DNA from: Gammaproteobacteria bacterium
GTDB lineage: Bacteria > Pseudomonadota > Gammaproteobacteria > Eutrophobiales > Eutrophobiaceae
Reading direction: 5' to 3'
Assembly: GCA_965116495.1 (NCBI GenBank)
Contig: OZ220696.1
Location: forward strand, 384,001 to 448,000
Length of the DNA stretch: 64,000 nt
Shown here: piece after piece, positions 1 through 64,000 of the stretch
Layout: every line of letters starts with the position of its first letter
Position numbering within the stretch: position 1 is the first letter of the stretch
Notes under the pieces: generated by a model
What the model saw: only the letters and a program-made list of their open reading frames with translations
Told to the model about the DNA's origin: nothing
Database searches by the model: none
Program-made: the position numbers and the translations under genes

Positions 1-302
1 GCGGTCGTATCAAACCCGGAAGGGGAGAACCGGAAATCTGGTTCAGTTCGATGAAATCATTCAGCGAGGTGTTGAGTGATAACAATGTCCGCTTACTGAA
101 AATGATCGCGGAACAGAAGCCTTCCAGTATCAAGGAACTGGAAAAACTAAGCGGACGGAGGAGCAGTAACCTGAGTAGAACGTTAAAAACGTTTGAGCGA
201 TATGGCTTGGTTGACCTGCGAAAGGTTCCCGGCAGTCGAGCGATTTTGCCCGTTGCCAAAGCTACCGGCGTCAGGCTGAGCTGTGATTTTGCATCTTATT
301 AA
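1..302 (+). CDS. HTH DNA-binding protein, HVO_A0114-like (possible antitoxin/regulator), 5'-truncated
   Basis: Frame is open upstream of ATG 51 (GRIKPGRGEPEIWFSS-MKSF); HTH SIKELEKLSGRRSSNLSRTLKTFERYGLV. Confidence 0.7.
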   Translation, partial: GRIKPGRGEPEIWFSSMKSFSEVLSDNNVRLLKMIAEQKPSSIKELEKLSGRRSSNLSRTLKTFERYGLVDLRKVPGSRAILPVAKATGVRLSCDFASY

Positions 303-336
303 TTCAAGCCCCAACGCACTGCCCGTACTTGCCCCC

Positions 337-1398
337 CTATGCACATATTTCATTGGTAGCAAGATTTTTCAACAAGCTGTCGTTATCTACGGCTCCTTCA
401 ATTTCACGCAGCCACCTGCGGTACTGGATGGATACCATATCAGTCGGGACGGAAATCTCGTTAATGTCGAATGGGATTTGCGGCGGGTTCTGTGCTTCGA
501 TCACCACAATATCTTCTTCCAGTACACGTTCCTGAAATGCCAGATGGGGATAATCGGGCTCATCCTTGTTGTGATCACGGCAGGTAAACCAGAAACTGCG
601 GCAATGACCCTCGTCAAGGGGTGATGCGCTCATCCATAAGATGGCCCGATTACCTTTCCCGGCTTTGCTGATGAGTTCAAATTCCAGGTTGACGGTAAAC
701 GGCATGGTAATCTGGTAGTTCGTTTTTCCCATCAAAGATACGTCCGGGATAGGCATATCATCAGTCTGGGGGTTGAAATGAAAAACCAATTGACCGTTAT
801 TACGTTCGATTGATGGGGGTGATACTTCCGTCATGTTCGGATCAAACAGTGTATTTGGATGCACGTAGGGAAAATGGGCTAAATCCACAAAGTTCTCCAG
901 GCGCCTGGCTGCGGAAGTTGGCCAGCTATAGGGTTTGCCGATAACTGCCTTGAACGCGTCGTCATCAAATCCGGGACAGGGAGGGATTTCTGTCTCTGCA
1001 TCGGTTTCAAGACGAACCCAGACGAGGTCGTATTTTACTTCAGCAGCATATTTTTGAATTTTTGCGCGGCCCGGTATTTTTAAATCCCGGCACGCAGGAA
1101 TATCGACACATTTTCCGCTACTGTCATAGGCCCAGCCATGATAGCGGCAACGTATTCTGCCGTCTTCTATGAATCCCCTGGACAAGGATGTTGAACGGTG
1201 CGCGCATCGGTCAGCGAAAGCGGAAACACTTCCGTCCAGTTTTGCTATAACCAGGGCCTCCCCCAGCAACTGCACCTGGAGCGGGCCATTACCGGAGGGG
1301 TCTGCCGAATACAATTCCTCCAAGGTACAGACAGGATGCCAGAAGTGACGCCAGGTCTCTTCTTTGATAAACCGGCCATTTGTTTTCGCTTTGGTCAT
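337..1398 (-). CDS. Rieske non-heme iron oxygenase alpha subunit (VanA/NdmA-like O- or N-demethylase type)
   Basis: Rieske motif CAHR...CRYHGW; iron motif ENFVDLAHFPYVH and VLEED. Confidence 0.85.
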   Translation of the reverse strand: MTKAKTNGRFIKEETWRHFWHPVCTLEELYSADPSGNGPLQVQLLGEALVIAKLDGSVSAFADRCAHRSTSLSRGFIEDGRIRCRYHGWAYDSSGKCVDIPACRDLKIPGRAKIQKYAAEVKYDLVWVRLETDAETEIPPCPGFDDDAFKAVIGKPYSWPTSAARRLENFVDLAHFPYVHPNTLFDPNMTEVSPPSIERNNGQLVFHFNPQTDDMPIPDVSLMGKTNYQITMPFTVNLEFELISKAGKGNRAILWMSASPLDEGHCRSFWFTCRDHNKDEPDYPHLAFQERVLEEDIVVIEAQNPPQIPFDINEISVPTDMVSIQYRRWLREIEGAVDNDSLLKNLATNEICA

Positions 1399-1414
1399 GT
1401 AATTCTCCAGTATG

Positions 1415-1469
1415 TGGGGTCAGGTCGCACAATGCACACTATAGCTGTGCATTGTGCGACCTGACCCCA
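1415..1469. repeat. REPIN-like hairpin doublet made of two RAYT-element ends (family A)
   Basis: TGGGGTCAGGTCGCACAATGCACA, 7-nt loop, exact reverse complement; arms identical to ends of element 19442-20467; TGACCCCATTTCCG tandemly repeated at 1462-1489. Confidence 0.9.
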
Positions 1470-1496
1470 TTTCCGTGACCCCATTTCCGTGCGAGG

Positions 1497-2354
1497 TCAG
1501 GTCACAGCGCTTGTGAGCGTATCCTCCAGAACGGTCAATCCCATCCCTGATAACATCGGCAGGTAGTAATTCCGGTGGATCTTGTTGACCTTCGGGGTTA
1601 AAGCGCCGCGCATCCCGAGCCACACCATCATTTCCACCGCTTCGGCGCCACCACGTTCCATCCATTCATCATGAGGGATATCGACCAGGCTTTCCGGATC
1701 GTCTTCGATCCGGTCAAGAAATTCTTCGTCCCAGTCCGAGTTCATATGGCCGAAACGATCGCCGTGCAACTGATGAGAAAGTCCACCGGTGCCCACAACA
1801 ACAACACGCGCATCATCGGGATAGGACTCTACGGCAGTGCGCAGTGCGTGTCCAAGTTTCCATAGCCGGTGCGGCGTCGGTAACGGATGCTGCAGCACGT
1901 TGACCTGGAAGGGCACGGTCCTGACGCTCCAGTCCGGCTCATGATCAAACAATAACGGCAATGGCACCAGGATGCCATGGTCCATCACCATGTCCTGGCA
2001 AATGGTGAGATCAAATTCACTCTCTACCACCAGCGAGTTGGCCAGGTGCCAGGAAAATACGGCATCACCTTTTACCGCCGGCAGCGGACGCGCGCCCCAG
2101 CCTTCATCACCGATAGGGTATTCATCGGCAACACCCATCGCGAACGTCGGGTACTTGTCGAAAAAGAAATCGGTGCCATGATCGTTGTACAGAACGATGG
2201 CGTGAGTTATACCGACGTCCTTTAACCAGGCTTTTGCAGGCTTATAACCGTCAAACAGGGGCTTCCACCCCGGCGTCTCCTGCTGGTTTTGATCGAAAGC
2301 CACGCCAATCGAAGGAACGTGGGACGAACCGATACCCGCAACTAGTCTACCCAT
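1497..2354 (-). CDS. ligB: Class III extradiol dioxygenase beta subunit (protocatechuate 4,5-/gallate dioxygenase-like)
   Basis: SSHVP, YNDH, DEGWG, DHG, GTGGLSHQ motifs; next to alpha subunit. Confidence 0.85.
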   Translation of the reverse strand: MGRLVAGIGSSHVPSIGVAFDQNQQETPGWKPLFDGYKPAKAWLKDVGITHAIVLYNDHGTDFFFDKYPTFAMGVADEYPIGDEGWGARPLPAVKGDAVFSWHLANSLVVESEFDLTICQDMVMDHGILVPLPLLFDHEPDWSVRTVPFQVNVLQHPLPTPHRLWKLGHALRTAVESYPDDARVVVVGTGGLSHQLHGDRFGHMNSDWDEEFLDRIEDDPESLVDIPHDEWMERGGAEAVEMMVWLGMRGALTPKVNKIHRNYYLPMLSGMGLTVLEDTLTSAVT

Positions 2355-2379
2355 TTTTTTGCTCCACTGTGTTTTGCCG

Positions 2380-2748
2380 CTACATATTTTGCCGCAATGG
2401 CACGTTGCGGGTTTTCATGAATTCTTCCACCGATTCGCCACGCTGCTGCGCACCGATGGGGACCAGGCCATCACCGGTCATGGCGCCGACTTTCAACAGC
2501 ATATAGATGTTGCCGCCGCCTTCTTCTATCAGTGCCTTCCAGTCCTTCTCTTTAACCTTTTGCTTCTCCCACGCGGAAAGACCGTAGTTGTTCATGTAGG
2601 CTTCCTCGTCTTTACGATAAGCCTCCCGGTTTTCGGCTTTGTGAAGAGAAAAGGCAAAACTGTTCAGCTTCAGCCCTTGCTGCGACCTTTGCCCGGTGAA
2701 CACACATGTGCCCGGGATATGATCACTGTGACCGGTTTCTCTACTCAT
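2380..2748 (-). CDS. ligA: Extradiol dioxygenase alpha subunit (LigA-like)
   Basis: IPGTCVF...LNSFAFSL..AENREAY..DEEAY...GGNIYMLLK. Confidence 0.85.
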   Translation of the reverse strand: MSRETGHSDHIPGTCVFTGQRSQQGLKLNSFAFSLHKAENREAYRKDEEAYMNNYGLSAWEKQKVKEKDWKALIEEGGGNIYMLLKVGAMTGDGLVPIGAQQRGESVEEFMKTRNVPLRQNM

Positions 2749-2854
2749 TATTCTCTACCTGGTTTGTGAAAAGTTGAAGGGACGCGGACCCCGCCAGACT
2801 GTGCAGTATGCGCATATCGGCACAGGTGATCAATGTACGGGTAGGGGTTCGCAT

Positions 2855-4039
2855 TCAGATCTCCGGCCAGTAATCGAACGGTAGCCCTGTATGTTGCCTG
2901 GCATAGGATATCTGGGAGGTCTCGTCAGACACCAGGTATTCCAGTTCCGCCACCTGCATACGTCGTTCGAAAGGATTGCTGTCGGGGTGGATATGATACT
3001 TGGCCGTGTTCCCGGAGGAAAAACGCTGGCACTGGAGGTTGCGCGCCAGGGCGACGGCGGCATAGCGGTCTAAAATCGTAGCATCGTCTTTTGTAAAGTA
3101 TTCGATCAGCGCGGTGGACAGGACACTCACATCGGCAAAGGCCGCGTTAAGACCCTTGGCGCCGGTCGGCGGGACGATGTGCGAGGCATCACCGCACAGA
3201 AACAAACGGCCATGGGACATGGGTTGGGAGAAAAAACTCCGCAACGGGGTCACGTCTTTCTGGAAGATCTCCCCTCGCACAAGCTCCCAACCGGGTGCGC
3301 CCAGACGCGTATCGAGTTCTTCCCAGATCCGCTCATCGGGCCATTCGTTGAGATCTTCATCCGGTGCGCACTGGAGATAGAGCCGCGATATTTTCGGTGA
3401 ACGCATGCTCAACAGTGCAAAGCCGCGTTCATGATGGCAAAACATCGCTACATCTTTCGACGGAGGCGCTTTGGCCATCACACCGAGCCAGCCGTAGGGA
3501 TAAACATTCTCGTACGTCTTGAGGACGCCGGCCGGGATCGAATGACGCGAAGGACCATGAAAACCATCGGCCCCGATAACGAAATCACAGCTTATTTCCT
3601 TATCCACGCCCTCGTGAGTGTATTTCACTGTCGGGGAATCGCCCTCGATGCCTTCGATTGCCGTGGCGGGCGCCTCATAGAAAACCTTGTGATCTTCCGC
3701 TGCCAGCGCACCCAACAGGTCCTTGGTAAGCTCTGACTGACCGTATATCGTGACGCCAACCCCTATCAGCTTGTCGAAATCGAGAAAGTGATGCTCATTA
3801 TGCAGGCCGATGACCACACCCGGATGATACATGCATTCCTTTTCCAGGCGTTCGCCGACACCTGCCTTGATCATCAGTTCTACCGCGTTCTTCTCCATGA
3901 CACCGGCGCGAATGCGACTTTCGACGTATTCACGGCTTTTCCTTTCCAGGACGACACTTTCGATCCCGCGCTGGCGTAATATCCAGGCCAGGAGCGAACC
4001 TGCCGGGCCGGCGCCCACTATCACGACTGGTACATGCAT
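2855..4039 (-). CDS. pobA: p-hydroxybenzoate 3-hydroxylase family flavin monooxygenase, divergent active site
   Basis: GAGPAG, RIRAGV, DGFHG, GDASHIVPPTGAKGLN; substrate-contact tyrosines appear substituted (see findings). Confidence 0.8.
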   Translation of the reverse strand: MHVPVVIVGAGPAGSLLAWILRQRGIESVVLERKSREYVESRIRAGVMEKNAVELMIKAGVGERLEKECMYHPGVVIGLHNEHHFLDFDKLIGVGVTIYGQSELTKDLLGALAAEDHKVFYEAPATAIEGIEGDSPTVKYTHEGVDKEISCDFVIGADGFHGPSRHSIPAGVLKTYENVYPYGWLGVMAKAPPSKDVAMFCHHERGFALLSMRSPKISRLYLQCAPDEDLNEWPDERIWEELDTRLGAPGWELVRGEIFQKDVTPLRSFFSQPMSHGRLFLCGDASHIVPPTGAKGLNAAFADVSVLSTALIEYFTKDDATILDRYAAVALARNLQCQRFSSGNTAKYHIHPDSNPFERRMQVAELEYLVSDETSQISYARQHTGLPFDYWPEI

Positions 4040-5073
4040 TGTCTTGTCTCCTGGTCCGGATTATATTCGTTTAAGCGGGCAAATACACTGCGGGCGTTGC
4101 CCTCAAAGATGGCCTTTTTCTCGTCTTTGTTCAGTGCATTGTTGTTATCGATGTAACGTTTGGTGTCGTCGAAATAATGGCCGGTTTCAGGGTCTATGCC
4201 GCGTACTGCACCTATCATTTCAGATGCAAACAGGATATTTTTGGAGGGGATTACATCCACCAGCAAATCAATCCCGGGCTGGTGATAAACACAGGTATCA
4301 AAGTAGACATTGTTCATCAACAATTCATCGAGCGGAGGCAGTCCCATCATGTCGGCCAGGCCGCGGAATCGCCCCCAGTGATAGGGTACTGCGCCGCCAC
4401 CATGGGGGATGATGAACCTGGTATCCGGGAAATCCCGGCACACAGTCGATGTCATTAACTGCATAAAGGCAGTAGTGTCGGCGCTCAGGTAGTAGGAACC
4501 GGTGGTCTGAAAGGCATGATTACAAGCCCCGCTCACATGGATCATGGCGGGGACATCCAGTTCGCACATTTTTTCGTATATCGGATACCAGTAGCGATCT
4601 CCCAGGGGAGGGGAGTCCCAGTGGCCGCCCGAAGGGTCCGGATTCAGGTTAAACCCGACAAAGCCGAACTCAAGCACACAACGCTCCAGTTCCAGAACGG
4701 CATTACTTAATCCTGCCCCCGGTGTCTGGGGTAACTGGCAACCTCCGGCGAAGTTATCCGGGTATAACTGCGTGATGCGATAGATTAACTCGTTACAGTG
4801 CTCAGACCAGAATTTACTGGTGCTCTCATTGCCGACATGATGCCCCATCCAGCTGGCGCGCGGCGAAAATATGGTGAGATCGATACCCCGGGTCCGTTGC
4901 AGTTTTAACTGTGCCCCTTCAAGACTCTCCCGCAACTGGTCATCACTGATATCAACGACCCCTTTTTCATGGTGAAAGTGTGGGTTATCGGCCAGTTCCG
5001 CTTTTTGTTGCTCGCGGTACTCGCCCAGCGCAGCCGGCGCCGTGGTGTAGTGCCCGTGGCAATCAATAACCAT
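4021..5073 (-). CDS. ligJ: 4-oxalomesaconate hydratase
   Basis: IDCHGHYTT, FSPRAS, IPHGGGAVPYHWGR, LFASEMIGAVRGIDP. Confidence 0.92.
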   Translation of the reverse strand: MVIDCHGHYTTAPAALGEYREQQKAELADNPHFHHEKGVVDISDDQLRESLEGAQLKLQRTRGIDLTIFSPRASWMGHHVGNESTSKFWSEHCNELIYRITQLYPDNFAGGCQLPQTPGAGLSNAVLELERCVLEFGFVGFNLNPDPSGGHWDSPPLGDRYWYPIYEKMCELDVPAMIHVSGACNHAFQTTGSYYLSADTTAFMQLMTSTVCRDFPDTRFIIPHGGGAVPYHWGRFRGLADMMGLPPLDELLMNNVYFDTCVYHQPGIDLLVDVIPSKNILFASEMIGAVRGIDPETGHYFDDTKRYIDNNNALNKDEKKAIFEGNARSVFARLNEYNPDQETRQCMYQS

Positions 5074-5075
5074 GC

Positions 5076-5804
5076 TCAGTCATTCAGATCGTCCAGTGAA
5101 TCCAGGTAAACCAGGCCGGCTTTTTCCAGGCGCGGGCGCATGTCATAAATATCCAGACCTAAAATGCCGTTCGCCAGTTGTTCACGCTTGCCCGTCTCGT
5201 TTTGTTCCCGGGTCCGGGCAGCAGTCATAACAGGCTCAGCCCAGTGTCTCGGAATCACTACCACGCCGTCATCATCCGCAACTACTACATCACCGGGATT
5301 GACGGCCTGGCCGGCACAGACAATGGGTACGTTTACCGAACCAGGCGTGTTTTTAACCGTGCCCCGGGCAGATACCGCTTTGGACCAAACGGGGAAACTC
5401 ATCTCTTCCAGTATCGCCACATCGCGTACGCCGGCATCTATCACAAGGCCTTTTACACCTCGTGCGCGGGCCGAAGTGGCCAATAAATCACCGAACATTC
5501 CGTCTGTATTGTCCGTGGTGCAGGCAACAACCAGGACATCTCCAGGCCGGCAAAGCTCGATAGCCACATGTAACATCCAGTTGTCGCCAGGCTGGGCCAA
5601 TACCGTAACGGCACTGCCTGCGATCCGGGCGTGTCGGTAAATCGGTCGAATATAAGGTTTTAACAACCCGACCCGTCCCAGCGCTTCATGTACCGTGGCG
5701 ACGCCCAGGGTTCCCAGCGCTTCCACGACCGCGGCATTTGCCCGTTCAATGTTTCGAACTGCTACCGTTCTCATCAGCTTACTTTCCTCATCTTGCGGGG
5801 ACAT
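5076..5804 (-). CDS. ligK: 4-carboxy-4-hydroxy-2-oxoadipate aldolase/oxaloacetate decarboxylase
   Basis: [29 protein letters not shown]; start may be MRTVAV (about 5774). Confidence 0.92.
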
Positions 5805-6861
5805 ACACTACACCCCTGCTCAGCAGGCGTGCAGTGCGCAGCAAACTCACTTTTTCAATTACCGGAAATTCTCCGGAATCATCCACTTGCAGAGCGACGG
5901 AAAACTCTCCGATAGGGTGTTCCACTGATATGGTTTTGACTTCGCCCCCAGGCCGTTCGACCATTCCCTCTACGACCGATCCGGGTAATATGCAAGCGGT
6001 AGCTGCCGACACTGCTCCCAGCACACCGACAGCCGCATGACATTTGTGAGGAATGAATGTTCGTGTGTTGACCAGCCCTCCATTTACCGCAGGCGATGCA
6101 AGGCACATCTTCGGGATGGTCTTGTTTTTCACATCATCCAGGTTCATACCGGGGCCGATTTGAAGTCGAATAGACTCCAGTCTCGCCTTTAAATCCTCAT
6201 TCGCGCTCAGTTCAAGCGGTGACTCATAGCCGCTGATGCCGAAATCAGTTGCCCGCAAAACCACTACAGGCATGCCATTGTCAACGCAGGTCATTTCCAC
6301 ACCGTCTACAATGTCCAGTACCCGGCCCGTGGGCAGGAGGTCTCCACAGATCGAGCCGGCCAGATCCTTATAAGAGCAAAGCACCGGTGCCCCACTGCCC
6401 GGCACGCCATCAATTTGAACTTCTCCCTCGTACTCCGTTTTACCGCCGGGCGTAGACAGTTCCAACTCGCTCAATCTTCCGCTGTTGACCAGGTGCACTG
6501 TAAGCCGGGTTGTCTCTTCATGTGCCGGCACCAGGCCGGCCTCTATGGCAAAGGGCCCGACGCCCGCCAGGATGTTTCCGCAATTTGGCGTGGTATCGAC
6601 CTTGTCCTGACCTACCACGACCTGTACGAACAGGAAGTCGATATCTGCGTCCGGCCGGGAAGAACGGCTCACGATAGCCACCTTGCTGGTAAGGGGATCG
6701 GCGCCGCCCAGGCCGTCTATCTGCCGTTCACCCCGGCCCATGGCATCCAGCAGCACTTCGTTGCGCTGTGCCGGGTCCGCGGGTAAATCTTCAGCAAGGA
6801 AATACAATCCTTTCGAACTCCCGCCGCGTATTTGCATATACGGAATCGCTGACTGTTTCAC
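5788..6861 (-). CDS. ligU: 4-oxalomesaconate tautomerase (PrpF family)
   Basis: [42 protein letters not shown]. Confidence 0.92.
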
Positions 6862-6984
6862 GTTCGCGCTTCTGGTTTGTGTAATAACAGCGTATTTCTA
6901 ATCCGTTCAGCTAACCAATGGGAATTAATTACCCAATCATGCGAAAAAGTAATCCGGCCGTCCTAACCATGCCCCGGTCCATCC

Positions 6985-7035
6985 GGGGACGGACCCCCGC
7001 TGACAACATGCGGGGGCATGCTTAAGTCCGTCCCC
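6985..7035. repeat. GGGGAC-type palindromic repeat (family B) with inner hairpin
   Basis: GGGGACGGAC ... GTCCGTCCCC enclosing CCCCGC/GCGGGG. Confidence 0.7.
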
Positions 7036-7115
7036 AATGCAACATGCCTGTTTCATCTCATGAATAATTGTATAAAAACTGCTATCTTACTGAAAAAACA
7101 TCATGTTGGAACAGA

Positions 7116-8366
7116 GTGAGTAACGATAATTTTCGCATTCCAGGGGTCAGTCTCCGCCATCTCAAATCTGCCCTGTACGTAGCAGAATACAAAAACGTGA
7201 CGCGCGCTGCCAACAAACTGAACCGTTCCCAGACCACCATCACTAAAGCAATCAGTGAACTGGAATTGACACTGGGCACAAGGCTATTCGACCGGGCCGC
7301 AACGGGCATGATGCCCACCGTATATGGCGAAGCCCTGGCTCGCAGGGTAAGGCTGGTGGTTGATGAATTTGACAAGGCCGGGAAATCATACCAGGAATTC
7401 AAACCCGGCGGGCGACACTACCACTCAATACCGGTTTTCTCACTGGATATCAGTTACAAGCGGTTGGCAGCCTTTGTGGCACTTTATGAGAAGCGTAACG
7501 TCACTGCCGCTGCACAAACACTCGGTATAAGCAAAACAGCAGTATATAACTCCATGCGATATCTTGAGGAGTTGCTGGAATTACCTCTTTTCCAGACCGA
7601 ACCCCACGGGGTAACACCGACCGGGCTGGCCACGATTCTGGTTCGACACACCAAACTGGCATTTTCACAAATTCATCAGGCCATCGACGACATCGCCAAC
7701 CTGGATGGAGTGACCCAGGGACGTGTCGTGATCGGAACGCTGCCTTATACCCGAACCTACCTGACACCAGTAGCCATCAACAGGCTGCTGGAAAAATATC
7801 CCCAGATTGATGTGGTCACCCGGGAGGGTCCCTACGATATACTGGAGTCGTCCTTACGAAGTGGTGATATCGACTTCATTGTGGGCGCCATTCGCAATAT
7901 CGAAAACCGTGCTGATATCGTTACCGAAAAACTCTTTGAAGATCGGCTGTCTGTGATTGCGCGCAAGGACCACCCGCTGGCCGGCAGGTCAAGAATCAAC
8001 TTCAAGGACATGCAGGATGCGCAATGGGTGTTGCCCGCAAGGGGAAGCCCCAGCCGGCAATTGTTCGATGAGACGCTGTCACGTCACGACATGCTCGTGC
8101 CGGAGCATGCGGTTGAGACCAGTTCCCTGTCCATGGTAAGAGGTCTCCTGATGGACAGTGACCGGGTAGCCCTGTTGTCGGAACACCAGATTTATTATGA
8201 CATGCAGTTCGGCATACTGGACGTATTGCCGGTCGTCCTGGAGGACACTTATCGCCCCATTGGTCTGACGCTGCGAGCCCATACCCAACCCTCGCCCGCG
8301 GCTGAATTGTTCCTGGGATACCTCAGGGAAGTCTCAGAGGAAATTCACAAACAGGGCACAGCGTAA
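7116..8366 (+). CDS. ligR: LysR-type regulator with two HTH domains (LigR/GalR-like)
   Basis: Two HTH repeats (NVTRAANKLNRSQTTITKAI; NVTAAAQTLGISKTAVYNSM) plus LysR substrate domain; divergent from ligU; GTG 7116 preferred to TTG 7068. Confidence 0.85.
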   Translation: MSNDNFRIPGVSLRHLKSALYVAEYKNVTRAANKLNRSQTTITKAISELELTLGTRLFDRAATGMMPTVYGEALARRVRLVVDEFDKAGKSYQEFKPGGRHYHSIPVFSLDISYKRLAAFVALYEKRNVTAAAQTLGISKTAVYNSMRYLEELLELPLFQTEPHGVTPTGLATILVRHTKLAFSQIHQAIDDIANLDGVTQGRVVIGTLPYTRTYLTPVAINRLLEKYPQIDVVTREGPYDILESSLRSGDIDFIVGAIRNIENRADIVTEKLFEDRLSVIARKDHPLAGRSRINFKDMQDAQWVLPARGSPSRQLFDETLSRHDMLVPEHAVETSSLSMVRGLLMDSDRVALLSEHQIYYDMQFGILDVLPVVLEDTYRPIGLTLRAHTQPSPAAELFLGYLREVSEEIHKQGTA

Positions 8367-8367
8367 C

Positions 8368-8432
8368 AGTGATGGGGTCAGGTCGCACATTGCACATGTA
8401 ATGTGTGCAATGTGCGACCTGACCCCATCACT
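8368..8432. repeat. REPIN-like hairpin doublet (family A)
   Basis: 29-bp perfect inverted repeat AGTGATGGGGTCAGGTCGCACATTGCACA, 7-nt loop, between convergent ligR and ligI. Confidence 0.9.
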
Positions 8433-8442
8433 TGCAATATCA

Positions 8443-9330
8443 TCAACTGGCTTCTTCCGGCCAATACAGGCGCATGGGGTTATCTACCAGCAGTTTTTGT
8501 TGCAGTTCTTCCGTGGGGGCAATACGGGGTATGTAGTCTACCAGTTTACCATCGTCCGGCATGTGAGACTTCATATTGGGGTGAGGCCAGTCGGTTCCCC
8601 ATAACACGCGGTCCGGGAAAGCGTCGATCACACGCCGGGCGAAGGGGATGACATCTTCGTATCCTGGCGGACCAACTGCTGAAATCCGTTCCGGGCAACT
8701 GACCTTCGACCAGAAATTCTCATTCTCAGCCAGCAGTTTGATAAAGAGATTGAACCCTGGGCCATCGACCGGTTGGCTGACATCAGGGCGGCCCATATGA
8801 TCCACCACCACCGTGGCAGGCAGGGATGTGAAGAAATTGTAATACTCTGCCAGGTCCGCTGCCTCAAAATAGATGACGATGTGCCAGCCCAAAGGTACGA
8901 TTCGCTCTGCGATGCCGGCCAGTTCGTCAATGGGCAAGCTGTCCACCAGGCGCTTTACGAAATTGAAGCGTGCGCCGCGTACACCGGCTGCATGCAATTG
9001 TGCCAATTCATCACCAGTTACAGTCGATCGCACCGTGGCGATACCCCGAGCCTTGCCGCGGGAGGATTGCAAGGCATCCGCCAGAGCACGATTGTCTGCG
9101 CCATGGCAGGTGGCCTGCACGATCACATTGCGGGAGAAACCAAGGTGATCACGCAATTGCCATAGTTTGTCCTTGCCTGCATCGCAAGGGGTGTACTTTC
9201 TCTCCGGTGCAAAAGGGAACTCTGCCGCGGGGCCAAATACGTGGCAGTGTGCATCCACGGCGCCATCAGGCACTACGAATCCAGGTGCGCCGGGCGCCGG
9301 GTGAAATGGCAACCAATCGGGATCCATCAT
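8443..9330 (-). CDS. ligI: 2-pyrone-4,6-dicarboxylate lactonase
   Basis: DAHCHVFGP, ERKYTPCDA, VQATCHG, WGTDWPHPNM. Confidence 0.92.
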   Translation of the reverse strand: MMDPDWLPFHPAPGAPGFVVPDGAVDAHCHVFGPAAEFPFAPERKYTPCDAGKDKLWQLRDHLGFSRNVIVQATCHGADNRALADALQSSRGKARGIATVRSTVTGDELAQLHAAGVRGARFNFVKRLVDSLPIDELAGIAERIVPLGWHIVIYFEAADLAEYYNFFTSLPATVVVDHMGRPDVSQPVDGPGFNLFIKLLAENENFWSKVSCPERISAVGPPGYEDVIPFARRVIDAFPDRVLWGTDWPHPNMKSHMPDDGKLVDYIPRIAPTEELQQKLLVDNPMRLYWPEEAS

Positions 9331-10157
9331 TTACCGGCCTTGCTTCCGTCAGTAGTTCCGGCGTTTTGAATCGAGGGAATAGCCGGCAAGCCCTCGGACA
9401 TGAGATTTTTCAGATTTTCCACTGTGGAATCAGTCATCAATGGCTCAATGCCCAGTTCCCGCAATAACACGGCAGACGCCTCCATTTCATGCAGGCGGCG
9501 CTTTGCGTGCACGTCGGAGCCCGTAACCAGGCGCTCCAGCAAGCGTTCATCAGCCTGTGTAATTTCTGTACTGATGTTTTGCCACAACCACTCGGACAAA
9601 CCCGCTTGTTCCGCACCGCGCAAGGCCTCAATAACCACAGCGGCCAGTCCTTTTGTAAATACACTGCGTAACAACTTGCGGGTGGCTGCGTCACCCGCCC
9701 TGGTTCCCAGAGATTCTACCGGCATGCCCAGGGGCAAAAAAGACTTTACAAACCGGTCAGCCCCCGTACCTGCTGCCAGTGCCCGGGTACGTATGCCCCT
9801 GCCCGGCACGATCTCCACCAGGGCAATGTCGGCAAAAGCGATACCGCGTTCGTCTGCTTTCTCAGCCAGTTGGCGTTTCAAGCCCGCAGAACCTGTAGAA
9901 AAATCGGCATAGAGTGCATTTTGGGGTATCTGCTCGAAGGACTGTGACAATGCTGTGGCAGCGTCCGAGGCCGCCGTTAACGCAAGGACCGCATCCACAC
10001 CGGCTACCGCCTCTCCCGGGTCTTCGAAACGGCTTACTCCAGCCGGCGTTATCACGGGTGCGGGATCGTAGGCTTGCACGGAAATACCGGCCGACAGCAG
10101 GTCTGAACTGATGATTGAGCCGGCTTCGCCCAGACCAAAAATGCACACGGTTTTCAT
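9327..10157 (-). CDS. NAD(P)-dependent oxidoreductase, beta-hydroxyacid dehydrogenase-like with DUF1932
   Basis: GLGEAG Rossmann motif, KLLRSVFTKGL, HAKRRLHEM; overlaps ligI start. Confidence 0.8.
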   Translation of the reverse strand: MKTVCIFGLGEAGSIISSDLLSAGISVQAYDPAPVITPAGVSRFEDPGEAVAGVDAVLALTAASDAATALSQSFEQIPQNALYADFSTGSAGLKRQLAEKADERGIAFADIALVEIVPGRGIRTRALAAGTGADRFVKSFLPLGMPVESLGTRAGDAATRKLLRSVFTKGLAAVVIEALRGAEQAGLSEWLWQNISTEITQADERLLERLVTGSDVHAKRRLHEMEASAVLLRELGIEPLMTDSTVENLKNLMSEGLPAIPSIQNAGTTDGSKAGK

Positions 10158-10219
10158 AAATCCTCCAAATTCACCGGAATTTAAAGACTAGGCAGTGCGC
10201 CAGCCCTGCTGTGCCTTCG

Positions 10220-10415
10220 TCAGGAACCCCAGGAATTCATAAGCGCCGCGCTATGGTAAACCGTACCAAACATTAAATGAATGTTCAGTAGTGCCGCCTC
10301 ATGCAGCTCTACCGCCGGAGAGCCAACACACTCTTCCGGAACAACAATATTATAACCACGCATAAAACCGTCCCTATGGTAGAGTCCACGCATACGTTAG
10401 TGGCCACACCCGCTG
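10220..10415 (-). pseudogene. 3' remnant of isochorismatase-family cysteine hydrolase, frameshifted
   Basis: Manual translation AGVATNVCVDSTI / 1-nt deletion / DGFMRGYNIVVPEECVGS...HEAALLNIHLMFGTV; 5' part absent. Confidence 0.75.
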
Positions 10416-10468
10416 ACCTGCCCCCTTGCTGTTTTCAATACATTCGTACGTAAGTTGATGCTATTTGG

Positions 10469-12451
10469 TTAACTCACCAGATCGTCCACTGCTCGTAGAC
10501 CTTCGTCGATGGCTGTGTTACAGAGTGCAACATAACTGGCGTCAGAATTAGCGATCGCAATTCTGCCAAATCGTTTACGGGCTATTTCGTGTGGCCGTTC
10601 TCCCTCTTCATAATCTGGATCAAATAGGGAGTTATACTGACGTGAGTAGCCATGTGGCCAACGGTTTACGGTAAGACCAATAACGTCTTCTCTAACATTA
10701 AAACTTGTTGAATCAAACAGGCTTGCCAACTGTTCCCTGACTTCAACTTCATAATCTTCAAATTCCATTGATAATAATTCTGTCTGTCCCTGACTATGTT
10801 GATCCTGAGGGTTAAGCCCGGAATGCGGATTAACCATCCCACCAATCATGTATATAATCACAGGCTCTTCTGCATTAAGACCCTGTTTATGGTCACCTAA
10901 CGAACGACCATAAGCCAGACATTCATGTAAAATCCGCCCAGGAAAATAAAAACTTCCAGAACCGAGTTCAAGAAGAGGTTTACCGCTACGTAGAAAAACA
11001 CCCACTGAAATGAAGGGCATTTTGACATTGGCTTTGAGAGCATGTTGTTGCTCTACAGGGAGTTCGGGACAAATATGCGGTAAATACATGTGCCATCCGG
11101 CATAGATGCAGTGTTTAGCTTTAACGCGATATGATTCATCTCCACGTACGTAGCTAACTGCTACTCGACTGCCTTTATCGACATTTTTGATACTGGTAAC
11201 TGTTGAATTTAGTCTGATACGAACGTTTGATTCCTCATCATCCAGCTTTGCATAATTCAATCGTGCAGTGGTTAACTCTTCCATAGTTTTTGCTTCAGTA
11301 ACCGCAGGCACCAATTGCCTCACAAGGTTTCTAGTAATAATTGCATTTCCATCAGGTCCGTAGTGACCTTCAAGCGGTGGCATACTGTCAATTTCTTCCT
11401 GGATTTTTCTTCCTTGATCTCCCATCACATGCAATCCAGGTAACCCTGCCCAATGAAATGCTTGGGAAAGTGGCGTGCACTCGGTGGTCAATCCGATCAA
11501 AGCAGATGACTGTCGGGTAAAAATATGATCGGCTGTGTCTTGTGACAAGCCGCAATACTTTGTAACAAAAGTATTGTAACTCATGGAATGAAGAGCAGAT
11601 TTGCGCTCAACTTCTGATAAATCTTCAAACACATCCCTCGTGGACGTGAGGAAGTCATGCAACTCCTTTTTTGCCGCCTCAGGAATTGGCATGTCAGGAA
11701 TATGCTTAACCAAGTTAAATTCGCCATCCTTATTTTTGCGATTCATTGGCTGGATATCGTCAGTCAATGTAACTGCCTTGCCATACTTTTCCTTATCGAA
11801 ACAAATTGAAGGATTTAGATCGAATGCACGTAAACGAAAATCTCCTACTTGTCCTGGCTCGAGACGCTCAAAACTCACACCTATGTCACGCAATAGTTTT
11901 TTTGACTGCTCACTAAAATAGGGAGTTTCCATCATCACACTACCGCCCGGTCCCATGTAGGTTTTCCCATCGTGCGTAAATTCGATACGCTTGGCATGGC
12001 CACCGAAATCATCATGGTTATCAATAATCAGAATCTTTACATTGGGGTCACTGGTTTTTTGTTGGTATGCATAAGCAGCCGTCAAGCCGCTAATACCACC
12101 TCCAACGACGATAAGATCATATTCCTCATTCAGGTCGATTGACTTGCCCCAAGTTTTTCCTGTCCATGCGTGGGCATGAGCGGACTCGAAAGAACCAACA
12201 TGACTACCTCTTAGACCTGTTTTTGCTGGGGGATAATAATCCGGATCTTTCTCAGGAGAATATGAAGGAAGCTGATTCGTAGTGGCAAAAGAAACTCTGG
12301 GAAGAGAACTACCATATGTGGCGAGTGCTGCAGTAGTCATACCTATACCATGTAGCAGATCACGACGGCTTATTAGGCGGTCAAGACCTAACTCTCTTGC
12401 CTTCTTATCGTACTTTTTATATTTCTGCATAGGATTTAGATTTTTTCTCAT
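10469..12451 (-). CDS. Spermidine dehydrogenase (SpdH)-like Tat-exported flavoprotein
   Basis: SRRDLL Tat motif, YYPPAKTGLRGSH, GGGISG, DNHDDFGGHAKR, NRWPHGY, GRIAIANSD; AT-rich; start may be 12430. Confidence 0.8.
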   Translation of the reverse strand: MRKNLNPMQKYKKYDKKARELGLDRLISRRDLLHGIGMTTAALATYGSSLPRVSFATTNQLPSYSPEKDPDYYPPAKTGLRGSHVGSFESAHAHAWTGKTWGKSIDLNEEYDLIVVGGGISGLTAAYAYQQKTSDPNVKILIIDNHDDFGGHAKRIEFTHDGKTYMGPGGSVMMETPYFSEQSKKLLRDIGVSFERLEPGQVGDFRLRAFDLNPSICFDKEKYGKAVTLTDDIQPMNRKNKDGEFNLVKHIPDMPIPEAAKKELHDFLTSTRDVFEDLSEVERKSALHSMSYNTFVTKYCGLSQDTADHIFTRQSSALIGLTTECTPLSQAFHWAGLPGLHVMGDQGRKIQEEIDSMPPLEGHYGPDGNAIITRNLVRQLVPAVTEAKTMEELTTARLNYAKLDDEESNVRIRLNSTVTSIKNVDKGSRVAVSYVRGDESYRVKAKHCIYAGWHMYLPHICPELPVEQQHALKANVKMPFISVGVFLRSGKPLLELGSGSFYFPGRILHECLAYGRSLGDHKQGLNAEEPVIIYMIGGMVNPHSGLNPQDQHSQGQTELLSMEFEDYEVEVREQLASLFDSTSFNVREDVIGLTVNRWPHGYSRQYNSLFDPDYEEGERPHEIARKRFGRIAIANSDASYVALCNTAIDEGLRAVDDLVS

Positions 12452-13032
12452 AAAACCATGTCAATTGTATTGTTTTTAATATGACGCGTGCTCGATGGAT
12501 TATCAAGATTTTATTAATTGGACGAGACAAATAATCTAATTCATTGATGGTAAATTTTTGCGCCAAGCGTGATTGTTTATTTGCAGAACCGAATGACTCA
12601 GGCTTTTTTTGTAAATTGGTATATTCGATAAGCGCTCGAGAGAATGATTCTATGATTGGTTCAGGAGAGCATTGCTCCCAGAAACTAATCGTCACTTTTG
12701 CAAATCGCGCTTACCTGGAAAATTGACGCGAATTTATGCTATAGCGAACCAATTATAAAAGCCTTCTTAAAAAGGGCGAGAAATGCCCCAGACACCGATA
12801 TGTAAGTTAGTATTGGATTTATTTGAGGTGCTACTCGATATAGATCCACCCAAGTTGCGAGTTCAAGAATGGACTGAAAAATTTTATCGAAAGAGTAGAA
12901 CGAAAAGTTAGTATAATTTATATTTTTCGACTATGGTCGTATCCAGAATTTCATCAGGATGATCACTATATTTCATTTTCGTGATTGATTTATTCATTCC
13001 GACTTTTTAGATTATCTAACCAGTGAGATAAT

Positions 13033-13545
13033 CTACTCAACACGTTCAATTTCAAGTTTTCTCGTGCGTACGGCTTCTTCCAGAATCACAATAAGCTCCC
13101 GGTAAACGCCAAAATCCTCCCAAGTACCATCGAAACCACGGGGTACAACAAAGTAATCGCCCGCTGTTAAGGATTGTGCATTACCGGCTGCATCGGTTAG
13201 CACTGATTTACCGCTGAGCACAACAACAAATTGATCATACGGGTAGTTTCTCACACGGTTTTTAACATGCCCTACTTCACCCGTTTTTTTCGGTGTCGAT
13301 TCGAATATAGATACAGAAAGCTCTTCGCCCGTGAACAGAAAACTCCACTTCGCCAGGCGTGTTGCATCGTCCCATGGTGCTACTTTTAGACCAAGTCCAC
13401 TAACCATGTCTGTATTAATTCGTATCGGTGATATAACTTCCTTCGTGGATTGCTCGTCGGCATATGAGTTACTAACTGCCGTAAGTGGAATTAATAGCAC
13501 TAGTATTTTAATTACATATCGTTGTATCTCAGATTGGATATTCAT
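13033..13545 (-). CDS. Secreted cupin (DUF861/EutQ-like)
   Basis: Signal peptide; YPYDQFVVVLSG...AGDYFVVPRGFDGTW. Confidence 0.75.
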   Translation of the reverse strand: MNIQSEIQRYVIKILVLLIPLTAVSNSYADEQSTKEVISPIRINTDMVSGLGLKVAPWDDATRLAKWSFLFTGEELSVSIFESTPKKTGEVGHVKNRVRNYPYDQFVVVLSGKSVLTDAAGNAQSLTAGDYFVVPRGFDGTWEDFGVYRELIVILEEAVRTRKLEIERVE

Positions 13546-13658
13546 TATTAACCTCTAAATTTATCATATTAGCGGCTCGTTTCCTGTTCGCAGACCTTCG
13601 TAAGTTGCTGTATAAGCCAGTGCAACGTAACTTGTATCTACACAGCGTCCATCATGGA

Positions 13659-13672
13659 CTGACCCCATTCTA
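13659..13672. repeat. Solo remnant of family A end
   Basis: CTGACCCCATTCTA, 14-bp match to element right end. Confidence 0.5.
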
Positions 13673-13787
13673 TTTTTTGGCACGTCCGGAAATATTCTGC
13701 TGTTCCGGGTGAGCCGGAATCTTTATACATTATGACCTGTCGAATTAATTTCTGCTTGTGGCATCCAGAATAAATGCGAGTTCCAGT

Positions 13788-13898
13788 GGGCTTGCAGGCA
13801 TTATTGCTGCATCAGCAGGGAACGATCTTTATCATCCGTTACAAGCGATGCTTGTCGGTGGGGCAGGTGTGGTGATCATGTACAAGCTGCATTATTGG
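13788..13898 (+). pseudogene. Internal fragment of ammonium transporter (Amt family)
   Basis: Manual translation GLAGIIAASAGNDLYHPLQAMLVGGAGVVIMYKLHYW; no start, stop at 13923. Confidence 0.7.
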
Positions 13899-14141
13899 CA
13901 GAGTCGAATAGAAAAGAAAGAGTAGGACGATGTATTGAAATTATTGAACGTGATGGATAGAAAGATACAAGAGAGGAACACCGAAGTCTCCGAGGAAATT
14001 CACAGTTTGATTTAAAAGACAGTTACGCAACTATTTCCCATGACAATCAAAGCAAAAACTATTGGTTTCCGGGACTTGAATTGACTATATCTAATATATT
14101 TAACTTGGTAGAATTGTTAATTTCGAACTGGAGGCAAAATC

Positions 14142-16808
14142 GTGGAAAAGAAACTGGAATCAGGTACAAAGGCAATTAACTCCACTCGGAACGGGCAAAC
14201 AAGGCCTTTTGCTTCGGCTCTGATGCTTGTATGTGCGGCAGGTATTTTTTCATCTCCGGCTTTGGCGCAATCAGCCCTTGAAGAAATAACAGTCACGGCA
14301 CAACGCCGGGAGCAGAGCATCCAGGATATCCCTTATAATATTTCAGCCTATTCGGATGAGTATCTTAAGTCCGCCCGGGCCTTCGATATAGGCGACGTCT
14401 CTCGGCTCGTTCCGGGGCTCAATTTCAAGGACCAGGGCGCAGCGCTGCGTTCAAGCCGGAATTCTTTTATTCTGCGCGGCATTAATGCCAATGATTCCAG
14501 GCTCATATTCGGCACCGATGTCAGTTCCGGTGCAGTTTCAATGTATTTCGGCGAGACACCATTATTTTTTCCCATCGTTATGAAGGACATCGAGCGGGTG
14601 GAAGTATTGCGCGGCCCGCAGGGTACTTTATACGGTTCAGGATCGCTCGGCGGGACAATCCGCTTCATACCGAAAGCGGCTGAATTGGGAGAGTTTTCAA
14701 TGGATGCCAATGTGCATCTTGATTCGATGTGGGAATCCGATGAGGTTGGTTATGGCGGTGACGTTGCGGTCAACATTCCCCTGGTGGAAGATACCCTGGC
14801 CTTGAGGCTGGTGGCGAGCTGGGATGACCTGGGTGGCTTTGTGGATGGGGTCGGTCTTGTACAACGTGACAGCAGCGGCGAGCCTGTCCCAAGTGTAGCC
14901 GGAGACCTTGCGAGTGGATATGTGCTGGCTCCGGAAGAGGATACCAACGATACTCAATCTTACATGATTCGCGCCAACCTGCACTGGGTGCCGTCGGACA
15001 CGGTCGATGTCCAGTTGACCTACCTCAACCAGGAGAGTGAAGTAGATGATTTTTCCGGGGTTAACCCCGGCTTTGACGGGGGGCTGGTTGACGCCAGTCT
15101 CGCTAATTTCCCCGGGTCATTCTTTTCCAACGCAAATGCCTGTAATGGAGGCGTCGCATTCTCCAGGGATTTTTTCACCCCAAACCAGACTTGTCTTGGC
15201 GCAGGCGGGAATACGCTCTATGCGAACAGTGGCGTAACAATCCCTGATGCAGGTGACTACGATCACACCATGTTCGTCAAATCAGCCGGCGAAAGTAAGG
15301 CTGACATTTTTAACGCGGAAGTGAATATCGATCTTGGTATAGCTTCGGTTACATCTTCGACTTCCTATTCGGAAGTCAGCTATTTCAATACCCCTGATTT
15401 TACCGGCTTCGATTTGCCTACCAGGGCGCCGGGGGGGTCAAGTGTAGCGACATTTAATTCATTTTATCCGCGGGCTGCCGGTGTTACCTCTTCCTTTGAT
15501 GAAACCGAGCGGTTTACGCAGGAAATTCGCTTCACGTCAAATGGAGATAACAAGGTCGACTACGTTATCGGCGCTTATTATGAAGACAGGGAATCGGTCG
15601 GCAAGACTATTACCACGCAACCGGGGTTAAGTGAATTTGATACGACCATCAATGTGGCAAACCTCGGATTTCCCCGTGGCAGAAACAACGCTAATCACCC
15701 GGACGTCACCTTCGCGGAAGACAGGCTTTTCAAATTTGAAGATATTGCCGTCTTTGGTGAGTTGACCATGCACATAACCGATCAATGGCAGGTTACCGGT
15801 GGTATACGGGCATTCTGGCAGGAATTTTCCCACGACTTTGAATCGTTAATACCGTTTTGCGGTCTGTTTTGTTCAAGCCCCGAGCAGCCCCGGTTTTTCG
15901 AAGGCGGCACGACCGTTAATGATGCAAAGCGGGATTTTGAAGACCAGATTTTCAAGGTCAACACGTCATATGATATCAACGACGATATGATGGCTTATTT
16001 TACCTGGGCCGAAGGGTTCCGCCATGGCGGCGCCAATGCGCTTCCGCAAGGTGGCCGCCAGGCCTCTTTGCCGTCATTGCTGCAGTTTCAACCGGATACG
16101 ACAACCAACTGGGAAGTAGGTTTGAAAGGTTCTCTCTCGGAGCGTATAAACTATTCAATCGCGGCCTATCTTGTCGAATGGGACGATTTCCAGTTTGAAT
16201 CTCTGGTAATAAATGGATTTAAGGTTGTGCTGAATGGGGCTGAAGCCGAAACAAAAGGTATTGAGCTGGAACTGAACGGCAGCCTGGGTGAAGGCATGAC
16301 ATACAATATCGGCTATTCATACGTCGATGCGGAGGTCACAAAGGATTTCGTCGTATCAGACTATGTTGCCGGAACCACAGGGTCCTTTTTTATACCGCCC
16401 TTCACGGTACTCCCCCTTATTACGGTTTCAGATGGCGATCCGTTACCGAGTGTGCCTGACCATACCTTTGCATTCGCTCTCGATTACCTGCAACCACTCA
16501 AGATGAATAACTGGTCGCTTGCCTGGCACGTGGATGGAAAATACTCCAGCGACACACAATCGACATTTAATCAAAATGTGAATCTGGGACGGGATTTCTT
16601 CGAAATCGACTCCTATGCCGTGTTTAATGCATCAGTAGCACTGGAATCCAATGACAACTGGACTGCATCACTGTTTGTGCGCAATATAGGGAATGAACAG
16701 AATTTATCTGCCGGCAATACCGCAGCAGCAGCCGGCGGCGTGCACCAGTACTATTTCACCCTGCGGCCACGCACAATCGGTCTGTCCTTCAATTTCCGCT
16801 ACAATTAA
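14142..16808 (+). CDS. TonB-dependent receptor
   Basis: LEEITVTAQRREQ, IERVEVLRGPQGTLYG, C-terminal RPRTIGLSFNFRYN. Confidence 0.95.
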   Translation: MEKKLESGTKAINSTRNGQTRPFASALMLVCAAGIFSSPALAQSALEEITVTAQRREQSIQDIPYNISAYSDEYLKSARAFDIGDVSRLVPGLNFKDQGAALRSSRNSFILRGINANDSRLIFGTDVSSGAVSMYFGETPLFFPIVMKDIERVEVLRGPQGTLYGSGSLGGTIRFIPKAAELGEFSMDANVHLDSMWESDEVGYGGDVAVNIPLVEDTLALRLVASWDDLGGFVDGVGLVQRDSSGEPVPSVAGDLASGYVLAPEEDTNDTQSYMIRANLHWVPSDTVDVQLTYLNQESEVDDFSGVNPGFDGGLVDASLANFPGSFFSNANACNGGVAFSRDFFTPNQTCLGAGGNTLYANSGVTIPDAGDYDHTMFVKSAGESKADIFNAEVNIDLGIASVTSSTSYSEVSYFNTPDFTGFDLPTRAPGGSSVATFNSFYPRAAGVTSSFDETERFTQEIRFTSNGDNKVDYVIGAYYEDRESVGKTITTQPGLSEFDTTINVANLGFPRGRNNANHPDVTFAEDRLFKFEDIAVFGELTMHITDQWQVTGGIRAFWQEFSHDFESLIPFCGLFCSSPEQPRFFEGGTTVNDAKRDFEDQIFKVNTSYDINDDMMAYFTWAEGFRHGGANALPQGGRQASLPSLLQFQPDTTTNWEVGLKGSLSERINYSIAAYLVEWDDFQFESLVINGFKVVLNGAEAETKGIELELNGSLGEGMTYNIGYSYVDAEVTKDFVVSDYVAGTTGSFFIPPFTVLPLITVSDGDPLPSVPDHTFAFALDYLQPLKMNNWSLAWHVDGKYSSDTQSTFNQNVNLGRDFFEIDSYAVFNASVALESNDNWTASLFVRNIGNEQNLSAGNTAAAAGGVHQYYFTLRPRTIGLSFNFRYN

Positions 16809-16880
16809 AGTCCTTTGCAGTTATCTGTCGAAGCCGCCGCATCCTTTCCGGCGGCTTCATCCCGCACAGCAAACCAGTTA

Positions 16881-16900
16881 CGATCTGACCCCATTCTACA
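16881..16900. repeat. Solo remnant of family A right end
   Basis: CGATCTGACCCCATTCTACA versus CGACCTGACCCCATTCTACA at 22070-22089. Confidence 0.7.
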
Positions 16901-16912
16901 TGGGGAAACAGC

Positions 16913-18130
16913 ATGAACGAATTCAGGAAAGGCTGGGGTCCCTTGCTGGCCGCAATGGTAGGCATGATGTGCGGCTTGCTCACAATAACCAATTACTCAC
17001 AGGGCTTCTTCGTCGGTCCCGTTACGGCCGACCTTGGCTGGTCGGTGCCAGAGTTTTTCTTTGCGTTCACGATCTCGGCCTGTCTGGGACTAATTACTGC
17101 CCCGCTCATTGGTTCGCTCGCATTGAAGTACGGCATCAAGCGCATGGGTATTCTCGGACTCGTCGGGCACGCGCTGGCGTATGTATTGATGTCGCTGAAC
17201 AATGGTTCGCTGGCGCTGTGGTACCTGACATTCGCAGCCCTGGCATTTCTCGGAGCGGGTACGCTGCCGGTCATCTGGACGGCCGTCCTCAACGGCTGGT
17301 TTGAGAAGAATCGCGGCAAGGCAATCGGAATTACCATGGCGGGTACCGGGTTAGGCGCATTCCTGTTACCGCCGATCGCTGAGTTCCTGATTTCCAACTA
17401 TGGCTGGCGGACGGCGTACCAGGGTATCGGTATCGGTGCGTTGGTGGTGTCCTTGCCGATAGTCGTTTTGTTGTTCAATGAAAACCCGGAAGCGGGGTCC
17501 GGCAAAGCAAATTCGACAGCGCCGGATACAAGCTGGGGAGTGACGCGCGCGGAAGCGCTGCGCGGCTACCGTTTCTGGGTGCTCGGCAGTGTGTTGTTTA
17601 TCACTGTTTTTGTCATTGTCGGTTTGCTTTCGAATTTCGAGAGAATCATGGTGGCCCAAGGATTGGCACGCGCGGATATCGCAGGTATCGCGGCGACAAT
17701 GGGGTTGACCGTAATCATTGGCCGATTGCTGGTCGGGGTGTTGGTTGACAAATTCTGGGCGCCTGGGGTCGCAGCGGTATTTATTGTGATGCCCATCATC
17801 GCAATGCTGCTGATGAAATATGGCGCCCCGTCAATGCAGACCGGTATAGTCATCGGTATCGCCATAGGACTTGCCGCAGGCGCCGAACTGGACATGCTTG
17901 CCTATCTTACCGGCCGTTACTTCGGACCTGCACATTACCCGGCAGTATTCGGCGGCATTTTTGCTTTTTTTACGGTTGGCGCCGGTATTGCTCCACCACT
18001 GTTCGGCGCGGGCGCGGCGACCTGGAATGGCTACGGTATGGTACTGAACGGCTCGATCGGATTATTGCTCCTGTCGATCATATTGTACCTGAGCTTGGGC
18101 AAATACCCGGATGCCCGGCGTTCCCCGTGA
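16913..18130 (+). CDS. MFS transporter
   Basis: About 12 TM segments, WFEKNRGKAIG, GAELDMLAYLTGRYFG. Confidence 0.9.
   Translation: MNEFRKGWGPLLAAMVGMMCGLLTITNYSQGFFVGPVTADLGWSVPEFFFAFTISACLGLITAPLIGSLALKYGIKRMGILGLVGHALAYVLMSLNNGSLALWYLTFAALAFLGAGTLPVIWTAVLNGWFEKNRGKAIGITMAGTGLGAFLLPPIAEFLISNYGWRTAYQGIGIGALVVSLPIVVLLFNENPEAGSGKANSTAPDTSWGVTRAEALRGYRFWVLGSVLFITVFVIVGLLSNFERIMVAQGLARADIAGIAATMGLTVIIGRLLVGVLVDKFWAPGVAAVFIVMPIIAMLLMKYGAPSMQTGIVIGIAIGLAAGAELDMLAYLTGRYFGPAHYPAVFGGIFAFFTVGAGIAPPLFGAGAATWNGYGMVLNGSIGLLLLSIILYLSLGKYPDARRSP
18096..18127. repeat. 32-bp direct repeat, copy 1 (copy 2 at 20474-20505)
   Basis: TGGGCAAATACCCGGATGCCCGGCGTTCCCCG identical at both sites. Confidence 0.9.
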
Positions 18131-18404
18131 TGGGGTCAGGTCGCACAATGCACACCGCCCGTAACTGGTTCCACATTAAAAGGTTTTCAAGGATATCCCG
18201 AAGCCGCAAACGCTGGCTCCACCCAGACTGCTTGACCACTACGAATCGGTATTTACGACGCGTCAAAGCGCTATGGCTGCTGCCTATCGGTCAGGACATT
18301 ACACCATGGTTGAAGTGGCGGAGTACTTTGGAGTCAACAGAACTACAGTGGGCCGAACGTTGAAAGAACGAGCCTCAAGTGTGCATTGTGCGACCTGACC
18401 TCAT
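18130..18404. mobile_element. Non-autonomous internal-deletion derivative of the RAYT element
   Basis: Both 25-bp ends (one mismatch); short left subterminal segment joined to a diverged copy of about 20243-20467. Confidence 0.92.
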
Positions 18405-18500
18405 TCACGCTTTCTTCTCCCAATCGTCTGTGGTGTTTGTCCTGGCCAGTGTAATGATTTTGCTCATTGGTGTATCGGTTATTTATCTATTTTGAAGGGT

Positions 18501-19370
18501 TCAGATTATAAAGATTCCTGCGTCAGTATTAACCTGGTCTGATGAGATGTCCGCGTCAGTGTCAGTATTAACTTGGTCCGATGAGGTATCCGCGTTGGTA
18601 TCCACTTCTACCACATCGATGTTTGCGAAGAAATCCATTGTACCGTCCCCGTCGATATCGAGATCGAAGGTGTCGGGGTTGGTATTGATGTCGTGGATAT
18701 CGGAAACGAGATCGGGTTCAATCCAGCGGTAATATTCGCTTTCTTCGGTAATGATGAGGCCGTTTTCATCATAAACGGGGGAACGGCCGGTGCCGTCGGC
18801 GTTTTCGCTGATAGGAGCTTCGCGAGTATAGTATCCTTCTGTATCCATCTCTCCATTTTGGTTTGTGTCAATCCACATTTTTATTTGATATTGCTTGTTT
18901 TCCTCCAGGCCTGAAAACCAGGTAACGCTTCCGAAGCGGTCAAAGCCTAATTCTATCAAGGTATCGCTGGGATTATTCAGGACAATCTCTTCATAGTTGA
19001 TATGTATTATTCGCTGCCACTCGCCAGGATTGCCATTTTCATCTAGTTCCCGGATTAGTAGGTAGGTCATATTAACCATCTCTTGTACATATATTGGCCA
19101 GGTTTGTTTAGAGATTGGCCCTTCAGTCGTTGGGTCAAAGTCGGTATGGTGTATGTCTGACTCTGGTTGCCCCTGCCCTTCGTACAACTGATAGAAATCA
19201 CCATCATCATGATCAAAGTCCATGTAGAGAGCGAAGCCGGTTTCATTGTTGATTACATCGAGGTGTATTGAGTATTTGCTGGTCAGTCCGAGGTCGTCCA
19301 GTGTATTGCTGCCGGTCTGTTCAAGGTCTAGTGTAAATTCGGCCATGTCTTGCATTGTGGTTTTCCTCAT
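18501..19370 (-). CDS. Highly acidic hypothetical protein with Dx[DN]xDG-like motifs
   Basis: 289 aa, D/E/T/N-rich, DTNQNGEMD, DIDGDGTMD, repeated SSDQVNTD. Confidence 0.7.
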   Translation of the reverse strand: MRKTTMQDMAEFTLDLEQTGSNTLDDLGLTSKYSIHLDVINNETGFALYMDFDHDDGDFYQLYEGQGQPESDIHHTDFDPTTEGPISKQTWPIYVQEMVNMTYLLIRELDENGNPGEWQRIIHINYEEIVLNNPSDTLIELGFDRFGSVTWFSGLEENKQYQIKMWIDTNQNGEMDTEGYYTREAPISENADGTGRSPVYDENGLIITEESEYYRWIEPDLVSDIHDINTNPDTFDLDIDGDGTMDFFANIDVVEVDTNADTSSDQVNTDTDADISSDQVNTDAGIFII

Positions 19371-19441
19371 TGAGAATTGGAGAAATCTAAATAACCTTAT
19401 CTAATGCCGGGAGAATAAGCAAATTTATAGGCTTAGTGCGG

Positions 19442-20467
19442 ATGGGGTCAGGTCGCACAATGCACATCGCCCGTAACAGGTTCCAGATTGGCCTGATCTA
19501 TTTGAAAAGCAGGTAGACTATTAGTAGGATTTCAACTAACCTCTGAATAAGTCAGCATTCCGTAACAGGGATTTTGTATAAATCAGCTTTCAAGGATGAA
19601 CTTATGGCAAGACCTCTCCGAATAGAATTTGCAGGAGCACTCTACCACATCACCTCCCGCGGTAACGCACGTGCTGATATATTTTCAGATGATTTTGACC
19701 GTTATCAATTTCTCAAGCTGCTGGGTGAAGCAGGCAAGCGGTTTGGTTGGTTGTGTCATGCGTACTGCTTAATGTCCAACCACTATCACTTGCTCATCGA
19801 AATCGGCCAGCCCGGATTGTCTAAGGGAATGCGCTTCCTCAACGGCGTTTATACGCAACGCTATAATAAACGACATGCCAGAGTAGGGCACTTGTTCCAG
19901 GGCCGGTTCAAAGGAATCCTGGTAGAGAGTGACGCCTATTTTTTAGAGCTGGTACGGTACATTGTTTTAAACCCCGTTCGAGCCCGGATGGTGAGACAGG
20001 CTCAAGAATGGCCTTGGAGCAGTTACCGGGCCACGGCAGGGCTGGCACGCCCCGAACCTTGTTTAACAATTGACAGGGTATTAGCCGAATTTTCGGAAAG
20101 GTGTGACAGTGCAAGAGCGAAGTATCAGGAGTTTGTTAACACCGATCAAAACCAACCCTCACCTTGGGAGAATCTCAAAAATCAAATTTACCTGGGCTCG
20201 GATTCCTTTGTGCAGGAAATGCTGAATCATATAGAACCGGATAAGGTTTCTAAGGATATCCCGAAGCCGCAAACGCTGGCTCCTCCTAAACCGCTTGACT
20301 ACTACGAATCAGCATTTACGACGCGTCAAAGCGCAATGTCTGCTGCCTATCGGTCAGGGCATTACACTATGGTTAAAGTGGCGGAGCATTTTGGAGTCAG
20401 CAGAACTACAGTGGGCCGAGCGTTGAAAGAATGAGCCTCAAGTGTGCATTGTGCGACCTGACCCCAT
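19442..20467. mobile_element. RAYT-like element with perfect 25-bp terminal inverted repeats
   Basis: ATGGGGTCAGGTCGCACAATGCACA at 19442-19466 and its reverse complement at 20443-20467 enclose the transposase. Confidence 0.9.
19604..20434 (+). CDS. HUH Y1 (REP-associated tyrosine-type) transposase with C-terminal HTH
   Basis: MARPLRI, YHITSRGN, HUH motif NHYHLL, GHLFQGRF, YIVLNPVRA, WSSY, HTH VAEHFGVSRTTVGRA. Confidence 0.92.
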   Translation: MARPLRIEFAGALYHITSRGNARADIFSDDFDRYQFLKLLGEAGKRFGWLCHAYCLMSNHYHLLIEIGQPGLSKGMRFLNGVYTQRYNKRHARVGHLFQGRFKGILVESDAYFLELVRYIVLNPVRARMVRQAQEWPWSSYRATAGLARPEPCLTIDRVLAEFSERCDSARAKYQEFVNTDQNQPSPWENLKNQIYLGSDSFVQEMLNHIEPDKVSKDIPKPQTLAPPKPLDYYESAFTTRQSAMSAAYRSGHYTMVKVAEHFGVSRTTVGRALKE

Positions 20468-20473
20468 TCTACC

Positions 20474-20505
20474 TGGGCAAATACCCGGATGCCCGGCGTT
20501 CCCCG
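20474..20505. repeat. 32-bp direct repeat, copy 2
   Basis: Identical to 18096-18127 (3' end of MFS gene). Confidence 0.9.
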
Positions 20506-20522
20506 GGTTGGGCACCGGTACC

Positions 20523-20915
20523 CTATTGTGGCATGTAGTTAATTCTGAAGGGGTTTCCTTCCGGGTCTCTTAATACCGCTTGATACCAACCATAGTAGGT
20601 TTCAAACGGCGGTTTAAGCATTGTTCCACCCAGTTCAACTGCATAATTGCAACGAGCATCAACATCTTCCCGGCTTGATGCACCAAAGGTTATTAAGAGC
20701 GTGTCTGTTTGGGTATCTGGTTTAGTTAGTGACAAAAGCCCGTAGGCATCCAGGCTACTTATGCCGATACAACATGCGCCTGTTTCGAAGCCTCTGAAAT
20801 AATCTGAACGACTTGCCGTTATCTCTTCAAGATTAAATAGTGTTTGATAATACTCAGCAAGGGCAACCATGTTCTTTGCAAACACATTGACATAGAATAA
20901 TGGATATTTATTCAT
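20523..20915 (-). CDS. VOC/glyoxalase family protein
   Basis: AEYYQTLF, GGTMLKPPFETYYGWYQAVLRDPEGNPF; start MNKYP preferred. Confidence 0.85.
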   Translation of the reverse strand: MNKYPLFYVNVFAKNMVALAEYYQTLFNLEEITASRSDYFRGFETGACCIGISSLDAYGLLSLTKPDTQTDTLLITFGASSREDVDARCNYAVELGGTMLKPPFETYYGWYQAVLRDPEGNPFRINYMPQ

Positions 20916-20932
20916 TTTATTTCTTAATAGAG

Positions 20933-21916
20933 TCAAGCTGATTTTCCGTACGTTTTCTCATACATGTAAGCAACATGTTCCCCGGCAGTCGTCTCCGGGA
21001 AATCCAGCTCTCCGGATTCAGGCATGCAGGTAGGGACACATTTGACCTTGTAAAAATAATCAGGATCAAAGAAAGTGGGGCAGGAATAGCGGCTTTTGCC
21101 ACTCTGGTTATTAACGACACGGTGCATATTGGAGCGATATACACCATTGGTGAACACACGCATCATTTCGCCCAGATTGACGACAAACGTGCCTTCTATT
21201 GGAGGGGTTCTGATCCAGTCACCTGCGGAGTTTTGCACTTCCAATCCGCCAATATCGTCCTGCAAAAGCATGGTTAACATACCCCAGTCCGTGTGTGCCC
21301 CTGCCCCAAGTTGATTGGCAACAATTTCGGATTCCTGGGACGGATAATGCAGCAGACGGCCAACCATCACAGGTTCGGATAAGCCCTCGTCGAAATAAGC
21401 CTCGGTCAGATCCAGTGACAAGGCGAGTATCTTTGAAAGCGTTCTGCCCAGGTCCCGCATCAAATCAACATATTCATTAAATGAATCTTTAAAACCCTCT
21501 GGTTGTTCCGGCCATTGATTGGAACCCGTGTTGGGCACTCCTTGTTTCACATAAGGGTGGTTTTCATCCAGGTCATTACCGATAAGAAAGCCTTCTTTTA
21601 AATCGGGTGGCGAACCTTCGTCTAACGTCTGTGCCTTGATAGGTTCGTAGCCGCGAGTACAGGATGAGTTGTTGATATGAACTCTGTTCTTATCCGCTGC
21701 AGGCAAAGCGAAGAATAGTCTTGCCAGCTCAAGATGTTGCTCCATGCGCTCAACAGGAATGCCGTGGTTACTGATATAAAAGAATCCTGTTTCCCTGGAG
21801 GCTTTATGCACCTCCCATGCCACGGCTTTCTTCGCCTCTATATCACCGGAAAAATAAGGGGTAAGGTCAATAACCGGTATCCTGTCAGCGGCCTTTGCGG
21901 GGGTGTAAGTAATCAT
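20933..21916 (-). CDS. 2-oxoglutarate/Fe(II) oxygenase, isopenicillin N synthase-like
   Basis: IPVIDL, GFFYISNHG, HTDWG, HRVV, RYS. Confidence 0.92.
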   Translation of the reverse strand: MITYTPAKAADRIPVIDLTPYFSGDIEAKKAVAWEVHKASRETGFFYISNHGIPVERMEQHLELARLFFALPAADKNRVHINNSSCTRGYEPIKAQTLDEGSPPDLKEGFLIGNDLDENHPYVKQGVPNTGSNQWPEQPEGFKDSFNEYVDLMRDLGRTLSKILALSLDLTEAYFDEGLSEPVMVGRLLHYPSQESEIVANQLGAGAHTDWGMLTMLLQDDIGGLEVQNSAGDWIRTPPIEGTFVVNLGEMMRVFTNGVYRSNMHRVVNNQSGKSRYSCPTFFDPDYFYKVKCVPTCMPESGELDFPETTAGEHVAYMYEKTYGKSA

Positions 21917-22087
21917 AGAATGGGGTCAGGTCGCACAATGCACGTTGTAATCATAGAATGGGGTCAGGTCGCACAATACACGTTGTAGGTGAAGTGACGT
22001 TGTATTTTGGAATCAGCAGAACTGCAGCGGGCCGAACGTTGAAAGAATGAGCCTCAAGTGTGCATTGTGCGACCTGACCCCATTCTA
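21916..22087. mobile_element. Short deletion derivative of RAYT element with tandemly duplicated left end
   Basis: 28-bp inverted repeat TAGAATGGGGTCAGGTCGCACAATGCAC; 38-bp tandem duplication 21909-21984; interior matches the last codons of the transposase. Confidence 0.9.
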
Positions 22088-22091
22088 CATT

Positions 22092-23291
22092 CTACCCATT
22101 TAACTGGACTCTGAGTTCGCTTACTTCGCTGACAAACATATTGGTGTTTATCTTGAAGCTTTTTAACCGGGCATTGGAGTAGCTGCCTACCAGTTCTGCG
22201 ACGGCTTCCTGGGTCTCGATTAATGCTACATGCTGGCCGAGACAGGAGTATAGGCCGCCGCCGAAGTCCAGCAGATGGTGGACAACTTTCCGGGTCGGAT
22301 CGTAGCGTAACGGATCGTCGTAAACCCTCGGGTCGCGGTGGGCCGCGGGTATCAAGTGATGGACCGGTGTGCCTTCAGGGATCAGGACTCCACCATATTC
22401 CAGGTCTTCTGAAGCATAGCGCATCAGCGTATTGATACGGCCGGACAAACGGATAGTTTCATCGACAGCAGCAGGAATCAGCTCAGGATGATCAATGACT
22501 TGTTGCCAGCGTTGCCTGTCACTCGCAAGCCGGCCGATGACCGTGGCGATGCCATGGGCGGTATTGTCGGTACTGGCCTCGTTGAACATGGAGACAATGT
22601 GGAACAACTCCTGCTCACTGAAATGACCGGCCTGGTGCTGGGCAATGAAATTGGCGAGGAGATTTTCCTTCGGCGCTTCCATTGCATTGTCTATGAGGCT
22701 TTGGACATAGGGAAACAATTCATCGTAGGCGGCGATAATACCGGGGGTAAATTCAGGATTTCTGCTGAATATCTTCAGAAGCCGGTCAGACAGGTCGGCG
22801 ATCCAGGGGGCATCACTCAGCGGTGCGCCAAACCATAGACAAAACAGGCTGGATGGGACCGAAAAAGCAAAATCGTGCAGCAGATCGGTTTCTGTGTCCG
22901 GCTCTATGTTCTGCAGGAGGTCCTTGACCAGTTGCCGGATCATGGGGCGTTGTTCTTCGATAACCGAGGCGCCGATTGCCCGCGTCAATGCCTGGCGGAT
23001 ACGCGTGCGGTATGCATCCCGGCCGTGGCTTAATAACATGCATCTCTTGAATTCCTTTGCCGGTCCTTCAGGAAAGTTCATGGCCTCGACCAGGCCCATA
23101 TGATCTGAATGTAAGCGCCGATCCCTTAACAAGCCGACACATTCCTTATGTCCCAGCACTTCCAGCCCGCGGGCACTGCGGGCGAAGGGCCCCCGTTCGT
23201 GGGCCGACATGACAATAGCATCAAAATCGTCACTGGAGGCAAAGGCTGCGGTGATATCAATGGTGGGGAGTTGGTCGATGGTGAGTGTCAT
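22092..23291 (-). CDS. Cytochrome P450
   Basis: ETIR (ExxR), HRDP, FGGGLYSCLG; I-helix EASTDNT. Confidence 0.92.
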   Translation of the reverse strand: MTLTIDQLPTIDITAAFASSDDFDAIVMSAHERGPFARSARGLEVLGHKECVGLLRDRRLHSDHMGLVEAMNFPEGPAKEFKRCMLLSHGRDAYRTRIRQALTRAIGASVIEEQRPMIRQLVKDLLQNIEPDTETDLLHDFAFSVPSSLFCLWFGAPLSDAPWIADLSDRLLKIFSRNPEFTPGIIAAYDELFPYVQSLIDNAMEAPKENLLANFIAQHQAGHFSEQELFHIVSMFNEASTDNTAHGIATVIGRLASDRQRWQQVIDHPELIPAAVDETIRLSGRINTLMRYASEDLEYGGVLIPEGTPVHHLIPAAHRDPRVYDDPLRYDPTRKVVHHLLDFGGGLYSCLGQHVALIETQEAVAELVGSYSNARLKSFKINTNMFVSEVSELRVQLNG

Positions 23292-23498
23292 GAGACTCCT
23301 GTGGATACCTCTGTTTAAGCCCGTTTAACCGACTGCTATTTTAGCAGGATACAGAGTCTTCCAATCATAATTATTGTTTACAAGTGATGATTATTTGTTA
23401 TGCATCCCCGTAATCGCCCGGGCTTACTGGTAGCTGGTGATAACGCTCATGGCCGATAACTTTTTCGTCATCGTGCCGTCTCCGGTAAGAAATATGGG

Positions 23499-24695
23499 TT
23501 AGCTGCTCGATTCCCGGATCATCTTGCGTAGCATGCGTACGCCGACGAGCTTGATCATCAGACTTTTAAAAAGGGAAGGCGGGGCCGTGTTGGCTGCGGA
23601 AACATACTGGTTGATGCCTAGTTGCTCGCGCAGGTCCTCGGACATGGCCTGCATGGGGCCGTCGGACGGGATGCCGGTCGCATCGGCGATACGCACCATG
23701 CGCTGGAAGTTCGAAATGACCCCGGCCGCATCGACCATCGCTGCGGACCCCATCTTGTCCACCAGGGCCTGACGCGTCGACTCCAGCGCAGCGCCTTCAA
23801 CTCCCATGCAGGCGTTGGTGTACTGCAGCAGTTCGCGGGAATCAGGTATTCCCCTGATCTCGGTGCAGGACGGATCAGTGAGGCCGTCGAAGTCGATGGA
23901 CCCGCCTGTCAGTTCGACGCTCTCACGGAGCATCACCACATGTGAGGCAGTTCAGTAGAAACAGCCGTTGAGTGCGGACACCCGGGCGGCCACTACCTCG
24001 GTCTGGGGGCGGGACAGGGTTCCCTGGGGGGACTTGGTTACATTCCACACCTCGTCAACCTTCAGGTAATGCGCTATGGAAGTATCAAGCAGGGTGCGCA
24101 CCTCGTCGGGGACCAGGCTCAGCGCCCGGATGACGTAGCCGCGCATGTCGCCTTCCCACAGGTCCGCGTCAGGCCCGGAATCTACCCGCATCGGGAGTAT
24201 CGGGACCCAGGCCCGGTCGTAGGCAGCATTGTCGGGACGGTAACGGCTAGGCTCGCCCGGTTGCGGTTCCGGCAGTTCATTCAGGGGCAGGCCGAGGCAG
24301 CGGCAGAATTCGTCTATGGAGAACACCGCGACCTGGGTGCCGATAATTTCAACGTACTGTTCTACGCTGAGACCCTGCTGCATGATCCCGTCAAACCAGC
24401 TTTTCGTGAGCCGCGCCGAATCGGTGGTCACGCGGTGGATGACTTCGACCACCACATCGGGAAGATCGCTGACTGTGTCATGGGCCCCGTCAACCGTGTA
24501 TGGAGATAACGCTTCCTTGCGCCGGCGACAGAGATTGCATTGCTGTGAGTGGCGGATTTCCCTGGCTATGTCGACCCGTTCAGCACCCGTGAACCAATTA
24601 CCCGGAGCAGCCAGGCGCTGCCAGTAACGGTTATGGCTTGCAGCGAAATTCTCGCGCACCGGCCAGGGAGCATTGCTGTAGTCAATCACACTCAT
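23499..24695 (-). CDS. AhpD/alkylhydroperoxidase-like selenoprotein (about 398 aa, Sec at UGA 23952-23954)
   Basis: ORFs 23952-24695 and 23499-23939 are in frame across one TGA: VSALNGCFY-U-TASH (CxxU..H); hairpin downstream. Confidence 0.8.
23902..23950 (-). promoter_or_regulatory. Candidate bacterial SECIS element
   Basis: Directly 3' of UGA: lower stem CUGCCU/AGGCGG, upper stem GAUGCUC/GAGCGUC, apical loop CGUGA. Confidence 0.6.
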
Positions 24696-24750
24696 TTGCA
24701 GGAATTCTCCCTGATTCTACAGGTTGCGTCAACGCAGTTGTTTGCCCGGC

Positions 24751-24824
24751 AAATTTGGGACAGCCATAAATTTCGGACCAGTATAAATTTGGACTGACCA
24801 TCAATTTATGGGTGTCCCAAATTT
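24751..24824. repeat. Palindromic repeat doublet (family C)
   Basis: AAATTTGGGACAGCCATAAATT ... AATTTATGGGTGTCCCAAATTT. Confidence 0.85.
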
Positions 24825-24862
24825 ACTTCCCTGAATATGCTGGTGGCATCAACAACGCGCGA

Positions 24863-27244
24863 CTATTCTCCGTAAGCCCAGCTTAGCTGTGCGCCGAAGG
24901 TGCGTGGCGTCACGGTGAACAACCTGTACGTATCCGGTCCCCAGGAACCGTCTATGTCAATTTTTGCCCGCTTGTCGGTAATGTTGTCCACGAAGAAACG
25001 CAGGCCCCAGTCGCCATGCTGAAAATTGGCGCTCAGGTTCAACAGGAAATAATCTCCAATTTCAACAAAGCCGGGAAAGTTGTCGTTGAAGAACGTGTCG
25101 GATTCACCCGTGTAGGAGAAATTGCCGCGCAGTGATGCTTCCGTGTTATCCAGCATGGTAAACGGGAACGTATATTCCATGGTGCCGGAGAAAGCCCACT
25201 CGGGCACTTTTGGTATATTGTCGCCGTCCACACCCAGGGGAGGGGTAAACCCCGGTGCAGCCAGGCCCGGGTCTACAACTTGATCTTCGGTCAGTTCCGC
25301 ATTGAGCCAGGTGGCGCCGAAGTGCAGCAAAAATTGATCCGTCGGCCGCGCGGACAGTTCAAGCTCGAGCCCGTCCACCTCAGCCTCCGCCGCGTTGGAA
25401 ATGAACTCGACAGCGCCGGTGGGCTCCACGCCGGGCACCTGCATGTTGTCCCAGAACATCTTGAAATACGTCGCATTCAGGGTGATCCGGTCGTCGTTCC
25501 AGGAGGTCTTGGCACCAACCTCGACGCTCAGGACTTCGTCTGAAGTGAACGCAGCGGGGATGCTGATACCGAAAGCGGATGCTGTCGAAGCATCGTTTAT
25601 CCCCCCCTGCCTGAAACCGGTCGCAGCGCGTACGTAGTACATCTGGCTGTCAGTGGGTGCAAAGGACAGGCTGGCATCCCAGGTTATTTCGTCTTCCTTT
25701 GCGACATCATCAACTGTTACTGTCGGAGTAGTCTGGATCGGACCGCCGAACAACGGTGGGATGGTAAAAGCGATACTGCCCTGGAAGGCCTGCAGGGTCT
25801 GCTCCAGGTTATCCTGTTCCGAGTCAAAATAACGCACGCCGCCGCCCAGGGTAATCTGCTCCGTTACCTCGAAATCAACGTGGCCGAATACCGCGAAGAA
25901 CTCAAAATCGATATCCTGGCTGCGGGCGAACGCCAGGGAAGCGCCGGCCAGCGCCGGGTCCGTGATACATTCATCCCTGCTGCGGCAAACGGGTATGCCT
26001 GTGACTATGTCGCCGGCCAGGATATCCAGTTCGGAGTACGTCTCATCGTCTTCGTAGAAGAAACCGCCGACAAAGTTGACCGGACCGTCAAGGTTGGAAC
26101 TGAAGCGGATTTCCGCGTTGAATACATCGCGGTCCTGGAACTGGTGAATGCCGTAGGAGCCGAGCGGAGGACCGAACGCCGGTGGAAAGCCGAATGACAT
26201 GGCGGTGGCCGAGGTGTCTTCCAGAAATTCCACGTTACGCTCGAATTTCGAAATGGAGCCGAGCAGCGAACCGAACCCCAGGTCGTAATCGATGGTGATA
26301 CCGTACATGTCGATATCGTCACCGTAAGGTTCCTGGTGGGCGGTCGATGTCTTCAGGTCGCCGAACGTGCCGTCGAATGCCGGGATAAAATGCGGGAAGG
26401 GCACGACGATCACCTGGGTCGGCGTAAGCAGGCCGCTGGCAACAGGTGCATAGTGCTGGGCGCCGTCCACCTTCGTTTCCTGCATCTGGTAAAACGCATC
26501 GATGGTCAGGTTCTCGTTCGGTGTCAGGCGCGCCATGATGCGGCCGCCGGTTATTTCCGAATCATTAACGTCTTTCAGTTCGGTGGGAGCGTTCAAACCG
26601 GCGTACTGGTCAATATACCCGCCTTGTTCTTTCTGCCAGCCCACCAGGCGCAGGGCAAGCGTGTCCGCAATCAGCGGCACGTTGACCGCGGCGTTGACGG
26701 AGTAACCCTCGTCACCATGCTCGGTCGATTCAAATCCCGCAGAAACATTCATCTCGAACGCGGACGCATCCGGCTTGTTGGTGATGATTCTCACCGCGCC
26801 GCTCATGGAACTGGCCCCGAACAAGGTACCCTGCGGACCTTTCAGCACCTCGATGCGGGCTATGTCATAGGCGCCTATATCGGGCGTACGGCCGCCGCCG
26901 TCCTGGAAGTTGCCGCCGGTGATAGGAGACTCGTCGAAGTAAACACCCACGGTGCTGTCACCGGGTGAGGAAATGCCGCGGATGATCAACTGGGTGTCAC
27001 CCACACCCTGCGTAGCGTATTGCAGCCCCGGTTCCAGGCGGGAGAAATCTTCCAGGGAACGCAGGTCGTGCTTGTCTATGGTATCGCCGGTTATGGCGGT
27101 GATCCCGCCTGCAATGTCCTGTACCGATACTTCGCCGCGTTTGGTCGCGGTAACGACAATTTCTTCAATGCCCTGGGCGTGGACTTCAGACAGACAAAGC
27201 ACAGGTAAGAGTGCAATGATGGAATATTTACTGAAAAATTTCAT
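24863..27244 (-). CDS. TonB-dependent receptor
   Basis: IEEIVVTATKR, RIEVLKGPQGTLFG, PRTFGAQLSWAY. Confidence 0.95.
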   Translation of the reverse strand: MKFFSKYSIIALLPVLCLSEVHAQGIEEIVVTATKRGEVSVQDIAGGITAITGDTIDKHDLRSLEDFSRLEPGLQYATQGVGDTQLIIRGISSPGDSTVGVYFDESPITGGNFQDGGGRTPDIGAYDIARIEVLKGPQGTLFGASSMSGAVRIITNKPDASAFEMNVSAGFESTEHGDEGYSVNAAVNVPLIADTLALRLVGWQKEQGGYIDQYAGLNAPTELKDVNDSEITGGRIMARLTPNENLTIDAFYQMQETKVDGAQHYAPVASGLLTPTQVIVVPFPHFIPAFDGTFGDLKTSTAHQEPYGDDIDMYGITIDYDLGFGSLLGSISKFERNVEFLEDTSATAMSFGFPPAFGPPLGSYGIHQFQDRDVFNAEIRFSSNLDGPVNFVGGFFYEDDETYSELDILAGDIVTGIPVCRSRDECITDPALAGASLAFARSQDIDFEFFAVFGHVDFEVTEQITLGGGVRYFDSEQDNLEQTLQAFQGSIAFTIPPLFGGPIQTTPTVTVDDVAKEDEITWDASLSFAPTDSQMYYVRAATGFRQGGINDASTASAFGISIPAAFTSDEVLSVEVGAKTSWNDDRITLNATYFKMFWDNMQVPGVEPTGAVEFISNAAEAEVDGLELELSARPTDQFLLHFGATWLNAELTEDQVVDPGLAAPGFTPPLGVDGDNIPKVPEWAFSGTMEYTFPFTMLDNTEASLRGNFSYTGESDTFFNDNFPGFVEIGDYFLLNLSANFQHGDWGLRFFVDNITDKRAKIDIDGSWGPDTYRLFTVTPRTFGAQLSWAYGE

Positions 27245-27381
27245 TTCGTTCCCCGGTTGTTAAATTATCCTGCAAACTGCACAATTCAATACGCGACTGT
27301 GTAAAATGAGCACTTGCCGGTAAAATTATACATAATATTGTAAATAGTTGAAGGTGTCCTGTCCCAAATCCGCCTGGGAAC

Positions 27382-27648
27382 TAGTATTCTTTCAACTTGA
27401 TATTGCCATGTTCAGCGGGTCGGGAAGCGGTTGAGCGCAAGGCGCGCCGCGCCGGGAATGGCGCGTCCTTGCCAAGCGGCGTAACGCCGCGGGCGACCGC
27501 TTCCCGGCCCGCCCGCAGGGAGCGACACAGCAACGCCAATACGGCGTTGCAGCCCTTGACAAGGGCGCGTCATTCTCTGCGGGCTGCGCCTTGTCTTGAC
27601 GCCGCTGTGTGGCTCTGAACATGGCAATATCAGGTTGAAAGAGTACTA
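27382..27648. mobile_element. MITE, 267 bp, 34-bp terminal inverted repeats starting and ending in TA
   Basis: TAGTATTCTTTCAACTTGATATTGCCATGTTCAG versus 27615-27648 (2 mismatches); GC-rich non-coding interior. Confidence 0.88.
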
Positions 27649-27662
27649 ACCAGAGGAGATTA

Positions 27663-29267
27663 TTGATGAATGCCGAAGATAAAACGCAATCAGACGTCAG
27701 TGAGTTGAAAGCCAGTCATCACCCGGAACTGGTCCGGCCCGACATGCGCGGGTTTCTCGAATTATTGCAGGAGAAGGATGAGATCATCGTCATCAAGGAG
27801 GAGGTCGATCCGCGAAATTTTGAGTTGTCGGCCATAGTCCAGCACAGTGAGAACGGACCGAACAAGGCGGTTTTGTTTGAAAACGTGAAGGGCTTCGATA
27901 TGCCGGTGGTGGCGAACCTGTACGGCACCATCCACAGGACGGCGCTGGCCCTGGGCATAGTGCCGACGGATGAGCAGATCAAAAAATATTACGACGACCC
28001 GCGCGGCAGTCCCGGATCACTGGCCGGCATGTCCGGCCGCAAGATGAACGGCTTTTCCATGGACCCCCGCTCCCGGGCGGAGCTGATCCTGATCAAGGAA
28101 CTGTTCCTGGACGCAGACCGCAGGGCCTATAACAAGGAAATACCTTATGTCATGACGGCAGATGCGCCCTGCCAGGAGGTGGTGGTCAGGGACAATATCG
28201 ATATCCTGGGCCTGTTGCCCGTGGTCTGGCACCTGAAGGAAGATGCGGGCCCCTACATCACACCGGGCGGCCTGGTACAGAAGGACCCCGATAACGGCCT
28301 GCTCAATATCGGCGTCCGGCGCCACATGGTGAGCCATGAGCGCTACGCGCCGAACCAGGTCGGCGTGCAGATCGGCACGCAGACGCCCGGCGGGAAGATC
28401 ATCCAGAAATACCATGACCGGGGCGAGCCTTGTCCGATGGCTATCTGCCTGGGGCCCGATCCGGCTACATCGGTACTTTCCACCTACTCATCGCCCCATT
28501 ACTGGATGGAACCGCCATACAGCGAGTTTGACATGACCGGGGTCATCAGCAACAGGCCGCTGGAACTGGTGAAGTGCAAGACCATCGATCTGGAGGTGCC
28601 TGCCAATACGGAAATCGTGATCGAAGGGTTATCGCCACCGCCACCGGATAACAAGATAGATGAAGGCCCGATGATGGAGTTTACCGATTATTCCGGTACG
28701 GTCGTCGAGGCGATACCGTACATGGAAGTCACGGCGGTGACTTACAGGAAGAACCCCATTTTCCATACCTGTATGTCCGGTAACTCCGAGGAGCACCGGG
28801 TGGGCTGTATCTGGGCTTTCTTCGGCTATGAACAAATGGCGCTGGAATTGATCAAAAAGCAGTTTCCGCACGTGGTGGATATCGGCATTGCCGCCGGATC
28901 CCACGCGTTTCATGCGGTGGTATCCATGAAGAAGACCTACGAAGGCGAAGACAGGCAGGTGCTCCAGTACCTGCTGGCGACCCAATACTTCAAGTTTGTG
29001 ACGGTAGTGGATGATGATATCGACCCCCATAACAGCGAGCAGGTCGAGTGGGCCAAGGCAACCCGCGCCGGACGCCGGCCGGAAGATTTCATCATCTCAC
29101 CGCAGATGCCGACCTGGGAAATGGATCCGGAGATTGACCGCCACTGGCGTGTCACAAAACTGGGCATACTGGCAACGCGGGATATCGGCGAGTCATACAC
29201 ACAACCGTCACCGGATAGAGCGATGATGGAAAAAATGCGGACAGTATTCGACAAGTACACGCAGTAA
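27663..29267 (+). CDS. UbiD family (de)carboxylase, divergent
   Basis: DMRGFL, AVLFENVKG, EDAGPYIT, VPANTEIVIEG, EGPMMEFTDY, VVDDDIDP. Confidence 0.88.
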   Translation: MMNAEDKTQSDVSELKASHHPELVRPDMRGFLELLQEKDEIIVIKEEVDPRNFELSAIVQHSENGPNKAVLFENVKGFDMPVVANLYGTIHRTALALGIVPTDEQIKKYYDDPRGSPGSLAGMSGRKMNGFSMDPRSRAELILIKELFLDADRRAYNKEIPYVMTADAPCQEVVVRDNIDILGLLPVVWHLKEDAGPYITPGGLVQKDPDNGLLNIGVRRHMVSHERYAPNQVGVQIGTQTPGGKIIQKYHDRGEPCPMAICLGPDPATSVLSTYSSPHYWMEPPYSEFDMTGVISNRPLELVKCKTIDLEVPANTEIVIEGLSPPPPDNKIDEGPMMEFTDYSGTVVEAIPYMEVTAVTYRKNPIFHTCMSGNSEEHRVGCIWAFFGYEQMALELIKKQFPHVVDIGIAAGSHAFHAVVSMKKTYEGEDRQVLQYLLATQYFKFVTVVDDDIDPHNSEQVEWAKATRAGRRPEDFIISPQMPTWEMDPEIDRHWRVTKLGILATRDIGESYTQPSPDRAMMEKMRTVFDKYTQ

Positions 29268-29272
29268 CCGGC

Positions 29273-29408
29273 AAATTTGGGACACCCATAAATTTGGTTC
29301 AAAATTCAGCCGCCCATGGATTGATGGTCAGCCCGAAATTCATGGGTGTCCCAAATTCACACCGGCCCGAAATTTATGGGTGTCCCAAATTTATATCCCA
29401 AATTTATA
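29273..29408. repeat. Family C palindromic repeat with duplicated right arm
   Basis: AAATTTGGGACACCCATAAATTT, then ATGGGTGTCCCAAATT twice (about 29336-29357 and 29370-29392). Confidence 0.85.
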
Positions 29409-29417
29409 CTGGCAACA

Positions 29418-30695
29418 TTGAATAGGTACTCTACCCGGTTTTTTTATGGTTGGCTGATCACGGCAGCGGCAGGGGTGGGGCTGTGTTTTGGTTATGCCGG
29501 CAGCGTGATATACGGGTTCAGTTCCTTTATTCTGCCGCTGTCCGCGGAGTTCGGCTGGTCGCGTCGGGATATCGGTCTTGCGTTCAGCTTTATGGTGACC
29601 ACCGTTTTTCTTGTGAGTCCGCTGATGGGTGTTTTGCTGGACAGGTATGGCGCGCGCCGCTGCCTGTTGACCGGCACGTTGTTGTTCGGACTGTTCCTGT
29701 CCTCGCTGTGCCTGCTGACTCCCGATATCCGCCATTTTTATGCGATGTTTGTTCTGCTGGGTTTATCCGGCACGGCCACCACGGCAATTTGCTATTCACG
29801 CCTGCTGGTGTCCTGGTTTGAAAAAAGAAAAGGCTGGGCCCTGGGGCTCGCCCTGACCGGTACCGGTGTGGGGGCAATGATTGTTCCACCGTTGATACAG
29901 GCTATTATTCAGACAACCGGGTGGCGTGGAGCCTACCTGGCGCTCGGTGCGCTCAACCTCATCATAGTGGCCCCGCTGCTGTATAAGTTCGTACTCAACT
30001 CGCCGGCAGAAAAAAATACCTGGCCGGATGGTATTCCGCCAACGACCGGGGCTGACGAAGATCGGCAGTTACACATGCGCAAGGGCTTTACTCTCGGCCA
30101 GAGCATGAGACAAGGGGTGTTCTGGAAAATCGTAGTCGGGATATTCCTTATTTCCCTGTCCCAGACAGGCCCGTTTGTGCAACTAATCCCGATCCTGAGA
30201 GACGTGGGACTCGAGGAGTTTGCTGCGGCCACTACCGCGTCCCTGCTGGGTGTTGCGGTAATTGGTTCCCGTCTCGTTTGCGGTTACCTGATGGATCGAT
30301 TCTTTGCCCCGTTTGTTGCCGGCGCATTTCTTGTCGCCCCGGTGTTCGGATTCATTGCGTTTGCCCTTGAGCCGTCCATATGGACAGCAGTGATGGTCAC
30401 CGTCCTGCTGGGAATGGCATACGGCGCCGAGTTCGACATCCTGGGGTTTTTTTGCAGCCAGTATTTCGGCCGTCTCTCGTTCGGCAAGATCTACGGCATC
30501 CTGTTCGCGGTCTACAGCCTGGCGGTTGGAGTGGCGGCGCCGCTGGCAGGCTGGAGCTATGATCAGTCCGGCTCTTACGTGGAGATGTTCGTCGCCGGCG
30601 CGCTGGTCAATCTGCTCGCGGTATTCCTGATCCTGACGCTGGGACGCTACCCTGAATTGCCCACCGTCGTTCCTGCGAAAGCAGGAATCCAGTAG
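29418..30695 (+). CDS. MFS transporter
   Basis: FFYGW, LDRYGARR, WFEKRKGWALG, GAEFDI; start TTG 29418 chosen because the upstream extension is repeat DNA. Confidence 0.88.
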   Translation: MNRYSTRFFYGWLITAAAGVGLCFGYAGSVIYGFSSFILPLSAEFGWSRRDIGLAFSFMVTTVFLVSPLMGVLLDRYGARRCLLTGTLLFGLFLSSLCLLTPDIRHFYAMFVLLGLSGTATTAICYSRLLVSWFEKRKGWALGLALTGTGVGAMIVPPLIQAIIQTTGWRGAYLALGALNLIIVAPLLYKFVLNSPAEKNTWPDGIPPTTGADEDRQLHMRKGFTLGQSMRQGVFWKIVVGIFLISLSQTGPFVQLIPILRDVGLEEFAAATTASLLGVAVIGSRLVCGYLMDRFFAPFVAGAFLVAPVFGFIAFALEPSIWTAVMVTVLLGMAYGAEFDILGFFCSQYFGRLSFGKIYGILFAVYSLAVGVAAPLAGWSYDQSGSYVEMFVAGALVNLLAVFLILTLGRYPELPTVVPAKAGIQ

Positions 30696-30829
30696 GAAAG
30701 GTGTCGCCTTAGGCGACTCGTTATATCACTGGGTTCCCGCTTGCGCGGGAATGACGGAGTTGCGCGGAAATGACGGAGTTGCGCAAATGACGGAGTTGCG
30801 CGGGAATGGCGGAGTTGCGCAGGAACGAC
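30665..30829. repeat. CGTC-tagged REP-like pair plus about five tandem 19-bp units (family D)
   Basis: CGTCGTTCCTGCGAAAGCAGGAATCCAGT ... ACTGGGTTCCCGCTTGCGCGGGAATGACG; TTGCGCGGGAATGACGGAG units 30741-30829. Confidence 0.85.
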
Positions 30830-30844
30830 AGCAGGTAATGCTGG

Positions 30845-32191
30845 TCAGAAATCCGGCACCTTCTCCACATCCGGCACCAGCGCTACTTTTTCAAACTCCT
30901 CGCCGAAAGGCCGGGTAGCGTCGATGCCCATGACGGAATAACTACCGTCATCCGGGGCCGAGGGGTCCAGTTGCCACAGGGTCATATTCGGCAGGATCAT
31001 GACGTCTTTTTGTGCCTGGGCGCGGGTGCAGATGGCCCACATCACCTTGTCCATGTCGTGGATGTCGATGTCTTCGTCCACGACGACCGCCAGCTTGCTG
31101 CCCTGGGAACCGAGCAGGGTCGCCAGCACCTGCCTGGCTTCATTGCGGGCATACTGCTTCATGGCGACTATACACATCAGTCCGACACCGCCGGCTCCAT
31201 GAAAATGGACGCGTTTGATACCGGCAAACTTGCGCCTCAGCATAGCGTAGCAGGAAGCCTCCATGGGGATCATTTTCAGTACGTGATTGTCCGTCGTCGG
31301 CACGCCACTCATGCCGGCCAGCAGCACAGGATCATGGCGGTGGGTGATGGCACTGACCTCCATGACGGGTTTGTCCGACGCCTGGGTATAGTAGCCGGTA
31401 TACTCGCCAAACGGGCCTTCATGTTCGCGTACCCCCGGAGGCATCCTGCCTTCTATGATGATTTCCGCGGAGGCCGGTACTTCCAGGTCCAGCGTCTGGC
31501 ACTTGACTACCTCCAGGGGTTCTCCCAGGAACGCGCCTGCCAGGGTCAGTTCATCAACGCCATAGCCTGCTTCCCATTGGGTTGCTATTAACGTGCTGGG
31601 AGCAACACCCAGTGCAATCGCAAGCTCCAGTGGTTTACCCAACGATTCCGCTTTTTTGTAATGAACGCCAAGGTGATGGGGCGGTGGTGACAACACGCCC
31701 AGGCGCCGTTTGCCCAGCACCTGGTGACGATAAATAGAGGCATTCTTGCCGCCGTCCTCGGGATCCCTGCTGATGGCAACACCCAGGGTAATGAACGGAC
31801 CGCCGTCCAGTTCGCAATAAGTCGGGAAGGGTAGCGCAGTGAGGTCAGCCTCATCGCCCAGCCGGATCACTTCATTGCACGGTCCCCGGTCGAGCAGTTT
31901 ATGTTCTTCCAGGTTGTCAATGGCCTCGAGATATTTGGCGTTGGCTTCCTGCTCGGTGGTTTCCAGGGCCTCGAGCATCAGTTGCCGGTTGGCATAGAGT
32001 CCGCCGGCAACCCGGACGTCATGTCCCTTGACCTTCTCAAATAACAGGGCAGGGCCCTTGTCTCCCATGTTCGAAGCCTTGCGCAGGTATGCCGCCAGTT
32101 CGAATTCAAGCGACACTTCATCCCTGATACGCACCAGTCTACCGCTTTCCTCAAGATGGTTGAGAAACTCACGCATATCTTTAAATGCCAT
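30845..32191 (-). CDS. UbiD family (de)carboxylase
   Basis: FKDMREFL, DGGPFIT, EGPFGEYTGYY, VVVDEDIDI, GIDAT. Confidence 0.92.
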   Translation of the reverse strand: MAFKDMREFLNHLEESGRLVRIRDEVSLEFELAAYLRKASNMGDKGPALLFEKVKGHDVRVAGGLYANRQLMLEALETTEQEANAKYLEAIDNLEEHKLLDRGPCNEVIRLGDEADLTALPFPTYCELDGGPFITLGVAISRDPEDGGKNASIYRHQVLGKRRLGVLSPPPHHLGVHYKKAESLGKPLELAIALGVAPSTLIATQWEAGYGVDELTLAGAFLGEPLEVVKCQTLDLEVPASAEIIIEGRMPPGVREHEGPFGEYTGYYTQASDKPVMEVSAITHRHDPVLLAGMSGVPTTDNHVLKMIPMEASCYAMLRRKFAGIKRVHFHGAGGVGLMCIVAMKQYARNEARQVLATLLGSQGSKLAVVVDEDIDIHDMDKVMWAICTRAQAQKDVMILPNMTLWQLDPSAPDDGSYSVMGIDATRPFGEEFEKVALVPDVEKVPDF

Positions 32192-32203
32192 TACCGTCTC
32201 CTC

Positions 32204-33007
32204 TCAGCCTGGTCGTTTATCCTCTACCTGTACCCGGAGACCCGAGCGGACGTGGGGGAAGTAATCCCACACGGCCAGGTGCTGGGTGCAGCGGTTGTCC
32301 CAGAATGCCACGGAGTGGGGCTCCCAGCGGAACCGGACATGAAAATACGGGTCTTCAATATGCTGGTACAGGAATGCGAGGATATGCCGGCTCTCCCGGT
32401 CGCTCAGTTCATTGATATGGCTGGTAAAACCGCGGTTGACGTAAATCACCTTGCGCCCGGTGGCCGGGTGTTCCCGGATAATCGGATGGACGGCTCTCGG
32501 ATACTTGCCGTGCGGGTCAAACCGTCCGAAGGCCAGCATACCGTCATGGGTGGCGGTCAGTGCATCCAGGTAGTCCTTCATGCCGTCCGAAAGCGCGTCG
32601 TAAGCGGCATACATACTGGAGAAGACAGTATCGCCCCCCATGGGCGGCAGCGTATGCAGGTAGAGAATGCTGCCCATCGGCGGCACTTCGGCGCAGGACA
32701 TATCGGTATGCCACTCTTCTCCTGATACATGTTTGGAGTTCTCGTCCGCGTGCAGTTTGCGTACTTCCGGATGGTCGGGAAGTCCTTTAAGTGCATGTTT
32801 CTGCAACGGTCCGAAGTAAAGGCCGACCCGCTTCAGCGAGGCGGCATCAAGCGCCTGGTTGCGAAAGAAAATCACCAAGTGCGCCGCCAGGGCGTTGTGC
32901 AGGTCTTCAAGCTGGATGTCATTCAGCGGTTCCGCCAGGTTGATGCCCGTGACGACTGCCCCGATCCGGGGTGTCAGCGGGGCTACCTCAATGGTTTGGT
33001 ATGTCAT
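32204..33007 (-). CDS. TauD/TfdA family 2-oxoglutarate dioxygenase
   Basis: WHTDMS, GGDTVF, WDNRCTQH; start MTYQTI. Confidence 0.9.
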   Translation of the reverse strand: MTYQTIEVAPLTPRIGAVVTGINLAEPLNDIQLEDLHNALAAHLVIFFRNQALDAASLKRVGLYFGPLQKHALKGLPDHPEVRKLHADENSKHVSGEEWHTDMSCAEVPPMGSILYLHTLPPMGGDTVFSSMYAAYDALSDGMKDYLDALTATHDGMLAFGRFDPHGKYPRAVHPIIREHPATGRKVIYVNRGFTSHINELSDRESRHILAFLYQHIEDPYFHVRFRWEPHSVAFWDNRCTQHLAVWDYFPHVRSGLRVQVEDKRPG

Positions 33008-33160
33008 GGTCTTGTCCCTGTGAACCTCCGGCACATCCGGCGATGGCTGATGATTGATATAGTACCGATTACAGTCGTCAATAATATCACAAATAATATT
33101 GCTGTCTTTCCCTGCCCGTTTAAGATAAATTCACGTATCCAACCGGCGCTTGTACACAAC

Positions 33161-34375
33161 ATGAAAAAAACCGACAGCCGTAACATCCAGGCGACATTGA
33201 TGGTCGGAGCCGGCCTGTTGCTGGTATTTATACTGGGGATATTCTCCGACGTGTTGTACTGGGACCGCTACCTGCGCGCATACACGTTCGAAACATTTGT
33301 TGAGAATCCGTTCCCGGCCCTGGAACGCTTGTATCCGCAGGAGACAGTGCCCGGCGCCGATAACCCCGTCACTATTCCACGTGCGGAGGTTGCATCCCGG
33401 ACTATCACTGCTGCCGCACTTGACGAGGCGGTTGTCTTCGCGGAAGCGAGCGACTCCACCTCGCTGATTGTGTCCCATAAGGGCGTAATCCAGTTGGAAA
33501 AGTACTGGAACGGAGAGGGGGCCGGCCAGGTCGTCTACTCCTTTTCCATGCACAAGAGTATTGTCGCCCTGTTGATCGGCATAGCCATCGATGAGGGCCT
33601 GATCCGCGGCATTGACGACCCGCTGGCAAGGTATCTGCCGGAATGGCAGGGTGACCCGCGTGAGCTGATCACGCTGCGCCATGCCCTGCAAATGAACAGC
33701 GGTCTCGAACCCATGAGTTTCCCTGCAAATCCGTTTTCAAAACACGTTAAACGGCAGATCGGCACCGACCTCGCCGGCACTGCCCTCAGTTTTCGCCTGC
33801 ACGAAGAGCCGGGCAGCGAATTCGACTATAACGGCGTCAATCCGACCCTGCTGGTCATGGTGCTGGAGCAGGCAACGGGCAGGCGCTACGCGGCTTACCT
33901 CTCAGAGAAGCTGTGGCAACCCCTGAGCAATGAAGACGCCAGTGTCTGGCTTGATCGTCCCGGTGGACTGGCGCGGGGTGCTACCTCATTGTATGCGAAA
34001 CCCATGGACTGGTTGCGCATCGGAGAGATGCTGCTCAACAAGGGCAGGGCAAACGGCAGGCAGGTCATCCCGGAACGCTGGCTGGCAGCGTTGACCATAC
34101 CGTCACCGACCAATCCCCGCTACGGCCTGTTGACCTGGATTGGTACGGACTACGTGGAGGAGCGCACCCTGGAAGCCTTCGAGGGTTTTGCCGCAGTCGC
34201 ACAAACGCCGTTTGACGCCGGCGACATCATCTATTTCGACGGCCTGGGAGGACAACGGGTATACGTGATACCGTCGGCACAACTGGTCATCGTCAGGACC
34301 GGTGTGCTCGCATGGGAATGGAATGACACTCGCCTGCCGAACCTGATTCTCGCAGGGATTAAAGAAACTCCCTGA
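33161..34375 (+). CDS. Beta-lactamase-family serine hydrolase with N-terminal membrane anchor
   Basis: SMHK (SxxK), EPGSEFDY, FDGLGGQRVYVIP; start MKKTD. Confidence 0.88.
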   Translation: MKKTDSRNIQATLMVGAGLLLVFILGIFSDVLYWDRYLRAYTFETFVENPFPALERLYPQETVPGADNPVTIPRAEVASRTITAAALDEAVVFAEASDSTSLIVSHKGVIQLEKYWNGEGAGQVVYSFSMHKSIVALLIGIAIDEGLIRGIDDPLARYLPEWQGDPRELITLRHALQMNSGLEPMSFPANPFSKHVKRQIGTDLAGTALSFRLHEEPGSEFDYNGVNPTLLVMVLEQATGRRYAAYLSEKLWQPLSNEDASVWLDRPGGLARGATSLYAKPMDWLRIGEMLLNKGRANGRQVIPERWLAALTIPSPTNPRYGLLTWIGTDYVEERTLEAFEGFAAVAQTPFDAGDIIYFDGLGGQRVYVIPSAQLVIVRTGVLAWEWNDTRLPNLILAGIKETP

Positions 34376-34430
34376 TTAAACCCGCATGATCAGGTCTCAG
34401 CACACCCCGACAGCACGTAGCACAGCTTAC

Positions 34431-34456
34431 CGGGGACAGAATTGATTCTGTCCCCG
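34431..34456. repeat. Family B palindrome
   Basis: CGGGGACAGAAT-TG-ATTCTGTCCCCG. Confidence 0.75.
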
Positions 34457-34483
34457 AATTTTCACGGCAAAGAGAGAGAAAAC

Positions 34484-35737
34484 ATGACTCAGCAGAGACA
34501 GGGGCCTTTCTTCGGCTGGTTCGTGGTCGGCGCCACCAGTCTGTGTATCTCAACCGGTCCCGGTCCGTTTGCCTTTGCCGCGCTGGGCCTGTTCATCATC
34601 CCGTTCGAGACGGAATTCGGCTGGGATCGGACCCAGATCAGCGCCTGTCTCACCCTGCTGGTTGCGGCGACGGCCGTCTCCGTCCCGATCATCGGCCGTT
34701 GCGTGGACAAACTGGGGTCGCGGGCTATTTTATTTCCCTCCCTGGTTATCTTTGCCCTGTGCCTGGCGGCTATTCCCACATTCGTGTCCGAACTTTGGCA
34801 CCTGGTGCTGGTATTCCTGCTCATCGGCACCATTGCCGCAGGCACAAACAGTGTGCCTTACATGCCGGTACTGTCCGCCTGGTTTTTCAAGTATCGCGGG
34901 CTGGCCATCGGCATTTCCGACGCCGGCATCGGCCTGGGTTATGCCTATGTGCCGTTGCTGCTTCAATTCCTGATCGATACCGTAGGCTGGCGTTACGGCT
35001 ACTACGCCTTGAGCGGAATTGTCCTGTTCGTTGCCTTGCCTCTGGTCTACTTTTTCCTGAGGGAATCACCCGCGGAAATGGACCTGAAACCCGATGGGCA
35101 GACCACGGGTAAAGTGCCCGAGGCGACCAGGAAAGATGTGGGACTGGATGTGAAGGCAATATCAAGGCATCGCGAATTCTGGATACTGGTAGCGATCTTT
35201 GTGATTTTATCGTTCGCATTGAACGGCATGCTGTCCCACCTGGTGCCCATGCTTTCGGACCGGGGCATGGACACCGGCAGCGCCGCGGCCGTGGCGGCGA
35301 CGGTGGGCATCACCGTATTTGTCAGCCGTATCGTCATCGGCTACCTGATCGACCATTATTTTGCGCCTTACGTCGCCATGCTGGCTTTCAGTTTGTCCGC
35401 GCTCGGCATAGCCGTCTTTGCGCTGGGTGCGGTGGATGCCATGGCCTTCGTTGGCGCCATCTGCGTGGGCCTGAGCCTGGGGGCCGAAGGGGACCTGCTG
35501 GCCTACCTGGTCGGCCGTTATTTCGGCCTGAAATCATTTGGTGCGGCCTTCGGTTTCCTGTTCTCGGCGGTGTTGGTCGGCACGGCTATGGGACCGCTCG
35601 CCTTCGGCATCGGTTTCGATACCACCGGGTCTTACATCGGCATCCTGACGATTTGCGTGGGGCTCAATATCCTGGCCGTTATCCTGACCGGCTTCCTTGG
35701 TAAATATCCGGACTGGGAGAAACAGACTGCTAAATGA
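34484..35737 (+). CDS. MFS transporter
   Basis: FFGWFVV, WFFKYRGLAIG, GAEGDLLAYLVGRYFG. Confidence 0.9.
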   Translation: MTQQRQGPFFGWFVVGATSLCISTGPGPFAFAALGLFIIPFETEFGWDRTQISACLTLLVAATAVSVPIIGRCVDKLGSRAILFPSLVIFALCLAAIPTFVSELWHLVLVFLLIGTIAAGTNSVPYMPVLSAWFFKYRGLAIGISDAGIGLGYAYVPLLLQFLIDTVGWRYGYYALSGIVLFVALPLVYFFLRESPAEMDLKPDGQTTGKVPEATRKDVGLDVKAISRHREFWILVAIFVILSFALNGMLSHLVPMLSDRGMDTGSAAAVAATVGITVFVSRIVIGYLIDHYFAPYVAMLAFSLSALGIAVFALGAVDAMAFVGAICVGLSLGAEGDLLAYLVGRYFGLKSFGAAFGFLFSAVLVGTAMGPLAFGIGFDTTGSYIGILTICVGLNILAVILTGFLGKYPDWEKQTAK

Positions 35738-37461
35738 TGAAATCTAACAAATTTTTATTCGTATTGACGGCCGCGTTTTGCCTGGTTGCCGGGACGGTTC
35801 AGACAAAACCGAACCTAAATGAGCTTGTTAACGCCTACATAGAAGAGTGGACCGGGTTTTATCCGAGCAATGCATTTCGTAACGGGCTCAGACCGGCTGC
35901 ACGGCAATTCGAGGATTTTTCCGGCGACAGGGTCGGGGAATGGATTGCCTATAACCGGCGTACCCTGGAGTTGCTCGACTCCCTGCCGGCCCTGTCCGTC
36001 AATGAACAGGTTGATGCGCGGGTATTGCGGCGCCAGGCCAGGCGGGAGCTGGAGCGCTGGGTGCATGACGGCGCGCTGGTCAACCAGCCCGCCTGGTATG
36101 CCGAGGTGATTTCCCAGGCCCTGACCTATATCCTGGTACGCGAACAGTTCACCCCTGAAGACAAGCTCGGGGCCGTCCTGCAACGACTCAAGGGGGTGCA
36201 GTCCCTGTGCGAACTCGGCATGACAAACCTGCAAAACGGCAGCCGGGAAAGAACGCAGCGAGCCGTGGAAGTACTGGAGCGCACAAAGACTTTTTATCAT
36301 GACAGCCTGCCCGGATTGATGCATGACTGGTCCGGGGGTAATCAGCATGAACAGGTAACGCAGGTCATCAGTGATACCGTTAACACGGTGGATGCCCTGT
36401 TGCGCCACATCCGAGAGACCGTGTTGCCGGACACTTCCATCCCGGACCGCCTTGATGATCGGGATTATGCGCGTAAATTAAGGATTTATACGGACAGCGA
36501 CCTCACCCCGGCACAACTCAGGGACCGCGCTGCGGCGGAGATCGAGGAAGTGCGGAGATTGATGGCGATCGAGGCAGGGGCCTGGTGGAATGAGCAAGGT
36601 TCAGACTCGCCGATGCCTGCGGATGAGAATGAACTGCTGGAGGCGGTAATGGCGGAAATGGAGCGGGCGAGATCGGACAACCGTTCCGATTTCGTGAAGT
36701 TTTTCAGGGAGTTGACCGACAGGGCGGAAACGTTCCTGGTGCAAAACGACCTGGCGACGGTACCCTTGCCTCGCACCATATACGTTGGCCTGTCACCCGA
36801 TCACTTCTCCGGCGCAGCCTATGGCGGGGTCTACTCGGCAGGCCCGTTCAATCCCGGCGCCGATACGCTGTTTTACCTGCCTTCCATTCCCGATGATTCA
36901 ACGCCGGAACAGAAAAACGGGTTTTACCGTTCCTTCAACGACCACTTCAACACGATGATCATCGCCCATGAGATCTACCCGGGACACTACCTGCAACTCA
37001 AGGTCGGGGCCGGCGCGGCGCCGGCCTTGCGCACGCTGTTTGCTAACGGTGTGTATGTCGAGGGCTGGGGCACGTTCAGCGAAGAGTTGATGCTGGATGC
37101 CGGCTGGGATGACCATAACAGGTTGACGCGCCTTGCGCATTTAAGGAAGCGCCTGGAAAATGCGACGCGCGCCTACGTCAGCGTCATGGTGCACGTTCAT
37201 GACTGGAACAAGGAGCAGGTAATGGAATTCGCGGTAACGCGCGGTCTGCTGCCGCCGCAGTTTGCGGCCAATTTATGGGTCCGGGTAATGAACAACCCGT
37301 TGCAGATTCCCAGTTATTTCCTCGGCTTCCATGGCTTCAGGAAACTGTGGCAGGAAGAACAGGCCCGGCTAGGCGAGAGTTTCACAACCCGTGAATTTGT
37401 CGACAGCGTTTTACAGGCTGGGCCGATACCCATTGATGTCCTTACGTTAACCTTTCGCTGA
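35734..37461 (+). CDS. DUF885 family exported protein
   Basis: Signal peptide; HEIYPGHYLQ, YVEGWG. Confidence 0.85.
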   Translation: MMKSNKFLFVLTAAFCLVAGTVQTKPNLNELVNAYIEEWTGFYPSNAFRNGLRPAARQFEDFSGDRVGEWIAYNRRTLELLDSLPALSVNEQVDARVLRRQARRELERWVHDGALVNQPAWYAEVISQALTYILVREQFTPEDKLGAVLQRLKGVQSLCELGMTNLQNGSRERTQRAVEVLERTKTFYHDSLPGLMHDWSGGNQHEQVTQVISDTVNTVDALLRHIRETVLPDTSIPDRLDDRDYARKLRIYTDSDLTPAQLRDRAAAEIEEVRRLMAIEAGAWWNEQGSDSPMPADENELLEAVMAEMERARSDNRSDFVKFFRELTDRAETFLVQNDLATVPLPRTIYVGLSPDHFSGAAYGGVYSAGPFNPGADTLFYLPSIPDDSTPEQKNGFYRSFNDHFNTMIIAHEIYPGHYLQLKVGAGAAPALRTLFANGVYVEGWGTFSEELMLDAGWDDHNRLTRLAHLRKRLENATRAYVSVMVHVHDWNKEQVMEFAVTRGLLPPQFAANLWVRVMNNPLQIPSYFLGFHGFRKLWQEEQARLGESFTTREFVDSVLQAGPIPIDVLTLTFR

Positions 37462-37527
37462 TGGTGCGGGTTCATCCACCGGAGTATATTGTTGTGAACA
37501 ACCAACAAAAATTTATTGTGTTATGTA

Positions 37528-37556
37528 TTGAAACAACAATATGTGTGGGTTAAACT
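37528..37556 (+). promoter_or_regulatory. Candidate sigma70 promoter
   Basis: TTGAAA-17 bp-TAAACT upstream of the SnoaL-like/TBDR genes. Confidence 0.45.
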
Positions 37557-37653
37557 TACACGTAATCCAAATATCAGGTAGGGGACAGGGGCTACTATGT
37601 CAGCGGCATTGGCAGACGAGCCCCGTTCATCATTGGTGAGTGGATGCCTGCTG

Positions 37654-38142
37654 ATGAAAGAATTTATAAAAATAATACTCATGATTTTGCTATGCCAGTT
37701 GGGAACTCCTGTTTTCGCAGATCAGGGTGATGCCAACGTGCTGGTACGGATGTTTGACTGGTGGAATACCGCCATGAAAACACCCGACGGCTTGACGGAA
37801 CAGGCTTTTAGTGAGTATTACACCGAGGATGCGGCCATTATCATCAATGGCAATGAACTGGTACGCGGTATTGAACCCATGGTCGAACACTTCAGGGGCG
37901 CCCGGGCGCGCATCGAATCAGTGGAAATTGTGCTGCCGTTCGAAGAAGAATTCGAGTCCGAATCCGGTGACCACATCTTTACCTATCACCTGGTACGCAC
38001 CCGTGTAGACGGTGCAGACCGGCTTTCTCACTTAATGGGTTATGCTGCTGTCGATGACGGCAGAATTTCATTGATCAATTTTGTGAGATACGATCGACCG
38101 GCTGCCGCTGATGCGGTGGCTTTATCCAATTATCCTCAATAG
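37654..38142 (+). CDS. Exported SnoaL/NTF2-like protein
   Basis: Signal peptide; YYTEDAAIIINGNELVRG. Confidence 0.65.
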   Translation: MKEFIKIILMILLCQLGTPVFADQGDANVLVRMFDWWNTAMKTPDGLTEQAFSEYYTEDAAIIINGNELVRGIEPMVEHFRGARARIESVEIVLPFEEEFESESGDHIFTYHLVRTRVDGADRLSHLMGYAAVDDGRISLINFVRYDRPAAADAVALSNYPQ

Positions 38143-38170
38143 CTAATGCAAGATCACAAAAGGGGGAGAT

Positions 38171-40462
38171 ATGAGCAGCAAAAATATTAACAATAATTCA
38201 GTCAGTCTTGTGCGACTGTTAGTCACGAGTTTTGGAATCCTGCTGCTGGGTTTTTCCAGCGCCATCGTCGCCCAGGACAGCGTCGGGATTGAAGAGGTGG
38301 TGGTCACCGCGCAGCGTCGAGAGCAGAACTTGCAGGAAGTGCCGATTAGCATCTCCGCGTTCAACGCAGATAACGTCGAGGCATATATGTTCAATGACGT
38401 GACGGATTATCTTATCCGCACCCCCAATGCCGCCTGGACCTCGGTCGGTTCCAAGTCAAGACGGGAACTGTCTATCCGGGGCGCGACAAACCTCCTGAAT
38501 ATCAACCGTGGTTTGAGAACTTCCACGTTCGCTTTTTACCAGGATGATTTCAGTGTCAACGGGAGTACGGGTAATCCGCCGGTCATGGACGTAGAGCGCA
38601 TTGAGATTCTGCGCGGACCACAGGCGACTTACTTCGGCAGAAATGCACTTGCGGGCGGTCTCAGTGTTACCTCGAAAAAACCCCATAACGACCTGGCGGG
38701 GTCGGTAATGGTGGATTATTCACGTTTCGACACCATAGATGTCGAAGGTATTGTGAACCTGCCGGTCGTGAAAGACGTACTGGCCATGCGCGGCAACATC
38801 AAATACTCGGAATCGGATGGGAATATCAAGAACATCAATCCTGTCGGCGGCGGCAATGAGTCGGAATACAAATACGTCAGGACCGCAATACGTTTTACCC
38901 CAACTGATGCCCTGACCGTGGATATCACCGGAACGCTTGCCTCCGAGACAGCAGGCATGCGCGAAGGCGTCCCGACCGGAGTCTTCTCGAATTTCGGTAA
39001 CTTTCTATATCAGAGAGACAGTACAAGGTTTCCTGATGCCAATAACGACGGTATTCGGGAACCAATTCGGGACGGAGTCGGTTTCTACCCTGAAAACAGA
39101 ACGAGAGTAAATTTTAACTTCCCCCAACAGGTAGGCACCAATTACCGGATGATAACGGGCCGTGTGGATTATGAACTGGGCAATGTGTTGTTTACAAGCA
39201 TCTCCGGCCATATCAATTCGGATTTTTACCTGAATGGCGACGTAGATGGCGCCAGTATCGATGCCTGGAATGAATTCAGGAATATTGAACGCCAGAGCTT
39301 CAGCCAGGAAGTGCGCTTGCAGAATACCAACGAGGGCCGCTTCCAGTGGAGTGTCGGTGGTCTGTATGCCAAGGATGAAAGTGATTACAGAAGTGCCACT
39401 TTGACCGGCAGGGATAATGGATTTGGCGCGCCAGCGGGCATTCCCGTCGGTACTACAGACGATCATGATGAGATTGAAAGCTGGGCCCTGTTCGGGCAGT
39501 TTGACGCGGATTTCACGGACAAACTGACACTTTCCCTGGGGGGTCGATACAGCGAAGAAACGATCGGTGCAGATGTCAGCTATATTGCCGCTACTTTAAG
39601 TCAGATCGCTACGGTCGAGCAGAAATTTACCAGTTTTTCTCCCCGGTTTGCGGTTAACTATGGCGTTACCGAAGACATCAACCTGTACGGGACGATTTCG
39701 AAAGGCATCAAATCTGCCGGCATAAATACGGATGCCGCAATAGTTGTGCTCCAGACCGGCTCTGAAGAACTGACACAGTTCTTTGAGCCGGAGATTATGT
39801 GGAACTACGAACTGGGTGTAAAGGCGGACCTTTTCGATGACAGGCTGAGACTCAACGCCGCCGTATTTTACATGAAATGGACGGATATGCAGGCGGATTT
39901 CCTGCAATTCGTAGTGATAGACGGCGCGCTGGCGGGATTCGATGTGGTCAGTAACGCAGAATCTGCAACCTCGAAAGGTGTAGAGGTATCGCTTACTGCC
40001 CTACCCATCGAAAATCTCATTGTGAATTTTGACGTCGGTTACCTGAGTGCAAAATTTGACAAGGCCGTTATCTTTATTGAAGGACAGAATCATGTATTGG
40101 ATGGTGTAAGGACACCCCTGGCCCCCGAGTGGACTCTGGCTGCGGACGCCGAATATACGTTCAACGTCAGCCCGACATACGATGGTTTCGCCCGCGTCGA
40201 GTGGACGTACCGGGACGGGACCAAGACCAATGTTGCTGGCCTGATACACGATGGTTTTCCCTATTATTCGCCCAGCTACGATTTCTTCAACCTGCGCGCC
40301 GGCATTCGCCACAAGAACTTTACCATTACAGGGTATGCAGAGAACCTGTTTGATAGTAATTATTACCCGAATGCCTACATCAAAGCCTGGGCCAGCGGTA
40401 TGTCCGTTGAACCGTCATTCCGGACTTACGGCATTCGTGTAAAATATACGTACGGCGAGTAG
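38171..40462 (+). CDS. TonB-dependent receptor
   Basis: IEEVVVTAQRREQNLQ, ERIEILRGPQ, RTYGIRVKYTY. Confidence 0.95.
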   Translation: MSSKNINNNSVSLVRLLVTSFGILLLGFSSAIVAQDSVGIEEVVVTAQRREQNLQEVPISISAFNADNVEAYMFNDVTDYLIRTPNAAWTSVGSKSRRELSIRGATNLLNINRGLRTSTFAFYQDDFSVNGSTGNPPVMDVERIEILRGPQATYFGRNALAGGLSVTSKKPHNDLAGSVMVDYSRFDTIDVEGIVNLPVVKDVLAMRGNIKYSESDGNIKNINPVGGGNESEYKYVRTAIRFTPTDALTVDITGTLASETAGMREGVPTGVFSNFGNFLYQRDSTRFPDANNDGIREPIRDGVGFYPENRTRVNFNFPQQVGTNYRMITGRVDYELGNVLFTSISGHINSDFYLNGDVDGASIDAWNEFRNIERQSFSQEVRLQNTNEGRFQWSVGGLYAKDESDYRSATLTGRDNGFGAPAGIPVGTTDDHDEIESWALFGQFDADFTDKLTLSLGGRYSEETIGADVSYIAATLSQIATVEQKFTSFSPRFAVNYGVTEDINLYGTISKGIKSAGINTDAAIVVLQTGSEELTQFFEPEIMWNYELGVKADLFDDRLRLNAAVFYMKWTDMQADFLQFVVIDGALAGFDVVSNAESATSKGVEVSLTALPIENLIVNFDVGYLSAKFDKAVIFIEGQNHVLDGVRTPLAPEWTLAADAEYTFNVSPTYDGFARVEWTYRDGTKTNVAGLIHDGFPYYSPSYDFFNLRAGIRHKNFTITGYAENLFDSNYYPNAYIKAWASGMSVEPSFRTYGIRVKYTYGE

Positions 40463-40607
40463 TCTGGAAATCTATAAATAGGTAGCCCGTCACTCCCCTG
40501 CTGTCGCAGGGGCAGGCACTGCGCAAGTTTACGCCTGCATGGCGTTGAGCAGGTGCAGGAATCTATTCTGACAGTGTGCCGCAAAATGCGGCACACTGTA
40601 TCACCGT

Positions 40608-40629
40608 TTCCGGCATCCGCCGGAATGAC
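40608..40629. repeat. Family D-like REP half
   Basis: TTCCGGCATCCGCCGGAATGAC. Confidence 0.5.
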
Positions 40630-40686
40630 AGTTGGATCTGAACGACTAAGGGATAAGTGTCACACCTGATGGGGGAGGTAACTGGC

Positions 40687-41970
40687 ATGAGCATAAACCG
40701 GGCACTGTTAAGCATTATACTTCTGATTTTCCTGATAGCATTTGTCCTGACAGCAAATGCAGCCGGAATTTCTGCCATTATCGGCGGCACCGTGGTTGAC
40801 CTTGATGGGAATGCACCAATTGAGAATGCCGTGATTGTTATTGAGGGCGAGCGGATCGCGGCAATCGGCGCGGCCGGCAGCGTTGAAATCCCTGACGGCG
40901 CCGAGCAGGTAGACGCCAAGGGCACCTGGCTCATCCCCGGCCTGATGAATATGCACGTTCATCTCGGTCTTATCCTGCCCGGCAAGATGAAAGCGGAATT
41001 GGCCAACGAATCCGAAGCTGCACTGGCCCTGCGCATGGCTGCGGCAGCGCGGGAAACCCTGCAGGCAGGCGTTACTACCATACGTTTACCCGGGGACACG
41101 GCACATGCCGACCTGGCCCTGATGAGAGCGATAAACAAGGGACAGGCTGATGGCCCGCGCATATTCAGTTCCGGTGAAGCACTTACGATAACCGCCGGAC
41201 ACGGGTCAAAAGGCGGCAAGAGAAATTACGATGGCCCGGATGAACTGGTAAAAGCGGCGCGTACGCAGATCAGCGCAGGGGCGAAATGGATCAAGATCCT
41301 CATATCGGGCGGGATAGCCACCGCCGGGGGTGATCTTGATGCAGTACTGATGACACCCGGGGAGATCAGTGCGGTGATCGACGCTGCCCACCGCTTCGGG
41401 GTGAAGGTGACGGCGCACTCCGGTTCCCCGACAGCCACAAGCATTGCCATTGATGCCGGACTGGATTGTGTAGAACATGGTTACTTCCTTGATCGTCCGA
41501 CCCTCAGGAAAATGAGGGAGCACGGCACCTGGCTGGTGCCGACCATCGTCGTGAGCCAACCGGCTACAGAGCCGTTTTTTAAGGCGATCGGTTCACCGCC
41601 GTGGTACCTGGAACGGCGTAATTCCGCCGGCATAGCGCACTGGAAGGCGCTGCAGATGGCTATTGAGGAGGGCGTGAATATCGCCGTAGGTACGGACCAG
41701 TTACCGCACGAACCCAATGACGGCACCACAGCGACCGTGCGCGAGGCGCAATACTACGCGGAAGCCGGCATGACCCCGCTGCAGGCGTTGCGCTCGGCAA
41801 CTATAGAACCCGCCAGGCTGCTGGAAGCGGAGGATGAGATCGGGTCTCTGGAAACGGGCAAATATGCCGATATCGTTGCCGTGGACAGTGACCCCACGGA
41901 AGACATCAAGGCATTGCGCAATATCCTGCTGGTGATGAAAGGCGGCAAGGTCTACCGTAATAATCTGTAG
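40687..41970 (+). CDS. Secreted metal-dependent amidohydrolase, paralog 1 of 4
   Basis: Signal peptide; PGLMNMHVH, KWIK, AHS, VEHG, GTD. Confidence 0.92.
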   Translation: MSINRALLSIILLIFLIAFVLTANAAGISAIIGGTVVDLDGNAPIENAVIVIEGERIAAIGAAGSVEIPDGAEQVDAKGTWLIPGLMNMHVHLGLILPGKMKAELANESEAALALRMAAAARETLQAGVTTIRLPGDTAHADLALMRAINKGQADGPRIFSSGEALTITAGHGSKGGKRNYDGPDELVKAARTQISAGAKWIKILISGGIATAGGDLDAVLMTPGEISAVIDAAHRFGVKVTAHSGSPTATSIAIDAGLDCVEHGYFLDRPTLRKMREHGTWLVPTIVVSQPATEPFFKAIGSPPWYLERRNSAGIAHWKALQMAIEEGVNIAVGTDQLPHEPNDGTTATVREAQYYAEAGMTPLQALRSATIEPARLLEAEDEIGSLETGKYADIVAVDSDPTEDIKALRNILLVMKGGKVYRNNL

Positions 41971-42053
41971 AAAAAGCATTTAATCCATCACCGGAATCGC
42001 AAAAAAGGCGATATTGCATAGAGAGGGGCCATCCCTGATCAGCAGGCCATGAA

Positions 42054-43385
42054 ATGAGCATCAACCGGGCACTGTCCAGAAAAACAGGGGACAGGTTTCA
42101 AATCTGCCCCGGGTGGATTCCGGTAGTTCTGACGTTTCTCACGGCGTTTATCCTCACAGCCAATGCAGCCGGAATGACCGCCATCGTCGGCGGCACGGTG
42201 GTAGACCTGGAGGGCAAAGCGCCCATCGAAAATGCCGTTATCCTCGTTGAAGAGGACAGGATCGCGGCAATCGGTGAAGCCGGCAACGTAGAAATTCCTG
42301 ACGGAACCGAACAGATAGACGCCAGGGGCACCTGGCTGATCCCCGGCCTGATGAACATGCACGTCCACCTCGGCCTCGTTATGCCCGGCAGGATGACTGC
42401 TGAACTGTCCGATGAAAGTGAAGCGGCCCTGGCACTGCGCATGGCCGCGAACGCGCGGGAGACTCTGCAGGCCGGCGTCACCACCATCCGCTTGACAGGC
42501 AGCCGGGCCCATGCCGACCTGGCTCTGATGAGAGCGATAAACAAAGGCCAGGCCGATGGCCCGCGCATCTTCAGCGCCGGCGAAACGCTCACCATTACCG
42601 CGGGGCACGGTTCGAAAAAGCCGGGAAAGAAGAATTATGACGGCCCGGACGAATTGGTAAAAGCGGCGCGCACCCAGATCAGCGCCGGGGCTAAATGGCT
42701 CAAGATACTGATTTCGGGCGGAATAGCCACCGATGGCGGCGGTCTTGCCGCGGCATTGATGACTCCCGGGGAAATCCGGGCGGTAATCGACGCGGCGCAC
42801 CGTTTCGGCGTAAAGGTGACGGCCCACTCCGGTTCCCCGGCAGCTACTGACGTTGCTATCGATGCCGGGCTGGACTGCGTTGAACACGGTTATTTCCTGG
42901 ATCGTCCGACCCTGAAGAAAATGAAGGAACACGGAACCTGGCTGGTCCCGACCATCGTTGTCACCGCGCCTGAAACCCAACCGTTTTTTGAGCGGATGGG
43001 TATGCCCCCGTGGTACATGGAACGGCGTAATTCCGCCGGCAAGTTGCACTGGCAGGCACTTGAGATGGCCATTGAAGAAGGTGTCAGCATCGCCCTGGGC
43101 ACCGACCAGTTGCCTTTCGAACCCAATGACGGGACCACGGCAACCGCGCTCGAGGCGCAATATTACGTGGAAGCAGGCATGACGCCGCTGCAGGCCTTGC
43201 GCTCGGCAACCATAGAATCCGCCAGACTGTTGGAGGCCGAGGATGAGATTGGTTTCCTGAAACAGGGCAAGTACGCCGATATTGTTGCCGTTGACAAGGA
43301 TCCCACGGAAGACATCAAGGCATTGCGTAATATCCTGCTGGTGATGAAGGGCGGGAAGGTTTACCGTAATCTACTTAAACAGTAA
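42054..43385 (+). CDS. Secreted amidohydrolase, paralog 2 (repeat-derived insert in signal peptide)
   Basis: Same motifs; 13 extra N-terminal residues spanning palindrome 42087-42110. Confidence 0.92.
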   Translation: MSINRALSRKTGDRFQICPGWIPVVLTFLTAFILTANAAGMTAIVGGTVVDLEGKAPIENAVILVEEDRIAAIGEAGNVEIPDGTEQIDARGTWLIPGLMNMHVHLGLVMPGRMTAELSDESEAALALRMAANARETLQAGVTTIRLTGSRAHADLALMRAINKGQADGPRIFSAGETLTITAGHGSKKPGKKNYDGPDELVKAARTQISAGAKWLKILISGGIATDGGGLAAALMTPGEIRAVIDAAHRFGVKVTAHSGSPAATDVAIDAGLDCVEHGYFLDRPTLKKMKEHGTWLVPTIVVTAPETQPFFERMGMPPWYMERRNSAGKLHWQALEMAIEEGVSIALGTDQLPFEPNDGTTATALEAQYYVEAGMTPLQALRSATIESARLLEAEDEIGFLKQGKYADIVAVDKDPTEDIKALRNILLVMKGGKVYRNLLKQ

Positions 43386-43439
43386 GCGATCAAGCGTACA
43401 GAAACGGAGAGGACGCGATACTTGATGGAGGCGAATGAA

Positions 43440-44726
43440 ATGAGCATAAACCGGGTGCTGGTAAGAATTGTCTTTCTCATCTTACTCGCAGCAGTTGTCA
43501 TTACGGCGAATGCTACCGGCGTTACAGCCATTGTCGGCGGTACTGTTGTCGACCTGGACGGCAAAGCGCCGGTTGAAAACGCCGTTATTCTCGTGGATGG
43601 GGATCGGATCGCGGCAATAGGCGCAGCCGGCAACGTGAAAATTCCGGACGGCGCCAGGCAGATAGACACCAGCGGCACCTGGCTCATCCCCGGCCTGATG
43701 AACATGCACGTCCACCTGGGTCTCGTCCTGCCCGGCAAAATGAAGGCTGAATTGTCCGATGAAAGCGAGGCGGCGCTGGCGCTGCGCATGGCCATGAACG
43801 CGCGTGACAGCCTGCAGGCCGGCGTCACCACCATCCGTTTGACGGGTGACCGCGGCCATGCCGACTTGGACCTTATGCGGGCGATCAACAAGGGCCAGGC
43901 CGACGGGCCGCGCATATTCAGCGCCGGCGAAGAACTCACTATTACTGCAGGACATGGGTCGAAGTTGCCCGGCAAAACCAATTACGACGGCCCTGACCAA
44001 CTGGTGAAAGCGGCGCGTACGCAGATCAGCGCCGGGGCGAAGTGGCTCAAGATCCTCATATCGGGCGGCATAGCCACCGACAGCGGCGGGCTTGCCGAGG
44101 CGCTGATGACACCGGAAGAGATCCATGCGGTGATCGATGCGGGCCACCGGTTCGGCGCCAAGGTCACGGCCCACTCCGGTTCCCCGGCGGCGACACAGGT
44201 TGCCGTAGATGCCGGGCTTGACTGTGTGGAGCACGGTTATTTCCTGGATCGTCCCACCCTGAAGAAGATGAAGGAACACGGTACCTGGCTGGTGCCGACC
44301 ATCGTTGTCACCGCGCCTGGGACACGGCCGTTTTACCAGCGTATAGGATCCCCGCCGTGGTACCTGGAACGGCTTCATTCCACCGGCAAGGCGCACTGGC
44401 GGGCTCTTGAGATGGCCATTGAAGAAGGCGTGAATATTGCCCTGGGTACCGACCAGATGCCTGCCGAACCTAACGACGGGACCACGGCGACCGCGCGTGA
44501 GGCTCAGTACTACGTGGAGGCGGGCATGACGCCGTTGCAGGCGTTACGCTCTGCGACCATCGATACAGCGAGACTGCTCGAGGCGGAGGACGAGATCGGT
44601 TCCCTGGAAGCAGGCAAGTACGCCGATATTGTTGCCGTAGACAGGGACCCCACACAAGACATCAAGGCCTTGCGTCACATCCTTCTGGTAATGAAGGGTG
44701 GTAAGGTTTACCGCAACAAGTTGTAG
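43440..44726 (+). CDS. Secreted amidohydrolase, paralog 3
   Basis: Same motifs; start MSINRV. Confidence 0.92.
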   Translation: MSINRVLVRIVFLILLAAVVITANATGVTAIVGGTVVDLDGKAPVENAVILVDGDRIAAIGAAGNVKIPDGARQIDTSGTWLIPGLMNMHVHLGLVLPGKMKAELSDESEAALALRMAMNARDSLQAGVTTIRLTGDRGHADLDLMRAINKGQADGPRIFSAGEELTITAGHGSKLPGKTNYDGPDQLVKAARTQISAGAKWLKILISGGIATDSGGLAEALMTPEEIHAVIDAGHRFGAKVTAHSGSPAATQVAVDAGLDCVEHGYFLDRPTLKKMKEHGTWLVPTIVVTAPGTRPFYQRIGSPPWYLERLHSTGKAHWRALEMAIEEGVNIALGTDQMPAEPNDGTTATAREAQYYVEAGMTPLQALRSATIDTARLLEAEDEIGSLEAGKYADIVAVDRDPTQDIKALRHILLVMKGGKVYRNKL

Positions 44727-44738
44727 CGAAACATCGAA

Positions 44739-44763
44739 GGGGACGGATTTGAAATCCGTCCCC
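44739..44763. repeat. Family B palindrome
   Basis: GGGGACGGATTT-G-AAATCCGTCCCC. Confidence 0.85.
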
Positions 44764-44787
44764 GGGCACAGAAGGAGGGTTATTGAA

Positions 44788-46074
44788 ATGAGAAATACTC
44801 GGTTACGGTTCAGCGCTCTATTACTGATATTCCTTGCGCTATCTGTCCAGGCAGTTGATACGAATGTAGTTACCGCCATCGTCGGTGGCACAGTGGTGGA
44901 CCTGGAGGGTAAAGCGCCGATAGAAAACGCCGTTATTGTCGTCGAAGGGGAACGGATAGCGACAATCGGTCCAGCCGGAAGTGTGGAAATTCCTGATAGC
45001 GCTGAGCAGATAGACGTCAAGGGCGCCTGGCTGATCCCCGGCCTGATGAACATGCACGTTCACCTTGGTCTGGTTCTGCCCGGCAAGATGAAGGCCGAAC
45101 TGCACAATGAAAGCGAAGCGGCGCTGGCGTTGCGCATGGCAATGAACGCGCGTGAGAGCCTGCAAGCCGGCGTTACAACCATTCGTTTGACGGGAGATCT
45201 GCATCAGGCCGACCTGGCCCTGATGCGGGCGATAAACAAGGGTCAGGCGGACGGACCGCGTATCTTCAGCGCCGGCCAAGCGCTTACGATAGTCGCAGGT
45301 CATGGGTCGAAAAAGGAAGGCAGAAAAAAATTCAGCGGGCCTGACGAACTGGTAAAAGGAGCCCGTACCCAGATCAGCGCCGGGGCCAAGTGGATCAAGA
45401 TAGCGATTTCCGGGGGTATAGCCACAGACGGCGGCGGTCTTGCCGAAGCATTGATGATGCCCGAGGAAATCCAGGCGGTGATCGACGCGGCCCACCGTTT
45501 CGGCGTAAAGGTGACGGCCCACTCCGGCTCCCCGGTTGCGACAAGCATTGCCGTAGACTACGGGCTTGATTGCGTGGAACACGGTTATTTCCTGGATCGT
45601 CCCACCCTGAAGAAGATGAAGGAACACGGTACCTGGCTGGTGCCGACCATCGTCGTCAGCCAACCGGCCACGGCGCCGTTTTTTGAGCGGATTGGCTCTC
45701 CGCCCTGGTACCTGAAACGGCGCGATTCCGCGGGCAAGGCCCACTGGAAGGCGCTTCAGATGGCCATCGAGGAAGGTGTGAATATCGCCCTGGGCACCGA
45801 CCAGATGCCTGCCGAACCCAATGACGGCACCACCGCGACCGCCCGCGAGGCCCAATACTACGTGGAAGCGGGCATGACCCCGCTGCAGGCGTTGCGCTCC
45901 GCCACCGTAGAAACCGCCAGGATGCTGGAAGCCGGGGATGAGACAGGCACGCTGGAACAGGGTAAATATGCCGATATCGTGGCTGTGGACAGGGACCCGA
46001 CGCAGGACATCAAGGCGCTGCGCAATATCCTGCTGGTGATGAAAGGCGGCAAGGTCTACCGTAACAAGTTGTAG
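44788..46074 (+). CDS. Secreted amidohydrolase, paralog 4
   Basis: Same motifs; AGGAGG upstream of MRNTRL. Confidence 0.92.
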   Translation: MRNTRLRFSALLLIFLALSVQAVDTNVVTAIVGGTVVDLEGKAPIENAVIVVEGERIATIGPAGSVEIPDSAEQIDVKGAWLIPGLMNMHVHLGLVLPGKMKAELHNESEAALALRMAMNARESLQAGVTTIRLTGDLHQADLALMRAINKGQADGPRIFSAGQALTIVAGHGSKKEGRKKFSGPDELVKGARTQISAGAKWIKIAISGGIATDGGGLAEALMMPEEIQAVIDAAHRFGVKVTAHSGSPVATSIAVDYGLDCVEHGYFLDRPTLKKMKEHGTWLVPTIVVSQPATAPFFERIGSPPWYLKRRDSAGKAHWKALQMAIEEGVNIALGTDQMPAEPNDGTTATAREAQYYVEAGMTPLQALRSATVETARMLEAGDETGTLEQGKYADIVAVDRDPTQDIKALRNILLVMKGGKVYRNKL

Positions 46075-46088
46075 CAACAAGCGATTCA

Positions 46089-46112
46089 GGGGACGGATTT
46101 AAATCCGTCCCC
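46089..46112. repeat. Family B palindrome
   Basis: Perfect 24-bp palindrome GGGGACGGATTTAAATCCGTCCCC. Confidence 0.85.
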
Positions 46113-46139
46113 CGGTTATGCGGTGATGTCCAATCAGGT

Positions 46140-46265
46140 TCAAAAATTAAACTTGACGCCGCCGCCGTAGGACGCGGGCCTGCTCGGCTTGCTCAGGTGG
46201 ATGCCGGGACCGAATACGTCGGTGCCCATCGCGGTAGACTGCTGTTCATCCGGCACATTCTTTAT
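46140..46265 (-). pseudogene. C-terminal remnant of a TonB-dependent receptor
   Basis: KNVPDEQ...FGPG...SRPASYGGGVKFNF-stop resembles TBDR C-termini, including terminal Phe. Confidence 0.7.
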
Positions 46266-46308
46266 TTTAGCTGATATATTATGCAAATATAGAAGGCATA
46301 ACCCGATT

Positions 46309-47487
46309 ATGATATCAATACTTAACAACTGCAGCGTCCTGGATGTGGAAAGCGGCGCCATAACCGAAGCGGCAATTACTGTCAGTGACGGTGAAATCCA
46401 TTCCATTGGCGAGGGGGTTGAACAGGACGGAAGTTGCCAGGTTATCGATATGCAAGGCGCCTGCCTGTTGCCGGGCCTGATCAGTTGCCATACACACCTG
46501 ACCATTGTATTTCCATTTAGTTTGAGCGACCCGGGGGAAGACGCGGCAATGTCGGCTTATCGCGCCTACAGCAGGGGGCAGGACGCATTGCAGGCCGGGG
46601 TGACCACCGTTCGCACGGTGGGCGAACTGAACCGCGCCGACATAGCGTTGCGTAAATCTATCGCTGAAGGCTGGGTAACCGGCCCGCGCATCTATTCTGC
46701 GGGGCTGGGCGTTTCCGTTACCGGCGGCCACGGTCACGGGTTTACGGCGGAGGCGGACGGCGCGGACGATTTCAGGAAAAAATGCCGGGAGGACTTACTG
46801 GCCGGGGCAGACCATATAAAAATCTTCATGACCGGGGGCATAGCGCAAAAGGATGAAACCTTCTCCGAATCGCAAATGTCGGACGAGGAGATCCGGGCCA
46901 CAGTCGAGGTCGCCAGGAGCAAGGGGACTTACGTGTGTGCCCACGTGGGAGATTCCGAGCCCATCATGAAAGGAGTCAGGGCAGGGGTGCGCTCATTTGA
47001 ACATGCCTATAACCTGGATTTCTCCACGGCCTCGGCCATCAGGGAAGCCGGCGGTTATATTGTGCCTACGCTCGGCGTGACTCGCTCCAGGGACTGGATG
47101 CGCAGACACGGGTTTGAAGAATGGACAATCTGCAAGGCCGTAGCCGCGGCCTCGGACCACTTGGAAAGCATCAGGACTGCGGTCAGGGCAGGCGTTACCC
47201 TGGTGAACGGGACGGACATTCCACCCGGTGACACGGATGATGGCGCGCCGGTCGCGGTGCGTGAAATGGAACATTGCCTGGAGGCAGGTTTAAGCCCCCT
47301 GCAGGTCATCCAGACAGCCACAGTCAATGCGGCGGCATTGATTAATGACGAAAAACTGGGAGTAATCAAGCCTGGGGCGAAGGCCGATTTAATTGCGACA
47401 CCCGGCAATCCTATGGAAGATATCAGCCGGTTGAGGGAAATATTTTTTGTTATGCAGGGCGGCAGGATAATCAGGGATGACCGTTAA
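46309..47487 (+). CDS. Cytoplasmic metal-dependent amidohydrolase (Xaa-Pro dipeptidase-like)
   Basis: PGLISCHTH, TGGHG, DHIK, CAH, FEHA, GTD. Confidence 0.9.
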   Translation: MISILNNCSVLDVESGAITEAAITVSDGEIHSIGEGVEQDGSCQVIDMQGACLLPGLISCHTHLTIVFPFSLSDPGEDAAMSAYRAYSRGQDALQAGVTTVRTVGELNRADIALRKSIAEGWVTGPRIYSAGLGVSVTGGHGHGFTAEADGADDFRKKCREDLLAGADHIKIFMTGGIAQKDETFSESQMSDEEIRATVEVARSKGTYVCAHVGDSEPIMKGVRAGVRSFEHAYNLDFSTASAIREAGGYIVPTLGVTRSRDWMRRHGFEEWTICKAVAAASDHLESIRTAVRAGVTLVNGTDIPPGDTDDGAPVAVREMEHCLEAGLSPLQVIQTATVNAAALINDEKLGVIKPGAKADLIATPGNPMEDISRLREIFFVMQGGRIIRDDR

Positions 47488-49523
47488 TGGGCTCATATAA
47501 CCTGGGCATCGATATTGGCGGGACATTCATCGACGCAATCCTGTTTGATGGCAAGACAGGCGAGACCAGGCTGGAAAAGGCGCCGACTGTTCCTCAAAAC
47601 CCGTCTTCCGGTGTGCTGCGTGCCGTTGACAAGCTGGGGATTGACCTCGGTGAAGTCGGCACGATCGTTCACGGCACAACCCTGGGTCTCAATGCCGTGC
47701 TCGAACGGCGCGGTGCAAGCGTTGGAATAGTCACCACGGAGGGTTTCCGGGATATCCTCGAACTGGGTAGGGGCGACCTGCCCGCAGATCACATGTATGA
47801 CATGCATTACCGGCGCCCGGAACCCCTGGTGCAAAGGCGCCGGATTGCCGGTGTCCCTGAACGGCTCAATGTGGACGGCAAGGTAGATGTCAGACTGGAT
47901 GGAGATGCAGTGGTCAATGCCGTCAACCATCTGGTGCATAAGCAGGATGTTTCCTCAATGGCTATCTGTTGTCTGCACTCATACAGAAATCCCGAACATG
48001 AACGGCAAATTGCTGCAATCGCGCGCGAACTGTTCCCTGACATATGGTTATCGGTTTCCCATGAGGTTGTGCGTGAATACCGCGAGTATGAGCGTACCTG
48101 CACCACCGTTCTGGATGCCTACATCCGGCCCATTTTCGAGAGATACATAGACGATCTTTACTCGGACCTGGCAGACAAGGGATTTACCGGAAGATTCCTG
48201 GTGATGCGCAGCAGTGGTGGGGCAATGACGGCGCAGGCGGCAAAACAACGACCCCTGGACAGTGTGATGTCGGGTCCTGCCGGCGGCATCATCGGCGCCT
48301 CATACCTGGCACAACAATTGCGGCTGGACCGTGTACTGACCATGGACTTCGGCGGCACCAGCCTGGATACCTGCGTTATCGAGAATGCCGCACCGGACGT
48401 GATCCATGAAACTCGGTTGCAGCACATGCCGGTGTTAATCCCAACTTTTGATATCCGTTGCCTGGGCGCAGGCGGTGGTTCTATCGCCTGGCTGGAGGAA
48501 GGCATGCTCAGGCTCGGGCCGCAAAGCGCAGGCGCCGAACCCGGACCCATCGCGTACGGCCGGGGCGGGAAGGAGCCGACGTTGACGGACGCGGCCCTGG
48601 TACTGGGGTATATCGACCCGGACAATTTTCTGAATGGAGAACTGCCGCTCTACATGACCGAAGCGCGCAAGGGACTGGAATCCGAAATAGCCACGCCCAT
48701 GGGAGCTGATGCCCTGGAAGCCGCTGCGGGAATTTTCTCCGTGCTGGTCGCGCAGACGGAAGGCGCAGTCCGTGAAATTACGATAGAGCAGGGTAAGGAT
48801 CCGAAGGAATTCTCGATACTTGCATTCGGCGGAGCCGGACCGCTGGTTGCGCCGTTGCTGGCATTGGAAATGGGTATACCCAGCACGATCATCCCAAACG
48901 TACCGGCTGTATTCTCTGCATGGGGGATGTTGATGGCGGACCTGGCGACGGACGTTGCGCGGACGTATATTGTCGAATTGGAAGAGTCACAATTGCCGGG
49001 GATTGCCGAACTGTTTCAGGTACTGGAACAAGAAGCATCGTCAAGCCTGACACAGCAGGGAGTGGAGACGGATAAGCAAGCCATGGTGAGGTACATGGAA
49101 ATGCGCTACCTGGGTCAGGAGCATACACTGAAACTGGAGGTGCAGGGCATGCCTGCGTATGAGGCTATGCGTTCCCTGTTTGACTCCGCCCATGAACAGC
49201 GCTACGGACACAGGACGGAACAGCCCCTGGAACTTGTGAACCTGCGCGTGACTGGTCTCGGGCGTGTCGCCAAACCCGGACTGGCAAGGCAATCGGCCAC
49301 AACCTCAACCGGGTCTTTCGAAAACGTATCTGGAACGCGCAAGGCCTATTGTTTCAGGGATAGGAAGATGAAAGTATTTCAACTTGTCGAACGGCACAGA
49401 CTGGTTCCCGGAGACTGTATTTCCGGCCCGGCGATCATTGATGAAGGAACGTCGACCACGGTTATATATACCGGCCAGGTCTGCACGCTTGACGATTTCG
49501 GGCACCTGTTAATCACCACGTAG
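47487..49523 (+). CDS. Hydantoinase/oxoprolinase subunit A
   Basis: GIDIGGTFID, HGTT, SGPAGG, DFGGTS, GAGGGS, AFGGAG. Confidence 0.92.
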   Translation: MGSYNLGIDIGGTFIDAILFDGKTGETRLEKAPTVPQNPSSGVLRAVDKLGIDLGEVGTIVHGTTLGLNAVLERRGASVGIVTTEGFRDILELGRGDLPADHMYDMHYRRPEPLVQRRRIAGVPERLNVDGKVDVRLDGDAVVNAVNHLVHKQDVSSMAICCLHSYRNPEHERQIAAIARELFPDIWLSVSHEVVREYREYERTCTTVLDAYIRPIFERYIDDLYSDLADKGFTGRFLVMRSSGGAMTAQAAKQRPLDSVMSGPAGGIIGASYLAQQLRLDRVLTMDFGGTSLDTCVIENAAPDVIHETRLQHMPVLIPTFDIRCLGAGGGSIAWLEEGMLRLGPQSAGAEPGPIAYGRGGKEPTLTDAALVLGYIDPDNFLNGELPLYMTEARKGLESEIATPMGADALEAAAGIFSVLVAQTEGAVREITIEQGKDPKEFSILAFGGAGPLVAPLLALEMGIPSTIIPNVPAVFSAWGMLMADLATDVARTYIVELEESQLPGIAELFQVLEQEASSSLTQQGVETDKQAMVRYMEMRYLGQEHTLKLEVQGMPAYEAMRSLFDSAHEQRYGHRTEQPLELVNLRVTGLGRVAKPGLARQSATTSTGSFENVSGTRKAYCFRDRKMKVFQLVERHRLVPGDCISGPAIIDEGTSTTVIYTGQVCTLDDFGHLLITT

Positions 49524-49534
49524 GGTTTAACCTG

Positions 49535-51247
49535 ATGGATAGCGCAACGATCGGAGTCATCCATAGTTACCTGTGTTCAGCGGCGGAAGAAATGCGGCGT
49601 ACCTTGATTCGCACTGCATTCAGCCCCGTCATTTACGAAGTGCTGGACTTCGGGATTTCCATATACAGTAGCGATCTCGACCTAATTGCCGATGCGCCGG
49701 GACTTGCGTTCTTTCTCGGCGCCAATGATTATGCCGTGAAAACCGGCATAGAGCGGGTTGGAGTCGACAACCTGGAACCTGGCGATATCATCGCCCTGAA
49801 TTACCCGTACTGGAGTTCGGCCCATGCCGCGGACGTAGCTCTGTTTGCCCCTGTGTTTGACGATGGAGAGGACAGGCCTTTCGCCTATACCTGTATCCGC
49901 GCGCACTGGCTCGATATGGGCGCCAAGGACCCTGGCTACGTGCTTGATTCAACCGATATTCACCAGGAAGGGTTGATACTGCCGGCAGTCAAGGTCTACA
50001 AGCGCGGTAAGCCGGACAAGGAACTGCTTGATGTCATCCGCTTCAATTCCCGCATGCCGGAGAACGTCCTGGGGGACCTGGAGGCACAGGTGGCGGCGAC
50101 ACAGACGGGTATCGATCGCCTGAAACAGGTGCGCAGGAAATTCGGTGGTGACGTCCTGGCCCGGGCGATCACCGGCATACTCGATTACGGGGAGAGGATC
50201 ACGAGAAAAGCATTGAAAGAAATTCCCAACGGCAGCTGGACAGCCGAGGACTACGTGGATGATGACGGTATCGATGATGAAATTATCCCGTTGCGGGTCA
50301 GGGTTACCGTGAAAAATGACAGGTTTATCGTGGATTTCAGCGAATCTCCAGGTGCCGCGGTCGGGCCGGTCAACATTCCTTTTGGTCTTACTCAGACAAT
50401 AGGCAAGGTGGTACTGAAAATGCTGACGGCGCCGAACCATCCTAGCAACGCCGGATGTTTCCGTCCCCTTGAAGTCATCGCGCCTCCCGGCAACCTGTTC
50501 CATGCGGTTTATCCTGCCGCAACATATACACTATGGCCGGCGATGGTGGCCCTGGAACTGGTTTTGAAAGCACTGTCAGTGGCGATGCCAGACAGGATCC
50601 CTGCCTGTTCGGGCGGGGATGTTCCTGGGTTTATGATGTACGGTAAGGAACCGGCAAGCGGCCGGCCCTATGCGATCAGCAATAATGAACCGGTGGGGTG
50701 GGGCGCCGCGGCTGGCCATGACGGCGCCAATGCGCATAATCATGTCTCCACGACCATGGTGCGCAACACTCCTATCGAAGTCATGGAAGCAAAAACGGGC
50801 ATGCAGTTTGACCGCGTCGAATTGCGCTGTGATAGCGGCGGCGGCGGTAAATTCAGGGGCGGCCTGGGAATTTACCGGGACATCCGGTTTGTCTGGCCGG
50901 GACATTTCCTGTCCATCACCAAAAAAAGTAAAACGTCTCCCTGGTCACTGGAAGGAGGTCACAGACCGCAACCGAATGAGTTTCATGTGTTTCCGGATAC
51001 GGCGCGGAACACTAAGGTAGGCACGTACAGGACCGCTGTCTCCCCGGGCGAACATATCCTCAGCGTTTCTGCTGGAGGAGGGGGTCACGGCAATCCAGGG
51101 CTAAGGGATCCCGGCCTGGTCCTCAATGACGTGCTGGATGGTTACGTATCCGTTGAGGCCGCGGAGGAAATCTACAAGGTTGTCATAAAGGACGGGAAGG
51201 TCGATACGCGGGCGACGTCTGCACTGCGGAAAACAACCGGTGATTGA
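49535..51247 (+). CDS. Hydantoinase B/oxoprolinase subunit B
   Basis: EEM..TLIRTAFSPVIYE.LDF, NYPY..HAAD, DSGGGGKFRGG, GGGGHGNP. Confidence 0.92.
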   Translation: MDSATIGVIHSYLCSAAEEMRRTLIRTAFSPVIYEVLDFGISIYSSDLDLIADAPGLAFFLGANDYAVKTGIERVGVDNLEPGDIIALNYPYWSSAHAADVALFAPVFDDGEDRPFAYTCIRAHWLDMGAKDPGYVLDSTDIHQEGLILPAVKVYKRGKPDKELLDVIRFNSRMPENVLGDLEAQVAATQTGIDRLKQVRRKFGGDVLARAITGILDYGERITRKALKEIPNGSWTAEDYVDDDGIDDEIIPLRVRVTVKNDRFIVDFSESPGAAVGPVNIPFGLTQTIGKVVLKMLTAPNHPSNAGCFRPLEVIAPPGNLFHAVYPAATYTLWPAMVALELVLKALSVAMPDRIPACSGGDVPGFMMYGKEPASGRPYAISNNEPVGWGAAAGHDGANAHNHVSTTMVRNTPIEVMEAKTGMQFDRVELRCDSGGGGKFRGGLGIYRDIRFVWPGHFLSITKKSKTSPWSLEGGHRPQPNEFHVFPDTARNTKVGTYRTAVSPGEHILSVSAGGGGHGNPGLRDPGLVLNDVLDGYVSVEAAEEIYKVVIKDGKVDTRATSALRKTTGD

Positions 51248-51316
51248 CCTGATGTTTCCCGAAAGAATGTGCTGCACCGGGGACAGGTGTCCCTGATGCC
51301 CGTATCAGGATAAGGG

Positions 51317-52594
51317 ATGGCCCGTTTCCAGCCAGGTGACGATTACTCCCACCAACCGGTTCCGGAAAATGAAAGGACCGACGCCTATTATATTGCCGTT
51401 ATAATTATCGGCGGCACCATCGCCGTGCCGGGTTTCCTGATGGCGTCTAATATCAGCCAGGGCGCCGGGTTCTATCCGGGATTGATCGGCTTTATCTTGG
51501 GGTGCCAGGTCCTGGCGATAACCGGCGTTTTTGCCGGCATGGTGGGGGCCCGTTCCAAGCTGTCCACCTACCTGATCCTGCGCTATTCCTTCGGCGTGGC
51601 CGGTTACCGGTTCGCGAATTTCCTGATTGCCCTGGTCATGTTCTTCTGGTTTGCTATCCTCTGTAACCTGTTCGGAGCGGCAGCGGAGGAAATCGTATCC
51701 ATCGTTACCGGGATGGAACTCTCCAGGCAATGGCTCGGAGTCCTGGGTGGTTTGATCATGGTAGGTGTGACCATCTACGGGTTTCGTGCGATACAAAAGA
51801 TGGCGCTGTTCATGGTTCCCCTGCTGGCGGTCATCCTGTTGTATGGGGCGTACAGGTCGGTCGTATCCAGCGATGCCGGATTGCTCGGCAGCCCCGGAAC
51901 AGGCGTCCTGGGGATAGGGGGCGCCATATCGGTTGTCATCGGTGCGTACAGCGGCGGCATTGTGACCCTGCCCGATTACCTGCGCTACGCCCGCCACCCG
52001 GAACGCGCACTGGGCGCCGTGTATTTCGCACTGGGAGTTTCATTTCCCATTGTGTTGACGGTCACTGCCATACCCAGTGTGCTTTCAGGCGAACAGGACC
52101 TGATCAGGATCATGCTCACACTCGGTGTCGGGGTTGGCGCCCTGATCGTCCTGATCTTTTCCACGATGTCCAGCAACGTGGGAATGCTGTATTCGGTAGG
52201 CCTGTCAATTGCCGCTTCATTCAAACAGGTAGCATTCTGGCGCAGTGTCGCCCTGTTCGGCCTGCTGGCCACACTGCTTTCCATATTTGATATCGTTACC
52301 TACTTTATTCCGTATATCAGCGTACTGGGAATTTGTATTCCGAGCCTGTGCGGTATCTATATCTGTGATTTCTTTTATGTTAACAGGCAGAATTACTCAC
52401 CTGAAAAACTCGAGACGCTCCCCGCCTATAACCTGCCGGCATTTCTGGCATGGGGCGCGGGATTCCTGGTAGGTTTGCTGAGCGTGAAGGGATATATCAC
52501 CATTACGACGGTATCCGCCTTTGATTCCATGCTGGCTGCCGCATTCTGTTACTGTTTGACATCGTCAAGGCAAACTTTGACGACGACTAAATGA
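51317..52594 (+). CDS. Cytosine/purine permease (NCS1, CodB-like)
   Basis: Multi-TM, LRYSFG, PDYLRYA. Confidence 0.85.
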   Translation: MARFQPGDDYSHQPVPENERTDAYYIAVIIIGGTIAVPGFLMASNISQGAGFYPGLIGFILGCQVLAITGVFAGMVGARSKLSTYLILRYSFGVAGYRFANFLIALVMFFWFAILCNLFGAAAEEIVSIVTGMELSRQWLGVLGGLIMVGVTIYGFRAIQKMALFMVPLLAVILLYGAYRSVVSSDAGLLGSPGTGVLGIGGAISVVIGAYSGGIVTLPDYLRYARHPERALGAVYFALGVSFPIVLTVTAIPSVLSGEQDLIRIMLTLGVGVGALIVLIFSTMSSNVGMLYSVGLSIAASFKQVAFWRSVALFGLLATLLSIFDIVTYFIPYISVLGICIPSLCGIYICDFFYVNRQNYSPEKLETLPAYNLPAFLAWGAGFLVGLLSVKGYITITTVSAFDSMLAAAFCYCLTSSRQTLTTTK

Positions 52595-53490
52595 GTCTAC
52601 GGGTAGGTGTCGTCGGCTGGGGAGATGCCGGCAGGATTCATGCAAAACACCTGGCGGCGCACGGCGCGCGCCTGGTCGGCGTAGTCTCGCGCAGGCCGCC
52701 GGATTCGGATTTCCCCTGGTTCAGGAGTCTGGAAGATATCCTGCCCGAGGTGGATGCGCTCACGATTGCCACGCCCAATGATCTTCACGCCGGGATGGCG
52801 TTGAAGGCAGTACAGGCGGGTAAGTCAGTCATGGTCGAGAAACCGCTGTGTATAACCCGTGAGGAACTGAGACAGCTCGAACTTGTTCTTCCATCTGCAA
52901 ACGTTCTCTTTCACCTCGGCTATCGCCTTCGTTTCAACGACGAGATTCGACGTTTGCGCCGACCGAAAGGCGACGGGGTTGTTCCCCGCAGAGTACATTG
53001 CAGCTATCAACTGGGAATTGACCGGTTAGCGCCCGGGAAAAGCTGGATCCGCGACCCTGCGCGTAGCGGGGGAGCTTTTTTTGTACTGGGGAGCCATTGT
53101 CATGACCTGGTCCGCTGGCTCTGCCGGGCCCGGGGTAGGGCGCTGACGAATCTTGCTGTGCCTGACAAATTACAGGGTGATTTCCCGCTCCGGGTTTCAC
53201 TTATGGGCCGGCTGGGAGAAACGGAACTCGGAATCTCGGTGGATATGAGAGGATACGCAGATTATCGCCTGCAAATTACGGTGGAATGGCCGGATGAAGA
53301 TGAGCCCCGTTCAGTTGTTCTCTCGGGAGAGCGCCCCGGAGTACGGGAAGAAGCCGAGTACTCCGGTCTCATGGGCAACTTCGTACAGGCCGCAGAGCAA
53401 GGACTGGTTGACCCCGTCACTATTACAGAAATTCTGCAAACCCATCGTGAGCTTCTCGATGCCAGGAATAAACGGCAAAGTCATTGCTGA
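52591..53490 (+). CDS. Gfo/Idh/MocA oxidoreductase
   Basis: GWGDAG, IATPNDLH, VEKP, SGGA. Confidence 0.85.
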   Translation: MSLRVGVVGWGDAGRIHAKHLAAHGARLVGVVSRRPPDSDFPWFRSLEDILPEVDALTIATPNDLHAGMALKAVQAGKSVMVEKPLCITREELRQLELVLPSANVLFHLGYRLRFNDEIRRLRRPKGDGVVPRRVHCSYQLGIDRLAPGKSWIRDPARSGGAFFVLGSHCHDLVRWLCRARGRALTNLAVPDKLQGDFPLRVSLMGRLGETELGISVDMRGYADYRLQITVEWPDEDEPRSVVLSGERPGVREEAEYSGLMGNFVQAAEQGLVDPVTITEILQTHRELLDARNKRQSHC

Positions 53491-53565
53491 ACAATGCCTC
53501 CTGGGAGTTCCCGGCAACAGGGGTTCTCCAGTTCTGAAATGAACCTGATTTGAAGATTCTGCGTC

Positions 53566-53594
53566 TTGACAGTGCAGGATTGATATTGAATACT
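53566..53594 (+). promoter_or_regulatory. Candidate sigma70 promoter
   Basis: TTGACA-17 bp-AATACT. Confidence 0.4.
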
Positions 53595-53689
53595 TGAATT
53601 ACTGATGTTTCCCGGCGCGACGGTTTACGTGCTCAGGAAACACAACCCCCGGATATAAGACATTTTCTGCTACCACCAGGAGAGGAAAC

Positions 53690-55087
53690 GTGAAGCCGAT
53701 ACTGGCAGTCGTCGTCCTGTTCATGTGTTTATACGCTCTTTTCCCGGGATTGCCTGCGAGCACCGAGGCGGATCTCGTGGCAAAGGGAGAGGATATCTTT
53801 TTCAACGAGACGTTTGCCGGGAACGGCCGCACCTGTTCGACCTGCCACCGTCCGGAGGACAACTGGCGTATCACACCGGCATTCATTGCCACGTTGCCCG
53901 AGGATGATCCGCTCTTCGCCCATGAATTCATGCCGGCGTTAGGGGAGAACTTCGAGAAAGCAGACCTCCTGCGGGAGTGGGGCCTGATCCTGATCAACCC
54001 TGATGGCTTCGTCGACCTGGAGAATGACTACGTGATGCGCACCGTGAATTCCCTGCGCTCCGTCCGCACCAGCGTGGAGGGCATGCCCCACGAAGGCATG
54101 GAGAACCAGCTCGATTTCATGGAGCCGCTCACCGGGTGGGCGGGGGACGGTGCGCCCGGCGACGGCAGCCTCCGGTCATTCGCCTTCGGGGCCGTCCTCC
54201 AGCATATGCCCAGGACGCTTGCCCGCAAGCCCGGGGTTGACTTTCGCCTTCCCACCGACGCAGAACTGGATGCGCTGGAAGCGTTCATGCTCACCATCGG
54301 ACGCCAGGAGGAACTCTCGCTGCCCCTGCCGTTGAAGGGGGACCTGGCGCTGCGCGGGCAGGAACTGTTCATTGACAGGGATAACAGCAACGGCCGCTGC
54401 AATGTCTGCCATATCAATGCCGGCGCGTCTTCGCTCCAGGCAAGCGTACTGCCGCAGGGCCGCATCGTGAATCTCGGCAGCATTGTCCATGCCACCGGCG
54501 AGGAGTTCGCACCGGGGAAGCCGACCGAACTCATTCCGCTGGATGGTGGCTACAAGGACACGCACCAGTTCAATACCCCGCCGGTGGTCGAGGCGGCGGA
54601 CGCCGGGCCGTTGTTCCACAGCGGGTTCGTGAAGTCGGTCGAAGAGGCGGTGGACATCTACAATCTCGATGCGTTCAGGAACTCGGGAGTAGGTGTCGCG
54701 CTCACCAAACGCTTCGGAACCGAGACTGATTTATCCGCCAGCGAGGTTCTCGCTATCGGCGCGTTCATGAGGGTCATCAACGCACTCGAAAACATCCGGG
54801 AAACCACTGAACTTCTGGAGTCCAGCCTTGAGAAGGGGTTCTTCGAGAGCGTGCGGGCGCGCGAACTGATACGGCGGGCGGCCTACGAGACGGAAGACGC
54901 CATCATCGTTCTTGACGGTGTGAACCTCCATCCGCTGGCGGTGGGGAGCTTGCGCAGGGCGGAGGAGATCATACACAGCGCCCGGGAAGCAACATTCGCG
55001 CGCAGCGATCTTACCCGGGACGCGCTCGCCGAACTCCAGCGTGCGCGTGAGATATTGATTGAGTCAGAAAAGACGGAGGCTGGATAG
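53690..55087 (+). CDS. Exported di-heme c-type cytochrome (bCcP/MauG superfamily-like)
   Basis: Signal peptide; CSTCH and CNVCH; FNTP...GPLFHSG. Confidence 0.8.
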   Translation: MKPILAVVVLFMCLYALFPGLPASTEADLVAKGEDIFFNETFAGNGRTCSTCHRPEDNWRITPAFIATLPEDDPLFAHEFMPALGENFEKADLLREWGLILINPDGFVDLENDYVMRTVNSLRSVRTSVEGMPHEGMENQLDFMEPLTGWAGDGAPGDGSLRSFAFGAVLQHMPRTLARKPGVDFRLPTDAELDALEAFMLTIGRQEELSLPLPLKGDLALRGQELFIDRDNSNGRCNVCHINAGASSLQASVLPQGRIVNLGSIVHATGEEFAPGKPTELIPLDGGYKDTHQFNTPPVVEAADAGPLFHSGFVKSVEEAVDIYNLDAFRNSGVGVALTKRFGTETDLSASEVLAIGAFMRVINALENIRETTELLESSLEKGFFESVRARELIRRAAYETEDAIIVLDGVNLHPLAVGSLRRAEEIIHSAREATFARSDLTRDALAELQRAREILIESEKTEAG

Positions 55088-55155
55088 CTGCGACCAGTGT
55101 TGAGATAGCGTGATAATCTCGAAAAGCGCTCGAGTCTTTCCCGGGGTATTAATAT

Positions 55156-55184
55156 TTGAAAACATGCCGAATTACTGACATAAT
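55156..55184 (+). promoter_or_regulatory. Candidate sigma70 promoter
   Basis: TTGAAA-17 bp-CATAAT. Confidence 0.5.
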
Positions 55185-55226
55185 CCTAGGGAAGTTATCT
55201 AAGTCTTCCAATAATCTCACGGGGGA

Positions 55227-56627
55227 ATGGGGGGGGTGACGTTGAGGAAGTTTACATGCATCATCCTTATGCTGCTGTTGTGGTCGTCGGGTTGTTCGGG
55301 CGACCAGCCAGGTTCTGGTAGCGAACTCATCATTACAGATGTCACCTTGATCGACGGCACCGGGTCTGAGCCGCAGGCTGGGGTCGATATCCGCATAGCC
55401 GATGGCCGGATTGTTGAAATCGGTCCGGATTTGTCGGCTTCTTCAGGAGCAGAGACTATCGGCGGCAGCGGGAAATATGTCATCCCCGGTCTAATCGATG
55501 CCCACGTCCACATGGACGCTCCCATTGTCTTCCAGCTTACACCCGAGGAGAAAACCCAGGTCATTGAGAACAACCCCAGGGCTTTTCTGTACAACGGCGT
55601 CACCGCGGTCCTCAACGTATCCTCGAAGGTGGACTGGATCTTCGAACAGCGCCAGGCCGAGCGGGAAGGCAGGCTGCTGTCGCCCAGGCTATACGTAATG
55701 GGCCGTTCTTTTACGCCGGTAGATGGCTGGGGCAGCCGGCATGGCGGCGCCCTTGCCGATGCCGATGATGCAGTGGCCCGCGCCCGGGAGTACATCAGCC
55801 GTGGCACGGATGGGTTCAAGGTGATCATCGAAGACGGTCTGGGAGCATCAGGCACCTACAAAAGAATGAGCGAAGAGATGATGATGGCCATTTCGAAGAT
55901 CGCCCATGAGAACAATGTCCCGATCTATACGCATGCCATCAACCTGGACGAATTCCATTCGGCGGTGGCAATGTTATCAACGGCTATCGTCCATGGGCTT
56001 GAAGACCCCATCCCGCCCGGCGATACCATTCTGCAGGACATGGTCGACAACAACGTGATGTTTGTTCCCACCCATAGCCTCTGGGAGGCGTTCCTGCGCC
56101 ACGACGAGGCGGCAGCCGACCTGAATGATCCGATACTGCGTGACAGCGTTCCCCATTTTCTCCTGGACTATATGCAGGATCCGGACTATCGCGCCGAGGA
56201 GACCCGCCGCTTCCTGGCAGTGGCCGACATGCCGGTTTACAAGTGGGCTGAAGATAAGATTCCTGTCTTCAGTGAGAATATCCTGAAGGCGCACCAGGCC
56301 GGAGTAATTGTCGCCACCGGGACCGACGCAGGCGGACCGGTGGGGTTCAACTTCCAGGGCTATAATCTCCCTTGGGAGGTCAAGCTGTTCGTGCAGGCAG
56401 GATTGACCCCGATGGAAGCCCTGGTGGCGGCCACACTCAACGGCGCTAGGGTAATCGGCGTTGAGGATCAACTGGGCACGGTGGAGGCTGGGAAACTGGC
56501 CGATCTCCTGATCCTGACCGCTAACCCGCTTGATGACATAGAGAACATTCGCCAGATTGAGACCATCATCTACAAAGGCAAGGCCTACCCGCGTATGGAG
56601 TTTGCCTATCAACCCCCGAACGAGTGA
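55227..56627 (+). CDS. Amidohydrolase, probable lipoprotein
   Basis: SSGC lipobox-like; PGLIDAHVH, GTDAG, GKLADL. Confidence 0.88.
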   Translation: MGGVTLRKFTCIILMLLLWSSGCSGDQPGSGSELIITDVTLIDGTGSEPQAGVDIRIADGRIVEIGPDLSASSGAETIGGSGKYVIPGLIDAHVHMDAPIVFQLTPEEKTQVIENNPRAFLYNGVTAVLNVSSKVDWIFEQRQAEREGRLLSPRLYVMGRSFTPVDGWGSRHGGALADADDAVARAREYISRGTDGFKVIIEDGLGASGTYKRMSEEMMMAISKIAHENNVPIYTHAINLDEFHSAVAMLSTAIVHGLEDPIPPGDTILQDMVDNNVMFVPTHSLWEAFLRHDEAAADLNDPILRDSVPHFLLDYMQDPDYRAEETRRFLAVADMPVYKWAEDKIPVFSENILKAHQAGVIVATGTDAGGPVGFNFQGYNLPWEVKLFVQAGLTPMEALVAATLNGARVIGVEDQLGTVEAGKLADLLILTANPLDDIENIRQIETIIYKGKAYPRMEFAYQPPNE

Positions 56628-56635
56628 GGTAAAAA

Positions 56636-58921
56636 ATGAAAAATCAAGATTGTCGTTCAGTCAACAAGATCCATTATATTCTACCCGTCAGCCTGCTCAT
56701 TTTGCTGTTCGGAATTACACCGGTAGCGCAGTCCCAGATCGAAGAGATCGTGGTGACCGCCACCAAGCGCGGTGACACGTTGATCCAGGACATACCCCTG
56801 TCCGTGCAGGCGATCAGCGGGGACAGCCTACAGGAAGCAGGGGCGCTGGACTTCAACGATTTTTTCCGCCAGGTGCCGGGTTTGAGTGCCGTCGACCAGG
56901 GGCCCGGTGACAAGCGCTACAACATACGCGGCATCAACTCGGCCGGCGCCGGTACCGTGGGTCTGTATTTCGATGAAATCGTCGTTACCGGCAACATGCT
57001 GACAGCGGCCGGCGGGCGCTCAATTGACGTCAGGCTGTTCGATATGGACCGTATCGAGGTGCTGAAAGGGCCTCAGGGAACCACCTTCGGCTCCAGTTCC
57101 CTTTCCGGTGCGATCAGGTGGATACCTGCTTACCCCGATATGAGCCAGGCCTCCATGGACGTCGGCGCGGGGTTCAGTTCCACCCGCCACTCGGACGGCC
57201 TCGGTTACACGGTCGATGCAATGGTCAACATACCCATCGTCAAGGACAGGGTGGCACTCAGGTTTGCCGGGATAAAGATTGATAACGATGGTTATATCGA
57301 CGATCAGTGGAGGAAAGACGGCAATGACGATGACACCGAAGCCCTGCGCGGCATACTGGCTGTACAGGTGACGGATAATCTGAAATTTTCGGTGTTGGGC
57401 ATGCACCAGGATGCAAGGACTAATGCCAGGGCCGGGTGGATGGACCAGTTGATCGATCTTCCCGTAAGCCCGACACTCAACGGCGGTCCAACGCCTACCA
57501 AGTATTACAACACGGATATGTCCGACGCCAGCTTTGATGACGAGACCGACATGTACAACGTCAAGTTTGAATATGACCCGGAGTGGGGCAATGTGCTTTT
57601 CACATCATCCATGATGCAGCGGGATACATACTCCAGACGGGACGCCTCTGCCGAGATTGAGATTATCACCCGCCTGTCTTTTCCTGCTGACGGCACCGGA
57701 CAGTCTTTTATTGTTCAGCCCCAGAATCGCGAGTTATTCACCAATGAAATCCGCTTTGCTTCCAGTTGGGACAGTCCTTTTCAGTTATTGCTTGGCGGAT
57801 TTCGCCAGTCGGAAGAACGTTTCTTCAGGAGCAAGGTGATAACGGTAGACCCGGTGAGCGGCAGGGTCACACCTGAGTCAATTTCGTTGTTGGACCGCAC
57901 AGTGGACACCTCGGTTGATGAGAAAGCGTTATTCGGCGAGTTGTCCTGGGACATTACGGAACGGCTGAATGTGACGGGCGGTTTCCGCTGGTTTGATTTC
58001 GAGTTATCAGAAATCGCCGCAGCGGTGACCGGCTTTCCGGGCAGGCCCGGCACCGGCCCCGGCCCGGAACTTGCATTTGGCGAAAAGGACATCATTTTCA
58101 AGGCGAATGTCTCCATGGATATCACTGATGACGTATTGGCCTACTTCCAGTTTGCCCAGGGATTCCGCTCCGGCGGGCCGAACGACCAGACGGCAGCCAG
58201 TATCGCCGGCGTCACCATTCCCGCGGGGTTTGGTTCCGACTCGGTGGACAGCTATGAAGTCGGGTTCAAAAGTGAATGGGCGGATAGTAAATTCATTTTT
58301 AATGGTTCCTTTTACTATCTTGACTGGACGGATATACAGGCCCGGCAACAGGCAACCGCTCCCGGTGGGCTGACTTTCTCTTACCGGGGAAATGGAGGTA
58401 CCGCGGAAGTCCTCGGGGTTGAACTGCAAGCCCAGGTACATCCTGCTGAAGGACTGTCTTTCGGCGCTACGTTTAACTACAGCGATGCGGAACTGACCGC
58501 GGACGCGCCCATACCGAGCAATGGGATGGATGGCGATCAAATCCCCCACGTGCCGGAAACCACCTTCAGCTTGAACGGCCGTTATGAACTACCCCTGGGG
58601 TGGGCCGGCTGGACCGGGTTTGTCGGTGGTGATTTTTCCTGGGTGGATGAACAGACCAATGAATTGAGGCCGACCTTTATCACTTATCGTGAGATGGACA
58701 GTTATTCCGTTCTAAACCTGAGAGCCGGTGTTAACGGCTCTGGCTGGTCTGCGGTGGTGAGCCTGGACAACGTGCTGGATGAGGACGAAACCCTGGCTTA
58801 TATCTTTAACGGTGGCAATCAGCCGTCCCGGCTTGGCTTACCTGGGTGGGTCCCCCCGGGAATGGTCCGTCCCTGGCCGCGCATGGTTTCTTTAACAGTG
58901 CGTAAATCGTTTGATTTTTAA
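56636..58921 (+). CDS. TonB-dependent receptor
   Basis: IEEIVVTATKR, RIEVLKGPQGT, C-terminal RKSFDF. Confidence 0.95.
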   Translation: MKNQDCRSVNKIHYILPVSLLILLFGITPVAQSQIEEIVVTATKRGDTLIQDIPLSVQAISGDSLQEAGALDFNDFFRQVPGLSAVDQGPGDKRYNIRGINSAGAGTVGLYFDEIVVTGNMLTAAGGRSIDVRLFDMDRIEVLKGPQGTTFGSSSLSGAIRWIPAYPDMSQASMDVGAGFSSTRHSDGLGYTVDAMVNIPIVKDRVALRFAGIKIDNDGYIDDQWRKDGNDDDTEALRGILAVQVTDNLKFSVLGMHQDARTNARAGWMDQLIDLPVSPTLNGGPTPTKYYNTDMSDASFDDETDMYNVKFEYDPEWGNVLFTSSMMQRDTYSRRDASAEIEIITRLSFPADGTGQSFIVQPQNRELFTNEIRFASSWDSPFQLLLGGFRQSEERFFRSKVITVDPVSGRVTPESISLLDRTVDTSVDEKALFGELSWDITERLNVTGGFRWFDFELSEIAAAVTGFPGRPGTGPGPELAFGEKDIIFKANVSMDITDDVLAYFQFAQGFRSGGPNDQTAASIAGVTIPAGFGSDSVDSYEVGFKSEWADSKFIFNGSFYYLDWTDIQARQQATAPGGLTFSYRGNGGTAEVLGVELQAQVHPAEGLSFGATFNYSDAELTADAPIPSNGMDGDQIPHVPETTFSLNGRYELPLGWAGWTGFVGGDFSWVDEQTNELRPTFITYREMDSYSVLNLRAGVNGSGWSAVVSLDNVLDEDETLAYIFNGGNQPSRLGLPGWVPPGMVRPWPRMVSLTVRKSFDF

Positions 58922-58966
58922 GGAAGCCCGAGCTTGACTCGGATTTCTCACAGCATTATCTGATAC

Positions 58967-59000
58967 GCGGACATGGCCGCACTGGTACGGCCATGTCCGC
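58967..59000. terminator. 13-bp perfect hairpin after TBDR (terminator or REP-like)
   Basis: GCGGACATGGCCG / CGGCCATGTCCGC; no U-tract. Confidence 0.45.
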
Positions 59001-59137
59001 AGGGATGAAATTCCGGAAGAAAACCCCACATCCGGCACAGATTATTGAGAATGAGTGTTGAGTCTATGTCAGGATGTGCTACTCTTCAGAGGAGCCTGGA
59101 GTCAGGTTAGATTAAACGTGATTAAGGAGTATGGAAT

Positions 59138-59371
59138 ATGACCAGTATGTTAATGGAACTATATGATGCGCTTATCAGTGCCGGGGCTGCTGATGCAAAG
59201 GCCAGGGCTGCCGCGGCAGTAGTACCCCATGGAAAGGATTTATGCACCAAGCAAGATCTGGATAAAGGTCTGGCTGAACTGTGTGCCGATATGAAAGTCC
59301 TGAAGTTTGCGGTGTTCAGTATGTATCCGTTTATTCTCGCCCTGGTCATCAAGATGTTTTTTTTCACCTGA
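59138..59371 (+). CDS. Small coiled-coil membrane protein (DUF1640/CCDC90-like)
   Basis: AAGGAG upstream; ELYDALISAG...TKQDL...C-terminal TM. Confidence 0.65.
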   Translation: MTSMLMELYDALISAGAADAKARAAAAVVPHGKDLCTKQDLDKGLAELCADMKVLKFAVFSMYPFILALVIKMFFFT

Positions 59372-59382
59372 AAATTCTACAG

Positions 59383-60300
59383 TTATTCTGCTTCTTGAAT
59401 CATCTCCAGAGCCTTCTTGAACAGTTCGCTTTCTCCGTTCGCCAGCGACAGCGCCGTGTCGGCATGGTCCTCTCCCTCCAGCAGGAGGTAATGGGCGTCG
59501 ACACCGGCTGCCTGTAGCGCTTCGGTCATTGCCATGGACGACTCCTGGTACCCCTCTTCAGAGCCGACTGCGACCAGTGCGACGGGTACCGGGTCTGTGA
59601 CGTGCAGTACCGGGCTGGCCTGCTCCCGCAGTTCCGGAGTCGGGGCATAGGCATATACCTCACCGGGTCGGCCCCTGGCGCGTAAATCGTAAGGCCCGCT
59701 CACGGGGATAATGCCTTTAATTATCTCCTTCGGCATACCCATCTCCACCAACCATGCGCGGTCAACACCGATATCGGCAGACAGAATGGCGCCGGCCGAA
59801 TGGCCGCCTACGTAGATGGCTTCAGAGTTGCCGCCGTATTGTCCGATGTTTTCAAATAACCATTTGACGGTGCTTTTTACATCATCCGGCTGGTCCGGAT
59901 AATGCGCGCCGCTGCCGGTCAACCGATAACTGGCAACGGCCGTAATCACTCCTGCTTCGATAAAAGGTTCGGCAACCGAACCGTAATGCGACTTGTCTCC
60001 TTCACGAAAGCCGCCGCCGTGTAGGAACAGAAACACCGGGGCGTTCGACACCTCACCTGCAGGCAGGTAAAGGTCAAGGACCTGTTTTGGATCAGTGCCG
60101 TAGGCCAGGTCCAGGTGATGCGGGAATTGTTCTCTTACCCTCGCCGTATGGTCATTCATGCGGTGATAAAAGCCGGTCCAGTCGATGGTGAAATCATCGG
60201 GGTTCTGCACCGTGTAGTATTGGGACATATCCTGGGCATTTGTGACACCAGTTAAAAACGCCAGCAGGAAAACAAGTATTGGTAGTCTTATTTTCAACAT
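59383..60300 (-). CDS. Exported alpha/beta hydrolase (arylformamidase/HSL-like)
   Basis: HGGGF, GHSAG, EDH; signal peptide. Confidence 0.88.
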   Translation of the reverse strand: MLKIRLPILVFLLAFLTGVTNAQDMSQYYTVQNPDDFTIDWTGFYHRMNDHTARVREQFPHHLDLAYGTDPKQVLDLYLPAGEVSNAPVFLFLHGGGFREGDKSHYGSVAEPFIEAGVITAVASYRLTGSGAHYPDQPDDVKSTVKWLFENIGQYGGNSEAIYVGGHSAGAILSADIGVDRAWLVEMGMPKEIIKGIIPVSGPYDLRARGRPGEVYAYAPTPELREQASPVLHVTDPVPVALVAVGSEEGYQESSMAMTEALQAAGVDAHYLLLEGEDHADTALSLANGESELFKKALEMIQEAE

Positions 60301-60361
60301 CAGTTTATCTCCTTGCAGTTTGTTTTTTTCACCACACAGTATTCACCAGAATGGCATACAA

Positions 60362-61738
60362 TCAGGGAGTATACACTTCTCCACCTTTGATAATAAGGAC
60401 GATTTTGTGTTGCAACAGGGTGATATCCTGCAGCGGGTCGCCGTCCACGATCACCATGTCGGCAAGCTTGCCTGCGGTTACCGTGCCCAGGTCTTTTTCC
60501 ACTCCCTGCATCTGTGCAGGCCGCAATGTGGCGCTCTGGATCACTTCCATGGGCGTCAATCCGGCCCCAAGGTAATGCTGCATCTCCCGGGTCAGGGGGC
60601 TGTGCACATTAAACGGTGCGCCTGCGTCCGTTCCGGCAACGATCTGCTCCCGCCCGCCGGCTGCAATAAATGTTTTCAACTTGCGCTTGGCCACCTTGAT
60701 GCGTTCCGGCGCGCCGATGCCCCAGGGCACCGCGTTCGGGTTGTTCCAGGACCAGCGCAGGTGCGCGTACACCTCTTCAGAATATTGCTGCCTGAAGCGT
60801 GGATGATCCGTGAACTCCGGGAATGCAAACACACGCACGTAGGCATTGCGCATTTCGATAGTCGGCACGATGAACGGCCCGCGCAGAATATTGGCCCGAG
60901 GTCCGGTCGGGACGGGTTTTATTCCGCGTATCATGAGGCGGATATCCTCGTCCTTGTAATCCGATAACGGATCGGCGGTAAACACGTGGTGCATACGGTC
61001 GACGCCAGCCTCGATCGCGGTGCGGTAAGCGTTGATGTGGCGCACGTCGGCGTCCACGCCGAGACCGGCCTCATGGGCCGTGTCCACGATAACCTTGAGT
61101 ATGTGGAGGTCCCAGAAACCGTATACCTTTACCTGGTCGACTCCCAGTTCGATAACGTCCTGTGTGATCTGTTTTGCCTCTTCAGGGGAACCAACCAGGT
61201 AGTCTCTCCTGATATTGGGCTTGTCCGGATCGCGCTGGTGCAGTATGGGGCCTGCCAGGAACAGCCTGGGACCGGGCAACTTGCCTGCTTCGATATCTGC
61301 TTTGAGTGCAAGTTGCTCTTGAATCGGGCCGCCGGTGTCGCGAAAAGTTGTAATGCCTGCCAGCAGTGATGTCCTGGCGACGGCCGCCATGATGGATTGT
61401 GCCTGGGACTTGAACTTTACAGGAAACGACGCCGGGTCTCCCTCGCCGATATGGAATAAGTGCCCGTGTGACTCCCATAACCCCGGCAGGATGGTCATGC
61501 CGTTGACATCCAGTGTTTTTACCCCGTCGGGGATGTTCACCGAATTCACGTCGCCGACCGCGGAAATTCGATCACCGGCAACCAGTACTACGGCATTTTG
61601 CACAGATAAACCGCCATAGCCGTCAACGAGCATACCGCCGCTGATTGCCAGCGTCGGCGCATCTTCTGCAGGCGCCGGCCCGGCAAATACGGCGAGGATG
61701 AGGGAGAATGCAACCAGCATGGAATACCTGTTTTTCAT
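60362..61738 (-). CDS. Exported amidohydrolase
   Basis: Signal peptide; PGLWESHGH, GTDAG, GKLAD. Confidence 0.88.
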   Translation of the reverse strand: MKNRYSMLVAFSLILAVFAGPAPAEDAPTLAISGGMLVDGYGGLSVQNAVVLVAGDRISAVGDVNSVNIPDGVKTLDVNGMTILPGLWESHGHLFHIGEGDPASFPVKFKSQAQSIMAAVARTSLLAGITTFRDTGGPIQEQLALKADIEAGKLPGPRLFLAGPILHQRDPDKPNIRRDYLVGSPEEAKQITQDVIELGVDQVKVYGFWDLHILKVIVDTAHEAGLGVDADVRHINAYRTAIEAGVDRMHHVFTADPLSDYKDEDIRLMIRGIKPVPTGPRANILRGPFIVPTIEMRNAYVRVFAFPEFTDHPRFRQQYSEEVYAHLRWSWNNPNAVPWGIGAPERIKVAKRKLKTFIAAGGREQIVAGTDAGAPFNVHSPLTREMQHYLGAGLTPMEVIQSATLRPAQMQGVEKDLGTVTAGKLADMVIVDGDPLQDITLLQHKIVLIIKGGEVYTP

Positions 61739-61857
61739 GATTACCCCCGGGATAATGTCGTAACCAAGAATAACCCAAAATTCATCCCAGGTCTCACCCC
61801 GTATCGATATAAATCAGTTAAAATCAAAAAACCATTTCGGAACAAGGACATTCAAAC

Positions 61858-64000
61858 ATGTGGCAATTCTGGGTTGATCGCGGCGGCACCTTTACCGATA
61901 TTGTCGCCAAGTCTCCCGACGGCAAATTAATCAGCCATAAGCTGCTCTCGGAAAACCCCGGGCGCTACAGGGATGCGGCGGTCCAGGGTATCCGCGATGT
62001 GCTCGGACTGGCGCCGGGAACCGCCATACCTCCGGACACCATCGAGCATGTCAAGATGGGGACCACCGTCGCCACCAATGCGTTACTTGAACGCAAAGGG
62101 GAACGCACCCTGTTTGTCACCACCCGGGGGTTTGGCGATGCACTGCGCATCGGCTACCAGAACCGTCCGCGCCTGTTTGACCTCCATATCGTGTTGCCGG
62201 CCATGCTTTATGAGCAGGTAATCGAAGTGGACGAACGTGTCGATGCCTGCGGCAAAGTGTTGCGTTCGCTTGATGAGGAACGGGTCAGGGCCGATCTGCA
62301 GGAAGCGTTCGATACGGGTATCAGGGCGGTAGCCGTCGCCTTTATGCATGGCTATCGCTATGCGGTTCACGAACTCAGGGTGGGTGAAATCTGCCGGCAG
62401 ATCGGTTTTACCCGGGTCTCCCTCAGTCATGAGGCCAGTCCCCTGGTGAAACTGGTGTTCCGGGGAGATACGACCGTGGTGGATGCCTACCTGTCTCCCA
62501 TATTGCGCCGTTATGTGCAACAGGTTGCCGATGAACTTGGTATGAAAGATGACGCCCGCGCGCGTCTTATGTTTATGCAATCCAACGGTGGTCTTACCGA
62601 TGCACACCAGTTCCAGGGCAGGGATGCCATATTTTCGGGTCCCGCCGGCGGCGTGGTAGGCATGACCCGTAGCGCGGCGATGAGTGGCTTCCAAAAGCTG
62701 ATCGGGTTTGACATGGGCGGCACCTCAACAGACGTAAGCCATTACGATGGCGAGTATGAGCGCAGCTTCGAGACTGTGGTAGCCGGCGTTCGCCTGCGCG
62801 CGCCGATGATGAATATCCATACCGTGGCGGCGGGCGGTGGTTCCATACTTCAGTTTGACGGCTCCCGATTCAGGGTAGGACCGGAATCCGCAGGAGCAAA
62901 CCCCGGCCCGGCCTGCTACCGGCGCGGCGGCCCGCTGACGGTAACCGATTGCAATCTCATGCTGGGGAAAATACAGCCGGGCTATTTCCCTGCCATTTTC
63001 GGGGCCACCGGCTACGAAAAGCTCGACCGGGGAACCGTAGTGCAGCAGTTTTCCGGCCTGGCCGAACGGGTTTCTGCGGTACAGGGCAAAACCGTCAGGG
63101 CCGAAGAAGTGGCAGAAGGGTTCCTGCGTATTGCCATAGAAAACATGGCCAATGCCATCAAGAAGATTTCGTTGCAGCGCGGTTATGACGTGACGGAATA
63201 CACCCTGAACTGTTTCGGCAGCGCAGCCGGCCAGCACGCCTGTGCGGTGGCGGACACGTTGGGTATGGAGAGTATTTTTCTACACCCATTTGCCGGGGTA
63301 TTGTCCGCTTACGGCATGGGGCTGGCAGAAATTCGGGTGGTGCGAGAAGCACAACTGGGAATTGATTTTGCCGCGGATTCCATAGAGGAAGAGATTGTAG
63401 CCAGTTCCCGGCCATTGACCGCCTCAGCCCGCCGGGCTGTACAGGAGCAAGGTGTGGAAGAGCAAAATATCTCAATTGTCACCAAGGTTCACATACGTTA
63501 CCAGGGCACCGACGCCAGCTTGCAGGTCGATGTGAGCAGCGTTGAGCAAATGCTGTCTGATTTCGAAACCGCACACCGTCAGCGGTTCGGCTTCGTTACC
63601 CGGGAGCGGAGCCTGGTAGTTGAAGCCTTATCCGTGGAAGGCATCGGCGCCACCGAAGTTGAGGTTGATCCGGAGACAGACTCACCCAGGTCTCCACGAG
63701 ACCCGATTGCCCGGGATCATGTAGAGATGTACGGAGCCGGGGAATGGAATGATATTCCCCTGTATCATCGTGCGGATCTGAAACCCGGCCAGGCCGTAGT
63801 TGGACCGGCGATTATTATCGAGGCTACAGGCACAATTATCGTGGAACGGGGCTGGCGCGGCGCGCTGAACCGGCGCGGCCACCTGGTATTGGAGCGTTAC
63901 ATCGAACGGGAACACAGCGAAACAGTGGGCACCGGAGCCGACCCGGTAATGCTCGAAGTATTCAACAACCTGTTCATGTCCATTGCCGAGCAGATGGGTG
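61858..64000 (+). CDS. Fused hydantoinase A/B 5-oxoprolinase (ATP-hydrolysing), 3'-truncated; absent from the ORF track
   Basis: Manual translation [14 protein letters not shown]...SGPAGG...DMGGTS...[20 protein letters not shown] running off the window. Confidence 0.9.

Follow-up and report, generated by a model that had tools for sequence, protein, structure and literature searches.

The ten-gene cluster at positions 337 to 10,157 of the window (the whole stretch of 64,000 nucleotides analysed here) would, with a probability of roughly 0.7, convert a 3-X-4-hydroxybenzoate to 5-X-protocatechuate and then to 2-pyrone-4,6-dicarboxylate (PDC) and HX, where X is a leaving group. LigC is likely unneeded because X would be lost during lactonisation of the cleaved ring. 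A halogen is the leading but tentative choice for X, at a little under even odds. The downstream chemistry already has precedent; what appears to be new is a PHBH clade with Ala199, Phe201, Asn346 and His385 in a ligC-free module. The first-pass annotation had proposed a detour through a trihydroxybenzoate. In its general form this idea stands, as the pathway most likely avoids CHMS via a 3,4,5-trisubstituted benzoate, ligC being absent, but gallate as that intermediate is weakly supported.

All ten genes were confirmed as real, in the order and orientation first given, with seven co-oriented genes accompanied by ligR, ligI and a DUF1932 gene. The seven lie on the reverse strand: ligU (4-oxalomesaconate tautomerase, 5788..6861; NF033377 at 494 bits, cut-off 440), ligK (4-carboxy-4-hydroxy-2-oxoadipate aldolase, 5076..5804; TIGR02798 at 368 bits, cut-off 304.5), ligJ (4-oxalomesaconate hydratase, 4021..5073; PDB 6DXQ, E 1.4e-147), a pobA-like flavin hydroxylase gene of a distinct clade (2855..4039; PRK08243), a ligA-type alpha subunit gene (2380..2748; PF07746), ligB for an extradiol dioxygenase beta subunit of the PRK13365 subfamily (1497..2354; NF009902) and a Rieske oxygenase gene of NdmA/NdmB type (337..1398; PF00355 and PF19112). 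The gaps between them are, in this order, -17, 2, -19, 106, 25 and 98 nt. Divergent from ligU, on the forward strand, is ligR (7068..8366, start provisional), which by domain and profile matches encodes a LigR/GalR-type LysR regulator; it has two helix-turn-helix stretches and is 35-36% identical to the LysR genes adjoining DUF1932 at two other loci (L105 and L135). Also on the reverse strand are ligI (PDC hydrolase, 8443..9330; PDB 4D8L, E 1e-106), 66-73% identical to the ligI of clusters bearing ligC, and the gene for a DUF1932 NAD(P)-binding oxidoreductase (9327..10157; PF09130 and PF03446).

The lack of ligC in the cluster, noticed at the outset, extends to the whole genome (4.34 Mb in 1 contig, 99.5% complete). 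A PmdC-type LigC query, itself matching PDB 9AZO at E 4e-122, gave there partial matches at 24-33% only, and seven Gfo/Idh/MocA matches are present; the same query finds orthologs at 53-58% in 6 of 23 same-genus genomes. Thus, a ligC elsewhere in the genome, which would have weakened the earlier proposal, was not found. The co-occurrence that the first-pass annotation suggested checking was also observed: the search for ligC came up empty in 15 of the 16 genomes that carry the Ala199/Phe201/Asn346/His385 PobA clade, and in the exception, G005, the gene belongs to a separate canonical ligAB-K-U-J-I-C cluster, a PobA with Tyr201 and Tyr385 being present as well. Within the host genus, whose genomes are kin and not independent, ligC occurs in 0/9 genomes with only the clade PobA versus 5/8 with canonical PobA. 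PcaGH was not found in the genome either; consequently, any protocatechuate would need another sink.

The PobA-like protein scores above the cut-off of PRK08243 and below that of TIGR02360. It lacks the phenol-activating pair of PHBH, Tyr201 being replaced by Phe and Tyr385 by His, and keeps the carboxylate clamp Ser212/Arg214/Tyr222 and Pro293-Thr294. Among clade members at least 57% identical to it, Ala199 and Phe201 are each present in 104/104 sequences, Asn346 in 100/101 and His385 in 99/99, while all 17 more distant PobA matches have Leu/Tyr/Met/Tyr at 199/201/346/385. Aligned to XaPobA by HMMER, the protein falls in a different register at 199/201 (Val/Met), and Ala/Phe is what the ungapped alignments to three other PHBH structures show. 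An AlphaFold model (pLDDT 89.6) has the PHBH fold, with 8JQO as best fold match (46% identity, TM 0.93). As described in PMC10770758, positions 199 and 385 shift PHBH to 3-substituted substrates, and clade F is defined by Val/Ile199, Trp201, Met210 and Phe385. The clade F enzymes XaPobA, OtPobA and PkPobA (PDB 8JQO-8JQQ) share with the window protein the fold, the loss of both tyrosines and the clamp. Nevertheless, identity to clade F is only 46%, and the window has Ala/Phe/Leu/His instead of Val199/Trp201/Met210/Phe385, which would count against a halogenated substrate; in addition, its clade has Thr347 instead of Cys, and His72 is mostly kept. Judged from these residues, the PobA-like protein is neither a PHBH nor the known protocatechuate hydroxylase, but belongs to a separate clade with a rebuilt active site, and it likely acts on a 4-hydroxybenzoate already carrying bromine or methoxy. 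The first-pass annotation had noted neither this active site nor a halogenated substrate.

A similar departure from the canonical enzymes is seen in LigAB. PRK13365 is the best model for LigB (NF009902 at 417.9 bits, cut-off 299), which stays below the cut-offs of gallate dioxygenase NF009904 (343 vs 412 bits) and PRK13366 (293 vs 317 bits), whereas PRK13364 is the top-scoring model for the ligC-linked LigBs tested. LigA is under every ligA equivalog cut-off (for TIGR02792, 84 vs 108.6 bits), and the canonical models TIGR02792 and PRK13366 do not describe the pair. In a quick tree, the window LigB falls in its own clade (30 rows, SH-aLRT 99). The beta-subunit motifs FFFD.Y, VLQHP, HQ.HG and N..WD.EF, said to resemble those of gallate dioxygenases, do so: LigB has all four, four fused gallate dioxygenases have 2-4 and seven ligC-linked LigBs have 0-1, and in a PDB search DesB scores slightly higher than LigB (282 and 265 bits). 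LigB also shares with DesB/GalA the catalytic and iron-binding residues (His12/His59/His126/His194/Glu241). In contrast to DesB/GalA, the subunits are encoded by two genes and not fused, LigI is present, and the residues contacting the substrate are replaced: Leu/Leu/Gly stand in the alpha subunit at DesB Glu377/Asn387/Tyr391, Val replaces Thr13 and Ser replaces Thr267. According to the structural account in PMC3962378, DesB Glu377 contacts the OH-5 of gallate, and Thr13 and Tyr391 its carboxylate. A hydrophobic alpha residue at Glu377 (Val in one other genome, G1111) would argue for the proposed route.

In that route, the PobA-like enzyme would hydroxylate a 3-halo-4-hydroxybenzoate, most likely the bromo compound, at C5; LigAB would cleave the resulting 5-haloprotocatechuate between C4 and C5 to yield an acyl halide, and this would close spontaneously to PDC and halide. 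No aldehyde would be formed and, hence, no LigC substrate. LigI, LigU, LigJ and LigK, assigned to their families by sequence, would presumably take PDC to pyruvate and oxaloacetate. The retention of a true LigI, found in the window, in 9 of 10 genus loci and in G438, points to this route, as does the lack of an ortholog in the genome for the esterases of related LigAB neighbourhoods (best 27-28%), although the half-life given for CHMOD in PMC12314914 is about 70 min. Against it, the four alphaproteobacterial carriers have LigI-like genes only 48-51% identical and far from the module. With the protocatechuate 4,5-cleavage pathway of Sphingobium SYK-6 and Novosphingobium (lig) and Comamonas (pmd), the cluster shares the two-subunit LigAB and clear orthologs of LigI, LigU, LigJ, LigK and a LigR-type regulator, but it differs in lacking LigC, in its PRK13365 LigB and in an entry enzyme that is no canonical PHBH.

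For the halogen version, there is chemical precedent: Kersten, Chapman and Dagley reportedly observed in 1985 that halide is released after cleavage of 5-haloprotocatechuates. There is also a genetic one in Pigmentiphaga kullae H8, whose hydroxylases are said, in work by Chen from 2022, to carry Val199 and Phe384. The H8 bhb1 operon, phbh1-pcaA-pcaB-orf404, serves the degradation of 3-bromo-4-hydroxybenzoate via Br-PCA in the account of PMC12016517, and as named there it holds no ligC. It resembles the window in the order hydroxylase, alpha, beta, in LysR control and in a non-canonical PHBH making a 5-substituted protocatechuate. PMC10770758, however, links the enzymes of H8 with clade E/F and not with the residues found here, and the window adds the whole lower pathway and the Rieske gene; the operation would be similar, the hydroxylase clade unrelated. 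Marine carriers are a further point for halogen. Those named include Amphritea, Tropicibacter, Shimia and a Tara gene, a habitat inference from about a dozen names, and screens of 307 plasmid records, 400 sampled Pseudomonadota and 200 other genomes of the family of G438 found no member of the clade. The genome also has three genes for reductive dehalogenases resembling BhbA, at 39-44% identity; they are consistent with halogenated substrates, but do not discriminate because matches occur in 22/23 genus genomes. Of the 16 genomes with the clade gene, 14 have full ligAB directly next to it, one has a 3' part of ligB there and one has neither. Counting against the route, pobA of one alphaproteobacterial carrier contains an in-frame TGA, and ligB and ligU are frameshifted in G438.

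Several gene neighbourhoods speak against halogen and for methoxy, a serious though rather unlikely candidate. In this case, the PobA-like protein would be a vanillate 5-hydroxylase making 3-O-methylgallate, which LigAB would convert to CHMOD/PDC and methanol, followed by LigI; the Rieske protein could supply syringate or veratrate. Passage from 3-O-methylgallate to PDC without LigC is already established. A Roseomonas LigAB (55%) with the same Leu/Leu/Gly triad lies beside an esterase, a Rieske oxygenase, a VanB-type reductase and a GntR gene; the neighbours of a PRK13365 pair in S. fuliginis are a hydrolase and an NTF2 gene, which matches the published make-up of mgaABCD; the cluster of G438 includes an SDR of the coniferyl-alcohol-dehydrogenase subfamily together with an aldehyde dehydrogenase; in G1063, a VanA-like gene lies about 1.3 kb away; and a related LigAB in G890 is flanked by genes for an acyl-CoA synthetase and for an HpaB hydroxylase. 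Moreover, Ala199 would be roomier than Val199, and His385/Asn346 could bind the oxygen of a methoxy group or serve as a base. By contrast, a CHMOD-esterase ortholog is absent from the genome and 10 genus loci (with queries from look-alike clusters, not NGC7), the only candidate being a hydrolase of 30-33% identity in G438, at a distance of about 6 kb. Soil- and plant-associated collections, where vanillate degraders are common, gave no member of the clade, and a literature search found no natural vanillate 5-hydroxylase. In Pseudomonas sp. NGC7, MgaAB-MgaC form a 3-O-methylgallate route without LigC, as described in PMC12314914. By that description, its split gallate-dioxygenase-like pair for a C5-substituted protocatechuate is comparable, but it has an esterase and no LigI, whereas the window has LigI, entry by a flavin hydroxylase and neither an adjacent CHMOD esterase nor a VanAB-type O-demethylase.

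The Rieske protein, first taken to be VanA/DdmC-like, proved to be of another type, matching NdmB (E 3e-90) and NdmA (4e-88) far better than DdmC (1e-13) in the PDB; it is 44-46% identical to its best plasmid matches and only 21% to the Roseomonas Rieske protein, which weakens the methoxy version. It is a single gene behind ligB, with no partner demethylases or NdmD reductase in the cluster, unlike the ndm operon. It adjoins ligB in 10/10 same-genus loci, has no match in G438 at E<=1e-30 and does not adjoin the clade gene in four alphaproteobacterial loci. By this distribution, it is an accessory limited to the host genus and not part of the module core; conceivably, it may strip a methyl group from an upstream substrate.

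Gallate is a decidedly improbable intermediate. It would make the PobA-like protein a second, convergent protocatechuate 5-hydroxylase and LigAB a split gallate dioxygenase yielding oxalomesaconate, and the shared beta motifs, the protocatechuate hydroxylase XaPobA as best structural match and the missing PcaGH and LigC are in its favor. Nevertheless, the DesB contact residues are replaced, LigB is below the gallate dioxygenase cut-off, and V199A in XaPobA abolishes activity on protocatechuate (reported in PMC10770758) while the clade has Ala199. LigI would be superfluous, and no ligI lies within 7 kb in 4/4 gallate-dioxygenase loci. Thus, of the gallate/methylgallate funnel first suggested, the methylgallate part survives as a candidate and the gallate part is weak (alpha Leu/Leu/Gly, LigI kept).

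Another 3-substituent (nitro, amino, sulfo, methyl or carboxy) or an aminobenzoate as substrate is improbable to the same degree. Neither the missing Tyr201/Tyr385 nor the polar pair His385/Asn346 fixes the substituent, and in G1109 the clade gene lacks ligAB and is opposite three further genes that we take to be UbiD-like. However, methyl and carboxy products could not lactonise to PDC and would require a hydrolase or decarboxylase, neither of which is in the cluster, and nitro, amino or sulfo compounds are not suggested by any gene context.

An ordinary 4,5-cleavage of protocatechuate, in which DUF1932 or an unrelated aldehyde dehydrogenase (others exist in the genome) would oxidise CHMS, is very improbable; among other points, the hydroxylase lacks both tyrosines required for 4-hydroxybenzoate. 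The NAD(P)-binding DUF1932 protein, whose closest PDB structures are uncharacterised, adjoins ligI and occurs in 7/23 genus genomes, always in ligC-less carriers (7/7, against 0/6 ligC genomes); a PF09130 gene is also present, at another place, in 4/4 alphaproteobacterial carriers without ligC. Nevertheless, G001, G002 and G019 (94-100% complete) and G438 have the module with neither ligC nor DUF1932, and DUF1932 lies beside a LigC ortholog in Azospirillum, while in Burkholderia pyrrocinia its neighbour is gallate dioxygenase, a setting that yields no CHMS. The Novosphingobium ligCBAJ operon has an NAD(P)-dependent oxidoreductase with no assigned role (PMC12710314), not shown to be DUF1932. 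The suggestion that DUF1932 replaces LigC is thus not supported: with four ligC-less carriers devoid of it and further occurrences next to ligC, its distribution marks it as dispensable and as no LigC substitute.

With reasonable probability, this widespread marine PHBH clade and its own LigAB subfamily would represent an undescribed natural route for 4-hydroxybenzoates halogenated in nature, possibly even oxidative debromination of 3,5-dibromo-4-hydroxybenzoate, or else a bacterial vanillate 5-hydroxylase, the first of natural origin. With a halogen as X, the cluster would identify genes by which natural marine bromophenolics are consumed aerobically, the dehalogenation being coupled to ring cleavage at no extra cost. 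If X is methoxy, a natural vanillate hydroxylase would take guaiacyl aromatics from lignin to the polymer precursor PDC by a short route, without demethylation or LigC, which engineered PobA variants approach for protocatechuate only. In either case, the clade would be a third active-site solution for the textbook enzyme PHBH.

All ten open reading frames that the first-pass annotation placed in 337..10157 were recovered with the same coordinates and family assignments. Seven of them, in the order ligU-ligK-ligJ-pobA-ligA-ligB-Rieske, lie on the minus strand and are spaced by -17 to 106 nt, ligR is divergent, and the DUF1932 gene and ligI are oriented toward the end of ligR. LigI and LigJ match solved structures from SYK-6 (E 1e-106 and 1e-147, respectively). 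Promoter and terminator scans stayed at chance level, and positions 1-11000 contain no match to the LigR box TT-N-GC-N6-TTAT. Contigs from two metatranscriptome runs of a single study cover parts of most genes and are mostly 90-99% alike, with shares that are small (0.07-0.10) and, taken with no silent-stretch control, do not establish transcription. A 56-nt perfect hairpin that looks like a REP-type repeat is present in two copies, at 1415-1470 in the ligB-Rieske gap and at 8368-8432 in the ligR-ligI gap, with stems of 24 and 29 bp and a 7-nt loop; about 76 genome sites match it, and it is missing from the corresponding gap in several relatives. A second short repeated element (about 23 genome sites) lies at 6985-7035, in the divergent region between ligU and ligR, and its contig depth in DNA runs is very high. 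In one relative, an unrelated 502-aa gene separates ligJ from pobA (L012:7798-9306) and shows where the lower pathway and the pobA-ligAB-Rieske module are joined. At another locus, the 3′ part of ligB is partially duplicated between ligB and the Rieske gene (L017:12880-13296). Directly outside the window (L001:12009-19665) lie what we take to be a fused oxidoreductase/selenide-water-dikinase-like gene, a glycosyltransferase, a formylglycine-enzyme-domain gene and selA, presumably resembling a selenoneine (senABC-type) cluster.

The absence of ligC was borne out by a search of the whole genome, a single contig of 4.34 Mb that is 99.5% complete. A PmdC-type query, the protein of a Paraburkholderia ligABC cluster confirmed as a PmdC ortholog, gave only partial matches of 24-33%; seven Gfo/Idh/MocA matches are present in this genome. 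The same query detects LigC orthologs (53-58%) in 6 of 23 genomes of the genus; five of these orthologs belong to clusters whose ligAB is of another, canonical type, and the sixth shares a short contig with ligJ and ligI. The window's PobA (2855-4039, minus strand) occurs at 94-100% in eleven genus genomes, among which G005 alone also has ligC; G005 retains pobA-ligA-ligB-Rieske without the lower genes and carries a separate canonical cluster and a PobA with Tyr201/Tyr385. Within the genus, ligC is found in none of the nine genomes with only this type of PobA versus five of the eight with a canonical one, all of which are kin rather than independent cases. Outside it, ligC was not found in the Rhizobiaceae genome G438 or in four genomes of one alphaproteobacterial order (4 of the 78 searched there), carriers for which no completeness is given. 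Overall, the suspected co-occurrence of this PobA with a missing ligC is seen in 15 of 16 carriers. The genome has no further canonical ligB: its six remaining PF02900 matches are only remotely related (best 29% to the window's LigB), and the one at 3507269 sits in what we take to be a homoprotocatechuate-type cluster. PcaGH was likewise rejected: of the two PF00775 matches, one resembles a catechol/hydroxyquinol-1,2-dioxygenase gene and the other is an unrelated gene of 246 aa.

The window's PobA belongs to a well-delimited set of hydroxylases. A protein search returned about 100 clusters at 58-95% identity to it, and the next step down is at about 52%. Among 104 sequences at or above 57%, query included, Ala199 and Phe201 (P. 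aeruginosa numbering) are invariant in a register taken from ungapped alignments to three PHBH structures, a gapped HMMER alignment to XaPobA giving Val/Met; of the sequences covering the respective site, 100 of 101 carry Asn346 and 99 of 99 carry His385. The 17 hits that are more distant all have Leu, Tyr, Met and Tyr at 199, 201, 346 and 385. The protein has a PHBH fold, its carboxylate clamp is intact, and it is nearest to XaPobA (46%). According to Katsuki et al. (PMC10770758), Tyr201 and Tyr385 activate 4-hydroxybenzoate in PHBH, positions 199 and 385 shift preference toward protocatechuate, clade F has Val199/Trp201/Met210/Phe385 as its defining residues, and V199A abolishes the activity of XaPobA. 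The window's PobA falls in neither canonical PHBH nor clade F. It may sit inside one of the lettered clades of that study, the supplement text of which does not mention the carriers of the present clade, and a literature search, with subscription journals mostly outside its coverage, found no paper on the present clade. One alphaproteobacterial pobA (G1083) has an in-frame TGA. Another (G1109, L152:493-7735) stands alone, opposite an SDR and three tandem genes that we take to be UbiD-like.

The dioxygenase is also distinctive. The order pobA-ligA-ligB is shared by the window, ten genus loci and G438, which has frameshifts in ligB and ligU; of the four alphaproteobacterial genomes, two show ligA-ligB-pobA, a third has just a 3′ portion of ligB, and in the fourth there is no ligAB close by. 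The beta subunit, with PRK13365 as its best model, groups as a separate clade in a quick tree. The Rieske gene lies 3′ of ligB in 11 of 11 genus carriers. A VanA-like identity was rejected for its product, which is NdmA/NdmB-like. Only four Rieske clusters reach at least 74% identity, G438 has no match, and a 62% paralog is present in one genome without the PobA clade. The Rieske gene is accessory, and at a guess its enzyme might demethylate an upstream substrate. At least eight further paralogs (28-32% to the Ndm-like protein) lie at 1931900-2720700 of the genome, clustered near 2241500-2262900, and the Rieske family is expanded in the genus.

The substrate is probably a 3-X-4-hydroxybenzoate with a leaving substituent X. 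Cleavage of a 5-X-protocatechuate at the 4,5 position would yield an acyl-X group at the former C5 and not an aldehyde; with the aldehyde so replaced, LigC would have no substrate. A halogen as X is tentatively preferred, at a probability of roughly 0.42. Kersten et al. are said to have described in 1985 that the acyl halide then cyclises immediately; a literature search found nothing on halide release to 2-pyrone-4,6-dicarboxylate (PDC). A true LigI, which acts on PDC, is kept in the window, in 9 of 10 genus loci and in G438, and the four alphaproteobacterial carriers have only LigI-like genes (48-51%) located elsewhere.

The halogen is favored by several observations. In Pigmentiphaga H8, phbh1-pcaA-pcaB degrade 3-bromo-4-hydroxybenzoate via Br-PCA, as PMC12016517 describes. 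Marine genera and a Tara gene are among the clade's named carriers, and no member was found in plasmids, a phylum sample (0/400) or other genomes of the family of G438 (0/200); the order of genome G766 (0/31) gave none either. Finally, the window's genome has three BhbA-like dehalogenase genes. Co-occurrence of reductive dehalogenases was uninformative as a discriminator, with matches in 22 of 23 relatives. Run on the clade alignment, a metagenome scan worked with generic PobA patterns; its 80 loci, at 45-52% identity, include none of the clade. In a possible halophenol catabolic locus at about 1462000-1468800 of the window's contig (L122:4060-10845), genes for a BhbA-like reductive dehalogenase (44%), an HpaB-like monooxygenase and a catechol/hydroxyquinol 1,2-dioxygenase-like enzyme share one orientation. 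On plasmid pBHB of Comamonas 7D-2 (L102:16738-23130), a 5′-truncated canonical pobA precedes ligA-ligB-transporter-bhbA, and the 36.8 kb contain no ligC.

A methoxy group as X is somewhat unlikely. In its favor, a Roseomonas LigAB with the same residues at three alpha-subunit positions (Leu/Leu/Gly, see below) adjoins an esterase and a Rieske/VanB pair, the G438 cluster includes an aldehyde dehydrogenase alongside a coniferyl-alcohol-dehydrogenase-type SDR, and in genome G890 a related LigAB is accompanied by an acyl-CoA synthetase and HpaB. However, the literature search yielded one review, without any vanillate hydroxylase. According to PMC12314914, the half-life for cyclisation of the ester formed (CHMOD) to PDC is about 70 min, and a dedicated route relies on an esterase; no esterase ortholog was found for this cluster. 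The LigAB pair of G890 (L132:7872-12821) is flanked by the synthetase on one side and the HpaB-type two-component hydroxylase on the other; ligC is missing from the 20 kb, and the locus possibly follows the same logic through another hydroxylase family.

A gallate route is improbable. The motif likeness of the beta subunit to gallate dioxygenase was confirmed, since all four proposed motifs are present in the window; seven ligC-linked LigBs have 0-1 of 4, and four fused gallate dioxygenases have 2-4 of 4. The C5 hydroxyl of gallate is contacted in DesB by Glu377 of the partner domain, a residue that determines specificity (PMC3962378). Glu377, Asn387 and Tyr391 are kept in all four gallate dioxygenases, and the window's alpha subunit has Leu, Leu and Gly there; judged from sequence, the hydrophobic residue at the C5 contact would be compatible with a halogen or methoxy group. 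Moreover, with a hydroxyl as X, cleavage would give oxalomesaconate and LigI would be unnecessary; ligI was found within 7 kb of gallate dioxygenase genes at none of four loci. Some other 3-substituent is a similarly small prospect.

That protocatechuate is the substrate and a substitute dehydrogenase, such as DUF1932, stands in for LigC is very improbable. DUF1932 was rejected in this role: G001, G002, G019 and G438 carry the module with neither it nor ligC. In its favor, DUF1932 is restricted within the genus to ligC-less carriers (7 of 23 genomes), and it lies elsewhere in the genome in all four alphaproteobacterial carriers. Its neighbours include a LigC ortholog in Azospirillum and gallate dioxygenase in B. 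pyrrocinia, and it tracks the LigR/GalR lower pathway rather than the loss of ligC. The known part of the system is the lower pathway and chemistry that has precedent, and its uncharacterised part is the hydroxylase clade together with the dioxygenase subfamily.

Follow-up and report, generated by a model that had tools for sequence, protein, structure and literature searches.

Filled, shrunken and empty sites around a TIRtron, and junctions that point to one-ended joining

Introduction

One locus in a gammaproteobacterial genome of the Eutrophobiaceae bears on two unsettled questions: by what means RAYT enzymes move repeats, and where REPINs come from. The window analysed here is a stretch of 64,000 nucleotides (GCA_965116495.1, contig OZ220696.1, positions 384,001–448,000). 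An initial annotation had described in it a RAYT-like HUH transposase with terminal inverted repeats (TIRs), several smaller pieces with the same ends, and hairpins at the end of a decay series. RAYT genes are said not to copy themselves, and REPINs to occur only in groups 2 and 3 (PMC3116915, PMC3333891, PMC8266576, bioRxiv 10.1101/2021.07.10.451892). Within the genus a given site may be found filled, shrunken or empty, depending on the genome, and we compared such sites between related genomes.

Results

The intact element is flanked by TIRs at 19442–19466 and 20443–20467 and contains a single transposase gene.

19442..20467, + strand: intact TIRtron of 1026 bp, perfect 25-bp TIRs with the head GGGGTCAG
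19604..20434, + strand: TIRYT gene, 276 aa, Pfam Y1_Tnp at E 1.6e-11

The ends and the domain match bear out the HUH/Y1 transposase of the initial annotation. The HUH motif is N59-H60-Y61-H62, and the predicted catalytic residue, Y119, lies within YIVLNP (119–124); FQ and WSS motifs are also present. The NHYH (59–62) and YIVLNP motifs are invariant across 41 homologues. A structure model (pLDDT 81) has E. coli TnpA-REP (4ER8) as its best fold match and shows four helices at 231–275, where a C-terminal helix-turn-helix (HTH, ~231–275) is placed. The HTH match of the query itself falls below the Pfam cut-off, and weak hits (E up to 0.01) were seen among the 41 members to HTH_28 (16) and HTH_23 (13). 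With a dN/dS of 0.06–0.17, the enzyme is, as judged from its sequence, intact and under purifying selection.

The assembly of the 4.34-Mb genome (G000) holds one intact TIRYT gene, and no other Y1 gene was found in it. Contigs from three source-like runs have ~2x depth over the gene, show two substitutions and include an additional right flank; together these make it likely that the assembly lacks a second, near-identical copy. Intact copies in the sister species G001 (contamination 8%), G010 and G016 are 93–97% identical to that of the window. The intact cognate gene is found at most once per genome, and all four intact copies adjoin the same MFS gene. One of 72,556 plasmid records carries a homologue with an E-value of 1e-40 or lower, at 49% identity, and 24 of 76 metagenome homologue loci have paired TIRs, many of the remainder being too short to judge.

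By the motifs in Table 1 of PMC6006769, on which the subclass 2.1 assignment rests, the element belongs to the known class TIRtron/TIRYT, which equals TnpA-Y1 subclass 2.1 (Quentin et al. 2018, PMC6006769) and group 1 RAYT (Bertels et al. 2017, PMC5581495). TIRs on such an enzyme had seemed unexpected; TIRtrons and TIR dimers were in fact named and published by Di Nocera, De Gregorio and Rocco in 2013 (PMC3733652). As in that class, a Y1/HUH gene lies between TIRs with a GGGGWSAS head, the protein has NH[YF]H, FQ, Y---NP and SS motifs and a C-terminal HTH (subclass 2.1.2), and TIR singles and dimers are dispersed. What is new here is the comparative evidence from related genomes.

With 3 mismatches allowed, the 23-mer end sequence matches the window at 11 places, and 100 shuffles gave no match. 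Every piece listed earlier is present, including the remnants at 13659 and 16881. The 14-mer CTGACCCCATTCTA occurs six times in the genome, always between window positions 13659 and 22087. The other features of the window are the following (a dot means that no strand is assigned).

1415..1469, strand dot: hairpin doublet, 55 bp, 7-nt loop, compared with its orthologues below
1470..1503, strand dot: right-end stutter of 14 bp and, after it, an older left-arm remnant that G022 also has
8368..8432, strand dot: hairpin doublet, 65 bp, 7-nt loop, CATT arm variant
13659..13672, + strand: right-end remnant within a block of 42.6% GC
16881..16898, + strand: right-end remnant upstream of the MFS gene
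18096..18127, + strand: 32-bp direct repeat, left copy, 3' end of the MFS gene
18130..18404, + strand: older, internally deleted copy of 275 bp, left junction the same in G016
18501..19370, - strand: 289-aa cargo ORF between two element copies, block GC 44.6%
20474..20505, + strand: 32-bp direct repeat, right copy, followed by the original last 10 codons of the MFS gene
21916..21953, + strand: 38-bp stutter, a tandem extra copy of outer flank and left arm
21954..22087, + strand: mini element of ~134 bp, both arms around the transposase 3' tail

The 275-bp copy consists of the left arm, a 24-bp left leader, the last 201 bp of the interior (90.5% identity) and a right arm with one substitution. 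Its outer flank provides the stop codon of the MFS gene. This copy, the 289-aa ORF and the intact element are bracketed by the exact 32-bp direct repeat, which the initial annotation had overlooked. The 32-bp sequence is present once in G022, G015, G019, G008 and G014, so that the insertion at the MFS end appears as a 32-bp duplication against the empty sites of relatives. A contig of run X5 joins 20473 to 18096, and cover in that run is missing immediately past 20478; the join would fit a circle or tandem of the composite and, equally well, a false join through the 32-bp repeat, and it does not count as evidence here.

What had been taken for a 172-bp derivative is a real piece, made up of the mini element and the 38-bp tandem repeat of its left end. 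The 6-nt outer flanks of the mini element are mirrored; orthologues are found in G001, G016 and G019, and the site is empty in G015, G008 and G014. Both doublets have the 7-nt loops ascribed to them, and their histories differ. At the 1415 site, G001 and G019 hold a 100-bp transposase-tail mini element with the same first interior bases and the same right flank, and G008, G014 and G005 are empty; read from these two relatives, the doublet is a deletion product of such an element. The 8368 doublet (arm variant CATT versus CAAT in the intact element) has orthologues in G001 and G019 that already carry a 5-nt interior, and the site is empty in G022, G008 and G014. On this comparison it is not traceable to the present transposon, and it drops out of the decay series in which it had been placed. 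Of the two remnants, 13659 lies in a block (10171–14014) missing from the compared relatives. At the 16881 site, G001 has a full mini element, G010 has right-end units in a tandem array and G019 has another repeat family; the same remnant is seen in G022, G015 and G016, and G008 and G014 are empty. Empty orthologous sites, which the initial annotation had proposed to look for, thus exist at several loci.

Across G000 we counted 114 arm hits and 44 arm doublets. A deletion series runs from the intact 1026 bp through a ~120-bp and a 100-bp mini element to doublets of 80, 69 and 53 bp. The earlier claim that the doublets are end points of internal deletion holds for about 6 of the 44 (2022999 and 1415 included) and fails for doublets in general: 4 of 40 interiors of at least 20 nt match the element. 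The dominant interior class (39–44 nt) is without a match, and its derivation from the element was rejected, as comparison with 30 shuffles gave no signal. Where near-identical doublets lie at different sites, both outer 7-mers are usually retained. The doublets are intergenic, with conserved arms, a variable spacer and a single-copy gene, as in a REPIN system; their strand relative to replication followed no clear pattern in 12 scorable copies. Six relatives without an intact cognate gene (G018, G007, G014, G020, G019 and G012) have 46–134 arm matches. Dispersed copies with transposase fragments, another expectation of the initial annotation, were found at unrelated loci in G000, G008, G016, G019, G020 and G022.

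A single arm folds weakly (−5.4 kcal/mol). Its outer flank varies in composition, and GTAG is not fixed there. In its second half the arm varies from one protein clade to another, as traced on a long-branched protein tree that served only to show that arm sequence tracks clade; other TIRYT families have the GGGG(T/A)CA head in common and occupy the same spacers. Mirrored flanks were considered as a requirement of the enzyme and ruled out, as they are missing in 20 gene-bearing relatives.

Some arms are followed outward by a stutter, an arm copy that restarts 6–8 nt outside the GGGG box and has a variable end. Stutters were seen at 56 of 367 distinct arms, among which loci from kin are not independent, and G000 contributes 18 of 109, spread round the chromosome. 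The control values are 0.39% of 20,000 random sites and 0/341 on the inner side. Forty of the 56 share 6–8 nt upstream of GGGG, with junction offsets spanning ~0 to 12 nt. Arm-side microhomology is absent at 24 of 42 scorable junctions (some in 18/42), and inspection revealed no fixed cleavage dinucleotide. Stutters occur at the ends of gene-bearing elements with non-mirrored flanks as well, and other TIRYT families show them at 20 of 106 arms.

Insertion has no fixed-length target duplication: 32 bp are duplicated at one site, and host spacer of roughly 20–65 bp (judged by eye) is lost at seven others (window 1415, 8368 and 21916; genome 193396, 606501, 2009403 and 2022999). The left and right neighbours of the intact element differ among G000, G001, G010 and G016, giving four junction pairs. 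In G016, right ends abut window positions 20937 and 23242, and the intervening DNA is deleted. A 503-bp tandem duplication in G001 begins at the left end of a mini element, and G010 has a 4.4-kb duplication that is only ~90% identical. The stutters, the lack of a constant target duplication and the four junction pairs support one-ended joining.

Discussion

The explanation that we favour, and consider probable, is that a TIRtron enzyme binds the arm, nicks outside it and joins each end independently. The enzyme would recognise the arm headed by GGGGTCAG and nick one strand 6–8 nt outside, a distance that may be set by the HTH tail. Which strand is nicked is our assumption, as double-stranded sequence cannot reveal it. 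The fixed 5' end would then be joined to any nearby 3' end in rolling-circle style, presumably by attack of a 3'-OH on a 5'-phosphotyrosine, as measured for REP transposases. One-ended joining would yield short stutters, tandem duplications, end-adjacent deletions and gene capture between two ends. Copied units may have been deleted internally to the ~120-bp mini element, which spread and then shrank to hairpins. Most doublets would belong to an older self-copying class using the same arms, and the mirrored outer 7 nt of short doublets probably arose through copying inside the folded hairpin. Novel end junctions, reduced copies at orthologous sites and the recurrent restart scar suggest both the outside cut and an enzyme that mobilises itself, small hairpins and neighbouring genes. 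That the gene-containing unit was itself copied, as first proposed, is likely, and the copying seems mostly local, given the shared MFS neighbour.

A conventional transposon, excised and inserted whole between its TIRs, with all doublets as deletion products, would account for the perfect 25-bp TIRs, for the real deletion series and for the outer 7-mers kept by near-identical doublets at different sites. We regard it as improbable, as a constant target duplication is missing, one-ended joins and solo arms are many, stutters occur, and 36 of 40 doublet interiors are without a significant match to the element. To the same low degree we credit a sedentary, domesticated gene that travels only with a horizontally exchanged aromatic-degradation cluster, its derivatives arising by ordinary deletion, arm recombination and hairpin slippage. 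In its favour, a gene found singly and always beside the MFS gene fits a sedentary gene with rewritten flanks, the cluster is 87–98% identical between species versus ~77–91% for their core DNA, and long hairpins are prone to deletion. Set against it are the transposase pieces at unrelated loci, the likely second copy, and stutters that lie on the outer side only, start within a narrow range, often lack microhomology and occur also where flanks are not mirrored. We give still less weight to cross-mobilisation, in which most doublets owe their movement to other GGGGTCAG-type TIRYTs or survive as fossils of a gene since lost, the window enzyme acting only in its own neighbourhood. Arm-rich genomes without a cognate gene and the head and spacers common to other TIRYT families speak for it; the stutters round a chromosome without another Y1 gene and the clade-specific second half of the arm speak against it.

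Among known systems, the REPIN-RAYT/REPtrons of groups 2 and 3 are similar in their single-copy gene, intergenic doublets of ~85 bp and tandem end amplification, and the modelled fold is closest to a REP-RAYT enzyme. Unlike REP-RAYTs, the element here has no GT[AG]G tetranucleotide (GTAG foot) at a palindromic REP and no strong palindrome in the single arm, and its junctions lie at a set distance, not at C|T; the protein scores 72.2 bits with the NCBIfam REP-associated tyrosine transposase model, below the cut-off of 80. IS200/IS605 elements (IS608, ISDra2) share the HUH-Y1 fold and the lack of a fixed target duplication. They differ by asymmetric subterminal hairpins, guide-defined cut sites, a Y---Q motif and many near-identical copies, whereas the element here has symmetric ends, flanks without a set sequence, Y---NP and one chromosomal copy. 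MITEs are likewise non-autonomous internal-deletion derivatives bearing their parent's TIRs. MITE parents encode DDE transposases and make fixed target duplications, neither of which is seen here. IS91, ISCR and Helitron elements have one fixed and one variable end and capture adjacent DNA. These rolling-circle elements have been named as gene-acquiring (PMC3333891); they have another transposase family and distinct origin and terminus ends, in contrast to the two equivalent inverted ends and Y1 enzyme described here.

The junction scar predicts the cut site of the enzyme, 6–8 nt outside the GGGG box. We propose more tentatively, at somewhat less than even odds, that TIRtrons, which make up the largest RAYT group, are active transposons of a one-ended, rolling-circle-like kind whose two ends are equivalent. 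They would nick at a measured distance and not by a guide sequence, copy themselves locally, shuffle toxin-antitoxin as well as defence genes lying between their ends, generate REPIN-like hairpins through internal deletion and form a living intermediate between IS and domesticated REPIN-RAYT systems. If so, the most widespread RAYT group would be a gene-shuffling mobile element, and REPIN-like units would arise repeatedly and not once.

The 289-aa cargo ORF has no match in Pfam, NCBIfam, PADLOC or Atlas. Across the genome, arms showed no association with low-GC accessory genes (17 of 63 arm clusters versus 497 of 2176 gaps), and a Thoeris cassette moving with arms was rejected: among 22 relatives, one has a 70% match to part of the cassette, and that genome is devoid of arms. 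Transposase-derived ends (picked by eye) often border toxin-antitoxin, restriction and other accessory genes, and the slot of the 289-aa ORF holds different cargo in other relatives. At 1.138 Mb in G000, a PLD-nuclease gene has a left-end remnant on one side and a mini element on the other; its 91% identical counterpart in G005 sits in an 8-kb block in the MFS slot, with a right-end remnant at the block end.

Results and Discussion

The element and its end sequence

The end sequence is real, with 11 matches in the window and none in 100 shuffles. The intact element at 19442–20467, a TIRtron, is bounded by perfect 25-bp inverted ends and encodes a Y1/HUH protein of 276 aa (TIRYT), and every derivative of the initial annotation was found at its position in the window. 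One of these had been described as a 172-bp derivative. It is correctly placed, but it consists of a mini (an internally deleted copy with both arms) of ~134 bp and 38 bp that repeat the mini's left end. The doublet (two inverted arms) at 8368 bears a CATT arm variant. The accessible text of Di Nocera 2013 names TIRtrons and TIRYTs, gives a GGGGWSAS consensus and reports TIR dimers. The element thus belongs to a known kind, and the comparative evidence on the behaviour of this kind is unusually good. No paper on how TIRtrons move, what cargo they carry or where their enzymes cut turned up in a literature search that mostly did not cover subscription journals.

The NHYH, FQ, YIVLNP and WSS motifs show little or no variation across 41 homologues (rows with stop codons excluded). 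The structure model (pLDDT 81) shows a RAYT core and a four-helix tail; its best fold match is E. coli TnpA-REP (4ER8, E 1e-7), and the tail has weak HTH matches. TIRs of homologues at 47–64% identity start with GGGGTCA(G/A)G(T/C)C, followed by 12–14 element-specific bases. TIR pairs were identified at 24 of 76 homologue loci, many of which are too short for both ends to show, and two of the 24 are copies of the G016 type.

The source genome (G000), a single 4.34-Mb contig holding the window, contains 114 arm matches (≤5 mismatches) and 44 inverted doublets (interior ≤300 bp, mostly 39–44 nt), almost all within short intergenic spacers. It has a single intact transposase gene; gene fragments lie at window 18180–18368 and genome 1.139 Mb. 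Within the genus, 16 of 22 further genomes carry the arm, and none of 18 genomes from outside it does. An intact gene at 96–97% amino-acid identity occurs in three of the 22 relatives (G001, G010, G016), and dN/dS among the four intact genes is 0.06–0.17. An intact cognate gene was not found in six relatives despite 46–134 arm matches each; four of the six are 97–98% complete in 1–3 contigs. Arm-carrying database records are mostly titled uncultured Gammaproteobacteria. Exact matches also occur in L196, L206 and L207, contigs titled Aggregatilineales and Dehalococcoidia, which may reflect transfer or misbinning.

Footprints at the element ends

The 7 nt that flank the GGGG box on its outer side vary freely between doublet copies and are mirror-symmetric within a copy. 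The mirrored outer flank averages 5.0 nt versus 1.4 in 2000 shuffles, with background reached at −8 or −9; for 83 doublets of other genomes the values are 4.2 and 1.1. Near-identical doublet copies usually retain their outer flanks. When interiors are 80–90% identical, 55% of flank sites differ, in most cases on both sides at once (the pairs are not independent). Gene-bearing elements (20 loci) showed no flank mirroring, and so the mirror likely arises inside the folded hairpin.

A second footprint is the stutter, a truncated self-copy with the same outer start, which precedes 56 of 367 distinct arms (control: 0.39% of 20,000 random sites; inner side of arms: 0/341). The shared flank measures 6–8 nt in 40 of the 56, and some junctions lie at about 0–5 or 9–12 nt instead. 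The copied part extends for a variable 0–33 nt into the arm, and arm-side microhomology is missing at 24 of 42 scorable junctions. Stutters were also seen in other TIRYT families (20/106 arms). Larger duplications start at ends as well: one of 503 bp in G001 begins at the left end of a mini, and one of ~4.4 kb in G010, about 90% identical, begins at a right end. Tandemly repeated REPIN clusters are described for Pseudomonas in the accessible literature. On the minus strand of G010 (L058:6426-7340), upstream of the MFS gene, a left end and 5′ gene fragment are followed by five right-end units in tandem.

According to the accessible text of PMC8266576 and PMC3333891, the HUH 5′-phosphotyrosine is open to attack by a free 3′-OH, as measured for REP transposases, and E. 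coli BIMEs are proposed to amplify in a rolling-circle-like manner able to capture flanking genes. We suggest that the TIRYT would nick 6–8 nt outside the GGGG box and that the end would be joined to variable 3′ ends. This single rule could account for the stutters and for cargo capture, as well as for one-ended deletions and for the varying amounts of host DNA lost or gained. That the flank sequence is free argues for a cut position set by distance and not by a guide sequence.

Empty sites

Orthologous empty alleles, which the initial annotation had proposed to look for, do exist. G000 carries the same 32 bp twice at the 3′ end of the neighbouring MFS gene (18096–18127 and 20474–20505), enclosing a mini, a cargo ORF and the intact element; the 32 bp are single-copy there in G022, G015, G019, G008 and G014. 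The MFS gene (16913–18130) loses 10 codons through the insertion, and its new stop codon comes from the element's outer flank. Site 21916 is empty in G015, G008 and G014, and its filled alleles lack ~48–66 bp of spacer. Roughly 20–45 bp are lost at 1415, 8368 and genome sites 193396, 606501, 2009403 and 2022999. Both estimates of loss were judged by eye against relatives at 80–95% identity and exclude 601089, 1481902 and 1483247 (unclear) and 591826 and 2013802 (without a comparable allele). A duplication at one site and variable loss at others mean that there is no fixed target duplication. The same spacers hold other TIR families in other species. In sister species, the spacers at L133 and L134 (orthologues of genome site 1481902), L061 and L097 are filled by repeat families headed GGGGTCAGAGTAAAA, GGGGACAGACCACG and GGGGACGGAATTG, the GGGGTCAGAGTAAAA family matching the end sequences of another TIRYT gene.

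Mobility of the gene-bearing unit and origin of the doublets

The initial annotation held that the gene-containing unit was itself copied and that REPIN-like doublets are the end point of internal deletion, an idea that is partly right. Bertels and Rainey deny that RAYTs transpose themselves and confine REPINs to groups 2 and 3; Bertels 2017 describes group 1 as the most IS-like, with 6.2% duplicates. Against self-copying, no genome has more than one intact gene, and its locus is the same throughout. A second point against it is that the degradation cluster is 87–98% identical between species versus ~77–91% for core DNA, and to judge from these identities it was likely exchanged horizontally. 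Window 1–32000 forms this aromatic-compound degradation cluster (Rieske oxygenase, LigAB, amidohydrolases, P450, UbiD, TonB receptors, MFS). In favour of copying, pieces of transposase sequence lie at unrelated loci in G000, G008, G016, G019, G020 and G022. The four intact copies all adjoin the same MFS gene, each with a different junction pair: inside it (G001), directly after it (G010), ~6 kb downstream (G016) and 1.3 kb downstream (G000). At the MFS stop, G000 and G016 share the left end of an older copy, and different cargo separates this end from the intact copy in the two genomes. Contigs of runs X1, X3 and X4, which come from one study, possibly the source, and are therefore not independent, show a gene-region depth 1.5–2.1x that of its neighbours and two substitutions; X3 and X4 contain an extra 1666-nt contig beginning with the element's right end. 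Together these observations point to a second near-identical copy outside the assembly. We read self-copying of the gene-bearing unit as real and mostly local.

The decay series holds for some doublets. Many minis share one junction, the left arm joined to element interior position ~899. In G001 and G019 the site of doublet 1415 holds a 100-bp mini with the first interior bases and right flank of the doublet; genome doublets 147434, 193396 and 2022999 (80, 81 and 69 bp) continue the series, and G019 has a longer form of 2022999. Of the 40 interiors of ≥20 nt, only 4 match the element better than every one of its 30 shuffles, and hence about 6 of the 44 doublets trace to it. The common doublet class is older, with its own subfamilies.

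Cargo

Transposase-derived ends in relatives adjoin BrnT, Gp49/RelE-like, PIN/VapB, GmrSD and PD-(D/E)XK-WYL genes, and plain arms adjoin McrBC; these neighbours were picked by eye, and some ends, such as the 309.8-kb mini of G019, have ordinary ones. The MFS slot of G005 holds an 8-kb accessory block terminating in a right-end remnant. Its PLD nuclease is 91% identical to a G000 gene 735 kb away that is flanked by a left-end remnant and a mini; for a further homologue (80%), in G019, the nearest arm is more than 1.5 kb away. In G000, two doublets belonging to a single subfamily flank a cassette:

L080:3658-8288 (G000 genome 3102157-3106787), Thoeris anti-phage cassette (ThsB, ThsA, ThsB)

An insertion, a 603-aa transposase-like gene, interrupts its thsA. 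Arms taken together show no enrichment next to low-GC genes, and cassette capture is therefore the exception rather than the rule.

Window block 10171–14014 (42.6% GC; flavin amine oxidase-like and cupin genes) has a right-end remnant at 13659 and was not found in the compared relatives. In L072 (G010:685-693 kb), PIN, PD-(D/E)XK, AAA and WYL genes are surrounded by same-direction arm arrays in which an inner segment is repeated. A RadC-like gene unit at L335:4625-5290 (G000 ~1.137 Mb), possibly another mobile unit, has eight dispersed copies in G022 (85–88% identical) and several in G000. Other dispersed repeats of ~110–145 bp (L079:15673-15785; L076 4119-4261) occur in many copies in G001, G005 and G022.

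Follow-up and report, generated by a model that had tools for sequence, protein, structure and literature searches.

The window, meaning the whole 64,000-nucleotide stretch of DNA analysed, carries a minus-strand run of genes in the order ligU-ligK-ligJ-pobA-ligA-ligB-Rieske oxygenase and then a divergent LysR regulator gene, ligI and a gene for a DUF1932 oxidoreductase (Table 1). The pobA gene of this run, referred to below as the variant pobA, encodes a flavin hydroxylase of the PHBH family. The divergent LysR protein is presumably LigR/GalR-like. The accompanying LigB is a beta subunit split from its alpha subunit; it does not reach the cut-off of the NF009904 gallate dioxygenase equivalog (343 vs 412 bits), and its nearest solved relative is the gallate dioxygenase DesB. 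Residue F103 of LigA is described as gating and limiting C5 substituents (PMC10094722). This position is occupied by Leu in all 26 rows of the LigA type that accompanies the variant pobA, and since LigA proteins linked to LigC have Met at 103 and likewise lack the Phe, Leu103 is not diagnostic. Contigs, most of them 90-99% alike, from four RNA runs of a single study extend over portions of most genes of the locus and bridge ligB-ligA-pobA, pobA-ligJ and ligJ-ligK, with the limit that contigs cannot show transcription. A promoter and terminator scan of the locus returned matches at chance level.

Table 1. Features of the variant pobA locus, with positions given in the window and residues in PHBH numbering.
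Feature	Position	Strand	Remarks
pobA (variant), PHBH-family FAD monooxygenase, 394 aa	2855..4039	(-)	A199/F201/H385/N346/Y381 pocket
Codon for Ala199	3446..3448	(-)	Leu in PHBH, Val in XaPobA
Codon for Phe201	3440..3442	(-)	Tyr in PHBH, Trp in XaPobA
Codon for His385	2891..2893	(-)	Tyr in PHBH, Phe in XaPobA
Codon for Asn346	3008..3010	(-)	Clade-fixed; Met in 17/17 outsiders
Codon for Tyr381	2903..2905	(-)	Clade-fixed; Leu in 17/17 outsiders
ligA, extradiol dioxygenase alpha subunit	2380..2748	(-)	Leu at the LigA F103 position
ligB, extradiol dioxygenase beta subunit	1497..2354	(-)	Passes NF009902 (PRK13365 subfamily), not the gallate dioxygenase equivalog
Rieske oxygenase	337..1398	(-)	Nearest solved relatives NdmB/NdmA demethylases; orthologue adjoins ligB in 11/11 genus carriers
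ligJ, 4-oxalomesaconate hydratase	4021..5073	(-)	19 nt overlap with the pobA start
ligK, 4-carboxy-4-hydroxy-2-oxoadipate aldolase	5076..5804	(-)	TIGR02798 over cut-off
ligU, 4-oxalomesaconate tautomerase	5788..6861	(-)	NF033377 over cut-off
Divergent LysR regulator, 432 aa	7068..8366	(+)	Two matched stretches
ligI, 2-pyrone-4,6-dicarboxylate (PDC) hydrolase	8443..9330	(-)	4D8L, E 1e-106
NAD_binding_2 and DUF1932 oxidoreductase	9327..10157	(-)	Not LigC

Two related perfect hairpins lie in the ligB/Rieske gap (1415-1469) and the lysR/ligI gap (8368-8432), with arms of 24 and 29 bp; about 100 exact copies of the arm occur in the genome, as in a REP-like dispersed repeat. Elsewhere in the window (20523-23291) a small unassigned ORF is clustered with genes for a cytochrome P450 and a 2OG-Fe(II) oxygenase, and the same trio is found near the variant pobA in the metagenome loci L025 and L033. 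An IS200-like transposase adjoins an acidic 289 aa ORF without a Pfam match, and downstream of a TonB receptor a pair of neighbouring ORFs likewise has none (18501-20434 and 23499-24695). The ORF families F24 and F39 seem by eye to be antisense frames of neighbouring genes. The genome G000 encodes 19 further Rieske-type matches to the Rieske protein of the window, several of them in tandem.

Among flavin hydroxylases PHBH serves as the model enzyme, with a tyrosine relay that is textbook knowledge. The variant PobA is a member of the PobA/PHBH family (group A flavoprotein monooxygenases). The FAD motifs GxGxxG, DG and GD and the carboxylate triad S212/R214/Y222 are all intact, the broad NF006091 model is passed (498 bits vs a cut-off of 351), and the AlphaFold model (pLDDT 92.1) adopts the PHBH fold with TM scores of 0.95-0.96 to PHBH, PraI and XaPobA. 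The best sequence matches in the PDB are XaPobA (8JQQ/8JQO, 379-382 bits), followed by PraI and Pseudomonas PHBH (about 355 bits). The protein falls under the TIGR02360 equivalog cut-off (455.6 vs 538.7 bits), which the Y201/Y385 paralogues of the genus exceed. In PHBH numbering it carries A199, F201, L210, S212, R214, R220, Y222, P293, T294, N346, T347, Y381 and H385; H72, V47 and W185 are retained from PHBH and V75 is present. The HMMER alignment with P. fluorescens PHBH (1PBB) is gap-free over the 199-222 and 293-385 regions and, together with the mapped codons and a control of the register, bears out the exchanges L199A, Y201F and Y385H that a sequence-only reading of the gene had proposed, as well as its claim that S212/R214/Y222 and P293/T294 are conserved. 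Alignment and structure models both place Phe and not Tyr at 201 and His and not Tyr at 385.

Because the HMMER alignment with XaPobA came out register-shifted, the register was checked in three ways. Between the anchors PP and RGF the variant PobA, PHBH and XaPobA have equally long segments; in P0101, the closest canonical relative, L198/Y200 carry the sequence numbers that A198/F200 have in the variant; and the AlphaFold models of these two proteins share an identical strand 198-201 and an identical last helix 373-384. A shifted register as the cause of the residue changes is thereby ruled out. Pseudogene formation or drift is ruled out by the fixation of the changes across the clade and by an excess of synonymous over non-synonymous codon differences, which holds for the variant pobA against 11/11 genome loci. 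The residue changes are neither chance nor decay. Residues 32-42 match a described NADPH motif except at position 40 (PMC6315137), and position 33 is variable across most of the clade.

The distribution of the pocket was followed in the best 120 of 7294 protein matches plus the query, which were split by identity and not by feature into 104 rows of at least 55% identity and 17 rows below it. Within this sample A199 and F201 are present in 104/104 rows of the upper group, H385 in 99/99 of those that cover the position, Y381 in 100/100 and N346 in 100/101; the carboxylate triad is retained throughout with a single S212N, and H72 is kept in 92/102. All 17 rows below 55% identity read L199/Y201/M346/L381/Y385. 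In a quick tree of 67 rows, none of them from clade F (see below), 22 clade rows are placed on one branch with an SH-aLRT of 100, and the pocket residues are identical in every subclade. Named members include Tropicibacter, Shimia, Amphritea, Rhizobiaceae, Rhodospirillaceae/Rhodospirillales, Planctomycetaceae, Chloroflexota and gammaproteobacterial MAGs, and Tara records also occur; these names and records point to a marine bias of a clade in which most records are unnamed. Plasmids yielded no clade member, as none of 286 records reaches 60% identity, and only one additional carrier was found among 80 relatives of the alphaproteobacterial genome G041. The A/F/H combination at 199/201/385 is absent from 93 proteins aligned over at least 330 positions, taken from 150 listed representatives of 50% clusters, a set in which the clade has no separate representative and which says little on rarity. 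Other uncharacterised PobA lineages that lack both tyrosines (P0147, P0190, P0214, P0231, P0241 and P0247) show for example L/F/M or R/F/M at these positions.

Natural PobA proteins without the tyrosines are already known from clade F, which the sequence-only reading had passed over. The characterised protocatechuate 5-hydroxylases XaPobA, OtPobA and PkPobA (8JQO/8JQP/8JQQ) have the same fold as the variant PobA (TM 0.96, 46% identity), likewise replace both tyrosines while keeping S212/R214/Y222/P293, and perform naturally the 5-hydroxylation of a 3-substituted 4-hydroxybenzoate that is proposed below for the variant (PMC10770758). In clade F, however, the pocket reads V/I199, W201, M210 and F385 (with C347 in XaPobA), whereas the variant clade has A199, F201, L210, T347 and H385 with N346 and Y381 throughout. 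Membership in clade F is rejected on the residues at 199, 201, 210, 385 and 347; among the matches listed the variant is 46% identical to XaPobA as against 50-52% to the nearest L/Y/Y proteins. Clade F taxa are mostly Burkholderiales, unlike the named members of the variant clade. The variant clade is a second natural design without the tyrosine relay, with a different pocket. Canonical PobA (EC 1.14.13.2; 1PBE/1PBB) shares with it the fold, the FAD motifs, the carboxylate triad, P293/T294, H72, V47 and W185; it differs in having the Y201/Y385 relay and L199 and in exceeding the TIGR02360 cut-off, and the source genome of the variant lacks LigC and PcaHG.

A further parallel is provided by Pigmentiphaga kullae H8, which degrades 3-bromo-4-hydroxybenzoate via 3-bromo-4,5-dihydroxybenzoate with the gene sets phbh1-pcaA-pcaB and pcaA2-pcaB2-phbh2 (PMC12016517). 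These bhb1 and bhb2 operons combine a PobA homologue with a LigAB pair (PcaAB), and hydroxylation precedes ring cleavage (PMC12016517). Both gene orders recur in the variant clade. Primer-derived tags of PHBH1 and PHBH2, which are short, match XaPobA (YPQHE, and Met210 in PHBH2) and are found in none of the first 100 listed homologues of the variant. The N-terminal primer tags of the H8 pcaB genes match the subfamily of the accompanying LigB and further tags occur in relatives at 61-68% identity, in each case as tags and not full sequences. Judged by these tags the H8 hydroxylases look clade-F-like and not orthologous to the variant, so that the operon match would be an analogy. By its residues and these tags the variant PobA belongs neither to clade F nor with the H8 enzymes, though it would act in a similar way. 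With the lig/pmd protocatechuate 4,5-cleavage pathway and the 3-O-methylgallate branch of sphingomonads the locus has homologues of LigAB, LigI, LigU, LigJ and LigK in common (PMC8091115). In that branch PDC can form from a 5-substituted substrate without LigC (PMC8091115); the present locus differs from the lig/pmd pathway in the missing LigC, in a LigB of another subfamily and in the hydroxylase as entry.

The variant pobA is present in 11 of 23 genomes of the genus; these genomes are kin and not independent, so that the carrier counts are descriptive. A ligA-ligB pair follows it in 11/11 genome loci, the accompanying LigB and the Rieske orthologue occur in exactly the same 11/23 genomes, and all 11 carriers have LigI. 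LigC, however, is found in only one of them, as against 5/5 of the non-carriers that have LigI (the LigC query was confirmed as PmdC). The one exception, G005, has a short pobA-ligAB-Rieske module (L008) and, apart from it, ligAB-ligJ-ligI-ligC in a canonical cluster, as well as a Y201/Y385 PobA, a paralogue that is missing from 9/11 carriers. In the source genome, which is a single contig and 99.5% complete, a second PobA and LigC are absent and PcaH gives no match over cut-off; the best LigC match is 28% identical over part of the query. The LigB proteins that adjoin the variant pobA form two lineages of one subfamily, both separate from LigC-linked LigB, and are 49% identical to the LigC-linked LigB of sister genomes. 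LigB of the cultured species Pseudomaricurvus alkylphenolicus (P0304) falls within this LigB clade. In G001 the 3' part of ligB is duplicated (L007:10880-11296).

In the Alphaproteobacteria G041 and G043 the order is ligK-ligU-ligI-pobA-ligA-ligB, and the clusters also hold an aldehyde dehydrogenase, a CalA-like dehydrogenase, a TRAP transporter and what is presumably a GalB-like gene. Searches of both genomes gave no LigC match above 35% identity. G041 has no Rieske orthologue; its ligU and ligB are each split across two frames (L011:4834-5894 and 9719-10549), by decay or assembly error. Both genomes encode a canonical pobA next to pcaHG, apart from the variant cluster, and 4-hydroxybenzoate and protocatechuate are therefore already covered. 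A clade-specific DNA pattern recovered 29 metagenome loci, of which 25 are true and four (L019, L031, L038 and L046) are other genes and were dropped. In 19 of the 25 a ligB lies near the variant pobA, in the order pobA-ligA-ligB or ligA-ligB-pobA; three loci (L034, L040 and L043) end close to pobA, and in L023, L026 and L044 UbiD-family genes take the place of ligAB; in L044 the 9 kb to each side of pobA contain no ligAB. At these three loci (L044:2832-10074, L023 and L026) the pocket is the same; as many as three UbiD-family genes stand opposite pobA, which itself comes after a gene for a thiamine-diphosphate enzyme. Upstream dehydrogenases for alcohols and aldehydes, and also a VAO-family oxidase, are repeatedly encoded near the variant pobA. 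One locus, L045, is a counter-example in that LigC lies inside the pobA cluster.

From the fold, the residues, the clade, the gene order and the co-occurrence described above a likely substrate class can be inferred. It is proposed that the variant PobA probably hydroxylates C5 of a 4-hydroxybenzoate that bears a leaving group at C3, whereupon LigAB cleavage would give PDC without LigC. The 4,5-cleavage of protocatechuate itself yields a semialdehyde that requires LigC. Cleavage of 3-O-methylgallate produces an ester that closes to PDC non-enzymatically, and gallate gives OMA with need for neither LigC nor LigI (PMC8091115). The presence of LigI without LigC therefore indicates a 5-methoxy or 5-halo ring-cleavage substrate. 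A 5-halo substrate would give an acyl halide, which would be expected to close to PDC like the ester. S212/R214/Y222 would hold the substrate carboxylate as in PHBH, and A199 with V75, F201 and H72 would widen the subsite that houses the 3-substituent in XaPobA, where residues 72, 75, 199 and 201 surround it (PMC10770758); the side chains at 75, 199 and 201 are smaller in the variant than in XaPobA. With the tyrosine relay absent, the substrate would have to ionise by itself, as a halophenol does more readily, or with possible aid from H385, N346 and Y381. The accompanying LigAB would open the ring of the 5-substituted protocatechuate at the C4-C5 bond, the resulting acyl halide or ester would close to PDC, and LigI, LigU, LigJ and LigK would convert PDC to pyruvate and oxaloacetate. 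Demethylation of methoxylated precursors may be the part played by the NdmA/B-like Rieske enzyme. Counted against this proposal is that the retention of LigI could also be explained by 3-O-methylgallate derived from the Rieske enzyme, or by linkage alone.

A protocatechuate 5-hydroxylase that arose apart from clade F, perhaps leading from 4-hydroxybenzoate to gallate by two hydroxylations and on to OMA through LigAB, is judged unlikely. It too would explain the missing LigC, and it fits XaPobA as the top sequence and structure match, DesB as the nearest solved LigB relative and a source genome with no other PobA and no PcaH over cut-off; the lack of the Y201/Y385 paralogue in most genus carriers resembles a replacement. 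The background on which the sequence-only reading had based protocatechuate as an example, namely activation by Tyr201/Tyr385 and the formation of gallate by Y385F PHBH with or without L199V, agrees with the literature (PMC3546652; PMC10770758). In XaPobA, however, V199A abolishes activity on protocatechuate, M210L leaves 42% and C347T lowers kcat 20-fold (PMC10770758), so that each of the states A199, L210 and T347 is adverse there, although effects in an enzyme only 46% identical may not transfer to the variant. Moreover, LigI is retained in all genus carriers even though gallate cleavage leads to OMA, the accompanying LigB stays under the gallate dioxygenase cut-off, and PcaHG of G041 and G043 already cleaves protocatechuate. 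The suggestion of protocatechuate to gallate is thus weakened, while the broader claim of a natural enzyme for a different benzoate gains from the fixed clade signature and the gene context.

The readings beyond a leaving group and protocatechuate are quite unlikely even when taken jointly. An aminobenzoate hydroxylase, acting on 4-aminobenzoate or on a methylamino precursor unmasked by the NdmA/B-like Rieske enzyme, would not need the proton relay: Y201F raised 4-aminobenzoate hydroxylation in CvPHBH (PMC10466732), 4-aminobenzoate hydroxylation is pH-independent (PMC3546652), and the nearest solved relatives of the Rieske protein are N-demethylases. It is nevertheless improbable. The amino option of the sequence-only reading is compatible with the active site but not with the downstream genes, as by pathway logic the cleavage of an aminophenol would not feed the PDC/OMA enzymes; in addition A199 is left unexplained and G041 lacks the Rieske orthologue. 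An ordinary 4-hydroxybenzoate 3-hydroxylase with a proton relay rebuilt by H385, N346 and Y381 would suit the sole PobA homologue of the source genome, the retention of H72 in most of the clade rows sampled and the passing of NF006091. This is more doubtful still, given that Y201F in the Tyr201/Tyr385 network of PHBH leaves the phenol unactivated and slows hydroxylation about a thousandfold (PMC3546652), that TIGR02360 is failed, that protocatechuate cleaved at 4,5 needs the LigC missing from 10/11 genus carriers and that G041 and G043 have a canonical PobA as well. Least probable of all is another 3-substituent (sulfo, nitro or alkyl) or a substrate that varies among subclades. The three UbiD-associated loci, with no ligAB partner, would agree with this, as would a PHBH variant solved with 4-hydroxy-3-methylbenzoate (8Y2S, from its title); against it stand the uniform pocket of all subclades and, on chemical grounds, an alkyl-bearing ring that would yield neither PDC nor OMA.

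Within the preferred reading of a C3 leaving group, the halogen version is tentatively favoured, with a 3-bromo substituent foremost and ipso attack on a 3,5-dibromo substrate included. A halogenated substrate was omitted from the sequence-only reading and is judged the best fit here. Bromine is favoured over methoxy because the phenol is no longer activated in the absence of the Tyr relay and a halophenol, being more acidic, ionises more easily. The availability of the compounds in the sea does not separate the two, because both 3-bromo-4-hydroxybenzoic acid from a marine alga and vanillic acid from seawater have been reported (PMC7601137). Counted against the halogen version is that the text of the Pigmentiphaga H8 paper, as far as it was available, makes no mention of PDC (PMC12016517); closure of the acyl halide to PDC would be expected on chemical grounds. 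Reductive dehalogenases gave no match in 23 genus genomes, and control genomes gave none either; in G041 and G043 only weak partial matches common to non-carriers were seen. A halogenase search yielded short N-terminal matches only, a motif scan yielded nothing, and no halogen-specific gene tracking with the variant pobA was found in the genomes searched.

The methoxy version, which survives from the substrates first suggested, is placed second and is somewhat unlikely. As a vanillate 5-hydroxylase working alongside a Rieske demethylase for syringate, the variant PobA might channel acids of the guaiacyl and syringyl types into 3-O-methylgallate and PDC with neither O-demethylation nor LigC, His385 replacing the tyrosine relay. 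In the literature searched, which left most subscription journals outside its scope, there was no description of a natural vanillate 5-hydroxylase, of a His385 PobA pocket or of the pocket of this clade with 3-substituted substrates, and the available parts of the XaPobA text and supplement list no halo or methoxy substrates (PMC10770758).

If the bromo substrates are true, bacteria could mineralise naturally occurring bromophenolic acids with no need for a specialised dehalogenase; if vanillate is true, the variant would open a new way into the breakdown of lignin acids and could readily serve as a catalyst for making 3-O-methylgallate and PDC. The analysis contributes the pattern of LigI without LigC, the coexistence with canonical routes, the control of the register and the exceptions to a constant LigAB adjacency. 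Pathway reconstructions of carrier genomes are probably wrong, because the databases label the clade proteins plain 4-hydroxybenzoate 3-monooxygenase. The substrate question is cheap to test because cultured carriers exist, such as Tropicibacter sp. Alg240-R139 (WP_164660220.1).

A second PobA type of the genus (L012:9555-10724 and L013-L016, in G002, G005, G006, G018 and G004) keeps Y201/Y385 and has S75, F/L47 and a gap at 199. It is solitary among housekeeping-like genes, outside catabolic clusters, and G018 and G020 have a match to it without LigC. A second, distant LigAB-type pair, at L018:7373-15475 and L051:7026-12317, has a VdcC-like decarboxylase, a sulfatase and a TonB receptor as its neighbours, and farther off lies a VAO-family oxidase cluster whose VdcC member exceeds the cut-off.

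Follow-up and report, generated by a model that had tools for sequence, protein, structure and literature searches.

Organization of the locus

The window analysed here is a stretch of 64,000 nucleotides from the 4.34-Mb genome G000, and the features of the locus are listed in Table 1. The MFS transporter gene is preceded by the remnant of a right TIR end, which is also present in the related genomes G022, G015 and G016, and is followed by a same-orientation array of TIRtron pieces, namely a derivative, a passenger gene and an intact element. Without its tails, the derivative measures 275 bp (18130-18404) and is 91% identical to the intact element over 227 nt; the derivative of G016 has an identical left junction and an identical internal join. 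Four homologues of the acidic passenger ORF were identified (41-53%), one of which has RTX Ca-binding repeats, and the ORF matched no Pfam or NCBIfam family above cut-off and no Atlas entry. No TIR of the intact element's family was detected within 6 kb around its G021 homologue.

Table 1 Features of the TIRtron array and its surroundings (positions in the window)
Feature	Position	Strand	Description
Right TIR end remnant with tail, then MFS leader	16881-16908	+	Family D4, 89% over 28 nt
MFS transporter gene	16913-18130	+	405 aa; MFS_1 E 4e-33; stop codon from left TIR tail
Left copy of 32-bp repeat	18096-18127	+	Last MFS coding bases
Internally deleted TIRtron derivative with tails	18128-18407	+	Left ~50 bp joined to last ~225 bp
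Acidic passenger ORF	18501-19370	-	284-289 aa; internal 39-bp tandem repeat
Intact TIRtron with right tail	19442-20471	+	25-bp perfect TIRs, GGGGWSAS motif; element proper 19442-20467
TIRYT transposase	19604-20434	+	276 aa; H60-Y-H62 HUH motif, invariant Y119, C-terminal helix-turn-helix
Right copy of MFS end	20472-20505	+	34 nt identical to G022 empty allele; 20474-20505 is the exact repeat
Glyoxalase-like and 2OG-Fe(II) dioxygenase genes	20523-21916	-	Ancestry within G022/G015 cluster, unlike left flank
Miniature TIR element	21909-22095	+	38-bp tandem copy of left end plus flank; 7-bp tandem copy of right tail

The final 32 coding bases of the MFS gene recur exactly beyond the intact element, which confirmed the direct repeat described in the initial annotation. 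The two copies are separated by 2,346 bp, comprising the derivative, the acidic ORF and the intact element; the left copy is separated by 2 nt from the TIR that follows it, and the right copy by 6 nt from the TIR that precedes it. No third copy could be found in the genome, even with 8 mismatches allowed, and a REP-like or multi-copy nature of the 32-mer was ruled out because just two copies exist. The right copy agrees with G022 over 34 nt (20472-20505), the left copy having a mismatch at 18095, and in the right copy the native MFS stop TAG has become TGG. The stop codon now used by the MFS gene (TGA, 18128-18130) is supplied by the left TIR, two codons early. Exact repeats of at least 32 nt with 0.1-3 kb between copies are not unusual in the genome, which has 146 of them, many clustered. 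Among all left-right TIR pairs of the genome spaced 0.2-45 kb apart, a flank repeat of at least 10 nt was observed here only. Duplicated flanks near 4,234,070 and 3,654,640 in G000 proved to be multi-copy repeats and were uninformative.

Identification of the element as a TIRtron

The initial view that the block is built from a Y1/HUH element was borne out. The transposase scored 44.8 bits against the Pfam family Y1_Tnp (cut-off 23), and H60, H62 and Y119 were invariant in all 21 sequences of the protein alignment, from which nine loci were left out (one of them for an internal stop). Its best fold match was 4er8, and Y119 aligned with the YIxxNP tyrosine of that structure, which presumably has the catalytic role. 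The C-terminal helix-turn-helix was matched by HTH_28 (E 0.006) and HTH_7 (E 0.003), both below cut-off; helices were predicted at 241-275, and HTH_23 and HTH_28 each matched 7 of the 21 relatives.

The more specific identification as a RAYT had to be revised. The score against the NCBIfam RAYT equivalog NF047646 (72.2 bits) was under the cut-off of 80, and the TIRs (19442-19466 and 20443-20467, perfect over 25 bp and including GGGGTCAG) had a folding energy of only -1.2 kcal/mol. No flanking GTAG-tagged REP hairpins were found around the element; GTAG occurs on the minus strand at the right tail, and the tails differ among copies. The genome contains a single intact TIRYT gene and 110 TIR copies, mostly paired, that is, a dispersed TIR-dimer family, which is also present in G014, G019, G018, G020 and others. 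The element is a TIRtron, in which TIRs flank a Y1/HUH transposase, and not a REP-type RAYT.

TIRtrons, TIRYTs and their GGGGWSAS motif have been described previously (Di Nocera et al., 2013, PMC3733652), and among RAYT-like HUH enzymes, TIRYTs have been ranked as the second-largest subclass (Quentin et al., 2018, PMC6006769). As far as the available text of these papers goes, our element agrees with TIRtrons in its RAYT-like Y1 transposase with a C-terminal helix-turn-helix, its long GGGGWSAS TIRs, the genome-wide TIR dimers and the lack of REP hairpins, and with TnpA-Y1 subclass 2.1 of Quentin et al. (PMC6006769) in the C-terminal helix-turn-helix extension. The empty alleles, 6-7-bp repeats, passenger-bracketing arrays and inverted miniatures seen here go beyond that text, in which no insertion sites, duplications, passengers or inversions were found ('target site' and 'duplication' being absent from the available part of PMC3733652 and 'passenger' from that of PMC6006769). 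A literature search on TIRYT mechanism, inversion, duplication, cargo and experiments yielded nothing beyond these two studies.

Empty alleles and rearrangements in related genomes

An empty allele was found at 7 of 11 related loci. In G022 it consists of one identical 32-mer, then the native stop, then the glyoxalase gene, and the block is indeed an insertion relative to the empty site, as initially annotated. The other relatives revealed a variety of arrangements. The MFS start is preceded by the remnant of a right end in G000, G022, G015 and G016 and by full right ends in G010 and G001. In runs X10 (depth 26) and X14 (depth 2), one contig leads from a full right TIR, across an unread interval, to the leader of the MFS gene. 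In G016, a right end is followed by ~50 nt of a P450 start with three differences from the intact upstream P450. G010 carries a duplication spaced 4.4 kb, whose copies are 90-96% alike and each follow a right end, and in G001 pieces of the MFS 5' region occur twice, around a mini element. An intact element directly before a full MFS gene and then the glyoxalase gene was seen in no genome.

The element has been kept at the MFS operon in four genomes, at varying positions but in constant orientation, and brackets different passengers; all 17 right-end interiors, from five loci, had the same orientation. Of the shared sites of miniature copies that could be resolved, about half showed an inversion from one genome to another. 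For the miniature sites of G000, background identity in G022, G015, G016 and G005 was mostly 70-87%, too low for empty-site junctions. These data identify the locus as a TIRtron hotspot, at which relatives hold the same element in many arrangements. The acidic gene is bracketed by TIRs here and was seen between TIRs nowhere else, so its mobilization as cargo, proposed initially, is drawn from this one site.

The 10 nt after the remnant tail (leader 10-mer) had exact or near-exact matches at the MFS operon (G000 twice, G015, G016 and G022) and one in G008, while five matches elsewhere had two mismatches. A target preference for this 10-mer was rejected, since all exact or near-exact matches but the one in G008 lie at the MFS operon.

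Origin of the 32-bp repeat

With a probability of roughly 0.6, we consider the repeat to be the residue of a second MFS copy, which was likely trimmed beside the right end of the element and joined to an intact MFS allele through recombination. In one possible order of events, a left end would first have joined just before the MFS stop and supplied the new stop codon; this junction is observed, in G016 as well. Second, a right end stood before the MFS start, a state also observed, and all but 34 nt of that MFS copy may have been lost by deletion or template switching between the leader and a look-alike located 34 nt before the left-junction site. The leader 10-mer and the 10 nt that follow the right end of the intact element match at 8/10 positions, and in the G022 MFS gene this level is reached at 2 of 1,225 positions, one of which is the right junction. 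Third, recombination via directly repeated element sequences, or inside the 32-mer, would have brought together the left allele and a right allele of the G022/G015 type, giving the observed mosaic. The end junctions themselves were probably made by the transposase. The P450 piece of G016, the duplication of G010 and the MFS pieces of G001 repeat the pattern of this scheme, and the common orientation of the right-end interiors and the lack of long flank repeats at other elements also speak for it.

As judged from informative sites among G000, G022 and G015, ancestry switches across the block: left of it, G000 was the odd one out at 87 of 131 sites, compared with 17 of 45 to its right (Fisher p=0.0014, overstated because the sites are linked), and the switch is blurred by an MFS 3' half that is mosaic among sister genomes too (G002 was left out of the MFS 3' end comparison). 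A single insertion event, as first proposed, is unsupported in view of these flanks and of the left junction shared with G016, whose cargo differs.

Both 32-mers match each other and G022 without a difference, despite the divergence of the G016 allele with the same left junction (4 of 32 positions, one of them 2 nt from the junction). This counts against the residue of a second copy, as does the absence from all genomes of an intact element directly before a full MFS gene and the glyoxalase gene. Such identity of the 32-mers needs chance (~9% by our estimate, at 92.6% identity of the MFS 3' half), conversion, a crossover in the repeat or two insertions at the same nucleotide. The lack of a duplication in G016 is weak evidence, because its right side is rearranged.

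Integration of a circle by short homology, also suggested in the initial annotation, is compatible with the data but unlikely. Here the donor's right end would already have been joined 34 nt before the site, and joining by the left end would have released a circle of derivative, passenger, element and 34 nt of MFS, which entered an empty MFS allele by a crossover in the 32-mer; the repeat would be a captured flank used as homology, like the 3'-CS duplications of ISCRs. Such a route accounts for identical 32-mers with a mismatch just outside, and one contig of X5 joins 20473 back to 18096, the junction predicted for a circle or tandem. However, this contig is of low depth and possibly an assembly path, and X2, X3 and X4 lack the joint; we take contigs of the X5 type to have been built with 31-letter words, which cannot bridge a 32-nt repeat. 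A length of 32 bp is close to the lower limit for RecA. The ISCR model offers a precedent in the available text of PMC7707992, but a single crossover would leave both flanks of one ancestry, whereas the flanks differ.

Somewhat less probable still is a one-step insertion with an unusually long target duplication, in which the two ends would act semi-independently on opposite strands, with a usual offset of 6-7 nt that reached 32-34 nt in this case. The identical copies abutting both ends, the clean empty allele and the end duplications (7-42 nt long, found at 15 of 112 ends) would fit, and the family can leave short repeats. Contrary to the initial premise that Y1 HUH transposition normally makes no target duplication, 2 of 11 close filled/empty comparisons showed repeats of 6-7 bp and none longer (L317, 7 bp with one mismatch; L312, 6 bp; relatives 94-99% identical), the other nine having no clean junction, another TIR family or a remnant; L065 showed a 7-bp repeat relative to G000, and further searches for filled/empty comparisons gave no usable ortholog. 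The long duplications at other copies that this reading calls for were not observed: the longest flank repeat was ≤9 nt in 71 of 74 related TIRtrons (12, 14 and 24 nt in the others, the last from a mis-picked end) and ≤10 nt in all 74 TIR clusters of G000. Long target duplications are therefore not a TIRtron family trait, and the repeat length does not match the element's usual duplication, as it would in a composite transposon with target-site duplication. The derivative-passenger-transposase block was absent from any second site in the 41 genomes searched and was not found by cover in runs X6, X7, X10 and X14; hairpin formation at the target was not significant (z -0.33 and -0.93), and the ancestry switch and the 8/10 leader match would become coincidences.

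Misassembly at the repeat, judged on contigs rather than raw reads, is highly improbable and has nothing direct in its favour: G000 is a single contig, the left junction was found independently in G016, a passenger contig of X2-X4 links derivative and element (18371-19470, 0 differences), another starts at 20476, inside the repeat, as expected from two real copies, and X5, from another study, has both the right-end/32-mer and the 32-mer/left-end junctions.

Comparison with other systems and implications

IS26 relies on a DDE transposase. In our case no DDE (IS6) transposase but a Y1/HUH fold was found, and the right-end interiors described above represent direct-orientation copies around passengers. 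As far as the available text on IS26 translocatable units goes (PMC4196232, PMC4676283), the likeness lies in direct-orientation copies among passengers and in gathering beside existing copies; joining of existing copies is the IS26 reaction, of which a TIRYT version is putative. According to the available part of PMC7707992, ISCR1/IS91 elements likewise combine an HUH element and passenger with bounding duplicated host sequence, and a circle with homologous recombination; ISCRs, however, lack TIRs and use oriIS/terIS rolling-circle transposition, whereas the TIRtron has TIRs and a Y1 enzyme, and the duplication corresponding to the 3'-CS is here merely 32-34 bp.

RAYT/REPIN systems (TnpAREP, PDB 4er8; Bertels et al., 2017, PMC5581495), in their available description, provide the closest solved structure and share one transposase gene with many non-autonomous repeats and persistence at one locus; they differ in that the TIRYT is below the RAYT cut-off, its TIR is non-folding and its gene shifts position within the operon. 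In the accessible text on Dup-IS-Dup structures (Ngan et al., 2024, PMC11708052), an element also lies between duplicated copies of host DNA without a true target-site duplication, and adjacent deletions and inter-copy recombination change the flanks; those cases involve IS481/IS5 and a 60-kb duplication rather than an HUH element and a trimmed 34-nt residue.

The present repeat is a caution against reading every long flanking repeat as a target duplication, and by itself counts for less than the rearrangements at the hotspot. We tentatively suggest that TIRYT might be an HUH end-joining recombinase, which moves TIR ends singly and favours sites where a TIR already exists, a Y1 counterpart of gene capture by IS26 and ISCR. 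If so, one activity would cover duplications of variable size (6-7 bp, 34 bp, kilobases), target-copied tails and the inversion or re-insertion of miniature cassettes, and the TIRtron would act as a gene-capture platform resident at a single operon, where its passengers are exchanged. With its empty alleles, its exact junctions and its series of operon states that differ by rearrangement, the genus offers defined substrates for a first TIRYT assay, which bears on how a single-strand transposase uses inverted ends. If TIRYT makes these junctions, TIRtrons would be an unrecognized route of gene gain and loss.

The repeat and the inserted block

The last 32 coding nt of the MFS gene, whose stop codon is provided by the tail of the left terminal inverted repeat (TIR), recur exactly beyond the block, as the initial annotation had stated. 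A third copy could not be found in the 4.34-Mb single-contig genome holding the window (G000), even when 8 mismatches were allowed, and of all the left-right TIR pairs spaced by 0.2-45 kb in this genome, this is the only one with a flank repeat of at least 10 nt. In alignment with the related genome G022, the right copy extends to 34 nt, and 18095 is a mismatch in the left copy. The empty allele that the annotation had proposed to look for does exist: a native MFS end was identified in 7 of the 11 related loci covering the operon (G022, G015, G019, G008, G014, G007 and G005), two had a left TIR at the MFS end (G016 and G010) and one lacked the MFS 3' end (G001), with G002 left out of this classification. 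The block is a real insertion.

Coordinates and gene orders of the features (bare coordinates, window; L numbers, loci in related genomes; C1, contig of G000)
Feature	Coordinates	Content
32-mer, left copy	18096-18127	MFS gene end
32-mer, right copy	20474-20505	
Block between the copies		2,346 bp: 275-bp derivative, acidic ORF, intact element
Right end before MFS start	16881-16898	
Transposase contigs	19441-20281	
High-identity cluster	14142-23291	TonB receptor, MFS, glyoxalase, 2OG dioxygenase, P450
Segment upstream of P450 start	23287-23466	180 bp
Operon, G016		MFS, left end of the same derivative as in G000, VapBC pair, right end at P450 end, P450, two other genes, element, dioxygenase, mini, ~50 nt of P450 start repeated
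Operon, G010		Truncated element, stacked right ends, MFS, element, duplication with a right end ahead of each copy
Operon, G001		Scrambled MFS 5' pieces, mini, MFS 1-174, element, 330 bp other DNA, mini, P450
VapB/VapC (PIN) pair, G016	L014:12923-13583	Replaces the acidic gene inside the same derivative's ends
TIR-enclosed 27 kb	G000:C1:2498552-2525628	Lies between a left and a right TIR and includes gene for 8,344-aa repetitive protein; G022 and G015 have just a short TIR element at this place
Small genes in TIR-bracketed 0.4-3.5 kb	G000:C1:4254991-4258512; L022 (G020); L068 (G014); L097 (G019)	L022 genes resemble an addiction-module pair
Short hairpin-like minis, same TIR family	1414-1470; 8372-8428	Both sites common to G019
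Mini, from comparison of L073 (G014) with G000	L073; G000:C1:2133282	In hairpin loop of what we take, from its motifs, to be an RNase P RNA gene

The element and its footprint

Profile search assigned the transposase of the intact element to the Y1/HUH type, with H60, H62 and Y119 invariant in the alignment, a predicted C-terminal HTH and TnpAREP as the closest structure. The enzyme is RAYT-like, but its score is slightly under the RAYT cut-off, and the features are not those of the RAYT named in the annotation but those of a TIRtron with its transposase (TIRYT), 25-bp TIRs carrying the GGGGWSAS motif flanking the gene. The element belongs to a known class: it fits the TIRtron/TIRYT description in PMC3733652 as well as that of subclass 2.1 in section 20 of PMC6006769. 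G000 contains one intact TIRtron and 110 TIR copies, mostly paired as ~85-bp miniature elements (minis). In assembled contigs of runs X2-X5, the transposase contigs were roughly twofold deeper than the passenger contig, depth being no copy number, and showed two differences from G000, with a break near 19874 in X4; the doubled depth possibly reflects another almost identical copy or a strain present alongside.

We examined 153 related loci, of which 77 had TIRs, 48 lacked them by the test used and 28 were too short. The longest flank repeat was at most 9 nt in 71 of the 74 loci with flanks; the remaining three gave 12, 14 and 24 nt, the last stemming from a mis-picked end. All 74 TIR clusters of G000 had flank repeats of at most 10 nt. 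Eleven filled/empty comparisons with close relatives yielded two clean junctions, with repeats of 7 bp (one mismatch) and 6 bp, and none above 7 bp; L065 showed a further 7-nt repeat (at most 3 nt at the same site in G014). Thus, the usual TIRtron footprint is 0-7 bp.

Origin of the repeat

The most likely reading, to which we assign a probability of about 60%, is that the repeat is what remains of a second MFS copy. G000 and G016 have the left junction and the internal join of the derivative in common, and identity to the intact element is 91% for the derivative, compared with 97% between the intact elements of these genomes; the left end therefore has its own, older history. Ancestry, as judged from informative sites, switches across the block, G000 being the odd genome at 87/131 sites on the left and 17/45 on the right (P=0.0014, overstated because the sites are linked). 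A right end also precedes the MFS start in G000, with remnants in G022, G015 and G016 and full versions in G010, G001 and one contig (runs X10 and X14). The 10 nt downstream of this right end agree with those downstream of the right end of the intact element at 8 of 10 positions, a level reached at only 2 of 1,225 positions of the G022 MFS gene. Deletion or template switch between these look-alike 10-mers would eliminate a second MFS copy apart from exactly 34 nt. Parallels are found in PMC11708052 (IS-adjacent deletions, and an IS sitting between duplicated DNA) and PMC7707992 (ISCR-type flank duplication). However, the two 32-mers are identical, whereas the G016 allele with the same left junction differs at 4/32 positions, which would call for chance, conversion, a crossover within the repeat or a pair of insertions at the same site; the MFS 3' half is also mosaic among sister genomes.

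Circle integration is possible, though less likely: one X5 contig carrying a circle or tandem junction would favor it if real, but this contig is single, of low depth and spans a repeat that exceeds the assembly word in length. A long target duplication, which as a family feature was seen in none of the 74 related loci, 74 G000 clusters or 11 comparisons when the flanks of other copies were inspected as the annotation had suggested, is quite unlikely.

The operon as a hotspot

Over the operon, G000 shares 94-98% identity with G022, G015 and G016, against a background of mostly 70-87%, which suggests that the operon moves horizontally between genomes. Intact elements occur at the operon in G000, G016, G010 and G001, at a different position each time, and all 17 right-end interiors (five loci) share one orientation. 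An X10 contig skips the 180-bp segment that precedes the P450 start, and the second P450 start of G016 joins the next gene directly; the segment is probably a later insertion.

The acidic protein has four homologues (41-53%), and one of them carries RTX Ca-binding and serralysin C-terminal repeats, which suggests a secreted Ca-binding protein. Its gene was not found between TIRs at other sites in the related genomes examined and is thus a passenger at this site only.

Inversion of miniature elements

Among 47 shared-site pairs across genomes (not independent), 12 had mini interiors in inverted orientation and 13 in the same orientation, 14 had unrelated or ambiguous interiors and 8 had interiors that were too short; inversions thus made up 12 of the 25 resolvable pairs (for example, L063, L091, L096, L309/L320 and L311/L323). 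Inverted minis keep conserved interiors (L096 is identical over 40 nt, with flanks at 88-92%), and between G018 and G020, whose flanks are mostly 94-98% identical, two of six were inverted with tails changed in both. Passive flipping of hairpin-flanked spacers is common and may account for these inversions. Within one copy, the tails (~3-8 nt) usually mirror each other, and they vary from copy to copy. The L312 tail equals target sequence, and the tail at L319 is identical to an arm from a different TIR family. At these two loci and at L315/L337, L298/L343, L013 (pre-MFS) and L098, tails appear to be target-derived, and sister TIR families (GGGGACAG- and GGGGTCAGAGTAA-type) are located, in part nested, at the sites of the minis. 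Partial end copies adjoin 15 of 112 ends.

The element class is already known; no match to the behavior of either the operon locus or the minis was found in literature searches on TIRYT or in the covered portions of PMC3733652 and PMC6006769. The operon locus and the minis supply defined substrates for the TIRYT enzyme class.
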